Shown here: one piece after another, positions 1-64,000 of the stretch
How positions within the stretch are numbered: the stretch's first letter is position 1
Layout of the letters: each line of letters starts with the position of its first letter
Assembly: GCA_965202665.1 (NCBI GenBank)
Contig: OZ241841.1
Coordinates: forward strand, 2,368,001-2,432,000
Direction of reading: 5' to 3'
Source of the DNA: Candidatus Spongiisociaceae bacterium
Lineage (GTDB): Bacteria > Actinomycetota > Acidimicrobiia > Spongiisociales > Spongiisociaceae
Length of the DNA stretch: 64,000 bases
Program-made: the position numbers and the translations under genes
The notes under the pieces: model-generated
Databases searched by the model: none
What the model was told of the DNA's origin: nothing
The model's input: the letters and a program-made list of their open reading frames with translations, nothing else

Positions 1-157
1 CGCTATCTTATAGATTGGTTGATTTATATGATTTGCCTTGCACGCTCAAAAAGGAGTGGAATTCAAGCAATACAGAATTATACGCGTCGGGCAGAATTTT
101 AGCTAAAAAGAATGTATAGATTTCCTTAGCTGGGTTTGGTGGGGAAGGAGGCGGGGG

Positions 158-754
158 TTAGGGTTGGTCGGGGTTTTGGCGGTATTCGCCTACCTGCCGG
201 GCTTCCACCGTGGCCCCGGCCAGGATTTCCTCTACGGCGGAGCTTAGGGTGAGCGCGTCGGTTTCGCCTATGAGTTTTCCAACCACCATCCCGTCTCGCA
301 GGAAAATCGTTTCCGGGATTCCGAACACCCCCAGCTCGATGGCCGCCCGGGAGCCGGGGTCGGTCAAATAAAGAGTGTTCCCCCCCCGGCCCGCCTCGTC
401 CAGGTAGTCCCGGGCTTCCTCCGCGGATTCCAAGAAAACAATCCCCAGGAAACGCACCGACCGGTCGGCGTAAGCCTCCGCCGCGGCTATCAAATCGGCG
501 TGTTCGTTGCGGCACTGCAGGCACCAGGAGGCGAAAAAGTTGACCGCCGTCGCCCGGTGGGCGGCCGCCTCCGACCGCAGGTTGACCGGCTCCCCCCCGT
601 CCAGGGAGGGCAGGGTCAGGTCGGGGACGGCCACCCCCACCACCGGCGAAAGCTCCTGTTCGGCGTTGAAATCGAAGTTGGAGGCCAGCACCGCCGCCGC
701 CAAACCGATGACCGCCAGCCCGCCCCCCAGCAGAAACAGCCCTTTGCGGCTCAT
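158..754 (-). CDS. ccmG: Membrane-anchored thioredoxin-like thiol:disulfide oxidoreductase (CcmG/TlpA family)
   Basis: Start re-assigned to ATG at 754 (MSRKGLFLL..., ATGA overlap with upstream gene). N-terminal TM, VNFFASWCLQC (WCxxC), GVFGIPET motif; last gene of the ccm operon. Confidence 0.88.
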   Translation of the reverse strand: MSRKGLFLLGGGLAVIGLAAAVLASNFDFNAEQELSPVVGVAVPDLTLPSLDGGEPVNLRSEAAAHRATAVNFFASWCLQCRNEHADLIAAAEAYADRSVRFLGIVFLESAEEARDYLDEAGRGGNTLYLTDPGSRAAIELGVFGIPETIFLRDGMVVGKLIGETDALTLSSAVEEILAGATVEARQVGEYRQNPDQP

Positions 755-1524
755 CCCCCGTCCTCCGCGCGGGCGCGGGCCGACTCCGCCGCCTCTTCCA
801 CTATGGGACGCAAATCGTCGGGCAACTCCCCGCCCGCCAACAGGGGCTCCAGTTGCCGCAACGCCCCCTCCGGGTCGTCTTCTTCCAGCAGGAGCAGTCC
901 CAGGAAAAGGCGGGTCTCCCCGTAGCCGGGGTCCGTCGCCTGCGCTTCGTCCAGGTAGCGCCGGGCGACATCGGGCGCTCCGGACTGATGGCTCATCCAC
1001 CCCACCCGGGCCAGCGCCCGCGCCCGCCGGGCGGCGTCCAAGGTTCCTTCCAAAGCCCCCAGATAGTGGGGGAGGGCGGTGGAGAAATCCCTCACCTCGA
1101 AGTAGCGGTCGGCCAAGGCCAGCCGCATCCCGGCTATTTCCGGCAGGTCCGGGTTGGCGGCGATCACCGCTTCCATCTGCGCATTGGTGACCTGCGCCAA
1201 ATCCACCGGTTCCCCGCCGGGCGGCCCGCCCGCCCGGTCTCCTATCCCCACCGCCAGCCACGCCCCGGCCGCGGCCGCCGCGAACAGCCCTACCAGAATC
1301 ACCGTCCCGGCGATGACCCGGCTCCGGGACGGCCCCGATGGCTTTTCCCGCGGAGGGCCGCCCGCTTCCCCGGCCAGCGAGGCCAGTTCCGCCCGGTAGC
1401 GGGCGGTGAGCAGGTCGGCGGTTTCCCGGTCCAGTTCCCCTTCGTCCAGTTGGCGCGCCACGTCGGCGATGTCGGCCCGGATGAGCTTTTCCCGCCCGGG
1501 GTCGGCGGCGGGCCGTTCAGTCAT
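751..1524 (-). CDS. CcmI/CycH-like TPR-containing cytochrome c maturation protein
   Basis: Start at ATG 1524 (MTERPAADP...). N-terminal 'QLDEGELD..A..L..RY' segment, one TM, then TPR-like helices; lies between ccmH and ccmG. Confidence 0.75.
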   Translation of the reverse strand: MTERPAADPGREKLIRADIADVARQLDEGELDRETADLLTARYRAELASLAGEAGGPPREKPSGPSRSRVIAGTVILVGLFAAAAAGAWLAVGIGDRAGGPPGGEPVDLAQVTNAQMEAVIAANPDLPEIAGMRLALADRYFEVRDFSTALPHYLGALEGTLDAARRARALARVGWMSHQSGAPDVARRYLDEAQATDPGYGETRLFLGLLLLEEDDPEGALRQLEPLLAGGELPDDLRPIVEEAAESARARAEDGG

Positions 1525-1948
1525 CGGGGTTTCCGCCGGGAGGGACCGGTTGCGGGCGGCGGAGGCGGCGGGCGATGAGCAAAGCCCCCGCCCCGGCGGC
1601 CGCCGCGGGCAGGATCCACAGCAACAAAGTCCCCCCCGCGAACGGGGGATCCAGCCGGATGCCCGCAAAGCGCTGTTCCAAGTGGTCCAGAATTTGTTCG
1701 TCCGACCATCCGTCGCCTACCCGGGCCGCCACGAGGTCCATCATATCCCGGGCGTACTGGGCGGGGGAGTCGGCGATGGATTCCCCTTGGCACACCGGGC
1801 ACCGGATGCGCGCCCCCAGGGCCGCCACCCGGTCCGCCTCCCCCGGCTCCCCGGTTATCAGGGCCCAGGCCACCACCCCCGCCAGCCCCAAAGCGAGGGC
1901 CCCGGCCAGCAGGCGGGACGGGCGGCGGGCGGCGGGCCGTTCAGGCAT
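1517..1948 (-). CDS. ccmH: Cytochrome c-type biogenesis protein CcmH
   Basis: RIRCPVCQGESIADS motif (LRCxxCQ family) flanked by two TM segments; 'LLLWILP' C-terminal motif. Confidence 0.9.
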   Translation of the reverse strand: MPERPAARRPSRLLAGALALGLAGVVAWALITGEPGEADRVAALGARIRCPVCQGESIADSPAQYARDMMDLVAARVGDGWSDEQILDHLEQRFAGIRLDPPFAGGTLLLWILPAAAAGAGALLIARRLRRPQPVPPGGNPDD

Positions 1949-4010
1949 CGGCCTTCTCCCGGCGCCGGGGGCGGTCCCCGGCCGGGGCGGGACGGCGCGC
2001 GGCCAGCAGCGAAACCCCGGCCCCGGCGGCGGTGATCAGCCCGCCCGTCCACACCATCCACTGCAGGGGGTAAACCCACACGTCGGCGGCCAGCCCCCCG
2101 CTGTCCAAACGGGTGAGCGACACGTACAAATCCCGGCTGAAAGTGGAGTGGACGGCGGGGGTGACGATGGGGCTGGCCGAGTTGGGGTAGAGGTTGAGCC
2201 GGGGGGAAAGGGTCGCCACCCGCCGCCCGTCCCTGGTCACTTCGATCCGGGCCCCCACCGCCGACCTGTTCGATTCGGCGCGGGTGAACGGGGAGGCGTA
2301 TTCCAGTTCGTATCCGGCCAGGCGGGCCGTTTCCCCCGGGGCCAGCTGCATCTGGCCGCTGGTGGACAGGTTGGCGGAGGCGGCTATGCCGATGGCCAGC
2401 GCCGCCACCCCCAGGTGGGCGATTTGCCCGCCCCAGAAGCCGGGGTCGGCCCCCGCCAGCCGGAGCAGGGCCGTCCCCGCCCGCTCCCCGGTTTTGCGGC
2501 GCCGGGCCCGTATCAGGGAGTCCAGATGGCGGACGATGGCCGCCGCCGCCAAGCTGGTGAGAAAAGCGACGATGATCACGTGCCGGTTGCGGGTGGCCAG
2601 AAGCGCGGTGGCCGCCGTAACCGCCAGGGCGGCCAGCAACGGGAGGCGCAGGCGCTCCCACATCACCCGCGGGCGGGCCGTCCGGTAGGGGGTGACCGGC
2701 CCCAGTCCCATCGCCAGCAGCAACCCGTAGGAGAGGGGGACGGCCCACCGGTCGAAGAAAGGCCGCCCCACCCCCACCGCGGCGTCGGCGAAGGCTTCGG
2801 CGGCCAAAGGAAACAGGGTGCCGGCCAGCACCGCGAAGGCGAACACCGACAGGAGCAGGTTGTTGAGCAGAAAAGCCCCTTCCCGGCTGACCAGGGAGTC
2901 CAGGCGGGGGGAGTCCCCGATGCGGTGCGCCCGGGACGCCAGCAGGGCCAGGGAGCCGGCCAAAACGGCGATGAGGAAACCCAAAATAATGGGCCCGATG
3001 GCCGACTGGGTGAAACTGTGCACCGAAGCCACCACCCCGGAGCGGGTGAGGAAAGTCCCCAGGATGGTGGCTGCGAACACGCCGATGGCCAGCACGTAGT
3101 TCCAAGAAGACAGCACCCCCCGGCGCGACTGCACCACCGCCGAATGGAGGAAGGCGGTGGCCAGCAGCCAGGGAATGAAAGAGGCGTTTTCCACCGGATC
3201 CCACGCCCAGTAGCCGCCCCATCCCAGCACCTCGTAGCTCCACCATCCGCCCAGCACGATGCCGGCGGTGAGAAAAGACCAAGCCCCCAACGTCCAGCGG
3301 CGGGTGATTTTCACCCAGGAACGGTCGGCGGCGGCCCCCGGGCGGGCGGAGGCCAGGGAGGACATGGCGATGGCGAACGGAACCGACATTCCCACATATC
3401 CGAGGTAAAGGACGGGGGGGTGGACGATCATCAGAAAATGGTTCTGCAGCAGCGGGTTGGCCCCCCGCCCGTTCAGGGGGGCGTCGGCCGCCGACCAGGG
3501 GGCCCAGGCGGTTACGGCGCACCCCGCCCCTTCCGGGCCCGCCGCCGCGCACACCGCGAAAGGGTTGGCGGCGGTGGCCATCAACCCGAACCAGAATAAG
3601 GCGATCATTCCCAGCGCCGACAGGGCTCCCGCCCCCAGCCCGCCTGCTTCGGCGCGGAGCAGGGAACGGTGGAAAAACCAGATGTATCCGGCCAGCACCA
3701 GCCCCCACAGCACGATGGAGCCTTCCAGGGCGGCCCATCCGGCGGCGATGGCGTAGGGGAGGGGGGTTCCGGTGCGGTGATTGTCGGCGACGTAGGCCAG
3801 GTTGTAAGAGTCGGCAAGCAGGCCCGCTTCCAGGACCAGCATGGCGGCGACCGCCCCGAAGACCAGGACCCGCACCGCCGGGGCGAGGCGGGCGGGGTCG
3901 GTCGGCCTGCCCCGCAGGGCCGGAAATCCCCGCAAGGCCAGCATCAGGGCCCCTCCCAGGGCGGTCAGTATCGAACCCAGCCCCAGCCAGGGAAGAAGAA
4001 CGGCCAACAT
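1941..4010 (-). CDS. ccmF: Cytochrome c heme lyase subunit CcmF
   Basis: WGGYWAWDPVENASFIPWL WWD motif, HPPVLYLGY, TRSGVVASVHSF; many TMs. Start likely ATG 4010, just after the ccmE stop. Confidence 0.95.
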   Translation of the reverse strand: MLAVLLPWLGLGSILTALGGALMLALRGFPALRGRPTDPARLAPAVRVLVFGAVAAMLVLEAGLLADSYNLAYVADNHRTGTPLPYAIAAGWAALEGSIVLWGLVLAGYIWFFHRSLLRAEAGGLGAGALSALGMIALFWFGLMATAANPFAVCAAAGPEGAGCAVTAWAPWSAADAPLNGRGANPLLQNHFLMIVHPPVLYLGYVGMSVPFAIAMSSLASARPGAAADRSWVKITRRWTLGAWSFLTAGIVLGGWWSYEVLGWGGYWAWDPVENASFIPWLLATAFLHSAVVQSRRGVLSSWNYVLAIGVFAATILGTFLTRSGVVASVHSFTQSAIGPIILGFLIAVLAGSLALLASRAHRIGDSPRLDSLVSREGAFLLNNLLLSVFAFAVLAGTLFPLAAEAFADAAVGVGRPFFDRWAVPLSYGLLLAMGLGPVTPYRTARPRVMWERLRLPLLAALAVTAATALLATRNRHVIIVAFLTSLAAAAIVRHLDSLIRARRRKTGERAGTALLRLAGADPGFWGGQIAHLGVAALAIGIAASANLSTSGQMQLAPGETARLAGYELEYASPFTRAESNRSAVGARIEVTRDGRRVATLSPRLNLYPNSASPIVTPAVHSTFSRDLYVSLTRLDSGGLAADVWVYPLQWMVWTGGLITAAGAGVSLLAARRPAPAGDRPRRREKADA

Positions 4011-4014
4011 ATCG

Positions 4015-4428
4015 CTACGTCCCACCGTTGGGGACTTGGTAGGGGCCGTCGCCGTCCGGCGCCCGGTACTGTTCATCGTGGTTGACCAGCAACAGGTCAG
4101 AGTGGAACTCCCCTCCCCGCCAGGCCCCCTCCACCACCACCCCCACCCCTTCGCGGAAAAGTTGCGGGGGGGCTCCGGAGTGCACCACGGTAATGGAGGC
4201 CGCCCCGTCCCCGACGGCGAACACCGCCCCGTTTTCCCGCTGGACGACGCTCCCCGTCTCCACCAGTCCGCCCAGCCGGAACCGCTCCCCGTCCTCCCGG
4301 GGCCGTTCCACCGCTTCGCTGGGAGTCAGGTAATAAACCAGGTTGTCGCCCAGGCCGGTCCAAATCAGGTATGCGATCGCCGCCGCCAGCGCCCCCAGGC
4401 ACAGGAGCAAAAAGCGCCGGTTGATCAT
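4015..4428 (-). CDS. ccmE: Heme chaperone CcmE
   Basis: N-terminal TM, YYLTPSE, RLGGLV, PQLFREGVGVVVEG and heme-binding HDEQY (HxxxY). Confidence 0.93.
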   Translation of the reverse strand: MINRRFLLLCLGALAAAIAYLIWTGLGDNLVYYLTPSEAVERPREDGERFRLGGLVETGSVVQRENGAVFAVGDGAASITVVHSGAPPQLFREGVGVVVEGAWRGGEFHSDLLLVNHDEQYRAPDGDGPYQVPNGGT

Positions 4429-4556
4429 CTTTCCGAATCGGCAGGGGGCGATTCCGGCCGGGGGAGCGCCCGTCCCAGCCGGACCAGGTGGATCACGTAG
4501 GCGGCCAACCCTCCGAAGACGGCCAGATACCCCGAAATCACCCAGCAGTTATCCAC
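4425..4556 (-). CDS. ccmD: Small heme exporter subunit CcmD-like (43 aa, not in ORF track)
   Basis: Read by hand: GTG start, (M)DNCWVISGYLAVFGGLAAYVIHLVRLGRALPRPESPPADSER*. Single TM plus charged tail; overlaps the ccmC stop and ccmE start (ATGA), the canonical ccmD position. Confidence 0.75.
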   Translation of the reverse strand: MDNCWVISGYLAVFGGLAAYVIHLVRLGRALPRPESPPADSER

Positions 4557-5283
4557 CGGCGACCCCTCCCGGATTTCCCAATTCGGGGGCGGCCACCGCC
4601 CGCCCGGCCGGTTCCGAAGAGACGGCCGCTTCCTCCCAGGCGGCTTCCCGTCGGGCCAAATCCAAGCGGACGGCCAGCAACGAGGCGAACAGGAAAAGAA
4701 AAGCCAGGATCATCACCCCCAGCGCCCGCCCGTACACCGGGTCGATGGGGGCGGCTCCCAAGTCGGGGCGGAGAATGGTCGGGCCCTGATGCAAAGTTCG
4801 GAACCACTGCACCGAAAAATGCACGATGGGCACTTGCGCGAAGGCGATCAGTGCCAGCGCCGAACAACGCACCGCCCGCCGCTCCGGGTCGGTCACCGAG
4901 CGGCGCAGGGCCAGATAGGACAGGCAGAAGAAAAACAGGACGGCGGTGGACATCATCCGGGCGTCCCCCCAGTCCCACCACACCCCCCAGGTGGGCCGCC
5001 CCCAGATCATCCCGGTGAGCAGGGTCAGGCCGGTGAAAACGGTCCCGATTTCCACCGCCGAGGCGGAAACCCGGTCGGCGGCGGGGGAGCGGCGGATGAT
5101 GTAGAAGAGAGCGGCCGCCATTCCCGTCGCCAGGGCGGCGTAGGCGGCGATCACCGTCGGAACGTGCACGAACAGCAACCGCCCCAGGTCGCCCTGGGTT
5201 TCCTCGGCCGGGGCGGCGGCGGCCAAGGCCAGCCCGGCTCCCAGCGACAGGGCGGTGATGACGTGCAAGATGCGCCGGGTCAT
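4549..5283 (-). CDS. ccmC: Heme exporter protein CcmC
   Basis: LFVHVP, WGRPTWGVWWDWGDARM WWD domain, VHFSVQWFRTLHQ; six TMs. Confidence 0.94.
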   Translation of the reverse strand: MTRRILHVITALSLGAGLALAAAAPAEETQGDLGRLLFVHVPTVIAAYAALATGMAAALFYIIRRSPAADRVSASAVEIGTVFTGLTLLTGMIWGRPTWGVWWDWGDARMMSTAVLFFFCLSYLALRRSVTDPERRAVRCSALALIAFAQVPIVHFSVQWFRTLHQGPTILRPDLGAAPIDPVYGRALGVMILAFLFLFASLLAVRLDLARREAAWEEAAVSSEPAGRAVAAPELGNPGGVAGG

Positions 5284-5319
5284 AGTCGGGCTTCCGTTTT
5301 TCCTCAGCGGGTCGGTTTG

Positions 5320-6009
5320 CTATCCGGCGGCTTCCTCCAACGGGTGGGACAGCAAAATTCCGGCGATGGCCAGAGCCAGGTCCATTCCCGCCAGCAGGAG
5401 CAACCATAGGATGATGTTACCGCCCCCGCCGAGGGCCGCGTTCGTCCCGGACGCCCCCGCCAGCAACACCGGGGCCGCCAAAGGCGTCGCCAGCAGAGGG
5501 GCGAGGGCGGTGCGGGCGCGCAGTCCGGCGGTCAGGGCGGCCGCCGCGGTCCCCAGCAGGGCGATCCCCAGGGCGGCCAAGACGGTGAGGGCGGCCAGGG
5601 CGGGCCATTCCGCCGGGTCGGGGGCCCGTTCGGGGGAGTAAAACACGACCATCACCGGCGTCAAAATCAGGGCGAATCCGCACAGCAGGACGCCGGAGGC
5701 CAGGCTGCGCCCGATGAAGGCGGGGGCGGGATGCAGTCCGCTCAGGCGGAGCAAATCCCGGACGGGCGGGGGGTCCGCGGCCGTGGAGCGGACGGCGATG
5801 GTCGTTCCGAACAGGAGCATCACCAGCCACAGCATTCCCGGTCCGATGCGCCGCAACATTCCGGCTTCGGTTCCGATGGCCAACGGGGCCAGCAACAGGG
5901 CCAGGGCCCCGAACGGGGCGATCATCCACAGGGCTTCCCCCGCCCGCAGTTCCACCCGCAGGTCTTTGCGCAACGTCCACAGGACCTGCCGCCAGAAACG
6001 GGGGGCCAT
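5320..6009 (-). CDS. ccmB: Heme exporter permease CcmB
   Basis: Start ATG 6009 (MAPRFWRQVLWTLRKDLRVELR..., KDL..E.R motif); multi-TM, 'PLLATPLAAPVLL'; coupled to ccmA. Confidence 0.88.
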   Translation of the reverse strand: MAPRFWRQVLWTLRKDLRVELRAGEALWMIAPFGALALLLAPLAIGTEAGMLRRIGPGMLWLVMLLFGTTIAVRSTAADPPPVRDLLRLSGLHPAPAFIGRSLASGVLLCGFALILTPVMVVFYSPERAPDPAEWPALAALTVLAALGIALLGTAAAALTAGLRARTALAPLLATPLAAPVLLAGASGTNAALGGGGNIILWLLLLAGMDLALAIAGILLSHPLEEAAG

Positions 6010-6677
6010 CAGGCGGCGGCGGGAGGGTCGGCCAAAGTTCCGTCTTCCACGCTCACGGCGCGGGTGAGCAGGGGGGCAATCCGGCGGGGGTCGTGGGAGA
6101 CCAGCACCGCCGCCCCGCCCGCCTGCAAGGTTCGGTTCACCGCCAGTTCCACCAGCGGGGCGGAGGCGGCGTCCAGGCCGGCGTGCGGTTCGTCCAACAA
6201 CAACAGCCGGGGGGTCCAGGTCAGCAGGCGGGCGAATTCGGCCCGGCGCCGCATGCCCGCCGAGCAGTCCCCCGCCCGCCGGTGGGCCGCCTCCGCCAGC
6301 CCCGCCGTCCGCAACGGGTCGGGAGGGGGGGAGGGGGGGAGGGGGCCGCGCAACCGGTGGATTATTTCCAGGTTTTCCCGCAGGGTGAGTTCCGGCCACA
6401 GGGCCGGGACATGGCCGATGAGGGCGATGCGGCGGCGGATGGAGGCCGTCCGGTCGGGGTCGGAGTGGCCGGTCAGTCCCAAAATGTCATAGCGTCCGGA
6501 GGAGGGTTTGACGAGGGCGGCCAGCAACCGGAGCAAGGTGGTTTTCCCCGCCCCGTTGGGGCCGGAAACGCCCAGCGCCTCGCCCGGATGCAGGACGAGG
6601 GCCAGGTCGCGCAGGATCACCGTGCGTGCGGTGCGATATGAGACATCCTGCAGGGAAACCAACGGGGGAGCGGCCAC
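6009..6677 (-). CDS. ccmA: Heme ABC exporter ATP-binding protein CcmA
   Basis: Walker A GPNGAGKTT, signature CSAGMRRR, Walker B LLLLDEP, switch SHD. Confidence 0.92.
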   Translation of the reverse strand: MAAPPLVSLQDVSYRTARTVILRDLALVLHPGEALGVSGPNGAGKTTLLRLLAALVKPSSGRYDILGLTGHSDPDRTASIRRRIALIGHVPALWPELTLRENLEIIHRLRGPLPPSPPPDPLRTAGLAEAAHRRAGDCSAGMRRRAEFARLLTWTPRLLLLDEPHAGLDAASAPLVELAVNRTLQAGGAAVLVSHDPRRIAPLLTRAVSVEDGTLADPPAAA

Positions 6678-6921
6678 CTAGCGGAGTGTAGAGGGTGTCG
6701 CCGCCCGCAGGCGCGCATTGGGCGGCGATGAGGGGCGCCGATCGGGGCGGGGTGCCTGTCATCCGGTCCGATTTTCCCAGGTGAGAGGGGTTTTTCGCTA
6801 TTTTTGCATGATGTTTGTAGAAGGGGGTTGTTTTTTGTCATTGTTTTAGGTTATATTAGTAGGTAATGATACGGCGCGGGCGAAATCCCGTGTATACTGG
6901 CCGAGAGCAAAGGAGCATGCC
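6655..6921. repeat. Leader repeat copy 1 (~250 bp, includes ccmA 5' end and AT-rich core)
   Basis: Near-identical to 7500-7742 and 10598-10864. Contains TATACT (6893-6898) and AAAGGAG RBS before the GTG start. Confidence 0.92.
6678..6690 (-). promoter_or_regulatory. Putative leaderless promoter of the ccm operon (-10 TACACT)
   Basis: Minus strand TACACT (6690-6685) lies 7 nt before the ccmA GTG with no RBS, the geometry typical of actinobacterial leaderless transcripts. Confidence 0.55.
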
Positions 6922-7485
6922 GTGAACGGTGAATTCCTATACAACCTGTATTTGATAGTCGGGCTGTTCGTAGCCCTGACCACGGTGGTCTGGCTGTTCA
7001 CCGCCGCCAACCGGCGAGCTATCCAGCAGGTCAAGGCCGACCTGGAGCGGGATATCCGCCGGGTGGACAAGAACGTCCGTCGGGTGGAGAAAGGCGTCCG
7101 TCGGGACATCCGCCGGGTGGACAAGCGGCTGTCGCGGGAGATCCGGAAGACGAATCGGGAGGCTCGGGAGACGAATAAGTCGGTGTGGCGGTTGCGGGTG
7201 GATATGCAGGTGGTCAAGGATCGCTTGAACATAGGGGAGGATTCCCGCCCGGTCGATTCCGCTCCGGTTGAGGCTGGTCCCGAGGCGGAGTTGTCCGTAT
7301 CGTCTGATTCGGCTGCGACTGGCCCGGCGCCTGGGTCGCCTGAGTCGGGTTCGGGTGTTTCCGTTCCGGTTGCGGATGACGCTGTGTCGAGGCCTGTCGG
7401 TTCGCGGGCGGCTGCGCACCGGCAGGGCGGGGCCGGGGCGGTTCCGTCTGGGATCACCGCCCCTCTCCCGGCTGCTGAAAAGTAA
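6922..7485 (+). CDS. Array paralog 1: N-terminal TM + coiled coil + Ser/Pro/Ala-rich tail, unknown function
   Basis: AGGAG RBS then GTG; hydrophobic N-terminus; DIRRVDK-type repeats; paralogous to the neighbouring ORFs. Confidence 0.8.
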   Translation: MNGEFLYNLYLIVGLFVALTTVVWLFTAANRRAIQQVKADLERDIRRVDKNVRRVEKGVRRDIRRVDKRLSREIRKTNREARETNKSVWRLRVDMQVVKDRLNIGEDSRPVDSAPVEAGPEAELSVSSDSAATGPAPGSPESGSGVSVPVADDAVSRPVGSRAAAHRQGGAGAVPSGITAPLPAAEK

Positions 7486-7499
7486 TCCTGCCGAGTTCC

Positions 7500-7742
7500 G
7501 GGAAACCAGCGGGGGTGTTGCCGTCGGGAGGCGCGCATTGGCTGGCGATGAGGGGGCGTCGATCGGGGCGGGGTCCCCGTCATTCAGTCTGATTTTCCCA
7601 GGTGAGAGGGGTTTTTCGCTATTTTCGCATGATGTTTGTAGAAGGGGGTTGTTTTTTGTCATTGTTTTAGGTTATATTAGTAGGTAATGATACGGCGCGG
7701 GCGAAATCCCGTGTATACTGGCCGAGAGCAAAGGAGCATGCC
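7500..7742. repeat. Leader repeat copy 2
   Basis: Core matches copy 1 almost exactly; TATACT at 7714-7719; the 5' part is more diverged and has a deletion. Confidence 0.92.
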
Positions 7743-8294
7743 GTGAACGGTGAATTCCTATACAACCTGTATTTGATAGTCGGGCTGTTCGTAGCCTTGA
7801 CCACGGTCATAGGGGTGGTCGCCATCGTCGGCTGGCGCGCTTTCCAGCGGCTGGAGGGTGACATCCGCCGGGTGGAGAAGGGCGTCCGTCGGGTGGAGAA
7901 GGGCGTCCGTCGGGACATCCGCCGGGTGGACAAGAACGTTCGTCGGGTGGACAAGCGGCTGTCGCGGGAGATCCGGGAGACGAATAAGTCGGTATGGCGG
8001 TTGCGGGTGGATATGCAGGTGGTCAAGGATCGCTTGAACATAGGGGAGGATTCCCGCCCGGTCGCTTCCGCTCCGGTTGAGGCCGATCCCGAGGCGGGTT
8101 CGTCCGCATCGTCTGATTCGGTTGCGGTTGGTCCGGCGCCTGGGTCGTCTGAGTCGGGTTCGGGTGTTTCCGTTCCGGTTGCGGATGACGCTGTGTCGAG
8201 GCCTGTCGGTTCGCGGGCGGCTGCGCATCGGCAGGGCGGGGCCGGGGCGGTTCCGTCTGGAATCACCGCCCCCCTCCCGGCGGCTGAAAAGTAG
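7743..8294 (+). CDS. Array paralog 2: TM + coiled coil + low-complexity tail
   Basis: Same RBS and start context; MNGEFLYNLYL... to ...APLPAAEK. Confidence 0.8.
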   Translation: MNGEFLYNLYLIVGLFVALTTVIGVVAIVGWRAFQRLEGDIRRVEKGVRRVEKGVRRDIRRVDKNVRRVDKRLSREIRETNKSVWRLRVDMQVVKDRLNIGEDSRPVASAPVEADPEAGSSASSDSVAVGPAPGSSESGSGVSVPVADDAVSRPVGSRAAAHRQGGAGAVPSGITAPLPAAEK

Positions 8295-8353
8295 TCTCGC
8301 CGTGTTCTGCCTTGCTTCGGCCCCTTCTCAGACTGGGGGCAAAGGAGCATGCC

Positions 8354-8577
8354 GTGAACGGTGAATTCCTATACAACCTGTATTTGGTAGGCGGGCTGTT
8401 CGTCGCCATGACCACGGTCATAGGGCTGGTCGCCACCGTCGGTTGGCGAGCTATCCAGGGGCTGGCGGCCGACATCAAGGAGACCAAGGACGATGTCAAG
8501 GAGGTCAAGGCTGACCTCAAGAAGACCAAGGACGACCTGGAGCGGGACATCCGCCGGGTGGACGAGAACGTCCGTCG
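8354..8577 (+). pseudogene. Array paralog 3, 5' half (interrupted by insertion)
   Basis: AAAGGAG + GTG at 8354; MNGEFLYNLYLVGG...DLERDIRRVDENVRR, then similarity to the family ends abruptly at ~8577 (frame runs on to a stop at 8740). Confidence 0.75.
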
Positions 8578-8828
8578 CCTCCGCCGCGCACGCCTCCGCC
8601 GCGCAAGTACGGCGCATCTTCACCACCGGTTGCGCCGAGTTGGAAATCTCCGTTGCCGAAACCGGCCAATCGGCGACCGCGCGGGCGGTATGAACCCGGC
8701 ATGCGGCCCACCCGCTCCAACCCCCGGTTGCGGACCATAGCCCGGAGCCGCCGTCCAAATGAGCGACATAGGGGCAACGTTAACCGATCGACGGCCAATA
8801 TGGACGGGTTTGCCCCCCGGGCGTTAAT

Positions 8829-9446
8829 ATGGGGGGCGCGACGCGGAGACGAGGTGGTAACGTTGGAGAGCGGACGAAAGGAGGCGAACTGGCCGGCGGG
8901 GATTCCCGGGTTCGCCTGGAGATGGGGAGCGTCCCCGGCAGTCGCAACCCGCCCCTCTCCCCGCAGCCGACCGAAGGCGTAGCGGTTGCGTTGGATGGGG
9001 ACAGCTTCGACCGGGCCTCCTACATTGCGGGGTTCGCTGCGACCGACGAGGCTCGGCCCGTGCTTATGCAGGTGGAGATATTCCAGGAGATGGGCGTGGT
9101 GCGGCTGGCCGCCACCGACTCCTATCGGCTGGGAGTCCACCGGGTGGAGCGCATCTCCCCGCCCGGCAAATTCCGGGCCTGGATGCCCGCCGTGCTGATC
9201 AAGGCGGCGGCCAAGTTGGACGGGGATGAAGTGAAAGTGGAGATAGACGGGGAACGGGCGGTGGTAACCCGCGGCCCGGCCCGGCTGTGGGCGGGGCATC
9301 TCCACCGGGCGGACAGCGACTTCCCCTACGTCAACTGGCGCGGTTTTATGAAGAAACGCCCGGCCCGGGTCGGCGCGGTTCTCAAAAACCCCCGGGAGAC
9401 GGCGGAGCGGATTCGCAGCCCGTTTAGGTTATCCCAGCGTTCGTAG
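8829..9446 (+). pseudogene. Truncated DNA polymerase III beta sliding clamp (DnaN)-like fragment
   Basis: FAATDEARPVL...VRLAATDSYRL and DFPYVNW resemble the DnaN central-domain motifs; only ~200 aa versus ~370 for a full clamp; start uncertain. Confidence 0.65.
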
Positions 9447-9580
9447 TTCAAGCGTTTAACATACCAAATATGCTGTTCTTATCTTACGGGCAGGTTTACG
9501 CCGGGGAATCCCGCGAAGACCCTCAGGCGCGTCCCGTCTCCGTTCCCGGCCTGGGAGATGGACGACTGAAAGAGAAAAAA

Positions 9581-10200
9581 ATGTCGACCCGCGACCCGGG
9601 CGGCTACTGGTGGAACAAAAACTCCGAGGACGGCTGCCGTCTTTACGTGGGCGGCGGGCACCGCCAAGACGGACTGTTCCTGCTCAGCGACGGCTGGCTG
9701 TTCTCCCTCCAAGACCCCAGCGAGGACGGAACGGAAGCCGTTTTGGAAAGACTGACCCTCTCCGCAACCCCCCCGCTGTCACCGTCCGACAGCCTGCAGG
9801 GAGCGTTTACAGATCCGGAGGGGAAAGAGGTGGCGGTGTCCTGGTCGAGGGCTATGGGAACCGGAAGGAGAGGCAAATTGAAGCGGGGTCACGCCCCCTC
9901 TTCCGCCATCAAATCCTATCAGAGCCGCACCGCCGACATCTGGACCGGTGCGGAAACGAGGCGGCGGAGCGGGGGTATTCGGGGCCGTTCGGGGGGAGGA
10001 TTTTCTTTGACGGGAAAGAGGTGACCGCCTCCGGCCCCGCCGCCGAGGGTTTGCCGGAACGCACCCGGAGGTTGTATACGGATAACCTCACTAATCACGA
10101 TCGGGCGGAGCGGAAGCATTGTTACGAGCTGTTGCGGGACGGGCGGGCTAAGCATCCGTGGCAACACGAGGAATCGTCCGAGCCGGGTTCGGGTGTTTCC
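9581..10200 (+). pseudogene. Hypothetical protein, apparently frameshifted and truncated
   Basis: ATG 9581 (MSTRDPGGYWWNK...). Protein-like sequence appears to continue in another frame after ~9960 (GRIFFDGKEV...KHCYELLRDG) until the array sequence resumes. Confidence 0.4.
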
Positions 10201-10203
10201 GCA

Positions 10204-10586
10204 ACGACCTGGAGCGGGACATCCGCCGGGTGGGTAAGCGGCTGTCGCGGGAGATCCGGAAGACGAATAAGTCGGTGTGGTCGTCGCGGGTGGAAATGGT
10301 GGATATGCAGGCGGTCAAGGATCGATTGAACATAGGAACCGATTTCCGCCCGGTCGCTCCCGCTCCGGTTGAGGCCGATCCCGAGGCGGGTTCGTCCGCA
10401 TCGCCTGATTCGGTTGCGACTGGTCCGGCGCCTGGGTTGTCTGAGTCGGGTTCGGGTATTTCCGTTCCGGTTGCGGATGACGCTGTGTCGAGGCCTGTCG
10501 GTTCGCGGGCGGCTGCGCACCGGCAGGGTGGGGCCGGGGCGGTTCCGTTTGGGATCACCGCCCCCCTCCCGGCGGCTGAAAAGTAG
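10204..10586 (+). pseudogene. Array paralog 4, 3' half lacking TM and start
   Basis: DLERDIRRVGKRLSREIRKTNKSVW...APLPAAEK; no RBS or N-terminal TM. Confidence 0.75.
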
Positions 10587-10597
10587 TCCCTGCTGAG

Positions 10598-10864
10598 TTC
10601 CAGCGGGGGAGCGGCTAGCTAGCGGAGTGTAGAGGGTGTCGCCGCCCGCAGGCGCGCATTGGTCGGCGACGAGGGGGCGCCGATCGGGGCGGGGTGCCTG
10701 TCATTCAGTCTGATTTTCCCAGGTGAGAGGGGTTTTTCGCTATTTTTGCGTGAGATTTGTAGAAAGGGGGTTGTTTTTTGTCATTGTTTTAGGTTATATT
10801 AGTAGGTAATGATACGGCGCGGGCGAAATCCCGTGTATACTGGCCGAGAGCAAAGGAGCATGCC
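10598..10864. repeat. Leader repeat copy 3
   Basis: Nearly identical to 6655-6921 including the ccmA -10 and first codons (start GTG replaced by CTA); TATACT at 10836-10841. Confidence 0.92.
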
Positions 10865-11395
10865 GTGAACGGTGAATTCCTATACAACCTGTATTTGATA
10901 GTCGGGCTGTTCGTAGCCTTGACCACGGTCATAGGGGTGGTCGCCATCGTCGGTTGGCGAGCTTTCCAGCGGCTGGAGAGTGACATCCGTCGGGTGGAGA
11001 AGGGTGTCCGTCGGGACATCCGTCGGGTGGACAAGCGGCTGTCGCGGGAGATCCGGAAGACGAATCGGCAGGTTCGGAAGACGAATGAGTCGGTGTGGTG
11101 GTTGTGGGCGGATATGCAGGTGGTCAAGGATCGCTTGAACATAGGAGCCGATTCCCGCCCGGTCGCTTCCGCTCCGGTTGCGTCCGATCCCGAGGCGGGT
11201 TCGTCCGCATCGTCCGATTCGGTTGTGACTGGTCCGGCGCCTGGGTCGTCCGAGTCGGGTTCGGGTGTTTCCGTTCCGGTTGCGGATGACACTGTGTCGA
11301 GGCCTGTCGGTTCGCGGGCGGCTGCGCATCGGCAGGGCGGGGCCGGGGCGGTTCCGTCTGGAATCGTCGCCCCCCTCCCGGCGGCTGAAAAGTAA
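10865..11395 (+). CDS. Array paralog 5: TM + coiled coil + low-complexity tail
   Basis: Same start context; N-terminus nearly identical to paralog 2. Confidence 0.8.
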   Translation: MNGEFLYNLYLIVGLFVALTTVIGVVAIVGWRAFQRLESDIRRVEKGVRRDIRRVDKRLSREIRKTNRQVRKTNESVWWLWADMQVVKDRLNIGADSRPVASAPVASDPEAGSSASSDSVVTGPAPGSSESGSGVSVPVADDTVSRPVGSRAAAHRQGGAGAVPSGIVAPLPAAEK

Positions 11396-11455
11396 TCGGG
11401 CCGTGTTCCGACTCGCCTCGCCCTCTTCTTGGATTGGGGAGCAAGGAGCGATGTC

Positions 11456-11839
11456 TTGAGGGGTGATTTCCTACAAAACCTGTATCTGATGATTGGGCTG
11501 TTCGTCGCCTTGACCACGGTCATCTGGCTGTTCGCCGTAGCCGAGCGGCGCGCTATCCGGCGGTTGGCGGACGACGTCAAGGGTTTGAAAGCCGTCGTTA
11601 AGGATTTAGATGGTGGCCTGAAACGGGAAATCCGCCGGCTGGGGAAGAGCGTCCGTCGGATGGACGAGGGGTTGTCAGGGGAGTTCCGGGGGCTGTTGCG
11701 GGAAGCTCGGAAAATGAGGAAGGGCGTGAAACATTTGCAGAAGGACATGCGGGAGGTCAAGGAGCTCTTGGGCATCGAAACCGAATCTTGCCCGAAACGG
11801 CCCCGTTCCGGCGCGGATGATCGCGGTCGGGGCCGATAG
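11456..11839 (+). CDS. Array paralog 6 (divergent): TM + coiled coil, no Ser/Pro tail
   Basis: AAGGAG RBS then TTG at 11456; (M)RGDFLQNLYLMIGLFVALTTVIWLF... homologous to the other copies. Confidence 0.72.
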   Translation: MRGDFLQNLYLMIGLFVALTTVIWLFAVAERRAIRRLADDVKGLKAVVKDLDGGLKREIRRLGKSVRRMDEGLSGEFRGLLREARKMRKGVKHLQKDMREVKELLGIETESCPKRPRSGADDRGRGR

Positions 11840-11905
11840 TTCCCGATTGGGACGCTCGCCGGGGGACGGCCCCGGTCCGGCTAGGATGGGGGGCGGAGGT
11901 GATGG

Positions 11906-13138
11906 TTGGCTGGTAACCCGCATGTGATCGCGATGGTGTTGGCCGGGGGGGAGGGCAAACGCCTCTATCCGCTGACCCGCGACCGGGCCAAACCGGCCGT
12001 GCCGTTCGCCGGCAGCTACCGGATCATCGACTTCGTGCTGTCCAATCTGGTCAACGGCTTCTTCCGCCGCATCGCGGTGCTCACCCAGTACAAGAGCCAC
12101 AGCCTGGACCGCCACCTGGCCCAAACTTGGCGGCTGTCCCCCCTGCTCGGTTCCTATGTGGCGCCCAGTCCGGCCCAGATGCGGCGCGGCCCGCACTGGT
12201 ACGCCGGTTCGGCCGACGCCATCTACCAAAACATGAACCTGATCACCGACGAACGGCCCGACTACGTGCTGGTGTTCGGGGCCGATCACATCTACCGAAT
12301 GGACCCCCGCCAGATGCTGGACCACCATATGGAAACCGGGGCGACCGCCACCGTGGCCGCCATCCCCGTCCCCATAGCGGAGGCCTCCGCCTTCGGGGTG
12401 ATCGAATCCGACACCTCCAACCGAATTGTGCGATTCCACGAGAAGGTCCCCGATCCGCCTCCCATGCCCGGCGACCCTTCCCGGGCCTTCGCTTCCATGG
12501 GCAACTACATTTTCACCGCCGAGGCCCTAGTGGAGGCGGTCCACGCCGACGCCGCGCAATCTTCTTCCCGGCACGACATGGGGGGCGATGTCATTCCGGC
12601 CCTCACCGAAGAGGGGGGAGCCTACGTCTACGACTTCGCCCGCAACCAAGTGCCCGGCCAGCGCGGACCGGAACGGGGATATTGGCGGGACATCGGAACC
12701 ATCGACTCCTATTACGAGGCGTCGATGAATTTGACGGCGGTGGAGCCGGTGTTCAACTTCTACAACCGGCGCTGGCCGATTTTCACCTGGAATTTCCCCG
12801 ATCCGCCCGCCAAGTTCGTGCACGACGACGACCGGCGGCGGGGGCGGGCGGTGGATTCCATCGTGGCCAACGGCTGCATCGTGTCGGGGGGGACGGTGCG
12901 CCGCTCCATCCTTTCCCCCCGGGTGCGGGTCAACTCTTTTTCGGAGGTGTCCGATTCCATTCTGTTCAACGAGGTGACGGTGGGGCGGGGGGCGGTGGTG
13001 CGCCGGGCGGTGGTGGACAAGCAGGTGGACATCCCGGAAGGTTTTCAAATCGGGGTGGACCCGGCCGCCGACGCCGAACGTTTCACCGTCTCCCCGCAGG
13101 GGGTGGTGGTGATCGGCAAAGGGGACTCTTTGCGGTAA
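11906..13138 (+). CDS. glgC: Glucose-1-phosphate adenylyltransferase (ADP-glucose pyrophosphorylase)
   Basis: [56 protein letters not shown]; GGAGG RBS. Confidence 0.97.
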
Positions 13139-13157
13139 CCCGGCTCCGCGGAGCCCA

Positions 13158-13790
13158 TCAGCGGCGGCGGGAGGCCAGCTCTTCCATCACCAGTTCCGGC
13201 TCCACCCCCCGTTCGGCCAGCAAAACCAGCAGGTGGTAGAGCACATCGGCCGCTTCTTCCGCCAACCGCCCCGCCCCGCCCCGCCCCGCCTCCAGGTCCA
13301 GCGCCGCTTCCGCCGCCTCCGCCGCTTCTTCAATGATTTTCCGGCTGACGGCGGCCGCCCCGCCGGAGGCCAGCCGGGCCGTGTAGGAGCCTTCCCCCCC
13401 GGAGGCCAGCCGTTCCCCGATGGTCCGCCACAGGGGCTCCAGGTCGTGGAAACCCTGCGGGCGCCGGTCGGTGAAACAGGTGCGGCGCCCGGTGTGGCAG
13501 ACCGGTCCGGCGGGAAGGGCCGACGCCAACAGGACGTCCCCGTCGCAGTCGGCGGCCAAGCCGGTGAGGCGCAGCACGTTGCCGCTGGTTTCCCCTTTTT
13601 GCCACAGGACGCGCCGGGAGCGGGACCAGAAATGCACCAGCCCGGAGGCGCGGGTGGCCGCCAGGGCCTCGGCGTTCATCCAGGCGCACATTAAAACTTC
13701 CCCGGTGCGGGCGTGTTGCACCACGGCCAAAACCAGCCCGTCGTCGTTCCACGCCACCTCCGGCTCGGGCGCCGCGTCGATTTCAGCCAT
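13158..13790 (-). CDS. hisIE: Bifunctional phosphoribosyl-AMP cyclohydrolase / phosphoribosyl-ATP pyrophosphatase
   Basis: FWSRSR..LWQKGETSGN, DCDGD, CHTGRRTCF, SYTARL, EEAADVLYHLLV; start ATG 13790. Confidence 0.94.
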   Translation of the reverse strand: MAEIDAAPEPEVAWNDDGLVLAVVQHARTGEVLMCAWMNAEALAATRASGLVHFWSRSRRVLWQKGETSGNVLRLTGLAADCDGDVLLASALPAGPVCHTGRRTCFTDRRPQGFHDLEPLWRTIGERLASGGEGSYTARLASGGAAAVSRKIIEEAAEAAEAALDLEAGRGGAGRLAEEAADVLYHLLVLLAERGVEPELVMEELASRRR

Positions 13791-14592
13791 GGCGGTCGGA
13801 CTGGGCGAAGTCGAACACATCGGGGTGGACGTCCAAGCGGGTGGGGATTCCGGCGGCGGCCATGGCCCGTTTGACGGCGTCGATGGACACCTGCCCGCGA
13901 TGGAATATCCCGGCGGCCAGCGCCGCCGACGCCCCGGCTTCCAGCACCGCCTCCGCAAAATGGGCCGGTTCGCCCGCCCCGCCGGAGGCGATCACCGGCA
14001 CGTCCACCGCTTCGGCGACGGCCGCCGTCAGGGGAATGTCGAAGCCGATGTTGGTCCCGTCCCGGTCCATGGAGGTGAGCAGGATTTCCCCCGCCCCCCG
14101 CCGGACGCCCTCCGCCGCCCACTGCAGCGCGTCCCGCCCGGTATCGTCCCGCCCGCCGGTGATGAAAACGTTCCAGCCGCCGTCCCCCCTCGCTTTGCCG
14201 TCGATGGCCAGCACCACGCACTGCGAACCGAAAGCGGCCGCGCATTCATCGATCAGGCCGGGGCGGAGCACGGCGGCCGTGTTCAAAGACACCTTGTCGG
14301 CCCCGGCCCGCAACGCGGCCCGCATGTCCTCCGGGCTGCGCACCCCTCCCCCCACCGTCAGCGGCACGAACACGTTCCCGGCGGTGCGGCGCACCGCGTC
14401 CAACAGGGCCCCCCGCCCCTGCGGGGAGGCGGCGATGTCCAAATACACGATTTCGTCGATGCCCCCGGAGGCGTAGCGGGCGGCCAGCTCCACCGGGTCG
14501 CCTTCGTCGGTCAAGTCGACGAAGTTGACCCCTTTCACCACCCGCCCTTCCCGCACGTCCAGACAGGCTATGACCCGGGTGCGCAAAGTCAT
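13783..14592 (-). CDS. hisF: Imidazole glycerol phosphate synthase subunit HisF
   Basis: RVIACLDV..GRVVKGVNF, PLTVGGG, GADKVSLNTAA, GEILLTSMDRDGT, PVIASGGAG; start ATG 14592. Confidence 0.96.
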   Translation of the reverse strand: MTLRTRVIACLDVREGRVVKGVNFVDLTDEGDPVELAARYASGGIDEIVYLDIAASPQGRGALLDAVRRTAGNVFVPLTVGGGVRSPEDMRAALRAGADKVSLNTAAVLRPGLIDECAAAFGSQCVVLAIDGKARGDGGWNVFITGGRDDTGRDALQWAAEGVRRGAGEILLTSMDRDGTNIGFDIPLTAAVAEAVDVPVIASGGAGEPAHFAEAVLEAGASAALAAGIFHRGQVSIDAVKRAMAAAGIPTRLDVHPDVFDFAQSDRHG

Positions 14593-15215
14593 CGTCCGCG
14601 CCCCCCGCCCGCTTCGGCGACGAAGTTGGACAGCAGGCGCAGGCCCGGCCCGCCGCTGCGCTCCGGATGAAACTGCACGCCCACCCGCCGTCCCCGGCGC
14701 ACCGCGGCCGCAAACGGGCGGGGATATTCGGCCCAGGCGATGACCAGGGACGGATCCTCCGGAACCGGGGCGTAGCTGTGCACGAAGTAGAAGGCGGCGC
14801 CGGGGGGGATGCCCGCGAACAGCGGGTCGTCGCCGAACCGCATATCGTTCCAGCCGATGTGGGGGAGGAGCGGAGCCCCCCGCAATCGCCGCACCGTCCC
14901 CCGCTCCAAGTTGAGGCACTGCGAGCCGTCTTCTTCGCTGGAGGCGAAAAAGAGCTGCATGCCCACGCAGATGCCCAGCAACGGCCCCTCCCAGGCCCGC
15001 AACGGCTCCGCCAATCCGGCTTCCCGCAGGCGGCTCATGGTGGCCCCGGTGGTTCCCACCCCGGGCAGGACCAGGGCTTCCTTCCCGGCCAGGTCGCCGG
15101 GGCCGGAGACGACCGACACCGCCGCCCCGGCCCGTTCCAGCCCGCGTCCGATGGAAACCAGGTTGCCCGCCCCGTGGTCGATCAACCCGGCCCGCAGGCC
15201 CGTGCCGCCGGTCAC
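14589..15215 (-). CDS. hisH: Imidazole glycerol phosphate synthase glutamine amidotransferase HisH
   Basis: LPGVG, LGICVGMQL, PHIGWN, YFVHSY, QFHPERS. Confidence 0.96.
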   Translation of the reverse strand: MTGGTGLRAGLIDHGAGNLVSIGRGLERAGAAVSVVSGPGDLAGKEALVLPGVGTTGATMSRLREAGLAEPLRAWEGPLLGICVGMQLFFASSEEDGSQCLNLERGTVRRLRGAPLLPHIGWNDMRFGDDPLFAGIPPGAAFYFVHSYAPVPEDPSLVIAWAEYPRPFAAAVRRGRRVGVQFHPERSGGPGLRLLSNFVAEAGGGRGR

Positions 15216-15811
15216 AGGGACCCTTTGGCGGAGGCCAGCCCCCGGCGCCGTTCGTCCCAGGCCACCGCGGCCCGCATGGCCCGGGCCAGGGCTTTGAAAG
15301 CCGCCTCGGCAACGTGGTGGTCGTTGCGTCCGGAGGCCCGCAGGTGCAAGGTGGCGCCCGCGGTGCGGGTGAAAGCCTCCAAGGCGTGGGGGATGTTCTG
15401 CGCGGTCAGCGAGCCGATGCGGGGGTTGGCAAATTCCAGGTCGGCGACGCAGAAGGGGCGCCCCCCTACGTCCACCGCCGCCCGCGCCAGGGCCTCGTCC
15501 ATCGGCGCCGCCGCGTCCCCGAAGCGGGCGATTCCCGTCCGGTCGCCCAAAGCCTCCCCCGCGGCCGAACCGAGCACCAGGGCGACGTCCTCCACCGTGT
15601 GGTGGTCGTCCACCTCCAGGTCGCCCGCCGCGGCGACCGTCAGGTCGAACAGGGCGTGGTGGGCGAAGGAGGCCAGCAGGTGGTCGTAGAAGCCGATCCC
15701 GGTGGACACTTCGGCCAGGCCGGAGCCGTCCAGGTTGATTTCCACTTCCACTTTGGTTTCCGCCGTTTCCCGCGCGCGACGGGCGGTGCGGGCCGGTTTT
15801 TGGTCAGTCAC
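15212..15811 (-). CDS. hisB: Imidazoleglycerol-phosphate dehydratase (monofunctional)
   Basis: RETAET, DDHHTVED, PMDEAL, NDHHVAEAAFKA. Confidence 0.96.
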   Translation of the reverse strand: MTDQKPARTARRARETAETKVEVEINLDGSGLAEVSTGIGFYDHLLASFAHHALFDLTVAAAGDLEVDDHHTVEDVALVLGSAAGEALGDRTGIARFGDAAAPMDEALARAAVDVGGRPFCVADLEFANPRIGSLTAQNIPHALEAFTRTAGATLHLRASGRNDHHVAEAAFKALARAMRAAVAWDERRRGLASAKGSL

Positions 15812-17174
15812 TTTGGCCTCCTAGGTCGGATGAGTCGGATGAGTCGGATGGTTTTTCCAGTTGGTCGGTGAATCTGAGGGAGGAGGCCAGCCGGTGGGCG
15901 TCCAAACCTTCGGCGGCGGCCAGTTCCTCAATGACCGGGCGCAGGCCGCTCAAGCCTTCCCGGGTGAGGGTTTGCACCTGCCGCCACGACCCGAAGTCCT
16001 CCACTCCCAGCGGACTGCAGCACCGGGCCAGGCCGCCGGTGGGCAGCACGTGGTTGCCGCCGGTGGCGTAGTCGCCCGCCGACTCCGGCGACCAGCGCCC
16101 CACGTACACCGAACCGGCGTTGACGATGCGGGCCGCGTCTTCCTCCGGGCGGGCGGTCATCACCGTGGCGTGTTCGGGAGCGTAGCCGTTGGCGAACCCG
16201 ATGGCCTCTTCCAGGGAGCTGGCGATGAGCATTTCCCCATGTTCGGACAGGGCGGCTCGCAGAATGTCCCGCCGGGGGAGCGCGGCCAGCAGGTCGGCGA
16301 TTTCGGCTTCCACCCGGGCCGGGAGGCCGGGGTCGGTGGTCACTAAAACGGCCGGGGAGTCGGGGCCGTGTTCCGCCTGGCACAGCAGGTCGATGGCCGC
16401 CAGGCGGGGGGAGGCGGTTCGGTCGGCCAGCACCAGGGCTTCGCTCGGCCCGGCGGGGAGGTCGATGGCGCACCGCCCGGTCACTTCCAGTTTGGCGGCC
16501 GTCACCCAGGCGTTGCCCGGCCCCACTATTTTGTCCACCGCCGGGATGGTTTCGGTGCCGTACGCCAAAGCGGCCACCGCCTGGGCGCCGCCCATGGCGT
16601 ACAATTCGTCCACTTCCAGCAGGGCGGCCGCCGCCAGCATCGTCGGGTCCATTTCCCCGTCCGCGCCGCAGGGGGAGGCGACCGCTATTTCCCCCACCCC
16701 GGCAACCAAGGCGGGGACGACGGTCATCACCAGGGTGGACGGGTAGGCGGCTTTGCCCCCGGGGACGTAGGCCCCCGCCCGCCGCAACGGGGCCCAGCGG
16801 CGCTCGATGCGCACCCCCGGCTGCGCCTCGGAAACGGCATCGGCCGGAATCTGGGCGGAGTGGTGGGCCCGCACCGCCTCCACGGCCCGTTCCAGGGCGG
16901 TCCGCACCGCCGGGGACAGGCCTCCCAAGGCGGCGGCTTTTTCATCCTGCGGGACCAGCGGGTCGGGCCGTCCGCCCCCGTAGCGGGCTCCGGCCCGGCG
17001 CAGGGCCCGGTCGCCTTCCATTTCCACCATGCGGCAGATTTCCGAGGCGCGGTCCCGCACCCGCCGGTCGGGGACGGCGGAGCGGCGCAACAGCCGGGCC
17101 CGGCGCCCGGGGGGGAGGTCGGCCAGGACGGCGGTGCGCAACAGCGGGCGGGAGCCGGTTAGGGGTTTTGTCAT
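15804..17174 (-). CDS. hisD: Histidinol dehydrogenase
   Basis: YVPGGKAAYPS, GGAQAVAALAYG, GPGNAWV, PAGPSE, QAEHG, APEH, GDYATGGNHVLPT; start ATG 17174. Confidence 0.96.
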   Translation of the reverse strand: MTKPLTGSRPLLRTAVLADLPPGRRARLLRRSAVPDRRVRDRASEICRMVEMEGDRALRRAGARYGGGRPDPLVPQDEKAAALGGLSPAVRTALERAVEAVRAHHSAQIPADAVSEAQPGVRIERRWAPLRRAGAYVPGGKAAYPSTLVMTVVPALVAGVGEIAVASPCGADGEMDPTMLAAAALLEVDELYAMGGAQAVAALAYGTETIPAVDKIVGPGNAWVTAAKLEVTGRCAIDLPAGPSEALVLADRTASPRLAAIDLLCQAEHGPDSPAVLVTTDPGLPARVEAEIADLLAALPRRDILRAALSEHGEMLIASSLEEAIGFANGYAPEHATVMTARPEEDAARIVNAGSVYVGRWSPESAGDYATGGNHVLPTGGLARCCSPLGVEDFGSWRQVQTLTREGLSGLRPVIEELAAAEGLDAHRLASSLRFTDQLEKPSDSSDSSDLGGQSD

Positions 17175-17191
17175 AATGTCACTCCCCGGCG

Positions 17192-18055
17192 CTACGGCGC
17201 CAGCTGGCCGATGGGCAGCACCAGGATGTCCCGTCCGCCCGCCGCTTTCAGCCGGGACAGCAATCCCAGCAGGTCGTCGGCGTCCACCACCGAATGCACC
17301 GCCGCCATGCCGTCTTCGGCCAGCGGCACCACGGTCGGCCCGCCCAGGCCGGGGATCAGGGAAACGATTTCGTCCAATTCGGAGCGGGGGGCGTTCAGCA
17401 ACAGGTAACGCTTGTCTTTGGCGGCGACCACCGAGCGCAGGCCGATGGCCAAAGTTTCGCCCGCTTCCCGCCGCTGGTCGGGGATGGGCTCTTTGCGGAC
17501 CAGCACCGCCTCGCTTTTCAGGATGGAGGCGATGGGACGCAGGCCGTTCACCCGCAGGGTGCTGCCGGTGGCCGCCAGGTCCGCCACCGCTTCGGCCACC
17601 CCCAGCCGGGGGGCCACTTCCACCGACCCGCTCAGTTTGACCACCTCCGCCCCCACCCCCCGTTCGGCGAAGAATCGGCGGACGATGTTGGGGTGGGAGG
17701 TGGCCACCCGCAATCCCCGGCAGTCCTCCGGGCGGGAGATGTCGGAACTGACCGGGGAGGCCAAAGTCAACTCGCACCGCCCGAAGCCCAGTTCCAGCAT
17801 TACCGCCACATCCGGCGGGCGGATTTCCTCCAGCAGGTCGCGGCCGGTGATCCCCCAGTCGGCGTTGCCGTCCGACACCAGTTGCAGCACATCGGCGGTG
17901 CGGACGAACAGCAGTTCCAGTTCGGCGTTGCGCACCGGCACCGCCAGGGCCCCGGCGGTCGGTTCGAACACCAGCCCCGCCTGCCGGAGCAGGGCGGTGG
18001 CCGGTTCCCGCATCCTCCCTTTGCTGGGGACGGCCATCCGAAACCGGGGGTTCAC
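17192..18055 (-). CDS. hisG: ATP phosphoribosyltransferase (long form)
   Basis: AVPSKGRM, GITGRDLLEE, LGFGRC, GSVEVAP.LG.A, TGSTLR.NGL plus C-terminal regulatory domain; GTG 18055 overlaps the upstream stop. Confidence 0.95.
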   Translation of the reverse strand: MNPRFRMAVPSKGRMREPATALLRQAGLVFEPTAGALAVPVRNAELELLFVRTADVLQLVSDGNADWGITGRDLLEEIRPPDVAVMLELGFGRCELTLASPVSSDISRPEDCRGLRVATSHPNIVRRFFAERGVGAEVVKLSGSVEVAPRLGVAEAVADLAATGSTLRVNGLRPIASILKSEAVLVRKEPIPDQRREAGETLAIGLRSVVAAKDKRYLLLNAPRSELDEIVSLIPGLGGPTVVPLAEDGMAAVHSVVDADDLLGLLSRLKAAGGRDILVLPIGQLAP

Positions 18056-18384
18056 GGCCGTTCTCCGGCTATCCGGTCCAAGGTCAGGCGGTAGCCGCCC
18101 GTCCCGTGTTTGAGCCATTCGTTGACCCGGCTGATGGTGGTGGTGGACATCCCGGTCCGTTCGGCGATTACCCGGTAGGGGAGGCCGGCGTCCAGCAGGG
18201 AGGCCACCGTCATCCGGCGGGCCATTTCGTCCAGTTCGGTGCGGGTGCACAGGTCGCGCAGCAAACGGGCCATTTCCTCGACGGAGCGCATGGCGAGCAA
18301 CGCCCGGCACAGTTCCGGCAGGTAGCCGGAACCCAAATCCCCCAGTCGGGGATCGTTTTCCGTTATATCTGTTTTCGCAGTCAT
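18052..18384 (-). CDS. TrpR-family (YerC/YecD, HisR-like) repressor
   Basis: LRDLCT..EL..MARR, YRVIAERTGMSTTTISRV..WL.HGTGGY is the YerC/TrpR-like pattern; first gene of the his operon. Confidence 0.9.
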   Translation of the reverse strand: MTAKTDITENDPRLGDLGSGYLPELCRALLAMRSVEEMARLLRDLCTRTELDEMARRMTVASLLDAGLPYRVIAERTGMSTTTISRVNEWLKHGTGGYRLTLDRIAGERP

Positions 18385-18432
18385 GGTCTTTCGGTTTCCC
18401 GCCCGCGGGCTTTGGCAGTTATTTGATTAACT

Positions 18433-18456
18433 TGTTAGCATACTAACACGCTAACA
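18433..18456. promoter_or_regulatory. Putative operator of the TrpR-family repressor
   Basis: Palindrome TGTTAG-CATA-CTAACA (18433-18448) plus a second CTAACA 8 bp further on (18451-18456), overlapping the -10 box. Confidence 0.7.
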
Positions 18457-18465
18457 GGCTGTCAA
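18437..18465 (-). promoter_or_regulatory. Sigma70-type promoter of the repressor-his operon
   Basis: Minus strand TTGACA (18465-18460), 17 nt spacer, TATGCT (18442-18437). Confidence 0.85.
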
Positions 18466-18532
18466 ACCGACCCCCATCAGGGGGGCCGAATGCGGACAGG
18501 AATAAGAACTCAAGGACAAAGGAGCAGCAGGT

Positions 18533-19243
18533 ATGGAGATTCTTCCCGCAGTGGACGTGCTGGGCGGGGAGGTGGTGAGGTTGTGGCAGGGGGATTACGG
18601 GGCGGCCACCAGTTACGGGGATTCGCCGGAGGAGCAGGTGGATGCCTGGCGGCGGGCGGGGGCCGAATGGGTGCACATCATCGATCTGGACGGGGCCCGC
18701 TCCGGGACGCCCGACCGGTCCCTGTGGCGGCGGACGGCGGGGCGGGGGGCGGCGGTGCAGTGGGGCGGCGGGATTAGGGGGGCGGAGGAGGCGGCGGCCG
18801 CCCTGGAGGCGGGAATAACGCGGGTGATCATGGGCACCGCCGCGGTGTGGGAGCCGTCCGTGCTGGCGGAAACGGTGGCTTTGGGCTCCCCGGAGCGGGT
18901 GGCGGCCGCGGTCGACGTACGGGACGGCCGGGCCTCGGGCCAAGGATGGTTGGACGGGGGGCGGCGGTTTGAGGAGGTGGTGGAGTCGGCGCTGGAGGCG
19001 GGGGTAGGGTCGCTGCTGGTGACCGCGGTGCGCCGGGATGGAACCATGCAGGGCCCCGATCTGGAACTGCTGGACCGGATACGGCGGCTGGCCCCCGACG
19101 CCCATCTGCAGGCGGCGGGCGGCATCGCCGGGATGGACGACCTGCGCCGCCTGGCCGCGGCCGGAATGGACGGGGCGGTAATAGGACGGGCCCTCTACGA
19201 AGGGGCCATCGACCTATCCCAGGCCCTATCTGAGTTCGGATAA
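18533..19243 (+). CDS. hisA: ProFAR isomerase HisA (HisA/PriA family)
   Basis: ILPAVDV.GG.VVRL.QG, HIIDLDGA, QWGGGIR, RDGTMQGPD, AGGI, IGRALYEG; AAGGAG RBS; divergent from the operon. Confidence 0.94.
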   Translation: MEILPAVDVLGGEVVRLWQGDYGAATSYGDSPEEQVDAWRRAGAEWVHIIDLDGARSGTPDRSLWRRTAGRGAAVQWGGGIRGAEEAAAALEAGITRVIMGTAAVWEPSVLAETVALGSPERVAAAVDVRDGRASGQGWLDGGRRFEEVVESALEAGVGSLLVTAVRRDGTMQGPDLELLDRIRRLAPDAHLQAAGGIAGMDDLRRLAAAGMDGAVIGRALYEGAIDLSQALSEFG

Positions 19244-19637
19244 CCGGACTTAGCCAAAGGCCGGAGCCCCTAAACCGGGGGGAGGGTGTGCTTTCTCGCG
19301 GAACGCGCCGTTCCCGCTTCTCTTGTCGGGGTATCTTGTCACGGCGAGGGGCCGTTGCGTGGTGTGGGTTTGGGATTTGTGGATGGTGTCGTAATGGTGT
19401 ATGTGGATAACGTTGTGTCGACCTGGGGTGATATGTCGTTGCTGTTGAGGCATGTGGAGTTGCGTCTGTCGCAGATGGGTTCGTGCGTTGTGGGCCGGTG
19501 CGTATTACAATTGGTATGGAGTTGGCGAAACCGTATGTTAGTGGTTTTGATGATGTTGAGTTACCGTTTGAGGGTGTCGTCTGATGGCGGAGCGGGCGGG
19601 TATCTGTCATAATGGCCGCTCCGGCCAAAGGAGGGCT

Positions 19638-20696
19638 ATGAAGAACAAAGAGTTGGAGAGGTTGTTTGCGGCGGTGATGGAGGCCGCTCCCCCGTCTAAC
19701 GAGACGGAGGTGGAGTACAACATTTTAGGGCCTGCGTTGGAAGCGCTCGGGTGGGACAAGTATTCCCAGATTGCCTGGCGGCACCGCACTGGCGGTGAGG
19801 CCAAAGGGGAGGGCGGGGTGGTGGACGCCTCGTTGCATAGCGGGAACGGGGTGCCGCGGGTGCTGCTGGAGGCGAAGGCCTGGGATGCGGATCTTACTCG
19901 GCATATGTCGCAGATGCTCCGCTACGCGTTTCATGAGGCGGCGGAGGTGTGCGTGCTTACCAACGGCAAAGAGTGGAGGTTTTATCTGCCCAGAGCCCGC
20001 GGGGAGGTCAAAGATCGCATGTTTGCGCACGCTCATCTGGAGTTGGATGGCACAGCTGGCGCATCGGCGGTGGTGGCCCGTTACCTGTCAGCGGACAGGG
20101 TGCTGGACGGGACGGCGCTGGAGGATGCGGAGAGGTCGCTGGGGGAGTTCAAAGCCAAGCGGGAGGCGGTGAAGATACTGCCCCGGGTGTGGGACAAGAT
20201 GCGTGCCGACGCCGATCGGGATCTGCTCCGTCTGGTAACCCGGCGGGTTGAGGCGGAGACTGGACAGCCCCCGCCAGCGGACAAGGTAGCGGAGGTTATC
20301 CGTCATGCTCAGCCGATACCGGGAACGCACACCAGACTCGCCCCGGAGCCGGAGACCGACATGACTCCGCGTCGTATGGCGGCTCCGCCAACGCCCTCGC
20401 CCGAACGTGTTCTAACCCCTGATAAAACGTTGGAGGCGGGCAGCTGGAAGAAGGCCACTGAAGCAGTAGTTGCGGAGGTGTCTCGGAGGTACCCTGGGTC
20501 GGACAAGTGGAACGAGTTGAGGTTCGTTAAGGCAGAACCGCCAAAACATGCTCCTTTAGAGGTAATCCCTGGTGCGTTTATCGGGTTGTCTTTAAGTGCC
20601 AGGCATCACCGGCGGCTTATGGGGGAAGTTTTGAAGACCTTCGGGCAAGTCGGTTGGCGTTTAGAGTTCGAGGACGGTCATGTGGAACTCATATAG
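19638..20696 (+). CDS. Stand-alone PD-(D/E)XK nuclease, type I restriction HsdR N-terminal-like domain with unknown C-terminus
   Basis: NETEVE..ILGPALEALGWD, VDASL..LLEAK, QMLRYA, VLTNGKEWRFY; AAGGAGG RBS before ATG 19638; no helicase motifs. Confidence 0.75.
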   Translation: MKNKELERLFAAVMEAAPPSNETEVEYNILGPALEALGWDKYSQIAWRHRTGGEAKGEGGVVDASLHSGNGVPRVLLEAKAWDADLTRHMSQMLRYAFHEAAEVCVLTNGKEWRFYLPRARGEVKDRMFAHAHLELDGTAGASAVVARYLSADRVLDGTALEDAERSLGEFKAKREAVKILPRVWDKMRADADRDLLRLVTRRVEAETGQPPPADKVAEVIRHAQPIPGTHTRLAPEPETDMTPRRMAAPPTPSPERVLTPDKTLEAGSWKKATEAVVAEVSRRYPGSDKWNELRFVKAEPPKHAPLEVIPGAFIGLSLSARHHRRLMGEVLKTFGQVGWRLEFEDGHVELI

Positions 20697-20779
20697 ACGG
20701 CTGCTACGGCACCCGATGAAGGGTTCTCCACGAAATCCACTTTGCCGTCCTCGTAGCCTTCCTCGTATGCATCTTGACC

Positions 20780-21185
20780 TATGTCATCACGATGTCAGAC
20801 ATTTGGGTTCTGGTCGCAGCCTGTCTCTTCGGCGGCCAAATGGCGGCCAGTATCATCGACCGGCGGCTGGCGTGTTGGCCACCACCTCGGCGTAATACTC
20901 CACGTTGGCCGTCGACGGGACGAAGTCCAGCAGGTCGCTCAAAAAGGGCACTCCCCCGATGCGCTCCAAATCGCCGGACCGTTGCAGGACGTCGCTTATG
21001 GTCACCGGGTCGATGGGTTGCCGGTTGTGATAGAGCTCGGCGACCGCCCGGAAGACGATCTGGTGGGCCGGTACGTAGAAGTCCTCCGGGCGTAGCGCGC
21101 CTGCTATCTGGTCGAGGGCTTCGGGGGAGCGTAGTATCGCCCCCAGCACCGACTTTTCGGCTTCCGTTATGCGGGCCGGGGTCAT
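20780..21185 (-). pseudogene. dnaB: Replicative helicase DnaB N-terminal fragment, frameshifted
   Basis: EAEKSVLGAIL, PEDFY..AHQIVF.A, PIDPVT, IGG..FL..L...VPSTANV.YYA.VV. After a 1-nt shift near 20878 the frame reads HASRRSMILAA (DnaB-like), then decays; no ATPase domain. Confidence 0.8.
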
Positions 21186-21433
21186 CGGCGACCGCCTTTA
21201 GTGGGGTAGCGGTGGGTCCATTTGCGGGCGGCGGCGGAGCGTCGCTTCCGGTGGTAAGCCCGATGGTTTCCGAGGTGGAGGCACTGGCCGCATACGCTTA
21301 CCATCTGATGGCTGATCATCATCATCCCGCCGCATCTGCTGCAGTCGGTGATGTCACCCTCGAGCGGTTGGGGGTTCGGTGTCATCGGCGGGCGCCGTTC
21401 CGGTTCGGCCTGCGGGTTTACGGCCCGGCGCAT
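21182..21433 (-). CDS. Small putative zinc-ribbon protein (phage-like)
   Basis: CSRC...CGQC pair; ATGA-coupled to the dnaB fragment; start uncertain. Confidence 0.45.
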   Translation of the reverse strand: MRRAVNPQAEPERRPPMTPNPQPLEGDITDCSRCGGMMMISHQMVSVCGQCLHLGNHRAYHRKRRSAAARKWTHRYPTKGGRR

Positions 21434-22123
21434 GCGGTCGCCTACTGCGGGGCTGATGTCGTAGGCTTGCCGGATGATTCGGGGCCGCCAGTCAGCGACC
21501 TGGGTGTGTCGGCTGGGTTTCCGCCGATGGTGGGGCGGGGCAGGTGTTTCATGCGGGTTCCTTTCTGGTTGCGTTTATGCGGGTTAGTGTCTGATACAGC
21601 TCGGGATGGTCGGTCTTCATTCGGCGCATGTTGTTTTCGTGAGCGGAGATTTCTTCGGGGGTGGGGCTGGCGGGTTCGTCCCCCGGAGGCGGCTGGAAGA
21701 CTGAGGTCAATCCGTCAGTTCTGTCAGCCGTGTATCCCCAGGCTTCCGCTATGGCTTCTGTGCGTGCTTGCTCTTTTGCCAGCCAGGACTGTTCGAGGCA
21801 AGGCGCGTTGCCGGCCTAGCCGGTTTGGAGTATCGGTGTTCGGGTTTTGCCGTAGTCTGCCGGGGGGAGTGCGGGCTTGGTAGGGGGCTCGTAACTGGGG
21901 GGAGGGTGTGTTTCGTGCGGTGTGCGCCGTTGCCGGTTCCTTTGTCAGGGTATTCCGTCGGGGGGTGCGTTACTTTCGGTGTCCCGGCTCGGTTTTGGCG
22001 GTTGAGCGGTTGATTCAGTTTTCGCGACCTAGATTCGGTTTTCGCGTTCTCTCAAATTTTGGGGTCCGCCCCTCCGCCCGCCCTCGTTTGGGTCCGGGTT
22101 TGCTTGGTTTGCCGGATCTCAAT

Positions 22124-22153
22124 TTGCTTTCCCCCCCCCCCCCTCTTTATCAT
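22124..22153 (+). promoter_or_regulatory. Putative promoter of the giant gene with a C13 tract in the spacer
   Basis: TTGCTT (22124-22129), 18-nt spacer containing C13 (22131-22143), TATCAT (22148-22153), ~100 nt upstream of the likely start. Confidence 0.6.
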
Positions 22154-22255
22154 ATGGCGTCTATCCGATCTAAGGGTTGGCGATTTGCGTCCTGACCTGT
22201 CCTGGTTTTAGGTCTGTTGTGCGGGTTTCCTGGGACCCGTTGGGAAAGGTTATTG

Positions 22256-25200
22256 GTGACAGGCTACTGTAAATCCGGGTATGCCGGATTTGTTGGACAA
22301 CCTGGAGTAAGGCGAAGACAGGGCAGACGAACGCTGGCCCTGGCGTTGGCGTGCGCCCTGGTTGCGTCTTTGTTTCCCAATCTTTCTCTTACGCCGGCGT
22401 TGGCGCAGGCCGCCAACAGCGCCGTTTTGACCGTCTCGCCGGCTACGGTGGACGAGGACGGCGGAGCCCAACGCATCGTCGTCACCGCCACCCTCGCGCA
22501 GGCCGACCCTGCGAATCCGATCACCGTCGACTTGGCGGTGGAGGCGGAGGCGGGCACGGGTACCGTCGAGGGGACTCATTTTACTGCGGTGGATGACTCT
22601 GATCTTCGTATCACCATCCCGGCGACCGCGACCACCGGCACCGCCTGGTTTGATTTGATTCCGGTTGACGACCTCACCCTCCAGTCAGCCAACCGTTCAG
22701 TTACGGTAACCGGCTCTTCAACTGGTTTGGGGGGCGGTTCCGTCACCGGGACGTCGGTTACCATCGACGACGACGAGGCGGCCGCCGTCAACCTCAGCCT
22801 GGACCGGACTTCGGTGGATGAGGACGCGGGGACGGTGGCGGTGAAAGTCACGGCCGCCTTCGCCTTCCCGGACGAGCAAAGGCGCGCCGCCGCCACCGAC
22901 ATAGCCGTCACGGTGGGGGCGGAATCCGACACCGCAACAGGCGGAACCGACTACGCCACGCCCTCCCCGTTCACTATCACCATCCCCGCCAACCAGACCA
23001 GCGCCACCGCCTCCTTCAACCTCCCCGTTTCCGACAACTTGGCCGCCAACCCCGACAAAACGCTGACCGTTACCGGGGTCAACCGCACCCCCGGATGGCC
23101 GGTCGCGCCCGCCTCCCTCACCATCCTGGACAACGAATCCGCCATCCGGTTGTCGCTGGACAAAACGGAAGTGTCGGAGGGGGACGGGGCGCAGACCATC
23201 ACCGTCACCGCCGCCCTGTCGGAGGGGCGCACCGAAACGACCGCCACCGAAGTCACGGTGGATGTGGTGGGGGAGTCGGGCGGTTTTGCGGCGGTGCCCC
23301 GGTTCACCATCACCATTCCCGACCGCACCCGCTCCGCCACCGGCTCCTTCACTTTCACGCCCGACGTTGATACGACGGCGGAAGGCGTGTCCAGGGTCAC
23401 CGTACAGGGAACTTCGGATCGGTTGGATGTGTATCCGGCCTACCTGTCCATCATCGACGACGACAACCTGATTACCTTGTCGGTCGACACCGCTTTGGTG
23501 GCGGAAGGGACGGCCGCCGAAGTGGAAGTGACGGCCGCCCTGCCCGCCGCAACCACCCCCCTGCCCCGGGACATGCGGGTTCGGGTGGGGGTTCTGTCCG
23601 GGTCTTCCACGGCGGTGGCGGGGGAGGACTACCAAGCCGTCCCCGATTTTGACGTGGAGATCGAAGGCGGCTCCCGCAGCGGCTCGGCCACTTTCACGCT
23701 CACCACCTTCGCCGACCAAGCGGATGAGGTTGCGGAAAACATAACTTTGGGGGTGATTTCGGTTTCACGGCGGGACCCGGACGTGGACGACCCGGACATT
23801 CCGGGGGAAACCATGGAGGCGGAAACCTTCACCGCCCTGTCCATTTTCCGCACCGAATCCGCCGACCTGCACATCACCGCCCCCCGCCTGCTGACCGTGG
23901 CCGTTTCCCCCTCCCGGGTGACCGAAGGCTCCACCACCACTTTGACGGCCTCGGCCGCCTTGCCGGAGGGCATGGATCCGATTACCGAAAACGTTGCGGT
24001 GACGGTGTCGCTGGCGGCGGACGGAACGGAGGCGGGCGGTTCGGCGGAGGCGGCTGATTTCACCCCGGTGTCCGCGGTCATCAACATCACCGCCAGCCCC
24101 GGTTCCCCTTTCACTTCAGCCTCCCCGGCGGCGACCCAGGATTTCACGCTGGTGGCCGCCTCCGACGCCGACCGGGACGATGAAACCATCAAAGTGTCGG
24201 CATCGGCTTCCGGATACGGCATCGCCTCCTCTTTCGTAACCATCGCCGACGACGGCGCCCCTCCTCCCCGCCCCGACCCTCCGGCCATCAACCTGCGGGC
24301 GGATGTGCTGCGGGTGGGGGAGGACAGCGGAACCACCGCGGTGACGGTTACCGCCGAATACGCGGACGGGGCCTCCCGCGCCGCTCCCGTCATAGTGGAA
24401 ACGGAGTTGGCGAACTACGCCGGTTACGCAACCGCCCCGGACGACTACGCGGCGGTGGCGAAATTCAACATCACCATTCCCGCCAACGCAACCAAAGCCT
24501 CGGGTTCCTTCAATTTGACGGTGGTGGACGATGCGTTGGCGGAAGGGGATGAGCGGGTGCGCATCATCGGGCGGGAAACGGCGGCCTCCCCCGGCCCGGC
24601 CACCGGTTCCATTCCGCCCGGCACGGACAGCGGCCTGACCGGATATGCGGTGAACGCGGCGGACATCGTCATAACCGACAACGACGACACCCTGTTTTTC
24701 TCCCTCACCCCCCTGTTTTTGGACGAAGCGGCGGGTGCCGCCCAACTCGCATACGAGGTGGGTTTGGCATCGGGGGTGACCCCGCTCACCGAAGACCTGG
24801 AAATAACCATCTCCGCGGCGAGCGGCACCGCCGTTTTGGGGACCGATTTCACCGCCGCCGCCCAGTGGGTGGTTTCTTTGCCCCAAAACACCCGCACCGT
24901 TTCCGGCTTTTTGGATGTGACGCTGATCGAAGACGACTTGGCGGAAGGATATGAGTTTTTCGAAACCTCGGCGGCGGCGCCGGGCCTGAAAACCTCCGCC
25001 ATTTCGGTGTTTATCAACGATGACGATCAGCGCATCAACCTGTCGGTGGATCCCTATCGGATCAGCGAAGACAGCGGTTCCGGGGCGGCTTCCCGAATCA
25101 CCGAGGTGACGGTTACCGCCTTCCTGCCCGGTTCGACGCCGGGGGTTGTCCTCCCGGGCGAGCCGGTGCGGGCCACCCCTCTCAAAATCCCGGTGTCGGT

Positions 25201-28200
25201 GGCGGCGGACACCGCCGGGAGCGCCGATTTCACGGCTGCGCCGGACTCTTTCACCATCACCATCCCGGCGGGCGCCAGCGAAGGTTCGGCTTCTTTCAAC
25301 CTGACCGTCGCCGATGACCGCGTGGCGGAAGGCGGGGAGAACATCATCGTGCGGGCCGGGGATCCGTTCCAGGTTCATTCCCCGGTTTACACCTCGGTCC
25401 GCTCCATCACCACTTCCAGCCTGGCGCCCGGCCATCCGACGGTGACCATCGTGGACGACGACGCGGAGGACATCGTGCTGTCGGTGAGCCGCTCGTCGGC
25501 GGCGGAAAACGACGGGCCGATACCGCTGACGGTCACCGCCACTTTGCGGGAAAGCGTGGCCCGGTTGCGCACCGCGGCCGAAGTAACCCTTTCCACCTCG
25601 GGCAGTTCCGCCGCCCCCAACGCCGATTTTTCTTTGACGGACGGAACGGGCGGGACGGGGCCTTTCACGATCACCATCCCCGCCGGGCAAAGAAGCGCCT
25701 CCGCCGACCTGACCTTGTCGCTGGTGAACGACCGGAGCCGGGAAGGGTCGGAGGCGGTGGTGTTTTCCGGTTCGGCCCCCACTTTCAACGTCGTCCCGGC
25801 CGCCCCGCTCATCATCTTCGACGACGACACCGCCATCGCCCTGTCGGTTTCCCCGGCGGCCCTGGAAGAAGATTCCGGCGCCACTTCCCTGACCGTCACC
25901 GCCGCTTTGCCGCCGGGGGAGACCGCCCCGGCCGGCGGGCCGATCACGGTGGCCCTGACCGCGGCCGGGGATTCCGCCCCCGGCCGGGCGGAGGAGGGGG
26001 CGGGCAAAGATTTCACCGCCGTCCGCCCCGACCCGTTTCAGATCACCATCCCGGCCGGCATAAACGCCGCTTCCGTAATTTTCACCCTCACCGTTCTCAA
26101 CGACGCCGTCTCCGAAGGGGCCGAAACGGTAACCATTTCCGGCGCAGCGCCAGGTCGGGCGGTCTCCCCGGCGACGGTGACCATTTTGGGCAACGACGGG
26201 GAGACGGCCGCTTTGGGTTCCGGCGGATGTTCGGACGGAACTTGGGTGGCCGACCCGGCCTCGGCGCTGGTCGGCGACTGCCAACAGTTGGTCGCGATGC
26301 GCAATCTCTGGCTGGCCAACCCGGACAACGCCGGGCTCCCCGCCGACCATCCGTTGCGTTTGTGGGGGAGCGGGCTGGTGGATTCTTGGCCGGGGGTGAC
26401 GGCGACCGGCGGGCGGGTAACCGGCCTGAACCTGTCCAACGGAAATCTGGCGGGCAAAATCCCCGGCCAAATAAGTTCTTTGACGGCCCTCACCAGCCTG
26501 AATCTGGGCGGGAATAACCTGTCGGGTTCCATCCCGTCTCTGTCCGCCCTGACGGCCTTGACCAGCCTGAATTTGGGCGGGAATAACCTGTCGGGTTCCA
26601 TCCCGGCGTTGTCCGCGTTGACGGCCCTAACCAGCCTAAACCTGGGCGGCAACAACCTGTCAGGGGCGATCCCGGCCGCGGTAACATCGCTTTCTTCGCT
26701 GACCAGCCTGGATTTGGGCGGGAATAACCTGTCGGGTTCCATCCCGGCGTTGTCCGCGTTGACGGCCTTGACCAGCCTGAATTTGGGCGGCAACGACCTG
26801 TCGGGCGCCTTCCCGCCGGTGACCGCCCTCACTTCCCTGGAAGGGCTGGATGTAAGCGACAACAAGTTGAGCGGCCCCCTGCCCTCCGCTTGGAGTTCTT
26901 TGACCGCCTTGGCCCGCCTGGACGTGAGCGGCAACCGTTTGACCGGTTCCATTCCCGCCGGGCTGGGCGGCCTGTCCGCGTTGACGGAGTTCGGTTTCTG
27001 CGGCAACGGTTTCACCGGCGCCCTGCCCGCCGGCCTGGCCTCCGGGGCGGTTTTGCCCGGTTACGACCCGGCCGCCGGAGTGGGGGGATGCCGGCGGGGG
27101 GTGGCTTTGCGGGTAAGCCCGGACGGCATGGCAGAAGGGGAGGACGGGGAGATAACGGTCACCGCCGAGTTGGTCGGCTTCGGAGGGGAGGGGGAACCGG
27201 GCTTGCCCGGACTGGACACGCCGGTGTCGGTGTCGGTCGGCGGCGGCACGGCGGCGGCCAGTGATTTTCGGGGAGCGGGAGCGGGGGGAGCGGTGGATAA
27301 TTTCGTCATCACCATTCCGGCCGGTTCCACCAGCGGGAAGGCAAGTTTCCGGCTGGAAGCCTTGGATGATACGTTGTTCGAAGGCTCGGAGTTCATAAAC
27401 CTGTCGGGCTCCTCCGCCGGGTTGACGGTGTTCGGGGAGGAGCTGTTCATCTTGGACGGGGACAGCAAAATTGCGTTGACCGTCGATCCCGGCTCCGTAA
27501 CGGAAGGAGCGGCCGCGGCGGAAATCACGGTCACCGCCACTTTGACCGGATTCGGGGGCGCGTCTCAGCCGACGGCCCCTACAGCCGCCCTGTCGGTGCC
27601 GGTGTCGGTGGTGGCCGGCACGGCGGCAGTGGGGGATTTCACGCCGGTGGATGATTTTGCCATCACCATTCCGGCCGGTTCCACCAGCGGGACGGGTACC
27701 TTCCGGTTGGAGACGGTGGATGATGTTTTGCGGGAGGGGGAGGAGATTATTTCAGTGACGGGCCCGGCCACCGGGGCGACGGCTTCGGGAGGGCGGCTGG
27801 GGGTGTCCCCGGCGGAACTGCGGGTGGTTGACAACGAGCAGTGGGTCCGGATTGTCCTCCCCAGCGGGAGCTTCGTGCGGGAGGGGCAAACTTTTCAACG
27901 TTTTATTACGGGAGGGTTGGTTGGGTTTGGGGGACCCGGGCAACCGGCCTTTCCCCAAACTACGCAGGTGCAGTTGTCGGTGGCTGATTCGGCCGATGTC
28001 CACGGTTGGTCCGACTCTATACAATATTTTGGGGTAAGCAGGAGGTTTGCGATTGGATCGGAGGTTCAAATTCGGGCGAAGCAAGATGAATTGTTTGAAG
28101 GTCCGGAGGTGGTGACGGTTACCGGTACAGCTAGAATTCCAGCGACGGGGATGAGTGTGGTGGTGGAACCGGTGGAGGTGGCGCTGGTGGACAGGGAAAG

Positions 28201-31200
28201 CCGGGTGGAGTTGTCGGTTAGTCCGGCGCAGACGGTGCGGGAGGGCGGAGGCGCGGTGCGGGTGGCGGTGTCGGCGACTTTGGTCGGCTTCGGCGGACCG
28301 GGCCAGCCGGCGCGGCCGGAGGGGGATATGGCGGTGCAGGTGTGGGTCACCAACGGTTCGGCGACGGTGTCCCAAGATTTCGCGACGGTGAACCCCTTCA
28401 CGGTTACCATTCCGGCCGGCAAGATGGCGGGGAGCGCAACCTTTGATCTGCTGACGATAGACGACGCGGATACGGAGGGTCCGGAGACGGTGCTGGTGGG
28501 AGGCCTGCATGGAGTGGCTTACGGCCCATGGGGGGTGCTGGATGTGCTGGGAACGGAAGTGCTGATCGAGGACAATGAAAGGGGGCAGAAGGAGATTATT
28601 CTGTCGGTCGATCAGCTCCGGGTGGCGGAGGGCGGGTCGGATCAGACGGTTACCGTAACGGCTACATTGCCGGGCATGGAAGCGAGTCCGGTACTTTTGG
28701 GATTGAATCTGGCGGACGGAACAGCCAAGGCGGCCAATAAAGATTACACGGCGTTGACGGGCAATGTTGATTTACTCATTCCGGCAGGCCAAACGCGGGC
28801 TATCGTGGATGTGACGGTGGCGATCCCCAATGACACCGCCGCCGAGCAGGACAAAACAGTGTTGCTTAGGGCGTTCGCCCCATTCGGGTTCGAGGCCTCC
28901 CCATCCGAATTCGCGATAACAATTGCCGATGACGACGCCTCCATCACGCCTTTGGATCCGGCCCGGTGCGACGACGGGACTTTTGTGGAGGACACCTCCA
29001 ACACCGCTCTGATCGCCGACTGCAAGGCCTTGGTGGACATCCGCAACCATTTCACCGCCCACCCCGCCAACCAGAACCTGCCGACGGACGACCCGGCCAC
29101 CTCCGACGTGGATGAAACCCATGTGCTCCGCGCCTGGGGGGCGACCGGATACGCCCCTTGGCCCTCCCCGGTCGTTTCCCCCACCCGCCTGGCCGGAAGG
29201 GCGTTGGACAGCATGTTCGAAACCCGGGACATCCGAATATGGCCGGGGGTGACTTTGGAAAGAGTCGGGGGCGTTTTGCGGGTGACGGGAATAAATCTGC
29301 ACAACCAGGGATTGAAAGGTTTAGTTCCGGTCGACTCCATCCACGAGCGTTGCGAAGAGCCGTATTTCTCGCTTTCCTCCACCCCGCCCTGCACCAACGA
29401 CCGGGGGGAGAGCTCCAACTTCCACTACACCGCCAGGCGGGCGTTTCCCATCCTCCCCAGCGCCGAGGCGGAGGCGAACCGGATCTCAGGCACGGTCCCC
29501 GCTCAGATTGGCGATTTGGCGGCTTTGACCAGATTGGACTTGGGGGGCAACCGCCTCACCGGCCCCCTCCCCGCCCCAGTGTTGTCTGCCGGGCTGACCT
29601 CTTTGGTTTTGTCGGGCAACGACCTGGCGTTGGCGGATTTGGACGTGACGGACCTGACCGGCCTTTCCGAGTTGCGGGCCGGGGGCAACCGGCTGACTTC
29701 CTGGCCCGTCGGACTGAACGCCAACCTGGAAATACTGGACTTGTCCGACACCGGCCTAACCGGTGCCCTCCCCTCCGGCCCCTCCGGCGTAACCACCCTG
29801 ACCGGCCTCACCTACCTGGACCTGTCCGGAAACGGCTTCACCGGTGCCCTTCTCTCCGATTGGGGCGGGCTGGAGGAGCTGGCCGTTTTGGTTTTGTCGG
29901 ACAACCAGCTGACCGGCCCCATCCCCGCCACTTGGCGGACCCTGACCAAGTTGGAGAGGCTGGACCTGGGCGGCAACCGCCTCACCGGCGCGATTTCCTC
30001 TCAGTTCCGCTCCCGCTGGGACGACACTCCGGGCGCCACCCGCCGGCTGGGCTGGGGTTCTTTGACCGATCTGGATTTGTCGGGCAACCAGTTTTCAGGG
30101 GAGATTCCCGCCTGGGTGGGCGGCCTGGCCGACTTGGAACGACTGAACCTTTCCGACAACGATTTCTCCTGGGGCTTGCCCCGTTTGGAGGGGTCCACCG
30201 GCCTGGTGTACGTGAACTTGTCCAACAACCGGTTGCAGGGTTCGGTGCCGTCGGCGTGGGCGGCGTTGACCGGCCTGCAACAGTTGCGGCTGGGCGGCAA
30301 CCGGCTGTCGGGCCCCTTCCCGGCCTGGGTGGGAAGATTGCCCGACCTGCGGCATCTCCACCTGAACGACAACCGGCTGACCGGCCTCCTCCCGGCCAGT
30401 CTGGGGGATCTGGATCTGATTCATTTGGACCTGTCGGGGAACCGGCTGCGGGGCCCCGTCCCGGCCTCCTGGGCGGCTTTGACCGGTTTGACCATGTTAA
30501 ATTTGGGCGGCAACCGGCTGACCGGCCCCATCCCGGCCGCGCTGGGAGGTTTCACCGGTTTGACCCTTTTGGATTTGGGCGGCAACCAGTTCGCCGGTTC
30601 CATCCCCGCCGCCCTGACTTCGCTAACCCGGTTGCGGGTTCTGGATTTGGGCGGCAACCGGCTGACCGGTCCCATCCCCGCCCGGATAGGGGATCTGTCC
30701 CGCCTGGAGAAGCTGAGTTTGGGCGACAACGGCTTGACCGGCGGCCTCCCCGCATCTTTCTCTTCGCTGACGGAGCTGACCCATTTCGACGCGGGCGGCA
30801 ACCCGGTTCTCTGGCCGACCGGCGGAATCCCCGCCGGGGTTCTCGGCGTAACAACCTGGCCGTCCGCCGTGGACAAGCTGACCTTTTTGGATCTGAGCGA
30901 AACGGGGATGGCCTCCGTCTTCCCGGCCGGGCTGGAGACGCTGGACGGCCTCACCTACCTGGACCTTTCCGGCAACCGGCTCACCGGCCCCCTCCCCGTC
31001 GCCGTGAGCTCCCTAACCAAGTTGCGGACCCTGTTGGCCTCGGACAACCGGTTTACCGGTTCCGTTCCCTCCGCCTGGGGTTCCCTGTCCCCGGCGGCGG
31101 GCGGCTCCCTGTCCCGGCTCGGTTTCTGCGGCAACGGGATCACCGGCCCCCTGCCTCTCCTGCTCCGTTCCGGGGTGGAACTGGTCGGGTTCCCTTCCGG

Positions 31201-34200
31201 GGCCCGGGAGACGGGGGCGTGCGCCGGGGCGTTGGCCGTTCTAACCGTTTCCCCGGCTTTGACGGGCGAAGAGGACGGGCCCGTCGAGGTGGCCGTCACC
31301 GCCGTCCGCCCCGAATACGGCGGCCCGGGCGGCAACCTGTCCGAGCGGGACACGCGGATTTTCTTAACGTTGCTGGGGGATACGGCCGTGCTGGGAGCGA
31401 CCGGGGATTTCACTTTCCGGGATCCGAACGGGACCGTTTTCCAACCACCGCAACCGACGGGACGGGTGCGGTTGACCTCCGACGCCGCCCGGCCTTTGCC
31501 GGAGGGTACGGCGGCGGACATCGCGGTCACCGCCTCTTTCGCCTCCGGCGCCGTCAGCAGCCGCCCCACCCGGGTCAGCCTGCGGGTGGGGGCGGAGGGG
31601 GACGTCGCAACCCCCGGCGACACAATCGGCGAAGGCGATTTCTCCTACCGGTGGACGGGGACGACCGCCCCGGAGGTGGTGATACCGGCCGGTCAGAACA
31701 GCGCCGCCGTAACCCTGCGCGTATCGCCTTTCTCCGACGGGAAGTTGGAGGGGACGGAGTCTTTCACCATCGCCGGGAGCACCGCGGACTGCAGCCTCGG
31801 TTTGGGCCGCGGCGACTGTTCGGTGGGTTCCACGCAGGCGGCCATCGCCGATCCGGGTTCCCCCATCGTGGCGGAGGTGGTGATACCGGCCGGGAAACGG
31901 AGCGGAACGGCAACGCTGGAGGTGACGCCCGTCGACGACGCCGCCTCCGAGCCGGTGGTGGAAAAACTGAGGGTGGTCGGCGAGGCCGGCTCGTTGCCGG
32001 TGGTCGGGACGGAGTTTCGGATCGTGGACGACGAAAGCGCCCCCACCGAGGTGGAATGGACACTCAACCCGACTTCGGTGGAGGAAAGCGCGGGCGAGAT
32101 AGGGGTGGAGGTGACCGCTTCTTTGGCCGACGGCGGGGTGCGGAGCGATGACACGGCGGTTTCCTTCTCGGTGGGGAAGAGCACAGATTCGGCGGTCGCC
32201 GGAACGGACTATCAGGTGGTGGCCGACTTTACGGCCGTCATCCCGGCCGGGACGAACCGGGCCTCGGCCGCTTTCAGCCTGTCCGGCACCGCCGACCTTT
32301 TGGACGAACCCGCCGAATCCTTGACCGTGTCCGTCTCCGTCCCCGCCGGGTTGACGGCGGACGCCGACCAACGCACCCTGGCCCTCACCGACGCCGACGA
32401 CACCCCGCAACGGCTGGTGTTGACCGTCGACGCCGACCCGGACACCACGGGGACGCAGAGCACCCTGGCGGAAAACGCCGGAACCCGCCGGGTAACCGTA
32501 ACGGCCGCCTTCCCGGCGGGCGCGCAGGTTTCTTCCCAAACCCGGACGGTGGCGACGGCGACCATCGGCGGCCAGGCGGGCCTGCGCAGCACCGCCACCA
32601 GGGGGGAGGATTTCACGGCCGCGTCGCAGGTCAGAATCGTCATTCCCCCCGGCAGCCGCCGCGGATCCGCCTCCTTCGACCTGGAGGTGATAGACGATTC
32701 GGTGACCAGCGAAGGCAATGAGACGATCAGCGTGGTGGGAACCATCACCGAAGGCCCCGCATTCCCGTTCGACAACACTTCCCTCACCATCACCGACAAC
32801 GATTCCGGGATCGTCCTCAGCATCACCCCCGATCAGGGATCCGAGGGCTCATCGGCCGTTAGCGCCACCGTTACCGCCGCTTTTGAAGCCGGAACCACCC
32901 CGCCCGCCGTCCCCACCCAGGTTACGGTAACGGTCGGGTCCCCCGGCGATTCGGCCGTCCGCCGCCCGGCCGACGATCCGGCCACCACCGACGTGGACGA
33001 GTCGCAGGCCGGGGATTTTTCCGCCCCCGCCACTTTGACCATTGTCATCCCGGCCAACACCCGCTCCGCTACCGCCCCCTTGGCCTTTCAGCTGCGCGAC
33101 GACTTGGACGTGGAACAGGCCGAAACCATTTCCCTCACCGGGACGGCTGCCGGGCACGCCGTTTCCCCAACCGTCTTCACCATCGAGGCCAGCGACCCGT
33201 ATCCCACTTCGGTCATTCTGCGCCTGAACGTGGACACCACCCACGAGCCGGTCGCCGGCGTCCGCACTTTCACCACTTCCCTCATCGCCGCTTTCCCGGA
33301 CGGTTCGCCCCCCCTGACCCGGGACCTGCTGGTAAACGCCTCGGTGGTGACCGTAACGGAGGACACCGCCTCCTACCGTTCCGACTTCCAACCCCGGGAC
33401 AACCTGGCCTTGACCATCCCGGCCGGTTCCACCAGTGCTTCCGCGGATTTCAGCCTGGTCATTCTCGGCGACGAGGAGACGGAAGGGGCTGAGACGTTGA
33501 CCATCTCCGGCCGGGCGGCCGGGTTGGCCGTCGTTCCCGCCCGGTTGACCATAACCGATCCGTTGACCATTCCCGATTCGGCCGTCCTGCGGGTGAGCCC
33601 GGACGAGGTTTCCGAAAACGCCGCCGACCACACGCAGGTCATCACCGTCAGCGCCGAACTCAGCGCAGGGGTGATGGCCCCCGCCGGGGGTGTCACCATC
33701 GTCGTGACCGTGGCGGGCGGAACCGAAGCCGGGCAGGCCGAAGAGGGGGCGGCCAAGGATTTCACCGCCACCGCCCCCGCAAACATTTCCATATCGGCCG
33801 GCCAATCCACCGGATCGACTACTTTCCGCCTGACCGTCAAACCCGACGACATAGCCGAAGGCGACGAGACGATCTCCGTTTCCGGAGTCCTGTCCGGGCT
33901 GGCCGCCACCGGGGTTTCCGACACGACGGTGATCATCCCCGGCAACGACGGGACCATCCCCGACCTGAACCGGGCCCATTGCGGGAACGGAACCTATGTG
34001 GGAAACCCCGGCGGCAACTCCGGGCTGGTGTCCGATTGCCAGACCTTGGTGGACATCCGCAACCACTGGATGGACAATCCCGACAACGCCGACCTGCCCG
34101 CTGATCATCCGCTGCGCACTTGGGGCGGCCGCATTGAAACCTGGGCCGGGTTGTCGTTTGAGCGACTCCGGATAGGTCACAACCATCGGAGACGGGTTAC

Positions 34201-37200
34201 GAAACTGGAGCTGGGCGGTTCCGTCGGCTCCCGCATCCGGGGAACTCTTCCCTCCGAGGTGCATTCCCTAGAGGGACTCACGCATCTGGTTCTGAAAGAC
34301 AACCAACTGATAGGCCACATTCCATCACAGTTGGGTTCTATGAATTTCCTGGAAGTTTTGGATCTGCGCAACAACCAACTGTCGGGCGCCATTCCGGCTA
34401 GCATCACTTCCCTCCCCGGTGGCAGCTATAGATTTGATTTGCAGGAGTTGCGTCTGCAAAACAACCGGCTGTCAGGTTCCGTCCCTGCTTGGAGTTCGAC
34501 CGCCGACAACTATTCTTTGCGACATGTGGATCTGAGCGGAAATGAACTGACCGGTTCAATGGCCGGCTTCGAACATCTGACCGGACTCAGCTATCTGGAT
34601 TTGAGCCAGAACCGGCTGTCGGGAGCGATTCCAGCCGATTTCGTGACGCGGGGAAGCGGGGCTCTTAACACCCTGCGCCTGAACGACAACAACCTGTCGG
34701 GCTCCATTCCCAACTTGTCCCGGTTGCCGGATCTGAAAACTGTCGATTTGAGCGGAAACCGGTTGTCGGGCTCTTTAACCGGCTTGCGCCACGATCATCT
34801 AACAGACCTAAATGTGAGCGACAACCAGTTCAGCGGCTCCCTTCCCAACCTGCCTTCGTTGCCCTTTTTGGAGAGGCTGGATTTGAGCGGAAACAGGTTC
34901 ACCGGTTTGCTTTCCGCTTGGAGCGTGACCCAGGCGCCCCGATTGAACACTTTGGATCTGAGCGACAACCAGCTGTCGGGGACGATCCCCTCCTGGATCG
35001 GCAGGGCCGGCAACCTGGTCAGCGTGGACTTGGGGAACAACAACCTGTCGGGCCCCATTCCCCCCTGGCTGACTTCCCGCACCAGAATAAGCAGACTTGT
35101 TTTGTCCGGCAACCAGTTGACCGGTTTAATCCCCGATTCGGTGGGGAACATGACCAGTTTGACGGAGCTGGATTTACACGACAACCGCTTCAGAGGCCCG
35201 GTGCCTTCCTCGCTGGGAAGACTTCGCAACCTGGTGGGACTCTATTTGGATGACAACCAGCTAACCGGCCCCATCCCCGATGAAATAGGAGCGCTGGCTT
35301 TCTCACCTGGTTCCACCGGGCGGTTGCGCCGGTTCAGCTTCTGCGGAAACAACCTCACCGGGTTTTTACCGGGCGGTTTGCGCAACCCGTGGGTGCATTT
35401 AGAGGATTCCCCATCCGACTCCGGGTTCGCCTACGGCCCGTTCGCCAACTGGTTCGCCCCGGTTTCGGACTGCCGCCGGGCGGTGGAGTTAAGCGTGGAC
35501 CGCTCCGTATCCGAATGGGCTGCCCGCTCCGTGGAAGTTACGGCCACTCTGGCCGGGTTCGGCGGGAGCATCGGGCGCCCCATGCCCGACGAGGACACGG
35601 AGGTGACCGTTTCAGTGGAGGACGGAACCGCCTTCGCCCCCGGCGACTACGCGGTGGTGAATCCGTTCAAAATAACCATTCCCGTCGGTGAAACCTCCGC
35701 TAACGGCTCTTTTACCCTAACCCCCGTCAATGACAGTAGCGACTTCGAGGGGGACGAAACCGTGCGCGTCGACGGCGCTGGCGAGACCATTTCGGTTACG
35801 GGAACCGACCTCGCCATCATCGACGCCCGGCGCGCTATCGACGGAATCATTGTGACAGCCAGCCCGTCGGTGATCCCAGAAGGGGAGACCACCCGCGTAA
35901 CTATCACCGCTTCCATACCGGACCACGCTGCCCCCGAAACCAACACTCAAATTAGGTTTCGGTATTTGAGGACGGTGGACGGGACGGCGACGAAGGGGAC
36001 CGATTTCACCGATAACATCAGCGGCGAATTTCGTATTAGCCCAAATCAACGGTCAGGTAGCCGTGATTTCAACATATCCGCCACCGAGAACACAACGGCG
36101 GAAGCGGATAAGACTTTCTACGTATATGTGACTCCTTACTTAAACCGGGATGTAGTGAGGTTCAGAAATAGGATTATGTACGCCACGGTTACCATCGCCA
36201 ATAACGATATCCTTCCGGCCTTAGATTCGGCTATCTGTAACAACTCGGCCGTGGTGCCGGCTGGCAATTCCGCCCTGGCGAGACAATGCCGGGCCTTGGT
36301 GGCCATCCGCAATCACTGGACCAACCGGCTGGACAACGCAGGCCTTCCCGCCACCCATCCGTTGCTCGATTGGAACGGGTCCTCATCCATTGAGACTTGG
36401 CCGGGGGTGACCGTGTCCATTCCCTCCGGGGGGAGTAGCAAACGGGTCACCGGTTTGGACTTGTCCGCCGACTCCGACCCCAATACCGCTGACCGCATCT
36501 CCGGAGCCATCCCATCTTTCGGCTGGCTGTCCGACCTGACCTCCCTGGACTTGTCCGGCAACTTGCTGACCGGCTCCATCCCGGCCGTCTCTTTGCCGAG
36601 TACCCTCACCTCTCTGGATTTGTCCGGCAACCAGTTGAGCGGCTCCATCCCGGACCGTCTGCGCCGCCTGACCGCCTTGACGTCTTTGGATTTGTCCGAC
36701 AACCAGCTGACGGGGTCCATTCCGACCGGGATAGGCGCTTTGACTGCTCTGACGTCTTTGGATTTGTCTGACAACCAGCTGACGGGGGGCATTCCGACTG
36801 GGTTGGGTGCTTTGACTGCTTTGACTTCTTTGGACATGTCCGACAACCGGTTGAGCGGGGGCATTCCGCGCGCTTTAGGCGCTTTGACTGCCTTGATCTA
36901 TTTCGATTTGTCCGACAATCTGCTGACCGGGGACATCCCACAGGAGTTGGGCCGTTTGAACAAACTGACCACCTTCAGTTTCTGCAACAACGCTTTGACC
37001 GGCCCTCTGCCCCAATCCCTGCGAACCGGGGTCACCATACCCGATTTCACGAACACGTACACCAGGGTGCAATCCTGCGCCAGCGTCATCTACATTACGG
37101 CGTCCCCGGATACCGCGACCGAGGGGGATAGCCGGCTCTTGCGGGTGACCGCCGAACTCCCCCCGGGGAGAACCGCCCCCGCTGGAGGCCTGGCGGTGAA

Positions 37201-40200
37201 CGTAAGTACCATCTCCGGAACCGCCGCCTCCGAGATCGATTTCACCCCCGTCTCCACGGTGATCACCATCCCGGAGGGGGAAACAGAGAAGACCGACCGC
37301 CTCCTCCTATCTGTGACCGATGATTCAGTGAACGAACCGGCCGAGAACCTGTTCGTCGTCGGCTCCTCGCCCGGCTACCGAAACGGAGTGGATACGGTGA
37401 CCATAGCCGCCAGCGACCGAACGCCCGCCACCAACGTGGAGTGGAGTTTGAGCCGCACTACGGTGACGGAAGGGACCTCCGACATCACCTATGAAATGAC
37501 CTTGGTCGTTTCCATCCCCGACGACCAGAGCTCGTTCACCACCGCCCAACGGATATACCCGCTCTTCGGGGCCTCCGGGTCGGGAAGCACCGCCGCCAGC
37601 CCGGCGGATTACGCGGCGGTAACCGATTTCACCGGCGACCACATTATCCTGCCCGCCGGACAACGGCAGGTAACCCGCACCTTCTCCCTCACGGTCAAGT
37701 CCGACACCCTGGTGGAAGGCGATGAGACCATCAAAGTAACCGCCGAGGCCGGCACCGGCCGGTTGGTGCCAACCCCGCTAACCATCACCGTCGCCGACCA
37801 GGACGCGGTGGCGACCGTGCAGGTGGACACCGACGGCGGCACCACCGGCGATCAGACGACGGCGGCAGAAAGATCCTCCCCCCATTCCGTTTCCGTAACC
37901 ATCTCCCTGCCCTCCGGCGCCACCAACTCCCTGGGCCGGGACCTGGTCATCCCACTCACCGTCATGCCCGGAACCGCCTCCTCCTCCGACTTCACCGCCG
38001 CTTCCCCCGGTTCCGCAACCATAACCCGCGGAACCACCACTTCTTCCCCGGTCACTTTCAACCTGACCGTGGCCCAAGACGCCGCCAACCTAAGGGAGCT
38101 GTCGGAGACGATATCAGTGTCCGGCTCTGCAACCGGATTTACCTTCAATCCGGCCGAAATCACTATCCCCCCCGATAACAAGCTGGCCATAATTCCCCTC
38201 TCAGTGGAAGCGGAGAACGCCAACAACGGCAACCCCCGCATCAGGTACGGCCCGGCGCGAACGGCTACTGGTTCCTCGGCAACTGATGATCATAGAGGCG
38301 CCTATTTTGGGATACGCATCAATTGGCCAGCCGGCGGAAGTCATAGAGGTGGATCGCAAACTACGCACCAGCATATTCCCTACGGGCAGTCGCGAGCTTC
38401 CGCAACTAACGTTATTACACTCTCCGGCTACGACGATCAAGTTGTCAACACTACCCCCCCTCGCTACGTCACAATCGACCACACTGTACATATGAGAGGT
38501 TGGCTATTTGCGGCCACCCGGGCTCTGATCGTAGACGATGAGTGGGATCGGCGGCCGACGGGCATCGACCTGACCGCGGACATGTCAACGGTGAACGAGC
38601 GGGCGGGGGCCACCCCGGTCACGATTACCGCCTCTTTCACCAACGCCGCCGGCAATCCGGCCCCCTTGGATACGTACGTGGACATTCCGCTGTCGGCGCA
38701 GTCCGGTTCCGCCATCGCCGGCTCCGACTTCCGTTTGACGGACGCCGCAGGCGGCCCGGTCCCCTTCGATTTCACCCTGCGGATTCCGGCCCGTCAAACC
38801 AGCGGCTCGGCCACCATCTACCTGGCCCCCGTCGCCGACGACACGCGGGAGATGGAAGAAGGTTTGTGGGTGGGGGCCCGCAGCGTCCCCAGCCCCAACG
38901 GCTTCACGTTCGGCAACGGGGTGGATCCGGTGCGCATCGCCATCCTCGATCAGACCGGCATCGTCCTGCGCGCCCTCCCCGACTCTCTAACGGAAGGCCC
39001 CGCCTCGTCCGCCATCTCGATCATCGCTTCCCTCCCGGACGGCTTCCCGACGCTCGACGAAAACCTTGTCATCCGCAACGTGCGTTTGCGGCCCGGCACC
39101 GCTTCCGCCGCCGATTTCACCGCCTCCCCGACGGGGGGAACCACCCTGACCATCCCAGCCGGGAGCACCACCACCTCCCTCCTGTCGTACAGGGTGATGG
39201 TGACCGACGACGACCTCGTGGAAGGCCCGGAAACGATCCTGCTGCAAGGCGACATCGGCCCCGAATACACGGCGCAAGGGGTTCTGACCATCAACGACGA
39301 AACCGGGGAAGCCCCGGTTACCGGCGTCAAGTTGGAGTTCGCGCCGAATCCGATCGGGGAGGGAGCCGCCGCGCAACAGGTGCAGGTAGTCGCCCGGCTG
39401 GGGACATGGATTCCCGCCCCCACCTCTCACACCTACACCGACGCGCAGGGCGACGAGGCGAGCGCCACCTGCCAGCAGGACGAGTTCGGCGTGACCCGTT
39501 GCGAATATCCCACCCCCTCGGGTTCGGGCACGACATTGGTGATTTACCGGCCCCGATTTACCCCCGTCGCCACCGCCGCCCCCACCTCTCACACCTACAC
39601 CAACCGCGCCGGGAACCGGGTGACCATTTCTTGTCCGCACGACGAGTTCGGCGTGGCCCGTTGCTCGCACCCCGATCCCACCGACCCGGACCAAGAAAGA
39701 ATGGTGTCGGTGGTGTACCGCCCGCAGTTCCGGTCCGTGGCCCTACCGCCCACCTCTCACACTTACACCAACCGCGCCGGGAACCGGGTAACCATTCCTT
39801 GTCCGCATGATGAGTCCGGAGTGGCCCGTTGCTCCTATTCCTATGTCGACTCCTCCGACCCGGACATGCCGCAGACGGTGGTGGTGCAGGTGGTTTACCG
39901 TCCAGACCCCGTGTCCGCGGCGCGGGCGGTGGACACGGTGGTGACCGCCTCGCTGGAAAGCGTCGCCGCCCGAACCGGCGTGGTTCCGGCCGCGCTGGGA
40001 ACCGACTTCACGGCGGCGCCCCCCATTCGGGTGGTTATCCCGGCGGGGGAGACGGAGCGAAGGGTTTCTTTCCATCTGGATGTCAAAGACGACGGGGTGG
40101 CGGAGCCGGAGGAAACCTTCAAGTTGACCGGGAGGGCGGACGGGATGACCATCTTCGCGGAGCCGGTGGCCATCACCGGAGATTTGCGAAAGCCGCCGAT

Positions 40201-43200
40201 TTCTTTGCGAGTCGTTCCCGGTTCGGTGAGCGAGGAGACGGGAACGGCCCTGATCCGGGTGACCGCCTCGGTGGACGACATTGTGCGGGATGTGTCGTCT
40301 TGCGTTCGCAGGGTAACCAACGACAGGGGAACCCCCGGCGACCCCAGCGATGATATCCAGGAATGCGTTGAGTTTGACACCAGGCAGGTTTCTTCCCCCG
40401 GTTTGCTTTCCTCCGTAGATCTTCCCATCAGGGTGTCGGTGGGGGAGGCCGGCGACACGGCAACCGAAGGAACCGATTACACGGCGGTGCCCGATTTCAC
40501 GCTGGTCCTCCCCGCTGGCCGCCGTTCCGCCTCCGCCGTCTTCAAAATCGCCGTTGCTTCCGACCGGCTGGACGAACCGGCGGAGACGATAACCATCGCC
40601 GGTTCGGATCCTTCGGTGGGGTCGTCCCCCTCTCATATCCCCCTGTCCGTTTCCAGCGGACTGTTGACCATCACCGACTCCGACGCTTCCCCGGTGGTGG
40701 AGTTGGAGTTGGACGAGGCGACGGTCGCCGAAGGGTCGGGAACCACCGAGGTGGCCTTCACCGTTTCTTTGGTGGACGGTTTGCGCTCCGCCGCGCCCTT
40801 GACGGTGGCGTTGGGCGTAGCCGGGGCGGATGAGGGGGCCTGCGAAACCGACGACGACGCGGGGCGGGTTAACTGCCCGTCGCAACCGGGGAAAGCCCGG
40901 GCCGGCGCCGACTTTACGGCAGTGCCCAATTTCAACGTAACCATCCCCGCCGGCCAAAGCGCCGCCCGGGGCAAATTCAATTTCACGGTGACCGACGATC
41001 GGCTGGTGGAAGGGGAGGAGCGGTTGACGGTCACCGCCCGGCTGGGCGACGCTTCGGCCACCGGCCGGCTGTCCATCGCCGACGACGACGCCGCCCCCTC
41101 CGATTTGCGTCTAAGCCTGGTTCCGGCTTTCACCACCCGCGACGGACCCGAGGTTCCGATGAGAGAAGGGGGCCTGGCCCGTTCCTATTTGATTTCAGCC
41201 GCCGTACCCCCGGGTCAGGGTTTGCTGTCCTCCCCTTCCACGGTGACCCTGTCGGTGGGGGGCGGAACCGCTTCTTCCAATGACTATTCGGTTTCCATGT
41301 TGCCGGACAACACGGTTCTGGTTCCGGCTGGTCCGGTTACCAATTTGGGGCCGGGGGCGCAACCGGCGGACCTGCAGGTGCTGTTGGTGGTCACCCCCCT
41401 ATCCGACCGGGCGGTGGAAGGCCTGGAGTCGCTGGTGGTTTCCGGGACGGCCACCGGCGGCCTGAACGTGGCCCCGGTGACGCTGGCCATCAACGACGCC
41501 GCCGGGTCCACCCCGGATCGGATCAGCCTGACTTTGGACCGGAGCGAAGTGGAGGAGGGGGCGGGGACGGTGCGCCTGGGGGTTACCGCCCGCATGTTCT
41601 GCCAGTCGGGGGCATGTTCGGTGTTGGCGGAGGACAGAACGGTCAACCTGGAATTGTCGGAGTCGTTGAGCACGGCCGCGGCGGACGACGATTTCGTTTT
41701 GGGATCCGGTTCGGTGACCATCCCCGCCGGTTCCTACAGTGGTTCCGCCCAGCTGGAGTTGCGGGTGTTGGACGATCGGCTGGTGGAAGGCAACGAGTCG
41801 GTGGCGGTGGGGGGTTCCGCTTTCGGTTTTCAGGTGAACGCGGCCACCGTGTTGATAACCGACGACGAACCGGCGGCCGGGGAGTTGGATTTGCGTTTCA
41901 ACCGGGGGACGGTGGGCGAAGGGGACGGCCGGGCGCCGTTGGTGCTGACCGCCGGATGGCCGGCCGGTTTGAGCGTGACATCCGACACGGAGGTGTCGGT
42001 GGTGCTGGGCGCCGGTTCGGCGGCGGCCGGGATCGATTACGAGTTGCTGGATCGGGAAAGGTTCGTCTTGACGATTCCGGCGGGCCGTTCCAGCGTGTCG
42101 GCGGCGGCGGGCATGTTGCGGTTGGTGGACGACCGGGTGGCGGAAGGGTTGGAAACCTTTGAGGCCTTCGGGTTCGCGCGGTCGGTGGACGCCGCCGTTC
42201 CGGTGCGCTACAAGGTCAATTCGGCGGTGTTGCGCATCGCCGACGACGACCCGGCGGCGGTGAAACTGACCGTAGACGAAAACTACGTTTTGGAGGGCCG
42301 GCGCGGGGATATGACTCCTTCTCCGGCGGAGGAGGCGGTTCCGATAACGGTTACCGCTTCTTTGACGGGGGACGTCGCCGGCGGCACCGTGGTGCGGGAC
42401 CGGGACACGTTGGTGCGGGTGGCGGTGGGGGACGGCGCCGACCGGGCCGTCTCAGGGGCGGACTACGTAGTTTCCGATGGTTTGCGCAACGGCGTCTTGC
42501 CTATTGTCATCCCAGCCGGGGAAAATTCCGCCTCCGCCGCCTTCCGCATGCGGGTGATCGACGACAACGTGGCGGGCGAGACCGACTGGTCGGCCGTTTC
42601 CCGCCCCGGCGGTTTGACGACGGTGGACGTTTCCCGCACCGAGTCGGTTTCCATCACCGGGGCGGTGGCTAAAGGTAGGGGAACCGATTTCTCCATCGCC
42701 GTGACGGGGACGGAAGTGGAAATCTGGGATCTGAACGATCGTTCCCCGACCGCGGTGGACTTGGCCGTGTCGCCGGTGCGGGTGACGGAAGGCGACGCCC
42801 GGCACACCGCCCGGCTGACGATCACCGCCTCTTTGAGGGCTCCGCCGATCGCGCAACCTTCGCTGGTCTGCCTGCAACGCAGTTCCCAAGGAGCGTGCCT
42901 GCGCAGTTACGCCCCGGTTGTCCCCAAACAGCCGCCGTCGATGGTGTTGGCGGAGGATCTGACGGTTCCCATCAGCTTGTCGGCTGATACGGATTCGGAA
43001 GGGAACCCGTCGCTGGGATGGGCGACTTCGGGGACGGATTACGGAACGCCGGTGCAGGTTTCCCCCCGGCCCGCTACCGGGCAGAGCGGGGTGACGGTGG
43101 TCATCCCGGCGGGCAAGTTGAGCGGGTCGACGGTGGTTGATTTGCCGATCATCGGCGACATTTTGACCGAATCCAATGTTCTGTTCGGACCGTCGGGCAA

Positions 43201-46200
43201 GGAGCTGTTGCGGGTGGGGGCCAACTTGGAGGGTCGGACCGCGGAGGGGGACGACTCTGAGACCAACCAGGAACTCATCCTCCATCCCCATCTGGAAGGT
43301 TGGACGGTGGAAGGGGCCATCTTTGAAATCACCGACGACGACCCGGCCTCCCTGCAACTGGAGCTGGACAAAACCAGATTAGAGGAGAACGCCGGGTCGC
43401 AGTCGGTGCGAGTGACCGCCCGGGTGGTCGCGCCGGACGGTTCCGCCGGCGCCTTCCCGGAGGACATTCCGTTGGTGTTGCAATGGGCGAACTTCCACCA
43501 GAATGAAGGGGATGAATCCCGCTTGTCGGCTACCGGCCTGGCTAAAGAAGATCACGACTTCCGACTGCAGGGGACTGCGCAGTTGGAGGACGACGAACCG
43601 GTAACCATATCGGGCCCTAATCTCCGCGCGACGGTGAATAGGTCGCAGGTGACGGAGGGTTCAGAGGTAGATGTTCTGTTGAATTTGCGTTTCCAGTCGA
43701 TACTCGGTGACGGTGGCGCGAATGTTACGGTGTCGGTGGGGGTGGCGGGGGATTCGGCTGTGGCGGGGACGGATTATGAGTTGGTTTCGGCGCATTTTCA
43801 GAGTCCATTGACGATCACCAACGGACGGTTTAGCGTTCACGCTCGGAAGGGTACCATCGGTGCGAACATTACTTTGCGATTTAGGGTGACCGACGACGCG
43901 ATGCATGAGGGGGCGGAGGTTATTACCATCGGTACCGATCGGGGGGCCTCGACGCAGTTGGTTATTCCGGCCAACGACATCCCACCCCCCGCGGATCGCA
44001 AGTTGGTGACCATACCGGCCGGTTCCAGCAGCGCCTCGGCCGTCTTCGACTTGGAAGTGGTGGATGACATTCTGGACGAGGGCGCGGGGGAGGACATTGT
44101 GTTTAGAGCGGTCGGCGCCGCCCTGCTCGGCTCCGACCTGTCCGCCCGCTTGCGGATAGTGGACAACGATTCGGCGGCGGAAACCATAATTCTGACCGCA
44201 ACCCCGGGCGGGTCGGGTTCGGGGCCGGGGGTGGTGAGCGAAAGCGCCGGCGCCGATCTGGAATTGAACATGGCGGTGGGCTTCCCGCAGGGTTCGGCGG
44301 AGCGGTTGGAGGATACGGTGGTTACCTTGTCGGTCGAAAACGGTTCGGCGGACTCCTCCGATTACAGTTTGACCTTCTCAGACCCGGACGGGGCCGGGCC
44401 GTTGACGGCGGGGCAAGTGGTGATTCCGGCGGGAGAGACAGCGGCCCAGGTCCGGCTCGGTCCGGCGGTGGCGGACGATCCGGGCACTGCCGATGTGAAC
44501 GAGGCGCAACCGGCTTCGGCTGATTTCGACGTGACCGATGACACGGCCGCGGAAGGCGACGAAACCTTCTTCATCAAAGGCGCGGCGGAAGGGTTTGCGG
44601 TCCGGTCGGAAACGGTGACCATTCGGGATTCGGAACCGGCCGCCATCCTGTTGACCATCGGCTCCACCCAGTTTGCGCAGGAGTTGGAGTTGGCGGAGGA
44701 CATTCACGCCTCCACCACCGGGACCCTGACCCTGAAAATTAAAGCGGCTTTCCCGGAGTCGGTGGCGGATGGGGATTTGCCGGGCACGGCCACCGTAATC
44801 ACTTTGGGCGGCGCGGACGGGAAGTTGCGGGAGCGGAACGGGGCGGTTTCCCGGCCGGCCACCGCGGGCGACTACGCGGTGCAGAGCGCGGTGCTCGACA
44901 CTCGCAACACCCCCCTCACTCTTACCATTCCGGCCAACACGCGCAGCGCGGAGGGGACGATTCGGGTGGGGCTGACCGATGACCAAATCGTGGAAGGAAT
45001 GGAAAACCTGCAAATAGTGGGTTCCGCCTCCGGCCAAGTGGTGTCCCCGGCGGTTATCCACATCGCCGACGACGACACTGTTCCGCCCGCTTTTGACCTG
45101 TCGGTTTCCCCGTTGTTCGCCGCCGAAGGAGCGGCCGCTCCCGTCCCGGTCACGGTCACCGCCCGGGCCCGGGGCGCCGCCCGGCTGGGGTTGGACACGG
45201 TCATTCAGTTGGCCTTGAGCCCCACCGAAGTGGGGGGTCCCGACTTCCAGCCGGTGGCGGCGAATGATTTGCGGTTGACGGTTCCGGCGAACGCGGCCAG
45301 CGGCTCGGTTACCTTCAATTTGACGATGGTGGACGACAACGTAGCGGAAGGGGTGACCGCCGTGTTGGACGCCGCGCAGTTGTCCGGGTCGGCCACTTCG
45401 CCTTTCAGCGGGGAAGAGTTGACGGTGGCCGCGGTGGGACAGCAGTCGCGGGTGGTGATGTTAGACAACGACGTAGCCCCCCGCAGCATCGCTTTGAGCA
45501 TTCCCACCGGCGGGGTGCGGGAAGGGTCCGAAACCAATTCGGCCACGGTGCGGGCCTCCTTCCCGGACGGGTCGCCGGTGCGGCCGGTGGACACCAAAGT
45601 GTTGGTGCGGATCGGGGGAGCGGTGAACAACGCGGACGAGGAGGCGGGCGCGGGGGATTACGCGGCCCCCTCCAACCTGCTGGTAACCATCCCCGCCGGA
45701 CAGACGTCCGGCCAAGCCTCGTTCGACATTCGCCTGGTGGACGATCGGCTGAGCGAAGAGCCGGAAAACGTCACTTTGACCGGGCGGGCGATCGCCCCCT
45801 ACCACAAACCCTATCCGGCTTTGCCGCAAACCGATTTCACAGTGTCCCACGCCGTTTTGACCATCACCGACAACGACGTGCCGCCTTCTTTCGTAACCCT
45901 GCAAGTGGCCCCCGTCCCGCCCGCCGGGGCCGCCGGGGCGTCCGGGACGGCGGCGGCCAGGCTGTTTACGGGGATGGTGCGGGAAGGGGACGAGGTGACC
46001 GAATACACGGTGACCGCCTCTTTCGGCCCGGGGGCCGCCCGCTCCAAAAACACCGTCCTCACCCTCGGCTTGGGCGGCCGGGCGGCCAGCACAGTGGGGC
46101 TCACCCTCCCCAACGGACAGCCGATTATCGGGCCGGACGGGCTCCCGGCGACCATCACCATCCCCGGCGACACCGCAGTCAAAGGCGCCGACTTCCAAAT

Positions 46201-49200
46201 AGTGGACGAAGACGGCGACCCGGTAACCGACGACTTGACCCTCACCATCCCCGCCGGACAAACCCGCGGCTCCGCCTCTTTCCGGCTGAAAGTGGTAGAC
46301 GATTCGGTAGCCGGCGAAAACCCGGAGACCCTGACCGTCTTTTCCACCGCCGCCCCTCCGGCAAACTCCAATCCCCGGTTCGCGGTCATGCCCGCCACCG
46401 TCACCATCCTGGACAACGATCAAGTGTCGGAGATAGTCCTCACCCTGCTCGACTCCTCCGACCAGCCTTTGGAGTCGGTGAATGAAAACGCCGGGAGGGT
46501 GACGGTGAAAGTGAAAGCCTCCTACCCGGGAACCGCCGTCCTCGGCGCCAACACGGCCCTGAACGTGTCGGTGAACGACGGGAGCGCCGAAGGAAAAGGC
46601 GTGGACTACACCCCCGACCCCGCCGACACGGACGTGACCATACCGGCCGGAGACAACTCCGTCACCGCCACCTTCGACATTGACATCAACGACGACCCCC
46701 TGCGGGAAGCGGACGAAACCATCCGCTTCGAGGCAACGGTGACCGGGTTGCAAACCGCCGAATTCACTATTCGTCCGGTGGAGTTGACCATCGTGGACAC
46801 CCTGCCGGTAACCATCACCGCCGACGTGGATTCGATAGCCACCGGCGTCCAAACCGCGGTCGGCGAAGACAGCGGAATCACCGATGTGGCCGTCGCCGTC
46901 TCGCTGGAAGCCGGCGAAGTCGCTCCCCCCGGCGGCTTGGCCTTCACCCTCGCTTGGGCGGAAACCGCCGACTCCGACAAAGCCGACCTGGGAACCGGAA
47001 CCGGCGATGATTTCACGCTGGTGGACGGATCCGGCGACCCGCTGGACGACGCAACGGCCACCATCCCCGAAGGCCAAAGCAGCGTTTCGCTCACCATGCG
47101 CCTCAAAGTGGCCGACGACCGCAACGTGGAACCCAACGAAACCCTGACTATCACCGCCTCGTTGGCCGACCTCGCCCTGGAACTCACCCCGCCCACCCTG
47201 ACCATAAACGACAACGATGCGGACCTGACCGTGGACAAGGCTACGGTGACGGAAGGGGAGGCGGAAACCATAACCGTCACCGCCTCCGTAGGCGCCCCCG
47301 CCCCGGCCGGCGGGCGCACCGTGGCCGTCGCCGTCGCCGACTCCGCCGACGACCCCGCCTACACGGCCGCCTCCGGGGATTACACCGCCAACCCCTCCTC
47401 TCTCAACGTGACCATACCGGCCGGGCAGACCAGCGCCGCCGCCTCCTTCGACCTAACCGCCTTCACCGAAAACACCCGGGCCGAAGATCATAAGACGTTG
47501 GCGGTGACCGGTTCTTTGACCGACTTCCAAGTGGATGCGGCCGATTTGACTTTGCTGGACAACGACCGGGGAATCACTGTGACCATCACCGACTCCGCCG
47601 ACCAGCCCCTAACCCTGACCGAAAACGGAACGCCGGTCACGGCCAAAGTAACCGTCGCCTTGAACGCCGCCTCCAACGCCTTGAGCGGGAACGTCCCGGT
47701 GGCGGTGGAAGTGGGGGCGACCGGTCCGGGGACGGCCGGCCGCGGCGCTTCCGCCACCGACTTCACCGCCGCCTCCAACACCCTCAACATCCCCATCGCC
47801 GCCGGTTCCACATCCGCCTCCGCCACCGTCGACATCACCGTCGCCGCCGACCAGATAGCCGAATGGGACGAACCCATCTGGTTCGCCGGCGCCGCCGCCG
47901 GATTCACTTTCACCGACGGCCATCTGCGCATCGAAGACGACGATTCGGAAATAGCGGTAACCCTCAACAAGTCCTCCGCCCGGGAAGGGGCCGCCGGGGA
48001 CGTCACGCAAGGCGGCGTAAGTTACGTGCGTTTCACCGCCACGGCCAGCTACACGGGGGCCGCCTCGTCGGAGATGGGCGCCGTTCAAATACAACTCAAC
48101 CCGCGGGGCTCCGGCTCCAAACCGGCCGACGCCGCCGACTACGCCTACCCCACCCCCAACAGCATCCAAATCAGCGCCGGCTCCCTGCAAACCGCCTCTT
48201 CCCAGAACTTGGACCTGCGGATAGTCGACGACGCCCGGGTGGACGACGGCTCCGGGGCCGACAACGCGGAAACCCTGGAATTTTACGGGACCGGTTCATA
48301 CACGGCGCATGGGATAAGCCAAACCGTCACCGCCAAGTCGGGTTCGGTTTCCATCTTGGACAACGACCATCAGATCACTTTGGCCCTCACCGAATCCGGT
48401 TCCCCTTACACCGGCGGAACCGAAGGAGACGACCTGGGGACGGTGAGCGCCAAAGCCTCCTTCCGCAGCGGCGTCACCTCCGACCGTACTTCCCCCACCG
48501 TGATCACCTTGCACATCGACGACGTAAACAACGCCGGCGACTCTTCCGACGACGCTATCACCGCCGAAGCCGGGGACGTTACCGACCCGGCCGCTCCCAT
48601 AACCATCACCATCCCGGCCGCCGGGACGGAAAGCAACACGACCGCCCTCACCGGATTTTCTTTCACCGACGACTCCGTAGCCGAATTGCGGGAAAGGGTG
48701 TTGGCGGGCGGGACCGCCGACGACAGCCTGCCGGTGAGCGACGTGGCCTTGGACATCGTGGACGACGACTCCCGGATCACCCTCGATTTTGGAACCACTA
48801 TGGCCGAAGAGTCGGACGCCAACGCCGGCGACGCCATGGTCACCGCCAAATTCGCCTCCACCGCCCAAAGTGTGGAATTCAACGCCGCCACCACCATCAC
48901 CCTCGCTTTCAGCACCGAAGGCGCCGCCAACGCCGAAGCGGCCGATTTCACCGCCCCCGCCGCCGGCAGTGAAATCACCGTCACCATCCCCGCCGGTTCC
49001 ACCAGCAGCTCCGCGGTCGCCCTGACTAGCGTGGTCCTCGACGACGACCCCCGGGCCGAAGGTAACGAAACCATCGCCGTAGACGGAACCGCCGCCGTCG
49101 CCGGAGACAGCGTCGGCTTGCCCGTCGACCGCTCCTACCTGACCATTCTGGACGACGACTTGCAGTTGGTGATTACCCACGGCACTTTCCAAAACTACGA

Positions 49201-52200
49201 GGACTCTAATGACGTTGTCCCGGTCAAGGTCAGCTTCGACTCCGCCACTACCTACTCCGACCTGACCGAAGATTTCACCGTCCGCGTGTCCACATCCGAA
49301 TCTGACCCGGTTTCCGCCCGGGGCGGCGGCGCGGACTTCCACAACAGGTCCCGCACTCTCACCATTCCGGCCGGCCAGCTCAACAGCGGCAGTTTCAAGT
49401 TTTTGTACGGAGTTGTCATCGTCGATGACACCATCGCCGAACCACAAGAAAATTTCCTACTCACCGGAACCACCTCCCTGCCCTCCGAGTGGGGCGTTAC
49501 GGTAACCCCCGCCACCCTTTACATCAGGCAAAGCGATACGGATATTGCCTTATCCTTCGGTAATACGAGGGCCGAGGAGAATAGTGACGAAAACGCCGAG
49601 GACGCGAAAATTACCGCCAGTTTCAGCTCGGCGACCTCCTCGGAGATAAGCACCGCCACCACCGTCACGCTCTCCTTTGGCAACGGAACCGCCACCTTGG
49701 GTTCCTGTACCGGGACCGGCCAGGCGCGGACTTGTACCGGGGATTTCTTAAATCCGAGTTCGGCGATAACAGTGGTAATTCCCGCCAACACCCTCACCTC
49801 GGCGGCCAAATCTTTGTCCGGTCTACCCCTTGTAAACGACAATGTTGCGGAGAAGAATGAAACTATCAAAGTGACAGGAAGTTCTCCCTCCTTTGGTGTA
49901 GACAGGACGGATTTGGTGGTGGCGGATTTAGATTCGGTGGTTTCATTCAAATTTAAGTCGACGTCTAGTAATACGATCAGCTTGAATGAAGGGACTGCCG
50001 GATCGGATGTGGAGGTGAAGGCAGAGTTCTTCTACCCCGGCGTAACTAATGGAATCGGCTCCAATCTAGATATCGAAGTGGTTTTCCGACCTGGGTATGA
50101 TGGGGACTCCATCGACGACTATACTTATTCCCCCTCCACCCCCAACACGTTAACCATTCCCTCGACGGGTTTATCCAGTAGCTTCGTGGCTTTGAATGGT
50201 CTGACCATCGTAGACGATGCGGTAACCGAAGACTCGGAACTTTTTTGGATTGACGGAACCACTACTACCAGCATTGCCAATATCATTAATGGTGAAATAA
50301 CGATAAACGACACCGACACCGGCATCGAACTGTCGGTTTCCCCCGAAGTGGTAGTGGAAGGGACCACCCAGACCGTCACCGTAACCACCGGTTTCGCCGG
50401 GGTAACCTCCTCCACCCGCAACGGGAACACCGATGTGACGGTATCGATTACCGGCGATGGGTCGACCGGGAAGGCGAAACTGGGTTCCGCGGGGCCGCCG
50501 ATCGACGGCGACTTCGACACCAATAAAACAAACGACCAATTCACCATCACCATCCCCGCCAGGTCAGTCAGCCACACCGGTACTTTTGAACTAACCGCCT
50601 TCAAAGAAGACCCCGATCTTGTCGAAGCGGCCGAAGAGGTAACAGTTTCCGGGGCGGCAACCGTGGGCACCTCGGTTACGGCCAGCGACACCCTGCAAAT
50701 TTATGACAAAGGCATCACCCTGACTTGGGAGGACAGCGAGGGCAATCCCTTGACCAGTGTGGAGGAGGCGAGCGGGTCCACCCAGGTGACGGTGAAAGCC
50801 ACTCTGCCCGACGGTATAAGGTCCACCAGCAATCTGGTGGTGGGGGTGAACGTGGCCGCTGGCACCGCCGGTTTGGATGCTGGCACCACCTGGGATGTGG
50901 GGGAGGACTTCCGAGTAACCTACCCGGAATTGCGCTCCGGCACGCCCGCCGGATACGCGTTGGGGATCCCCATCGCGGCGGGGGCAGGTAGCGGGACCGC
51001 CACTTTCACCCTGCTGATAAACGACGACGAGGTAGCGGAGGGGACCACCGGTGAAACCATCCTCCTGGAGGCGGGCAACGTAACCGTCAGCGGCTCCAAC
51101 TTGCCGGCGACCGCCGAATCTTCTTTGTCCGTCACCGACGACGATTCGGACATTGAACTGACCTTCGGTGATACCAAAGCCATGGAAGACGCCGACCTGA
51201 ACGCCGGGGACGCGGAGATTACCGCCCGTTTCAACTCGGCGGACACTTCGGAGATAAACGCCATCACCACCGTCACGCTTGCTTTCGCCGATGGGACCGC
51301 CACCTCCGGGTCGGGTAATGATTACACGGCTCCGAGCACGGCTATAACGGTGCAAATTCCAGCCAACACTGTTTCTTCGGCGGCCACATCTTTGTCCGGT
51401 TTGGCCCTGATAAACGACACCGTTGCGGAACCGGAGGAGACCATCGTCGTGTCAGGGACCGCCGGTTCCCACACCGTTACCGGAGCGGACCTGGCGGTGG
51501 TGGATGATGATTCGGTGGTTACTTTGACACTCACCCCGGCCAAACTGACCGAAGGCGGCGCCGGGTCCGATGTGATGGTGGCGGCCGCCTTCCCCTCCAC
51601 AACCACCTCCAACTCAATCGGCGCCGATACCGTCATCACCCTGTCAGTGGCGGCCGACGGGAGCGCCACCGCCCAAGCCGCCGATTTTGCCTACTCCCCG
51701 GCCCAGAGTTCTCCCGACACGGTAACCATCCCCTCCACGGCCACCTCCAGTTCCACCAGCGGCACGTTGACCGGTTTGACCATCGCCAACGATGCCATAA
51801 CCGAAGATCTGGAAACTTTGCTGGTGTCCGGAACCCCCGACCAGGAGGTGATAGTTAACACTTCCACCCTGACGATAAACGACGCCGACAACGACTCCGG
51901 CATCTCCATTTCGGTGATACCACAGACGGTGGCCGAGCGGAGCGCCGCCCACACCATTACCGTCACCGTCGGTTTTGCCGGAGAGGTAACTTCTTCCACC
52001 CGCGCCTCCGATACTACGGTGAGGGTGGAAGTCAACGGCGACGGCGCCGCCGGGAAAGCCACTTTTGGATCGGTGACCACCGGCGACTTCTATGCCACCG
52101 ATAACCAGGTGCCTGTCAACAATATCACCTATATAGACATAATCATCCCAGCCGGTACCACCTCAGCCACCGGTACCTTCCAGTTGACCGCCCGGGACGA

Positions 52201-55200
52201 CATGGACGACGATGAAGGAGCGGAGGCGGTGACCCTGGTCGGGTCGGCCACCGTGGATGGGGAGGCGGTAAGCGACTCCACCGATGTAACCATAGTGGAC
52301 CGGGTGATCACGCTGTCGCTGGCGGACGGCGACGGGAACGCCCTGACCAGTTTGGGGGAGGCGAGCGGGACCACGCAGATAACGGTCACCGCCACATTGC
52401 CCTCCGGGTTGGTGGCGGACGCCGGCGGGGAAGTGGTGGGGGTGAACGTGGTCACCGGCAACGACGCCGGCACCGCCACTATGGGTGCTGCCGGCCCCAC
52501 CTGGGGCGCCGGGGAGGACTACCGAATTAACTTCCCGGCGATTGTGCCCGCCGGCACGCCCGCCGGATACGCGTTGGGGATCCCCATCCTGGCGGGGCAA
52601 GACTCCGGGACGGCCACTTTCTCGTTGGAGATAAACGACGATACGATAGCGGAAGGGCTGACCGCGGAAACCATCCTGTTGCAAGGTTCGGACACCACCG
52701 TCGGCGTCTACACGTTGAAGGTATCCGAAATATCCCTGGGCGTAGACGACGATGATTCGCAGATCGCCCTGTCCTTCGGCGACACGAAAGCCTCCGAGGA
52801 GGACGGCAACGCCGGAGACGCCCAAATCACCGCCAGTTTCACCGGGGCGACCAGTTCCGTAATCGGCGTCACCACCGTCACACTCTCTTTCGCCGCCGGA
52901 ACCGCCACCGCCGGGGGAACCGACTTCACGGCCCCCACACCGGCGATAACGGTGGAAATCCCCGCCAACACCGTTTCCTCCACGGCCCTGTCCCTGTCCG
53001 GGTTGTCTCTCACCGACGACGCCCGGGCCGAAGGGGAAGAAACCATCACCGTTTCCGGCTCCTCCGGTTCCTACACCATCAGTTCGGCCACTTTGTACAT
53101 AGTCGACGACAACTCGGTGGTGCAACTGACCAACGTCGACGGCGACTCCGTGCCCGAAGATTCGGACGGTTCGGGAGTGTCGGTGTCAGCCGCCTTCCCC
53201 GCCGGCACCACCGCCAGCGACATTAGTTCGGATACGGTAATCACCCTGTCGGTAAGCGATGGGACCGCCATGGCCTCCGACAACGATTACTCCTACGGCG
53301 CGGCCGATACGGTAACCATCCCCGCCAACGCATTATCCTCTTCCACTTCCGCAACCTTGCGCGGGTTGAGCGTGGAGCCGGACACGGTCACCGAAGGGCC
53401 GGAAACGGTGCTGGTGGGCGGCTCGTCTTCGCTGGGGGATGCCGCCGAATTCTCCCTGACCTTGGACGACGGGGACACCGGCATCGCCATTTCGGTTTCG
53501 CCGTCGACGGTGGTGGAAGGCGCCGACGCCCACGACATTACCGTCACCGCCGAATTCGCCGATGTCGCATCCTCCACCCGCGGCGCCGCCACCACGGTGA
53601 CGGTGGACATCACCAACGACGGCACCGCCACCCTCGGTTCACCCCCTCCCGGAACAAGCAACGACTTCTACACCGACAAAACCGGCAACCAGTTCACCAT
53701 CACCATCCCGGCCCGTATGACCAGCCACACCGGCGCCTTCAAGCTGACCGCCCCGGACGACGCCGACAACGGCGAAGGGGAGGAGACGGCCACCGTGAAA
53801 GGGTCGGCCACCGTGGACGGAAACGATGTTTCGGACACCGCCGACATCACCATCCTCAACAAGCAGGTCAGCCTGTCGCTGACGGACAGCGAAGGGAACG
53901 CTCTGACCAGCGTGGCGGAAGGAAGCGGATCCACGCAGGTGACGGTCACCGCCGCCCTGCCCGGCAGCGTGGTAGCGGACTCCGGCGGGGAAGTGGTGGG
54001 GGTGAACGTGGTAGCCGACACCGCCGGTTTGGACGATGGCACCACCTGGGATGCGGGGGAGGACTTCCGAGTAACCTACCCGGCGAAACCCCCCGGCACC
54101 CCGGTCGGGTATGCGCTGGGGGTTCCCATCGCGGCGGGGCAACAGACCGGGACGGCCACTTTCACCCTGGTGGTGAACGATGATGCGGTAGCGGAAGGGC
54201 TGGAAGCGGAAAACATTCGGGTGCGGGGCGGGGATGTGACTGTAAGCTCCTCCACCCTGTCGGTGCGGGGGGCCGGCCTGGGAATCGAAGATAACAATTC
54301 GGCGATCGAGCTGTCCTTCGGCGACACCAAAGCCTCAGAGTCGGACGGACACGCCGGCGACGCCATGCTCACCGCCGCATACGCCGGGGCTACCAGTTCG
54401 GTGATAAGCGACCCGGTTACCGTCACCATCTCCTTTAGCAACGGCACCGCCATCTCCGGTCCCAGCAGTGATTACACGCCCCCGGTTTCGGCGATGACCG
54501 TGCAGATCCCGGCCAACACCGCTTCTTCGGCCGCCCGGGCTTTGTCCGGCGTGGCCCTTCGGAACGACAAGCGGGCCGAAGTGGAAGAAACCATCGCCGT
54601 ATCCGGAACCGCTACCGGCGACTACATGGTTACCGGCACCGACCTGGCGGTGGTTGATGATGATTCGGTAATTACTTTGACCGTATCCAAAACCACCTTC
54701 GAGGAGGGTGAAACCGTGTCCGGGGTGACGGTGTCCGCCAAATTCCCAGACGGCATCACCGGCAACGACATTCTCGGCGATACGGGCATTCCGGTGGACA
54801 CCATCATCACTTTGTCGGTGTCGGGAGGGGGGACCGCCACCGCCGATGGCAACGACTTCACCTATAACCCGGCTTCGCCCATAACGTTGACTATTCCCGA
54901 GCAAAGCATTTCGCCTTCCGTCAGCCAAACTGTGACCGGGTTGGTTTTTTCCGACGACGATGTGACCGAGGACCCGGAGACTTTGCTGGTGGGAGGAGAC
55001 CCCAATGTGGCGGTGGTGGTCAACCCCGTTGTCCTGACGTTGAACGACGCCGACAACGACCTGGACATTTCGGTGTCGCCGGCGACGGTGGCGGAACGGA
55101 GCGACCCGTATGATGTGACCGTAACCGCCGGATTCGCCGGGGCGACTTCTTCCACCAGAACTTCCCCCACTTCGGTGGCCGTGCAAATAGGAAGCGGCGA

Positions 55201-58200
55201 CACCGACGGGGCGACTCGGGGTGCGCCGTCCCCTCCCAGCGGCGACTTCTGGACCGACAAATCCGGCGACACTTTCACCATCAACATCCCGGCCGGGGAC
55301 CACACCGCCACCGGGACTTTTGAGTTGACCGCCCGCAGCGACGGCGACAACACCGAAGGGACGGAGACGGTAAAAGTGTCCGGGAGCGCCACCGTAGACG
55401 GGGAAGCCACCAGCGACGCGGAGGATATAAGCCTCTTGCAGCAAGGGATAGAATTGTCGGTAGTTGACGCCGACACCACCCTCGCTGGTATCCAGACGAC
55501 CCTTACAGAGGGCGCGGGAGACTCCGCGGGAGACACCAATGTGAGCATCAAGGCCGCCCTCAAGTCCGGCATACCCGCTGGCACAGGGGCGGTTACGGTC
55601 AGCGTGACGGTGACCACCCATTACACCGACAGCGGGCAACCGGTGACACATACCGGAACCATCACCATCCCCGACGGGGACACCGAAAAAACCGCCGACA
55701 TTCCGGTAAACGTGAAAGACGACGAAGTAGTCGGCGAAGGCGACGGAACTTGGATGATCGACGCCACCGCCGACGAAGGCTACCGAGTGGAAGGAACGAC
55801 GGTGGACGTTGTCGACGACGACGCCGTCGCCCATGTGGAACTGATGGTTAGCCCAAGCGCGGTAGACGAGGGTACCAGCAACCAGAGCGTATCCGTAACG
55901 GCCCAGTTCCCGGCTGGTTCGTCCACACTCACCTCCGCCACGACGGTAACCGTCGATGTGGGCGGAACGGGCACCACCGCCGGTTCCGGTACGGACTTCG
56001 ATAATCTGAATCCCGCCTCGCTAACGCTGACCATCCCCGCCGGGAGCCGGCAGTCAGAGACCAAGGCTTTCAGCGTGGACATCCTGGACGACGACGTAAC
56101 CGAAGGCCCCGAGCAAATCGCGCTGGGCGGCTCCGCCACTGGCGGCGTAGCGGTCAATGATTCCAACTTAACCATAAACGACCTGGACGACGACATAGAA
56201 ATTTCAGTGTCGCCGACGACGGTAGCGGAGCGGACCGACCCGTACGATGTGACCGTAACCGCCGAATTCGCCGGGGTAGATTCTTCCAGCAGAACCTCCG
56301 CCACCCGGGTAACAGTGGACATCACTGACGACGGCACAGCTACCCGGGGTTCATCCACCCCCACGCCCAGCGGCGATTTCGGGACTGACCAAACCAATAA
56401 CAGATTCACCATCGACATCCCGGCCGGGGATTACAACGAGACGGGGACTTTCCGGTTGACCGCTCACAGCGACGGCGACGACAATGAAGGGACGGAGACG
56501 GTAGAAGTGTCCGGGAGCGCCACCGTAGATGGGGAAAGCACCAGCGACGATGCGGAAATCAGCCTATTGGAGGACGGCATAGAGTTATCAGTGGTAGACG
56601 CCGACACCACCGTCACCGACACTCAGACGACCATTTCGGAGGGAACGGGAAGGGCCGGGGTGAGCATCCGGGCCGCTCTCCAGTCCGGTGTACCCGCCGG
56701 CACAGGGGCGGTTACGGTCGACGTGACGGTGACCACCCATTACACCGACGGCGGGCAACCGGTAGCCGAAGCCGGAACCATCACCATCCCCGACGGGATG
56801 ACCAGCGGAACCGCCGACATCATGGTGGACGTGCAGGATGACAATGTGGCTGGCCAAGGCGGCGGAACCTGGAACATCACCGCCACCGCCGACGAAGGCT
56901 ACACAGTGGCAGGAACAACGGTGGATGTGACCGACGACGACACCGCCCCCACCCAAATCGAACTGTCGATCAACCCAAGTGCGGTAAATGAAGATGCGTC
57001 GAACCAAAACATAACGGTGACGGCCAGTTTCCCGTCCGGTTCGGCCACCCTCACATCCAACACGACGGTTGCCATCACCGTAGGCGGCGGAACAGGCACC
57101 GGTGTCGCCACTCCCACTACTGACTACACCGCGAATCCATCCTCGTTCTCCGTGACAATCGATGCGGGTGATACATCGGCAACGGGGTCATTCACGGTGA
57201 CCACTGTGAACGACCAAATCACCGATGGAGCTGAGCAGGTCGCGGTAACAGGCGACTCCTCCGGGTTCACTGTCAGTTCCGCCATTTTGACCATCAACGA
57301 CACCTCCACCGCCCCTACGCAACCTCCACCTACGCAACCTCCGCCTACGCCGCCTACGCAACCTCCGCCTACGCCGCCTACGCAACCTCCGCCTACGCCG
57401 CCTACGCAACCTCCGCCTACGCCGCCTACGCAACCTCCGCCTACGCAACCTCCGCCTACGCAACCTCCGCCTACGCAACCTCCGCCTACGCAACCTCCGC
57501 CCGATGACGGCGGGACGCCCCCGCCCGACGGCGGCGATGGCGGCGGTACGACGCCTCCGCCCGACGACGGCGAAGACGGCGGGGAGGGCGGCGGCGACGA
57601 CGAAGAAGGTCAGGACAGCGAAGGCGGCGAGATTGTTGACGACGGCGAGCAGGACGGCGAGGCCGGTTCCGGCGGTTCGGGCGGCTCTGGCGGGGGCGGT
57701 TCCGCCGGGTCGCGGTGCGATGGCCGTTTCTGCGACGACGACGACAACGTCCATCAAGCCAACATCGAGAAGATGGCCGAATGGGAGATCACCTTGGGAT
57801 GCGACGCCGACAACCCGACCCTGTTCTGCCCGTCGCAGACTATCCAACGGCGCCAGATGGCCGCTTTCCTGCACCGGGCGTACACTTTCCGGTTCGGTGA
57901 ACCGCAGGCCCCGGAAGGGGTGGTCCTGACGGACGTGTCCCCCACCATCTGGTACCGCCCGTTCGCCGAATGGGTGGTGTCGGTGGGGGCTTTCGAAGCC
58001 CCGCAGGGACTGTTCCGGCCCAGGGGGGTGGTGACCAGGGCTGACATGGCGGTGATGATGGTGGCCGCTTTCCCCCATCTGCTGGCGGCGGAGGAGCCGC
58101 AGAACCTGTTCGAGGACGTGTCCGACCTGCCGGAGGATACGGTGCGGGCCATCGAAGGCCTGTACGCGGCGGAAATCACTTTGGGCTGCACCACTTCCGC

Positions 58201-60400
58201 CCCGTTGCAGTACTGCCCGGACCGGCGGGTGACCCGGGCGCAGATGGCTTCTTTCTTCGTGCGGGCTTTGAGCATCGGGGTGGAGTTGTCGTTCACGGAC
58301 GGGTCCGGCGCCGATTTGACCGAGTTGGCGGAGGACAGCGGATCCACGCCGGTGACCGTCACCGCCTCTTTGCCCACCGGGGTGACCGCCCCCGCCGCCG
58401 GGCTGGTGGTGGGCGTGAACGTTTTAGCGGGCACCGCCCGTTTGGACACCGGCATCCATTTCACCGACGAGGATTTCCGGGTTTCTTTCCCGTCCGACGC
58501 CAGTCCCCCCGCCGGGCATTCGCTGGGGATCAGCATCCCCGCCGGGGAATCATCCGGTTCGGCGGTTTTGACGGTAGTGGTGAACGACGATGACGTGGCG
58601 GAACGCGCCGTCCCCGAAACCATCAGGTTGCGGGGCGCGCCGGTGACGGTGAACCGAAGGCCGTTGCCGGTGCTGGATTCTTTCCTGGGCATAACCGACG
58701 ACGATTCGGCGATTTCTTTGAGCATCAGTTCCCGGGCCCGGGAGCAGGACGGCCACGCCGGGGCGGCCCGCGTCTCCGCCCGGTTCGCTTCCGCGGCTTC
58801 TTCTGAAATCAGGGCGGGCATCCGGGTGGTGTTGTCGTTCGCCGCCGGGTCCGGGACCGAATCCTCCGATTTCACCGCACCCCGCCGTTTCCTGAACCTG
58901 ATCATCCCAGCCGGCGAAACCGCTTCTGCGGCTTTGGCTTTGAACGGGTTGGCGGTCAGAAACGACGCCATCGCCGAAGGGACGGAGGTGATCACGGTGA
59001 GCGGCAGGGCGGGCGACTACACGGTGATACCGGCCGGTTTGTCCGTCTCAGACGACGATTCGCAGGTGAGGTTGACTTTGGTTCCAGCGTCGCTGGCGGA
59101 AGGCGGGGACGGCTCGGCGGTGGCGGTGTCGGCCGCTTTCCCATCCGGGACGGCCTCTTCCGAAATCGGTTCCGACACCGTGATTGTCCTGTCGGCGGCG
59201 GACGGAACCGCTTCTTCCGATGATTACGCATACGCCCCGTCTTCTCCCAACACGGTGACCATCCCTGCCGGCGCCCTGGCTTCTTCCACCGCCGGCCGGT
59301 TGGCCGGGTTGACGGTCGCCGCCGACGGGACCGACGAGGGGAACGAGACGATCATGGTGGGCGGCTCTTCGCCTTTGGGGACGGTTTCCCCGGTTCCGCT
59401 GACCATCACCGACGGGGGAGGGGCCCCGGTTCCGGTCGGTTTGGAGTTGGAGGTTGCGCCCGCTTCGGTGACGGAAAGAGAAGACCCCTATGAGGTTTCG
59501 GTGACCGCCCGCCTGACCGGGGTGGACGTTTCCTCCCGCACCGCCCCGGTGACGGTGACGGTGACGGTGGCCGGCGGCTCCGGTGAGAACGGGGCCGTTC
59601 TGGGCGCGGCCGGGCCGCCCCCCACCGGCGATTTCGCCGTTAATCAGCCGGGCGGGACGTTCACGATCACCATCCCCGCCGGGTCGGTTGTTTCTTCGGG
59701 GACTTTCCAACTGTCGGTGTGGGAGGACGGGGCGGACGACGAGGGTTCGGAGCGGGCGGCGGTGTCCGCTGCGGCCTCCGTGGACGGGGAGAGCCTGTCG
59801 GCCACCGCAACGCTGACGTTGTGTTCGGGCCGGTTCTGCGATGAGGACGGCAGCGTCCACGAGGCCAGCATCGAGCGGCTGGTGGAATGGGAGATAACCC
59901 TGGGTTGCGATGCCGCCGACCCGACCGTGTTCTGCCCGTCGCAGACTATCGCCCGCCGCCAGATGGCCGCTTTCCTGCACCGGGCGGTAACGTTCCGCTG
60001 GGGCGCCCCGGAGGCGCCGACCGGGGTGGTGATAACCGACGTGCCCGCCGACGCCTGGTACCGGCCGTTCGCCGAATGGGTGGTGTCGGTGGGGGCTTTC
60101 GAAGCCCCGCAGGGCGTGTTCGACCCGTCCGGGGTGGTGACCAGGGCCGACATGGCGGTGATGATGATAGCCGCTTTCCCCCACCTGTCAGCGGTCGCAA
60201 CGCCCCAAAACCGCTTCGCCGACGTGAATAACCTAACCGAAGACCAAATAAGGGCGGTAGAGGGCCTGTACGAGGCGGAGGTAACGCTGGGCTGCACCAC
60301 CACCGAACCGCTCCGTTTCTGCCCCAACCAGGAGGTAACCCGAGCCCAAATGGCCTCCTTCTTCGTAAGAGCCCTAAACCAAGCCACCCCCACCCCCTAA
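22256..60400 (+). CDS. Giant (~12,700 aa) secreted surface protein: Calx-beta/Ig-like repeats, four LRR blocks, Pro-rich linker, two SLH-like anchors
   Basis: Uninterrupted 38-kb ORF (from 22217; likely start GTG 22256 after GAAAGG). Signal peptide RRTLALALACALVASLF..PALAQA; dozens of ~120-aa repeats with DF..ITIPAG..S.S..F.L...DD...EG.ETI.V.G; LRRs; SLH-like TRAQMASFFVRA. Confidence 0.92.
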   Translation: MTGYCKSGYAGFVGQPGVRRRQGRRTLALALACALVASLFPNLSLTPALAQAANSAVLTVSPATVDEDGGAQRIVVTATLAQADPANPITVDLAVEAEAGTGTVEGTHFTAVDDSDLRITIPATATTGTAWFDLIPVDDLTLQSANRSVTVTGSSTGLGGGSVTGTSVTIDDDEAAAVNLSLDRTSVDEDAGTVAVKVTAAFAFPDEQRRAAATDIAVTVGAESDTATGGTDYATPSPFTITIPANQTSATASFNLPVSDNLAANPDKTLTVTGVNRTPGWPVAPASLTILDNESAIRLSLDKTEVSEGDGAQTITVTAALSEGRTETTATEVTVDVVGESGGFAAVPRFTITIPDRTRSATGSFTFTPDVDTTAEGVSRVTVQGTSDRLDVYPAYLSIIDDDNLITLSVDTALVAEGTAAEVEVTAALPAATTPLPRDMRVRVGVLSGSSTAVAGEDYQAVPDFDVEIEGGSRSGSATFTLTTFADQADEVAENITLGVISVSRRDPDVDDPDIPGETMEAETFTALSIFRTESADLHITAPRLLTVAVSPSRVTEGSTTTLTASAALPEGMDPITENVAVTVSLAADGTEAGGSAEAADFTPVSAVINITASPGSPFTSASPAATQDFTLVAASDADRDDETIKVSASASGYGIASSFVTIADDGAPPPRPDPPAINLRADVLRVGEDSGTTAVTVTAEYADGASRAAPVIVETELANYAGYATAPDDYAAVAKFNITIPANATKASGSFNLTVVDDALAEGDERVRIIGRETAASPGPATGSIPPGTDSGLTGYAVNAADIVITDNDDTLFFSLTPLFLDEAAGAAQLAYEVGLASGVTPLTEDLEITISAASGTAVLGTDFTAAAQWVVSLPQNTRTVSGFLDVTLIEDDLAEGYEFFETSAAAPGLKTSAISVFINDDDQRINLSVDPYRISEDSGSGAASRITEVTVTAFLPGSTPGVVLPGEPVRATPLKIPVSVAADTAGSADFTAAPDSFTITIPAGASEGSASFNLTVADDRVAEGGENIIVRAGDPFQVHSPVYTSVRSITTSSLAPGHPTVTIVDDDAEDIVLSVSRSSAAENDGPIPLTVTATLRESVARLRTAAEVTLSTSGSSAAPNADFSLTDGTGGTGPFTITIPAGQRSASADLTLSLVNDRSREGSEAVVFSGSAPTFNVVPAAPLIIFDDDTAIALSVSPAALEEDSGATSLTVTAALPPGETAPAGGPITVALTAAGDSAPGRAEEGAGKDFTAVRPDPFQITIPAGINAASVIFTLTVLNDAVSEGAETVTISGAAPGRAVSPATVTILGNDGETAALGSGGCSDGTWVADPASALVGDCQQLVAMRNLWLANPDNAGLPADHPLRLWGSGLVDSWPGVTATGGRVTGLNLSNGNLAGKIPGQISSLTALTSLNLGGNNLSGSIPSLSALTALTSLNLGGNNLSGSIPALSALTALTSLNLGGNNLSGAIPAAVTSLSSLTSLDLGGNNLSGSIPALSALTALTSLNLGGNDLSGAFPPVTALTSLEGLDVSDNKLSGPLPSAWSSLTALARLDVSGNRLTGSIPAGLGGLSALTEFGFCGNGFTGALPAGLASGAVLPGYDPAAGVGGCRRGVALRVSPDGMAEGEDGEITVTAELVGFGGEGEPGLPGLDTPVSVSVGGGTAAASDFRGAGAGGAVDNFVITIPAGSTSGKASFRLEALDDTLFEGSEFINLSGSSAGLTVFGEELFILDGDSKIALTVDPGSVTEGAAAAEITVTATLTGFGGASQPTAPTAALSVPVSVVAGTAAVGDFTPVDDFAITIPAGSTSGTGTFRLETVDDVLREGEEIISVTGPATGATASGGRLGVSPAELRVVDNEQWVRIVLPSGSFVREGQTFQRFITGGLVGFGGPGQPAFPQTTQVQLSVADSADVHGWSDSIQYFGVSRRFAIGSEVQIRAKQDELFEGPEVVTVTGTARIPATGMSVVVEPVEVALVDRESRVELSVSPAQTVREGGGAVRVAVSATLVGFGGPGQPARPEGDMAVQVWVTNGSATVSQDFATVNPFTVTIPAGKMAGSATFDLLTIDDADTEGPETVLVGGLHGVAYGPWGVLDVLGTEVLIEDNERGQKEIILSVDQLRVAEGGSDQTVTVTATLPGMEASPVLLGLNLADGTAKAANKDYTALTGNVDLLIPAGQTRAIVDVTVAIPNDTAAEQDKTVLLRAFAPFGFEASPSEFAITIADDDASITPLDPARCDDGTFVEDTSNTALIADCKALVDIRNHFTAHPANQNLPTDDPATSDVDETHVLRAWGATGYAPWPSPVVSPTRLAGRALDSMFETRDIRIWPGVTLERVGGVLRVTGINLHNQGLKGLVPVDSIHERCEEPYFSLSSTPPCTNDRGESSNFHYTARRAFPILPSAEAEANRISGTVPAQIGDLAALTRLDLGGNRLTGPLPAPVLSAGLTSLVLSGNDLALADLDVTDLTGLSELRAGGNRLTSWPVGLNANLEILDLSDTGLTGALPSGPSGVTTLTGLTYLDLSGNGFTGALLSDWGGLEELAVLVLSDNQLTGPIPATWRTLTKLERLDLGGNRLTGAISSQFRSRWDDTPGATRRLGWGSLTDLDLSGNQFSGEIPAWVGGLADLERLNLSDNDFSWGLPRLEGSTGLVYVNLSNNRLQGSVPSAWAALTGLQQLRLGGNRLSGPFPAWVGRLPDLRHLHLNDNRLTGLLPASLGDLDLIHLDLSGNRLRGPVPASWAALTGLTMLNLGGNRLTGPIPAALGGFTGLTLLDLGGNQFAGSIPAALTSLTRLRVLDLGGNRLTGPIPARIGDLSRLEKLSLGDNGLTGGLPASFSSLTELTHFDAGGNPVLWPTGGIPAGVLGVTTWPSAVDKLTFLDLSETGMASVFPAGLETLDGLTYLDLSGNRLTGPLPVAVSSLTKLRTLLASDNRFTGSVPSAWGSLSPAAGGSLSRLGFCGNGITGPLPLLLRSGVELVGFPSGARETGACAGALAVLTVSPALTGEEDGPVEVAVTAVRPEYGGPGGNLSERDTRIFLTLLGDTAVLGATGDFTFRDPNGTVFQPPQPTGRVRLTSDAARPLPEGTAADIAVTASFASGAVSSRPTRVSLRVGAEGDVATPGDTIGEGDFSYRWTGTTAPEVVIPAGQNSAAVTLRVSPFSDGKLEGTESFTIAGSTADCSLGLGRGDCSVGSTQAAIADPGSPIVAEVVIPAGKRSGTATLEVTPVDDAASEPVVEKLRVVGEAGSLPVVGTEFRIVDDESAPTEVEWTLNPTSVEESAGEIGVEVTASLADGGVRSDDTAVSFSVGKSTDSAVAGTDYQVVADFTAVIPAGTNRASAAFSLSGTADLLDEPAESLTVSVSVPAGLTADADQRTLALTDADDTPQRLVLTVDADPDTTGTQSTLAENAGTRRVTVTAAFPAGAQVSSQTRTVATATIGGQAGLRSTATRGEDFTAASQVRIVIPPGSRRGSASFDLEVIDDSVTSEGNETISVVGTITEGPAFPFDNTSLTITDNDSGIVLSITPDQGSEGSSAVSATVTAAFEAGTTPPAVPTQVTVTVGSPGDSAVRRPADDPATTDVDESQAGDFSAPATLTIVIPANTRSATAPLAFQLRDDLDVEQAETISLTGTAAGHAVSPTVFTIEASDPYPTSVILRLNVDTTHEPVAGVRTFTTSLIAAFPDGSPPLTRDLLVNASVVTVTEDTASYRSDFQPRDNLALTIPAGSTSASADFSLVILGDEETEGAETLTISGRAAGLAVVPARLTITDPLTIPDSAVLRVSPDEVSENAADHTQVITVSAELSAGVMAPAGGVTIVVTVAGGTEAGQAEEGAAKDFTATAPANISISAGQSTGSTTFRLTVKPDDIAEGDETISVSGVLSGLAATGVSDTTVIIPGNDGTIPDLNRAHCGNGTYVGNPGGNSGLVSDCQTLVDIRNHWMDNPDNADLPADHPLRTWGGRIETWAGLSFERLRIGHNHRRRVTKLELGGSVGSRIRGTLPSEVHSLEGLTHLVLKDNQLIGHIPSQLGSMNFLEVLDLRNNQLSGAIPASITSLPGGSYRFDLQELRLQNNRLSGSVPAWSSTADNYSLRHVDLSGNELTGSMAGFEHLTGLSYLDLSQNRLSGAIPADFVTRGSGALNTLRLNDNNLSGSIPNLSRLPDLKTVDLSGNRLSGSLTGLRHDHLTDLNVSDNQFSGSLPNLPSLPFLERLDLSGNRFTGLLSAWSVTQAPRLNTLDLSDNQLSGTIPSWIGRAGNLVSVDLGNNNLSGPIPPWLTSRTRISRLVLSGNQLTGLIPDSVGNMTSLTELDLHDNRFRGPVPSSLGRLRNLVGLYLDDNQLTGPIPDEIGALAFSPGSTGRLRRFSFCGNNLTGFLPGGLRNPWVHLEDSPSDSGFAYGPFANWFAPVSDCRRAVELSVDRSVSEWAARSVEVTATLAGFGGSIGRPMPDEDTEVTVSVEDGTAFAPGDYAVVNPFKITIPVGETSANGSFTLTPVNDSSDFEGDETVRVDGAGETISVTGTDLAIIDARRAIDGIIVTASPSVIPEGETTRVTITASIPDHAAPETNTQIRFRYLRTVDGTATKGTDFTDNISGEFRISPNQRSGSRDFNISATENTTAEADKTFYVYVTPYLNRDVVRFRNRIMYATVTIANNDILPALDSAICNNSAVVPAGNSALARQCRALVAIRNHWTNRLDNAGLPATHPLLDWNGSSSIETWPGVTVSIPSGGSSKRVTGLDLSADSDPNTADRISGAIPSFGWLSDLTSLDLSGNLLTGSIPAVSLPSTLTSLDLSGNQLSGSIPDRLRRLTALTSLDLSDNQLTGSIPTGIGALTALTSLDLSDNQLTGGIPTGLGALTALTSLDMSDNRLSGGIPRALGALTALIYFDLSDNLLTGDIPQELGRLNKLTTFSFCNNALTGPLPQSLRTGVTIPDFTNTYTRVQSCASVIYITASPDTATEGDSRLLRVTAELPPGRTAPAGGLAVNVSTISGTAASEIDFTPVSTVITIPEGETEKTDRLLLSVTDDSVNEPAENLFVVGSSPGYRNGVDTVTIAASDRTPATNVEWSLSRTTVTEGTSDITYEMTLVVSIPDDQSSFTTAQRIYPLFGASGSGSTAASPADYAAVTDFTGDHIILPAGQRQVTRTFSLTVKSDTLVEGDETIKVTAEAGTGRLVPTPLTITVADQDAVATVQVDTDGGTTGDQTTAAERSSPHSVSVTISLPSGATNSLGRDLVIPLTVMPGTASSSDFTAASPGSATITRGTTTSSPVTFNLTVAQDAANLRELSETISVSGSATGFTFNPAEITIPPDNKLAIIPLSVEAENANNGNPRIRYGPARTATGSSATDDHRGAYFGIRINWPAGGSHRGGSQTTHQHIPYGQSRASATNVITLSGYDDQVVNTTPPRYVTIDHTVHMRGWLFAATRALIVDDEWDRRPTGIDLTADMSTVNERAGATPVTITASFTNAAGNPAPLDTYVDIPLSAQSGSAIAGSDFRLTDAAGGPVPFDFTLRIPARQTSGSATIYLAPVADDTREMEEGLWVGARSVPSPNGFTFGNGVDPVRIAILDQTGIVLRALPDSLTEGPASSAISIIASLPDGFPTLDENLVIRNVRLRPGTASAADFTASPTGGTTLTIPAGSTTTSLLSYRVMVTDDDLVEGPETILLQGDIGPEYTAQGVLTINDETGEAPVTGVKLEFAPNPIGEGAAAQQVQVVARLGTWIPAPTSHTYTDAQGDEASATCQQDEFGVTRCEYPTPSGSGTTLVIYRPRFTPVATAAPTSHTYTNRAGNRVTISCPHDEFGVARCSHPDPTDPDQERMVSVVYRPQFRSVALPPTSHTYTNRAGNRVTIPCPHDESGVARCSYSYVDSSDPDMPQTVVVQVVYRPDPVSAARAVDTVVTASLESVAARTGVVPAALGTDFTAAPPIRVVIPAGETERRVSFHLDVKDDGVAEPEETFKLTGRADGMTIFAEPVAITGDLRKPPISLRVVPGSVSEETGTALIRVTASVDDIVRDVSSCVRRVTNDRGTPGDPSDDIQECVEFDTRQVSSPGLLSSVDLPIRVSVGEAGDTATEGTDYTAVPDFTLVLPAGRRSASAVFKIAVASDRLDEPAETITIAGSDPSVGSSPSHIPLSVSSGLLTITDSDASPVVELELDEATVAEGSGTTEVAFTVSLVDGLRSAAPLTVALGVAGADEGACETDDDAGRVNCPSQPGKARAGADFTAVPNFNVTIPAGQSAARGKFNFTVTDDRLVEGEERLTVTARLGDASATGRLSIADDDAAPSDLRLSLVPAFTTRDGPEVPMREGGLARSYLISAAVPPGQGLLSSPSTVTLSVGGGTASSNDYSVSMLPDNTVLVPAGPVTNLGPGAQPADLQVLLVVTPLSDRAVEGLESLVVSGTATGGLNVAPVTLAINDAAGSTPDRISLTLDRSEVEEGAGTVRLGVTARMFCQSGACSVLAEDRTVNLELSESLSTAAADDDFVLGSGSVTIPAGSYSGSAQLELRVLDDRLVEGNESVAVGGSAFGFQVNAATVLITDDEPAAGELDLRFNRGTVGEGDGRAPLVLTAGWPAGLSVTSDTEVSVVLGAGSAAAGIDYELLDRERFVLTIPAGRSSVSAAAGMLRLVDDRVAEGLETFEAFGFARSVDAAVPVRYKVNSAVLRIADDDPAAVKLTVDENYVLEGRRGDMTPSPAEEAVPITVTASLTGDVAGGTVVRDRDTLVRVAVGDGADRAVSGADYVVSDGLRNGVLPIVIPAGENSASAAFRMRVIDDNVAGETDWSAVSRPGGLTTVDVSRTESVSITGAVAKGRGTDFSIAVTGTEVEIWDLNDRSPTAVDLAVSPVRVTEGDARHTARLTITASLRAPPIAQPSLVCLQRSSQGACLRSYAPVVPKQPPSMVLAEDLTVPISLSADTDSEGNPSLGWATSGTDYGTPVQVSPRPATGQSGVTVVIPAGKLSGSTVVDLPIIGDILTESNVLFGPSGKELLRVGANLEGRTAEGDDSETNQELILHPHLEGWTVEGAIFEITDDDPASLQLELDKTRLEENAGSQSVRVTARVVAPDGSAGAFPEDIPLVLQWANFHQNEGDESRLSATGLAKEDHDFRLQGTAQLEDDEPVTISGPNLRATVNRSQVTEGSEVDVLLNLRFQSILGDGGANVTVSVGVAGDSAVAGTDYELVSAHFQSPLTITNGRFSVHARKGTIGANITLRFRVTDDAMHEGAEVITIGTDRGASTQLVIPANDIPPPADRKLVTIPAGSSSASAVFDLEVVDDILDEGAGEDIVFRAVGAALLGSDLSARLRIVDNDSAAETIILTATPGGSGSGPGVVSESAGADLELNMAVGFPQGSAERLEDTVVTLSVENGSADSSDYSLTFSDPDGAGPLTAGQVVIPAGETAAQVRLGPAVADDPGTADVNEAQPASADFDVTDDTAAEGDETFFIKGAAEGFAVRSETVTIRDSEPAAILLTIGSTQFAQELELAEDIHASTTGTLTLKIKAAFPESVADGDLPGTATVITLGGADGKLRERNGAVSRPATAGDYAVQSAVLDTRNTPLTLTIPANTRSAEGTIRVGLTDDQIVEGMENLQIVGSASGQVVSPAVIHIADDDTVPPAFDLSVSPLFAAEGAAAPVPVTVTARARGAARLGLDTVIQLALSPTEVGGPDFQPVAANDLRLTVPANAASGSVTFNLTMVDDNVAEGVTAVLDAAQLSGSATSPFSGEELTVAAVGQQSRVVMLDNDVAPRSIALSIPTGGVREGSETNSATVRASFPDGSPVRPVDTKVLVRIGGAVNNADEEAGAGDYAAPSNLLVTIPAGQTSGQASFDIRLVDDRLSEEPENVTLTGRAIAPYHKPYPALPQTDFTVSHAVLTITDNDVPPSFVTLQVAPVPPAGAAGASGTAAARLFTGMVREGDEVTEYTVTASFGPGAARSKNTVLTLGLGGRAASTVGLTLPNGQPIIGPDGLPATITIPGDTAVKGADFQIVDEDGDPVTDDLTLTIPAGQTRGSASFRLKVVDDSVAGENPETLTVFSTAAPPANSNPRFAVMPATVTILDNDQVSEIVLTLLDSSDQPLESVNENAGRVTVKVKASYPGTAVLGANTALNVSVNDGSAEGKGVDYTPDPADTDVTIPAGDNSVTATFDIDINDDPLREADETIRFEATVTGLQTAEFTIRPVELTIVDTLPVTITADVDSIATGVQTAVGEDSGITDVAVAVSLEAGEVAPPGGLAFTLAWAETADSDKADLGTGTGDDFTLVDGSGDPLDDATATIPEGQSSVSLTMRLKVADDRNVEPNETLTITASLADLALELTPPTLTINDNDADLTVDKATVTEGEAETITVTASVGAPAPAGGRTVAVAVADSADDPAYTAASGDYTANPSSLNVTIPAGQTSAAASFDLTAFTENTRAEDHKTLAVTGSLTDFQVDAADLTLLDNDRGITVTITDSADQPLTLTENGTPVTAKVTVALNAASNALSGNVPVAVEVGATGPGTAGRGASATDFTAASNTLNIPIAAGSTSASATVDITVAADQIAEWDEPIWFAGAAAGFTFTDGHLRIEDDDSEIAVTLNKSSAREGAAGDVTQGGVSYVRFTATASYTGAASSEMGAVQIQLNPRGSGSKPADAADYAYPTPNSIQISAGSLQTASSQNLDLRIVDDARVDDGSGADNAETLEFYGTGSYTAHGISQTVTAKSGSVSILDNDHQITLALTESGSPYTGGTEGDDLGTVSAKASFRSGVTSDRTSPTVITLHIDDVNNAGDSSDDAITAEAGDVTDPAAPITITIPAAGTESNTTALTGFSFTDDSVAELRERVLAGGTADDSLPVSDVALDIVDDDSRITLDFGTTMAEESDANAGDAMVTAKFASTAQSVEFNAATTITLAFSTEGAANAEAADFTAPAAGSEITVTIPAGSTSSSAVALTSVVLDDDPRAEGNETIAVDGTAAVAGDSVGLPVDRSYLTILDDDLQLVITHGTFQNYEDSNDVVPVKVSFDSATTYSDLTEDFTVRVSTSESDPVSARGGGADFHNRSRTLTIPAGQLNSGSFKFLYGVVIVDDTIAEPQENFLLTGTTSLPSEWGVTVTPATLYIRQSDTDIALSFGNTRAEENSDENAEDAKITASFSSATSSEISTATTVTLSFGNGTATLGSCTGTGQARTCTGDFLNPSSAITVVIPANTLTSAAKSLSGLPLVNDNVAEKNETIKVTGSSPSFGVDRTDLVVADLDSVVSFKFKSTSSNTISLNEGTAGSDVEVKAEFFYPGVTNGIGSNLDIEVVFRPGYDGDSIDDYTYSPSTPNTLTIPSTGLSSSFVALNGLTIVDDAVTEDSELFWIDGTTTTSIANIINGEITINDTDTGIELSVSPEVVVEGTTQTVTVTTGFAGVTSSTRNGNTDVTVSITGDGSTGKAKLGSAGPPIDGDFDTNKTNDQFTITIPARSVSHTGTFELTAFKEDPDLVEAAEEVTVSGAATVGTSVTASDTLQIYDKGITLTWEDSEGNPLTSVEEASGSTQVTVKATLPDGIRSTSNLVVGVNVAAGTAGLDAGTTWDVGEDFRVTYPELRSGTPAGYALGIPIAAGAGSGTATFTLLINDDEVAEGTTGETILLEAGNVTVSGSNLPATAESSLSVTDDDSDIELTFGDTKAMEDADLNAGDAEITARFNSADTSEINAITTVTLAFADGTATSGSGNDYTAPSTAITVQIPANTVSSAATSLSGLALINDTVAEPEETIVVSGTAGSHTVTGADLAVVDDDSVVTLTLTPAKLTEGGAGSDVMVAAAFPSTTTSNSIGADTVITLSVAADGSATAQAADFAYSPAQSSPDTVTIPSTATSSSTSGTLTGLTIANDAITEDLETLLVSGTPDQEVIVNTSTLTINDADNDSGISISVIPQTVAERSAAHTITVTVGFAGEVTSSTRASDTTVRVEVNGDGAAGKATFGSVTTGDFYATDNQVPVNNITYIDIIIPAGTTSATGTFQLTARDDMDDDEGAEAVTLVGSATVDGEAVSDSTDVTIVDRVITLSLADGDGNALTSLGEASGTTQITVTATLPSGLVADAGGEVVGVNVVTGNDAGTATMGAAGPTWGAGEDYRINFPAIVPAGTPAGYALGIPILAGQDSGTATFSLEINDDTIAEGLTAETILLQGSDTTVGVYTLKVSEISLGVDDDDSQIALSFGDTKASEEDGNAGDAQITASFTGATSSVIGVTTVTLSFAAGTATAGGTDFTAPTPAITVEIPANTVSSTALSLSGLSLTDDARAEGEETITVSGSSGSYTISSATLYIVDDNSVVQLTNVDGDSVPEDSDGSGVSVSAAFPAGTTASDISSDTVITLSVSDGTAMASDNDYSYGAADTVTIPANALSSSTSATLRGLSVEPDTVTEGPETVLVGGSSSLGDAAEFSLTLDDGDTGIAISVSPSTVVEGADAHDITVTAEFADVASSTRGAATTVTVDITNDGTATLGSPPPGTSNDFYTDKTGNQFTITIPARMTSHTGAFKLTAPDDADNGEGEETATVKGSATVDGNDVSDTADITILNKQVSLSLTDSEGNALTSVAEGSGSTQVTVTAALPGSVVADSGGEVVGVNVVADTAGLDDGTTWDAGEDFRVTYPAKPPGTPVGYALGVPIAAGQQTGTATFTLVVNDDAVAEGLEAENIRVRGGDVTVSSSTLSVRGAGLGIEDNNSAIELSFGDTKASESDGHAGDAMLTAAYAGATSSVISDPVTVTISFSNGTAISGPSSDYTPPVSAMTVQIPANTASSAARALSGVALRNDKRAEVEETIAVSGTATGDYMVTGTDLAVVDDDSVITLTVSKTTFEEGETVSGVTVSAKFPDGITGNDILGDTGIPVDTIITLSVSGGGTATADGNDFTYNPASPITLTIPEQSISPSVSQTVTGLVFSDDDVTEDPETLLVGGDPNVAVVVNPVVLTLNDADNDLDISVSPATVAERSDPYDVTVTAGFAGATSSTRTSPTSVAVQIGSGDTDGATRGAPSPPSGDFWTDKSGDTFTINIPAGDHTATGTFELTARSDGDNTEGTETVKVSGSATVDGEATSDAEDISLLQQGIELSVVDADTTLAGIQTTLTEGAGDSAGDTNVSIKAALKSGIPAGTGAVTVSVTVTTHYTDSGQPVTHTGTITIPDGDTEKTADIPVNVKDDEVVGEGDGTWMIDATADEGYRVEGTTVDVVDDDAVAHVELMVSPSAVDEGTSNQSVSVTAQFPAGSSTLTSATTVTVDVGGTGTTAGSGTDFDNLNPASLTLTIPAGSRQSETKAFSVDILDDDVTEGPEQIALGGSATGGVAVNDSNLTINDLDDDIEISVSPTTVAERTDPYDVTVTAEFAGVDSSSRTSATRVTVDITDDGTATRGSSTPTPSGDFGTDQTNNRFTIDIPAGDYNETGTFRLTAHSDGDDNEGTETVEVSGSATVDGESTSDDAEISLLEDGIELSVVDADTTVTDTQTTISEGTGRAGVSIRAALQSGVPAGTGAVTVDVTVTTHYTDGGQPVAEAGTITIPDGMTSGTADIMVDVQDDNVAGQGGGTWNITATADEGYTVAGTTVDVTDDDTAPTQIELSINPSAVNEDASNQNITVTASFPSGSATLTSNTTVAITVGGGTGTGVATPTTDYTANPSSFSVTIDAGDTSATGSFTVTTVNDQITDGAEQVAVTGDSSGFTVSSAILTINDTSTAPTQPPPTQPPPTPPTQPPPTPPTQPPPTPPTQPPPTPPTQPPPTQPPPTQPPPTQPPPTQPPPDDGGTPPPDGGDGGGTTPPPDDGEDGGEGGGDDEEGQDSEGGEIVDDGEQDGEAGSGGSGGSGGGGSAGSRCDGRFCDDDDNVHQANIEKMAEWEITLGCDADNPTLFCPSQTIQRRQMAAFLHRAYTFRFGEPQAPEGVVLTDVSPTIWYRPFAEWVVSVGAFEAPQGLFRPRGVVTRADMAVMMVAAFPHLLAAEEPQNLFEDVSDLPEDTVRAIEGLYAAEITLGCTTSAPLQYCPDRRVTRAQMASFFVRALSIGVELSFTDGSGADLTELAEDSGSTPVTVTASLPTGVTAPAAGLVVGVNVLAGTARLDTGIHFTDEDFRVSFPSDASPPAGHSLGISIPAGESSGSAVLTVVVNDDDVAERAVPETIRLRGAPVTVNRRPLPVLDSFLGITDDDSAISLSISSRAREQDGHAGAARVSARFASAASSEIRAGIRVVLSFAAGSGTESSDFTAPRRFLNLIIPAGETASAALALNGLAVRNDAIAEGTEVITVSGRAGDYTVIPAGLSVSDDDSQVRLTLVPASLAEGGDGSAVAVSAAFPSGTASSEIGSDTVIVLSAADGTASSDDYAYAPSSPNTVTIPAGALASSTAGRLAGLTVAADGTDEGNETIMVGGSSPLGTVSPVPLTITDGGGAPVPVGLELEVAPASVTEREDPYEVSVTARLTGVDVSSRTAPVTVTVTVAGGSGENGAVLGAAGPPPTGDFAVNQPGGTFTITIPAGSVVSSGTFQLSVWEDGADDEGSERAAVSAAASVDGESLSATATLTLCSGRFCDEDGSVHEASIERLVEWEITLGCDAADPTVFCPSQTIARRQMAAFLHRAVTFRWGAPEAPTGVVITDVPADAWYRPFAEWVVSVGAFEAPQGVFDPSGVVTRADMAVMMIAAFPHLSAVATPQNRFADVNNLTEDQIRAVEGLYEAEVTLGCTTTEPLRFCPNQEVTRAQMASFFVRALNQATPTP
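26222..27095 (+). repeat. LRR block 1 with Cys N-cap and C-cap
   Basis: C...DC..LV.MRNLW..HPL..W..WPGV cap, then LTSLNLGGNNLSGSIP repeats (near-identical 69-bp DNA units), ending FGFCGN...C. Boundaries approximate. Confidence 0.9.
28952..31228 (+). repeat. LRR block 2 (longest)
   Basis: Same cap with large insertions; >20 LDLxxNxLTGxIP repeats; ends LGFCGN...C. Boundaries approximate. Confidence 0.9.
33962..35480 (+). repeat. LRR block 3
   Basis: HCGNG..DCQTLVDIRNHW cap; LDLxxNxLSGxIP repeats; ends FSFCGN...C. Boundaries approximate. Confidence 0.9.
36221..37085 (+). repeat. LRR block 4
   Basis: ICNN..QCRALVAIRNHW cap; LTSLDLSDNQLTGxIP repeats (72-bp near-identical units); ends FSFCNN...C. 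Boundaries approximate. Confidence 0.9.
39419..39905 (+). repeat. Three tandem ~55-aa two-Cys repeats within the giant gene
   Basis: PTSHTYT..G....C..DE.GV.RC...V.YRP starting at ~39419, 39581 and 39749. Confidence 0.85.
57314..57501 (+). repeat. Coding minisatellite encoding a PTQPP / PTPPTQPP linker
   Basis: Tandem 15-bp CCTACGCAACCTCCG and 24-bp variants; followed by a Gly/Asp/Glu-rich linker. Confidence 0.95.
57712..58272 (+). other. SLH-like cell-surface anchor module 1 (internal)
   Basis: FCDDD..HQANIE....ITLGC...FCP...RRQMAAFL; VTRADMA; ITLGC..YCP..VTRAQMASFF: three SLH-like units. Confidence 0.8.
59822..60380 (+). other. SLH-like cell-surface anchor module 2 (C-terminal)
   Basis: Close paralog of 57712-58272 at both DNA and protein level. 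Confidence 0.8.
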
Positions 60401-60479
60401 ACCCCCAGACACAAAGGGGGAAAAACCATTGGTAGGGTAGCGGGGCGCGCAAGCGAGACAATCCAGGCAAGGAGAACCG

Positions 60480-60983
60480 ATGGCAAAGCTGAAAACCCAA
60501 AAAGAGCCCCAGGCCCCCAAGGATCCCCCAGATATAAACGTCCCCGACCGTTTCACCAGAGAAGACGCCGAGAGGGCCGCCCTTTTTCTGCAGAACCTGT
60601 TGCGGGCGAACGGGTCTTTGTCCAAGCCGGTCCATTTGTCAAGCAGAAACAAATCAGGCGAGCCGACCGCGGCGGAGCTGCCGCAGTTGGCGGCGCAACT
60701 GTTAGCCGAGTTGTTGAACAAGCTGGGGCAGGGGCACGCGGTGTCGGTGGAGACGGTGGAGGCCGATCTAACCCCCGGACAGGCCGCCAAGGTTCTAAGC
60801 GTAGACCGTCAGTACCTGATGGACCTGCTGAACAAAGGCGAGATCCCATATAGGAAGGTAGGAAACCACCACCAGATTTCCCTAACAGCCCTACTTGATT
60901 TCAAACGCCGAGACGACGATCACCGCCGCGAGATCGCCAGACAACTAACAGAAGAGGCGGAACATATAGGCCTTGGATATTAG
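60480..60983 (+). CDS. Excisionase-family (MerR-like HTH) DNA-binding protein
   Basis: ELP..A..LL..LL..LGQG.AV, LTPGQAA.VLSV.R.YL..LL..GEIPYRKVG.H..I; AAGGAG RBS. Confidence 0.82.
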   Translation: MAKLKTQKEPQAPKDPPDINVPDRFTREDAERAALFLQNLLRANGSLSKPVHLSSRNKSGEPTAAELPQLAAQLLAELLNKLGQGHAVSVETVEADLTPGQAAKVLSVDRQYLMDLLNKGEIPYRKVGNHHQISLTALLDFKRRDDDHRREIARQLTEEAEHIGLGY

Positions 60984-61006
60984 CGAGAAGGGTAAAGGAG
61001 CAACCG

Positions 61007-61681
61007 ATGGCAACGCTGGAAACCCGCAAAGGGCCCCTGATTCTGAACATTCCTGACAGTGTGACCAGGAGAATGGCCGAAGACGCGGCAAATTACCTAG
61101 TGGGCCTGCGGAACGTGAACGGACGCATCGCCAGGATCGTAGGGTTCGTCAGCAGCGACGGCGCAGAGGACCCAACTACGGTGATGTTGCCGCAGCTGGC
61201 GTTGGATCTGATCACCAAGTTGCTGACCGAGCTGGGGCAGGGGCACGCGGTGTCGGTGGAGACGGTGGAGGCCGAGCTAACCCCCGGGCAGGCGGCCGAG
61301 GTTCTGAGCGTAGACCGTCAGTACCTGGTGGACCTGCTGAATGAAGGCGAGATCCCATATAGGAAGGTAGGAAGCCACCGCCAGATTTCCCTAACGGCCC
61401 TACTTGACTTCAAACGCCGCAACGACGATTACCGCCGCGAGATAGCCAACCGACCCAACTGGCGTTCCCGGATTCACTTGTCAGGGACCGGACATGAGGG
61501 TGGTATTGTTACTGGCTCGCAAACAAGGGAGCGGGGCATCACCTACGGAGGCAAGGTGACGGCGATTGTGGAGGCCGGGGAAGCAGCGCAGGTGGCCTCC
61601 GCCAAAGAGGTGGTATCGGACGAAGCGCAAGAGGCGCTAGCGTCAGCCGGGGTGGCCCCCGGTTTCATGAGCGGGTGCTGA
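61007..61681 (+). CDS. Second excisionase-family HTH protein with unrelated C-terminal extension
   Basis: Core 61230-61448 is nearly identical in DNA to 60721-60939; N- and C-termini differ. Confidence 0.75.
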   Translation: MATLETRKGPLILNIPDSVTRRMAEDAANYLVGLRNVNGRIARIVGFVSSDGAEDPTTVMLPQLALDLITKLLTELGQGHAVSVETVEAELTPGQAAEVLSVDRQYLVDLLNEGEIPYRKVGSHRQISLTALLDFKRRNDDYRREIANRPNWRSRIHLSGTGHEGGIVTGSQTRERGITYGGKVTAIVEAGEAAQVASAKEVVSDEAQEALASAGVAPGFMSGC

Positions 61682-61857
61682 CCGCGCTGGCAGCCTCCGG
61701 GGTCTCCGATGACAAGTAACAGGTCTTGGGGCGTTGGTTTAGCCTCCGGTACCCCCCAGAGCCGGGCGCAAAACCATGGGGGGCGGGATTGCGTTCCCCG
61801 CTCCTCGTCCGGTCAGCACCCCAGCCAATCGAACCGCCGCGGCGGGGGAGGTGAAAG

Positions 61858-63057
61858 ATGATAAAATGGTTTAAGGGGATGGTGACCCGGGGGCGGAGCC
61901 AGGAACAGGTTGGTGGGGCGGAGGTCAGCGACGGACTGGGAGATCATCTGAAGGATCTGGTCTCGTTCGTGCAGGGGGACTACAAGTCAGCGCGTGAGGC
62001 GACGCCGGGACTTTCAGGACAGCTCGACTATTTGAGAGAGAAGACTTCCGGTATAGAAGGGGAGATCAAGGAGGGTCGAGACGCGGTGGTGGATGTGGCA
62101 GGCAAGGTTGGCGATTTGAGAAGGGGGCTTAGTGATGCCAGCAAGGCAATCAAAGAAGCCGCTGAAGAAGGCCAAGAAGTTGAATGTTTGATGCAGGACG
62201 CCGCGGAACTGGTGGAAAAATACAAAGACGTCGCAAGTGATGTCAAGCAGGCCGTAAATAAAACTAGGGCGGTAGCGAAGGGTGCCGGGGACGTGATGCC
62301 GGATATTGTCGATGTCGCGGCTAAAGCCAGGGAGGTGGTGGAGAGGCAGTACTCCACAGAGCAGAAACTTACCCAGATGGTGGAGCGTGGGTTGTCTCTT
62401 GTTTCCACCACAAGTATCAATAGTGTAGCGGAGAGATTCAAAGAGTCTGCCCGGCGGCAAAGCCGCAAAATCCTTTACCTCTGGATAGCCCTAGTTGTGG
62501 TGGTCTTGGGGGCTGTTTATATATCCATAGGGTTGTGGAATTCGTGGAAAATGGACGAGGTAAAAGAAGGTCTCCCTCTTTTTCTGATTCTGCGGTCCGC
62601 CACGCTCAGCGGGCTAGCCACTCTTATTGTGTTTCTGTATAGGGCGATGAAGCCCGCCGAGCAGGAGCGTAAGAACTACGAGATGAAGAGCAATGTGCTT
62701 GCGTCGTCGATGGCGGTTCATAAAGAATCGTTGTCCGCCCCACTGCAGAGGGTGGTCGCAGAGGAGCTCGGCTGGAAGGCGGCGCCGAGCAGATTGAAAA
62801 TGTATCTACGAAACGATGATGTCGTTTGCCTAGAGAATCTTCTGAACGAGGACATCAACGTGGCCGGGTACGGGGTCATATGCTGGGACAAAGATAACCG
62901 TCGCATAGCGGATTACTCCTACCATATCACCGCGCAAGATATCCTTGCCGGGCATGAATCTATGTCGGTGCTTGATAAGGACATCAGTGAGGTGAGTCGT
63001 GTTGAGTTATATGATGGGGAACGGAATGTCGTGGCCCGATGGACGAATAAAGCGTAA
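61858..63057 (+). CDS. Hypothetical protein: long coiled coil, two TM helices, C-terminal globular region
   Basis: GGAGGTG RBS; heptad-rich N-terminal half; hydrophobic ILYLWIALVVVVLGAVYISIGLW and LPLFLIL...LIVFLY. Confidence 0.75.
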   Translation: MIKWFKGMVTRGRSQEQVGGAEVSDGLGDHLKDLVSFVQGDYKSAREATPGLSGQLDYLREKTSGIEGEIKEGRDAVVDVAGKVGDLRRGLSDASKAIKEAAEEGQEVECLMQDAAELVEKYKDVASDVKQAVNKTRAVAKGAGDVMPDIVDVAAKAREVVERQYSTEQKLTQMVERGLSLVSTTSINSVAERFKESARRQSRKILYLWIALVVVVLGAVYISIGLWNSWKMDEVKEGLPLFLILRSATLSGLATLIVFLYRAMKPAEQERKNYEMKSNVLASSMAVHKESLSAPLQRVVAEELGWKAAPSRLKMYLRNDDVVCLENLLNEDINVAGYGVICWDKDNRRIADYSYHITAQDILAGHESMSVLDKDISEVSRVELYDGERNVVARWTNKA

Positions 63058-63147
63058 GGGGACTCCGCCGGGCTGATTTATTCGCCTCCCATAGACAAGG
63101 GGCCACCATATCCACAACCACGTTCACTAGCCTCAGTACACTTCCTG

Positions 63148-63621
63148 TTATCCGCGTTTATCGTAACGAGCACATAGATTTTTCTTTTGATGTATACTTC
63201 TACGCGCTCTTTTAGCTTTGTCATTTTCACCTGTAGGATATATTCTTCCTTCTTTTATCAACTTCTTAAAATCTGATTTTAAATCATTATCGTGTGTATA
63301 TAGAAGTCGCGCTCCACTGATGAGAGCTAATGCAATGATGTGTTGATCATTGGACTTACAGTTACCTTGCTGTAGCAACTGTTGGCATTTTTTATCAACC
63401 TTATCGTCATCTTTTGAAGAAATGCGTATAGCATTACCCGTTCTAAAGGCATTACGATACCAATTGCGAAACAGTAAAGTTCTATCCAGCTCTCCAAGTA
63501 GAGTTTTTCCAACCACTAATTTAATTCCTCCTTTCATAATCCAATTACGCAAATCGTCACCGGATGCCGACTTTTGTCCTAACACCTCGCTAACGGAGTT
63601 CGTATCTAATATAACGCACAT
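63148..63621 (-). CDS. PIN-domain-like protein
   Basis: MCVILDTNSV start, SNDQHIIALA, LLYTHDNDL: acidic residues in PIN-like positions; low GC. Confidence 0.7.
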   Translation of the reverse strand: MCVILDTNSVSEVLGQKSASGDDLRNWIMKGGIKLVVGKTLLGELDRTLLFRNWYRNAFRTGNAIRISSKDDDKVDKKCQQLLQQGNCKSNDQHIIALALISGARLLYTHDNDLKSDFKKLIKEGRIYPTGENDKAKRARRSIHQKKNLCARYDKRG

Positions 63622-63629
63622 TTTATATG

Positions 63630-64000
63630 CTATAATCCGATAGATCTGTCTACTTCTTCCATAAAAAACTTACCATAGCCCGGCGGTGCTCCCACAACAT
63701 TCCCCGCTTTGTCGTATCTCATAGAATGTATCTTCACATCGAGTCCAGTCCGTTCAAAATACAAAACAGAAACATCAGATTCTTTTATTTTTCCGTCTCT
63801 AACGTCCATACGCACACGATCTATTATAAAGTCACTGTGCGTTTCAATAATAAACTGTCTATTATTGTTGGCGTATTGGCAAAGCAAAGAAGCTATCTCG
63901 GCTTGAGCCCTAGGATGAAGATGCACTTCTGGTTGCTGTAAAAGATACATACCAAAGCTATTATCTCCAAAGATGTCGGTTAGCAGAGGTAAGATTTGGC
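63630..64000 (-). CDS. C-terminal part of an ABC/AAA_21-like ATPase (runs off the window)
   Basis: Frame open to the window edge: QILPLL...LLQQPEVHLHPRAQ, IIETHSDFII, PPGYGKFF..E tail; low GC. Confidence 0.82.
   Translation of the reverse strand, partial: QILPLLTDIFGDNSFGMYLLQQPEVHLHPRAQAEIASLLCQYANNNRQFIIETHSDFIIDRVRMDVRDGKIKESDVSVLYFERTGLDVKIHSMRYDKAGNVVGAPPGYGKFFMEEVDRSIGL

What the first reader, a model, noticed from the sequence alone, without database searches (positions are those of the whole stretch)
22256..60400. ~12,700-aa wall-anchored protein displaying four plant-receptor-like LRR solenoids on a Calx-beta/Ig-like stalk
Seen: one uninterrupted ORF with a signal peptide, several dozen acidic beta-sandwich repeats (roughly 80 by length estimate, not counted), four separately capped LRR blocks in the N-terminal 40%, and C-terminal SLH-like anchors. 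Established: the LxxLxLxxNxLxGxIP consensus is the plant-specific LRR class of receptor ectodomains, and eukaryote-like repeats are enriched in sponge symbionts. Inference: a long Ca-rigidified multi-ligand adhesin or host-interaction filament with the LRRs held distal to the cell; I know no characterised protein with this architecture.
Basis: partly seen in the sequence, partly recalled or inferred. Interest (0 to 1): 0.82.

Follow-up and report, generated by a model that had tools for sequence, protein, structure and literature searches.

The report
Giant wall-anchored fibre with plant-type LRRs
A likely sponge-dwelling actinobacterium has an intact 38-kb gene for a 12,714-residue protein made of about 76 calcium-binding-type domains and four repeat blocks predicted to fold like plant receptor ectodomains; it likely works as a long, wall-anchored, possibly switchable adhesin, a new variant of a known design.

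Summary
One ORF (22256-60400, 12,714 aa) encodes a signal peptide, 76 Calx-beta-like domains, four capped plant-specific-class LRR blocks (8, 21, 15, 7 repeats) and two SLH-type anchors. It is not an artefact: five more 10,400-11,500-aa homologues with nearly the same layout are open in this genome and three related Acidimicrobiia-type genomes. The form was found in only two genera (4 of 29 family genomes; none in 400 class genomes sampled). Sponge metagenomes hold the DNA. Predicted LRR folds match plant receptor ectodomains, N-cap included, but this LRR class is common in bacteria and does not show a plant origin. New here: a C13 run lies in a promoter-like spacer, reads C12 in two other runs, and all six giants have an 11-13 C/G run upstream. 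The best reading is a calcium-stiffened, possibly phase-variable adhesin; ligands and expression are untested. A small LRR plus Calx-beta fusion is already published from a sponge cyanobacterium, and multi-LRR giants on other stalks are frequent. This scan earlier noted LRR-free Calx/SLH giants and poly-G promoters on other DNA, but not this LRR form. Verdict: new variant of a known kind.

The parts
22124..22153 (+). Promoter-like element: TTGCTT (22124-22129), an 18-nt spacer holding a C13 run (22131-22143), TATCAT (22148-22153). Candidate slippage switch; C12 would give a 17-nt spacer.
   Evidence: Sequence. One C fewer in contigs of runs X3 and X6, not in X1. Scores 8 of 12, below the scanner's threshold; 0 sites found. 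Upstream runs in all 6 giants.
22242..22249 (+). Shine-Dalgarno-like GGGAAAGG, 6 nt before GTG 22256
   Evidence: Sequence
22256..22411 (+). Predicted Sec-type signal peptide (aa 1-52)
   Evidence: similar leaders in the homologues
22412..26209 (+). Ten Calx-beta-like domains forming the N-terminal tip (aa 53-1318)
26210..27091 (+). LRR block 1: N-cap, 8 repeats, C-cap (aa 1319-1612); uniform Thr/Ser/Asp/Gly face
27092..28948 (+). Five Calx-beta-like domains, one degenerate (aa 1613-2231)
28949..31222 (+). LRR block 2: N-cap, a variable insert of about 60 aa with a Cys pair (29306-29485), 21 repeats with loop-outs, C-cap (aa 2232-2989)
31223..33955 (+). Seven Calx-beta-like domains, one nested inside another (aa 2990-3900)
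33956..35473 (+). LRR block 3: N-cap, 15 repeats, C-cap (aa 3901-4406); its repeats differ widely between homologues
35474..36220 (+). Two Calx-beta-like domains (aa 4407-4655)
36221..37078 (+). LRR block 4: N-cap, 7 repeats, C-cap (aa 4656-4941); missing from the 10,406-aa paralogue
37079..57319 (+). Main stalk of 48 Calx-beta-like domains (aa 4942-11688). It has one nested domain, Cys-paired loop inserts (three tandem ~54-aa units at 39392-39913) and diverged multi-domain duplications near its end.
57320..57709 (+). Pro/Thr/Gln-rich, then acidic and Gly/Ser-rich linker (aa 11689-11818)
57710..58270 (+). First SLH-type anchor module (aa 11819-12005)
58277..59815 (+). Four further Calx-beta-like domains (aa 12008-12520)
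59816..60400 (+). Second, terminal SLH-type anchor module (aa 12521-12706) and stop codon

Best explanation
The gene encodes a 12,714-residue protein with a signal peptide, 76 Calx-beta-like domains, four capped plant-type LRR blocks and two SLH-type anchors, and it likely acts as a long wall-tethered adhesin that holds its LRR binding surfaces out into the sponge matrix. Step 1 (inferred): Sec export, with the paired cysteines forming disulfides outside the cell. Step 2 (inferred from SLH biology): the C-terminal SLH modules bind a pyruvylated wall polymer, so the N-terminus points outward. Step 3 (inferred): seawater calcium binds the conserved acidic sites at the domain junctions and stiffens the chain; at roughly 4.5-5 nm per domain (my estimate, not measured) the 48-domain stalk would place the LRRs about 200 nm or more from the wall. 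Step 4 (inferred): the long blocks LRR2 and LRR3, with mixed concave faces, are the likely specific binders of host or neighbour proteins, while LRR1 and LRR4, with uniform faces, are more likely low-specificity or spacer modules. Step 5 (inferred): gain or loss of one C in the promoter-like spacer would change expression, letting cells vary which member of this large surface-protein family they display.
For: Shown: domain order and counts. Six open frames of 10,406-12,734 codons with a near-identical layout in 4 genomes of 2 genera, 34-52% identical in their best aligned stretches; the G001 orthologue also lies after hisA. Strain differences: 35 of 58 listed changed codons are synonymous, none creates a stop, and 41 of 64 changes are at third positions (a listed subset only). 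Acidic positions that align with Ca-binding motifs of CALX/NCX CBD1 are conserved (E 92%, D 91%, D 95%, E 92%, D 81%); 71 of 78 hits keep at least 5 of 7 such positions; the best solved-structure matches are CALX/NCX1 CBDs (E 4e-4). Calcium stiffens CBD tandems (PMC3386913, passages) and RTX adhesin extenders (PMC7493085, abstract). The anchor profile matches B. anthracis Sap SLH (E 6e-13), and a pyruvyl-transferase gene is present in G000 and in 5 of 5 relatives tested. The LRR1 model (mean pLDDT 81) matches PEPR1 and FLS2 at Z 29.6, rmsd 2.9 and 1.8, cap included; the LRR2 model's top Foldseek hits are all plant receptor ectodomains. Face entropy is 3.4-3.5 bits for LRR2/3 against 2.3-2.7 for LRR1/4. 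Habitat: 5 of the 17 holding runs are labelled sponge metagenome (2 studies), and X10 was laid with long pieces. Long C/G runs lie upstream of 27 of 47 surface-protein ORFs against 46 of 3,032 other frames.
Against: No ligand, expression, export or calcium binding has been shown. The tip is not an LRR or any recognised binding domain. The pyruvyl transferase scores 124 bits on the CsaB equivalog model, below its 213 cut-off. The promoter is below the consensus scanner's threshold; C12 against C13 was seen between runs, not within one population, and homopolymers are error-prone. One public protein record (P0070) is identical to residues 113-1611 and then leaves the frame at a G6 run. Face entropy also rises with block length, so it is a weak indicator. 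G004, a single-contig member of genus g4, showed no giant LRR frame, so the protein may be dispensable.
Confidence: 0.62

Rival explanations
1. Decoy or inhibitor array. The LRR blocks work like plant PGIP or receptor ectodomains: they capture host hydrolases, antimicrobial peptides or phagocyte receptors at a distance from the wall, protecting the cell rather than attaching it.
For: The fold matches PGIP (Z 27.1) and peptide-binding receptor ectodomains. Symbiont ankyrin proteins interfere with amoebal phagocytosis (PMC11706023 and PMC4453008, passages). The genome also has short LRR plus SLH proteins with no stalk.
Against: A 48-domain stalk is costly for a decoy when stalk-less versions exist in the same genome. 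No ligand data.
Confidence: 0.15
2. Matrix mimic. The Calx-beta stalk itself co-assembles, through calcium, with the host aggregation factor, and the LRRs are accessories.
For: Sponge MAFp4 has 29 predicted Calx-beta domains and the aggregation factor is calcium-dependent (PMC11670116, passages). Calx-beta and LRR genes are enriched in symbiotic Acidimicrobiia (PMC11706023). The genome has many LRR-free Calx/SLH proteins.
Against: These repeats are divergent and Pfam detects few of them. No wreath domain was reported by Pfam. No comparison with sponge sequences was made. The LRR layout is conserved across two genera.
Confidence: 0.1
3. Steric coat or cell-cell spacer. The protein is one of many switchable fibres that shield the wall from phages or phagocytes, or link symbiont cells; the LRRs are mostly structural.
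For: 46 ORFs in the genome carry this anchor, and 18 of 22 surface ORFs of 1,500 aa or more have an upstream C/G run. LRR1 and LRR4 have low-information faces, and repeat numbers vary between homologues.
Against: Four separately capped blocks at fixed positions are kept across genera, with cap identity of 58-69% to the G001 orthologue. That is more than a plain spacer would need.
Confidence: 0.11
4. Assembly artefact or non-expressed fusion of several genes.
For: No laid contig spans the whole gene. P0070 is frameshifted.
Against: Single-contig genome with no N. Five homologous giant frames elsewhere. Internal repeats of 300 nt or more are only 65-78% identical, so they are not collapsed copies. 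Contigs of X1, X3 and X6 cross the P0070 site without a gap.
Confidence: 0.02

Closest known systems
Giant calcium-stiffened extender adhesins (MpIBP of Marinomonas primoryensis, SiiE of Salmonella, RTX adhesins)
   Same: MDa size; long tandem beta-sandwich stalk; calcium at domain junctions (shown for them, predicted here); binding domains held away from the cell (PMC7493085 abstract; PMC5550230, PMC4083281 and PMC5466336 seen as search listings only).
   Different: Those are type I-secreted Gram-negative proteins. This one has a Sec-type leader, C-terminal SLH anchors, diverged Calx-beta repeats (mean column identity 24%) and four LRR solenoids built into the stalk.
LRR plus Calx-beta gene of 'Ca. 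Synechococcus spongiarum' SH4 (PMC4453008)
   Same: A sponge symbiont with LRR_8 and Calx_beta domains in one gene (seven and two; passage seen).
   Different: 4,463 bp against 38,145 bp; no SLH anchor or multi-block layout reported in the passages; function untested there too.
Plant LRR receptor kinase and receptor-like protein ectodomains, and PGIP (FLS2, PEPR1, BRI1, GSO1, MIK2)
   Same: Plant-specific-class repeat, helical N-cap and predicted fold.
   Different: No transmembrane or kinase part, so it cannot signal as they do. Four blocks sit in series on a fibre. The LRR2 insert lies right after the N-cap and is unresolved in the model.
Wall-anchored LRR adhesins of monoderm bacteria (Listeria internalins; recalled)
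   Same: Signal peptide, capped LRR, Ig-like spacer and C-terminal wall anchor.
   Different: Different LRR class and anchor, one LRR block, more than ten times shorter. InlK and NEAT-LRR models score far below cut-off.
Calx-beta domains of NCX1/CALX and of sponge aggregation factor MAFp4
   Same: Best solved-structure sequence matches of the repeat profile; acidic motifs align.
   Different: Weak similarity (E 4e-4); here an extracellular bacterial stalk of 76 units.
Promoter-spacer homopolymer phase variation (Neisseria porA and opc; recalled, and named in earlier scan notes)
   Same: An 11-13-nt C or G run between -35-like and -10-like hexamers of a surface-protein gene, with length differing between samples.
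   Different: Switching and the promoter itself are not demonstrated here.

Membership tests
Plant-specific (PS) class LRR | 23-25-residue repeats with LxxLxLxxNxL followed by SGxIPxxLxxLxx (PMC4030839, passage) | tested here: met
   37 of 47 within-block periods are 23-25 aa; 33 of 51 strict and 44 of 51 relaxed matches.
Plant-specific (PS) class LRR | Fold of plant LRR ectodomains with a helical N-cap | tested here: met
   Predicted models only. The top 16 VIA rows are plant proteins (Z 20.8-29.6), most aligned from the cap helix onward; Foldseek for LRR2. Pfam LRRNT_2 was not hit at E<=0.01.
Plant LRR receptor kinase / receptor-like protein | Transmembrane helix, with or without a cytoplasmic kinase | tested here: not met
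   No kinase family in Pfam; the strongest hydrophobic window is the leader, and the next best (1.78) lie inside Calx repeats; the C-terminus is SLH.
Island-domain LRR receptors (BRI1/PSKR type) | A folded non-LRR island interrupting the solenoid and forming a ligand pocket | tested here: inconclusive
   An insert at aa 2351-2410 is present in 6 of 6 homologues, with a Cys pair in 4 of 6, but its pLDDT is below 50 and it lies just after the N-cap.
Calx-beta domain (PF03160) | Profile match and an Ig-like beta-sandwich | tested here: met
   Above the Pfam cut-off in 4 of 14 segments; repeat profile hits CALX/NCX1 CBDs; flanking domains modelled as all-beta. Most repeats are too divergent for Pfam.
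Calx-beta domain (PF03160) | Acidic Ca2+ ligands (E385, D446, D447, E451, D498-D500 in NCX1 CBD1; PMC3386913) | tested here: met
   DD..E..E and IxDDD motifs align with CALX CBD1 and are conserved at 37-95% per position. Transfer to NCX1 numbering is from memory; the E385 equivalent lies outside the aligned stretch.
Calx-beta domain (PF03160) | Actual Ca2+ binding and stiffening | not testable with these tools
   Needs ITC, SAXS or a structure.
SLH-anchored surface proteins | SLH repeats with TRAE-like motifs | tested here: met
   PF00395 above cut-off in both modules; TRRQMA/TRADMA/TRAQMA motifs; Sap and SbsB hits.
SLH-anchored surface proteins | CsaB-type pyruvylation of a wall polymer | tested here: inconclusive
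   PF04230 above cut-off in G000 and 5 of 5 relatives; TIGR03609 124 bits against a cut-off of 213.
RTX / type I-secreted adhesins | C-terminal RTX repeats and type I secretion signal, no Sec leader | tested here: not met
   No RTX family in Pfam or NCBIfam; N-terminal leader and C-terminal SLH instead.
Promoter-homopolymer phase variation | Homopolymer in the -35/-10 spacer, variable in length | tested here: inconclusive
   Run and hexamer-like flanks present; C12 in X3 and X6, C13 in X1; scanner threshold not reached.
Promoter-homopolymer phase variation | Run length changes expression within a population | not testable with these tools
   Only contigs were available, no raw reads.

The most novel reading that the evidence does not exclude
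A sponge symbiont displays a phase-variable array of plant-receptor-like ectodomains on a calcium-stiffened fibre several hundred nanometres long. LRR2, with its Cys-paired island, and the fast-changing LRR3 would recognise specific host peptides or small molecules the way plant receptor kinases do, making this a bacterial host-recognition device that sets host specificity.
Probability: 0.2. Interest if true: 0.8.

Novelty: new variant of a known kind. Interest (0 to 1): 0.52.

Why it matters
How sponge symbionts attach to their host and avoid being eaten is an open question, and it has mostly been approached by counting eukaryote-like domains in fragmented genomes. This is a whole, conserved gene that joins two of the enriched domain types (LRR and Calx-beta) to a wall anchor. 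Its four capped LRR blocks of 290-760 aa can each be expressed alone, which makes the ligand question directly testable. Proteins of this length did not appear among the hits of the large protein collection (longest hit 7,916 aa), which may be why the family has gone undescribed. If the C-run is a working switch, phase variation would extend to the largest surface protein of a sponge symbiont. The general design (anchor, stiff stalk, distal binding domains) is ordinary.

Tried and rejected
Artefact or repeat collapse: rejected. Recent transfer from plants: not supported, since the nearest Atlas clusters are bacterial or unrecorded and GC content matches the genome; no tree was built, because repeat arrays align ambiguously. 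Tat export: rejected, since the twin arginine is not kept in the homologues. Type III effector LRR families (XopAC, XopAE, XopL, SlrP) and internalin K matched only far below their cut-offs through generic LRR similarity. Promoter scan: 0 sites at its threshold. Expression: no RNA holder listed, which is no evidence either way. The structural search of the Calx domain was swamped by the LRR, so the Calx fold rests on sequence profile and model secondary structure. Naming the family failed: cluster members carried no names and the search on a recalled genus name gave 0 occurrences in the 12 papers listed. Earlier-finding look-ups by sequence and by relatives returned nothing. A protein-level self-search for stalk super-repeats printed only the self hit; the duplication evidence is the DNA-level result. 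No complex prediction was run, as no candidate partner is known.
Full report
Observation. The + strand holds one open frame from 22196 to 60400. Read from GTG 22256, which follows a purine-rich ribosome-binding-like site, it gives 12,714 aa, about 1.29 MDa and pI 4.1 after the leader. The genome G000 is one contig of 2.77 Mb with no N, and this is its longest ORF. Its class is inferred as Acidimicrobiia: the best genome-collection match to LRR1 (L014, 63% identity) is titled uncultured Acidimicrobiia bacterium. I could not name the family.

Anatomy. An HMM built from the protein's own repeats finds 78 hits at E<1e-4. Two domains are interrupted by a complete nested domain (aa 2989-3264 and 7026-7309), giving 76 domains. 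The order is 10 Calx, LRR1, 5, LRR2, 7, LRR3, 2, LRR4, 48, linker, SLH, 4, SLH. Pfam sees Calx-beta above its cut-off in 4 of 14 segments, LRR families in the four blocks, and SLH in both anchors. A profile of 53 of the repeats finds CALX and NCX1 calcium-binding domains as its best solved structures, weakly (E 4e-4). The acidic motifs that align with theirs are the most conserved positions of the repeat, and 71 of 78 hits keep at least 5 of 7 of them. The NCX1 ligands and calcium-induced stiffening are described in PMC3386913 (passages); transferring residue numbers from CALX to NCX1 is from memory.

The LRR blocks. There are 51 motif-matched repeats; 44 have the relaxed and 33 the strict plant-specific segment (definition from PMC4030839, passage). 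Each block has a Cys-paired N-cap and an FCxN...C end cap, conserved in the homologues. AlphaFold models from six-sequence alignments reach mean pLDDT 81 (Calx-LRR1-Calx) and 80 (LRR2). The first matches PEPR1 and FLS2 at Z 29.6, with the alignment starting in the cap helix; the first non-plant chain comes at rank 17, Z 20.5. The listed Foldseek matches of the second are all plant receptor ectodomains. This is a class assignment, not an origin: 2,846 of 7,989 scored proteins of 518-2,000 aa match LRR1 at E<=1e-40, most of the 120 listed being unnamed metagenomic records with a minority from plants, and the nearest Atlas clusters with taxa on record are bacterial. LRR1 and LRR4 have uniform Thr/Ser/Asp/Gly faces; LRR2 and LRR3 are more mixed, and LRR3 differs widely between homologues. 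LRR2 has an insert of about 60 aa after its cap, with a Cys pair in 4 of 6 homologues; it is unresolved in the model, so an island-domain role is open.

The anchor. The anchor profile matches Sap and SbsB SLH domains. A polysaccharide pyruvyl-transferase gene is present in G000 and 5 of 5 relatives tested, but it falls below the CsaB equivalog cut-off. The second anchor is 77% identical in DNA to the first, and the distal stalk contains multi-domain duplications at 65-75%, so the extra length over the homologues likely arose by old internal duplication.

Is it real? Open frames of 11,483 and 10,766 codons (G001), 10,646 (G013), 10,430 (G009) and 10,406 (paralogue in G000, three LRR blocks) share the layout. 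The 11,483 frame follows hisA, as in the window, and is 44-76% identical by segment. Contigs of four runs were laid; X1 may be the source sample and is not independent. No contig spans the gene; the longest is 14,346 nt with no differences. Listed in-gene indels of X6 and X10 keep the frame (multiples of three, or compensating pairs). Two rows do not: a net one-base loss at 40922-40928 in contigs whose depth differs from the main ones, and a one-base loss at 41732 at the depth of the X1 contig that table 8 shows crossing that site without gaps. I read both as secondary alignments of repeats but did not prove it, and 29 further indel rows were not shown. Of 64 listed substitutions that I classified (from the 80 rows shown, leaving out 16 rows), 41 are at third positions; 35 of 58 changed codons are synonymous and none creates a stop. 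Against the frame: record P0070 is identical to residues 113-1611 and then shifts frame at the G6 run 27082-27087, while contigs of X1, X3 and X6 cross that site without a gap. A homopolymer error is the likelier cause.

Distribution and habitat. A query spanning Calx domain 10 and the LRR1 cap matched 5 of 29 family genomes at E<=1e-15, all in genera g1 and g4; giant frames occur in 4 of the 29. Many family genomes are fragmented, but several single-contig genomes of g2 and g7 also had no match. In 400 genomes drawn across the class, 12 matched LRR1 at E<=1e-25, in frames of at most 1,396 aa; only 4 candidates per genome were scored. So it was not found in those searched, which is not proof of absence. 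Seventeen runs from 7 studies hold part of the gene: 5 are labelled sponge metagenome, 4 marine metagenome, 8 carry coded organism names. The wider design recurs: of 66 proteins of 5,500-7,916 aa, 33 have three or more LRR blocks, and 7 of these also carry several copies of this Calx repeat, one named from Ca. Palauibacter. Only P0006 and P0008 combine LRR, Calx and SLH, and both are fragments of this same family.

Earlier notes of this scan on poly-G promoters in this genome led me upstream. There lies TTGCTT, an 18-nt spacer with C13, then TATCAT (22124-22153). It scores 8 of 12 and the scanner found no site. Contigs of X3 and X6 have one C fewer; X1 does not. All 6 giants have an 11-13 C or G run within 370 nt upstream of their frame. 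Genome-wide, C/G runs number 96 at length 8, 1 at 9, 0 at 10 and 66 at 11-13. Such runs lie near the start of 27 of 47 surface-protein ORFs against 46 of 3,032 other stop-to-stop frames, which include non-genes. This fits slippage-based expression switching but does not show it.

Mechanism. Shown: the architecture, its conservation, the acidic motifs, the predicted LRR fold and the C-run. Inferred: export, wall binding, calcium stiffening, outward display, ligand binding and switching. I put the adhesin reading at 0.62, a decoy or inhibitor role at 0.15, a passive coat at 0.11, aggregation-factor mimicry at 0.10 (sponge MAFp4 has 29 Calx-beta domains; PMC11670116, passages) and artefact at 0.02.

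What is known. LRR and Calx-beta genes are enriched in symbiotic Acidimicrobiia (PMC11706023, passages). One 4,463-bp gene with seven LRR_8 and two Calx_beta domains is reported from a sponge cyanobacterium (PMC4453008, passages). Calcium-stiffened extender adhesins are well studied (PMC7493085, abstract). A survey of giant bacterial proteins mentions LRR-bearing giants in Clostridia and has no occurrence of 'calx' or 'sponge' (bioRxiv 10.1101/2023.11.21.568195, passages). Ten literature searches were run, of which bore on this architecture, and none listed a description of it. I read no supplements, and gene tables there could list it; most subscription journals are not in the library.

Verdict. 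A real, conserved and apparently undescribed architecture, built from known parts on a known plan. It works like a giant extender adhesin; it is neither a plant receptor nor an RTX adhesin. New variant of a known kind; interest 0.52.

Noticed in passing
G000:C1:1141275-1172495 (-): A 10,406-codon paralogue with three LRR blocks, one anchor and a C12 run upstream. Its aligned stretches are 65-84% identical in DNA to the window gene, highest at aa 7013-8114.
   Followed up: partly
G000:C1:2167845-2183337 (+): Two overlapping frames (1,537 and 3,630 codons) with Calx and LRR blocks behind a C13 run. The first has no anchor; the second has its own leader and an anchor.
   Followed up: partly
G000, whole genome: 46 ORFs carry the same Cys-containing SLH-type anchor, including five stalk-less LRR plus SLH proteins of 636-799 codons or similar. 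C/G run lengths skip 10 and peak at 11-13.
   Followed up: partly
window 39392-39913 (+): Three tandem ~54-aa units, each with a Cys pair, inserted in one Calx domain. There are 2 motif copies in G001, 1 each in G009 and G013, and none in the paralogue. Other Cys-paired loops decorate the stalk.
   Followed up: partly
window 31220-32047 and 43331-44182 (+): Two cases of a whole Calx domain nested inside another, which would form side branches. The first is kept in the G001 orthologue.
   Followed up: partly
window 19584-21883 (+): An HSDR_N-domain ORF and an unannotated stretch sit between hisA and the giant gene; in G001 the giant gene follows hisA directly.
   Followed up: no
window 60480-61681 (+): Two tandem paralogous HTH_17 (excisionase-like) genes directly after the giant gene.
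   Followed up: no
window 61858-64000: Low-GC end (47% over 62001-64000): a 399-aa coiled-coil-like membrane ORF, then on the - strand a PIN-domain gene and an AAA_21 (AbiEii-like) ATPase, possibly a defence or toxin-antitoxin module.
   Followed up: no
window 158-19243: Ordinary neighbours: cytochrome c maturation genes (thioredoxin-like, ccmF, ccmB), a glgC-like nucleotidyltransferase and his genes.
   Followed up: no
G001, G004, G009, G013: Each also has other Calx-rich giant frames (7,254, 8,551, 8,344 and 9,515 codons), like the 8,083-codon LRR-free frame in G000.
   Followed up: no
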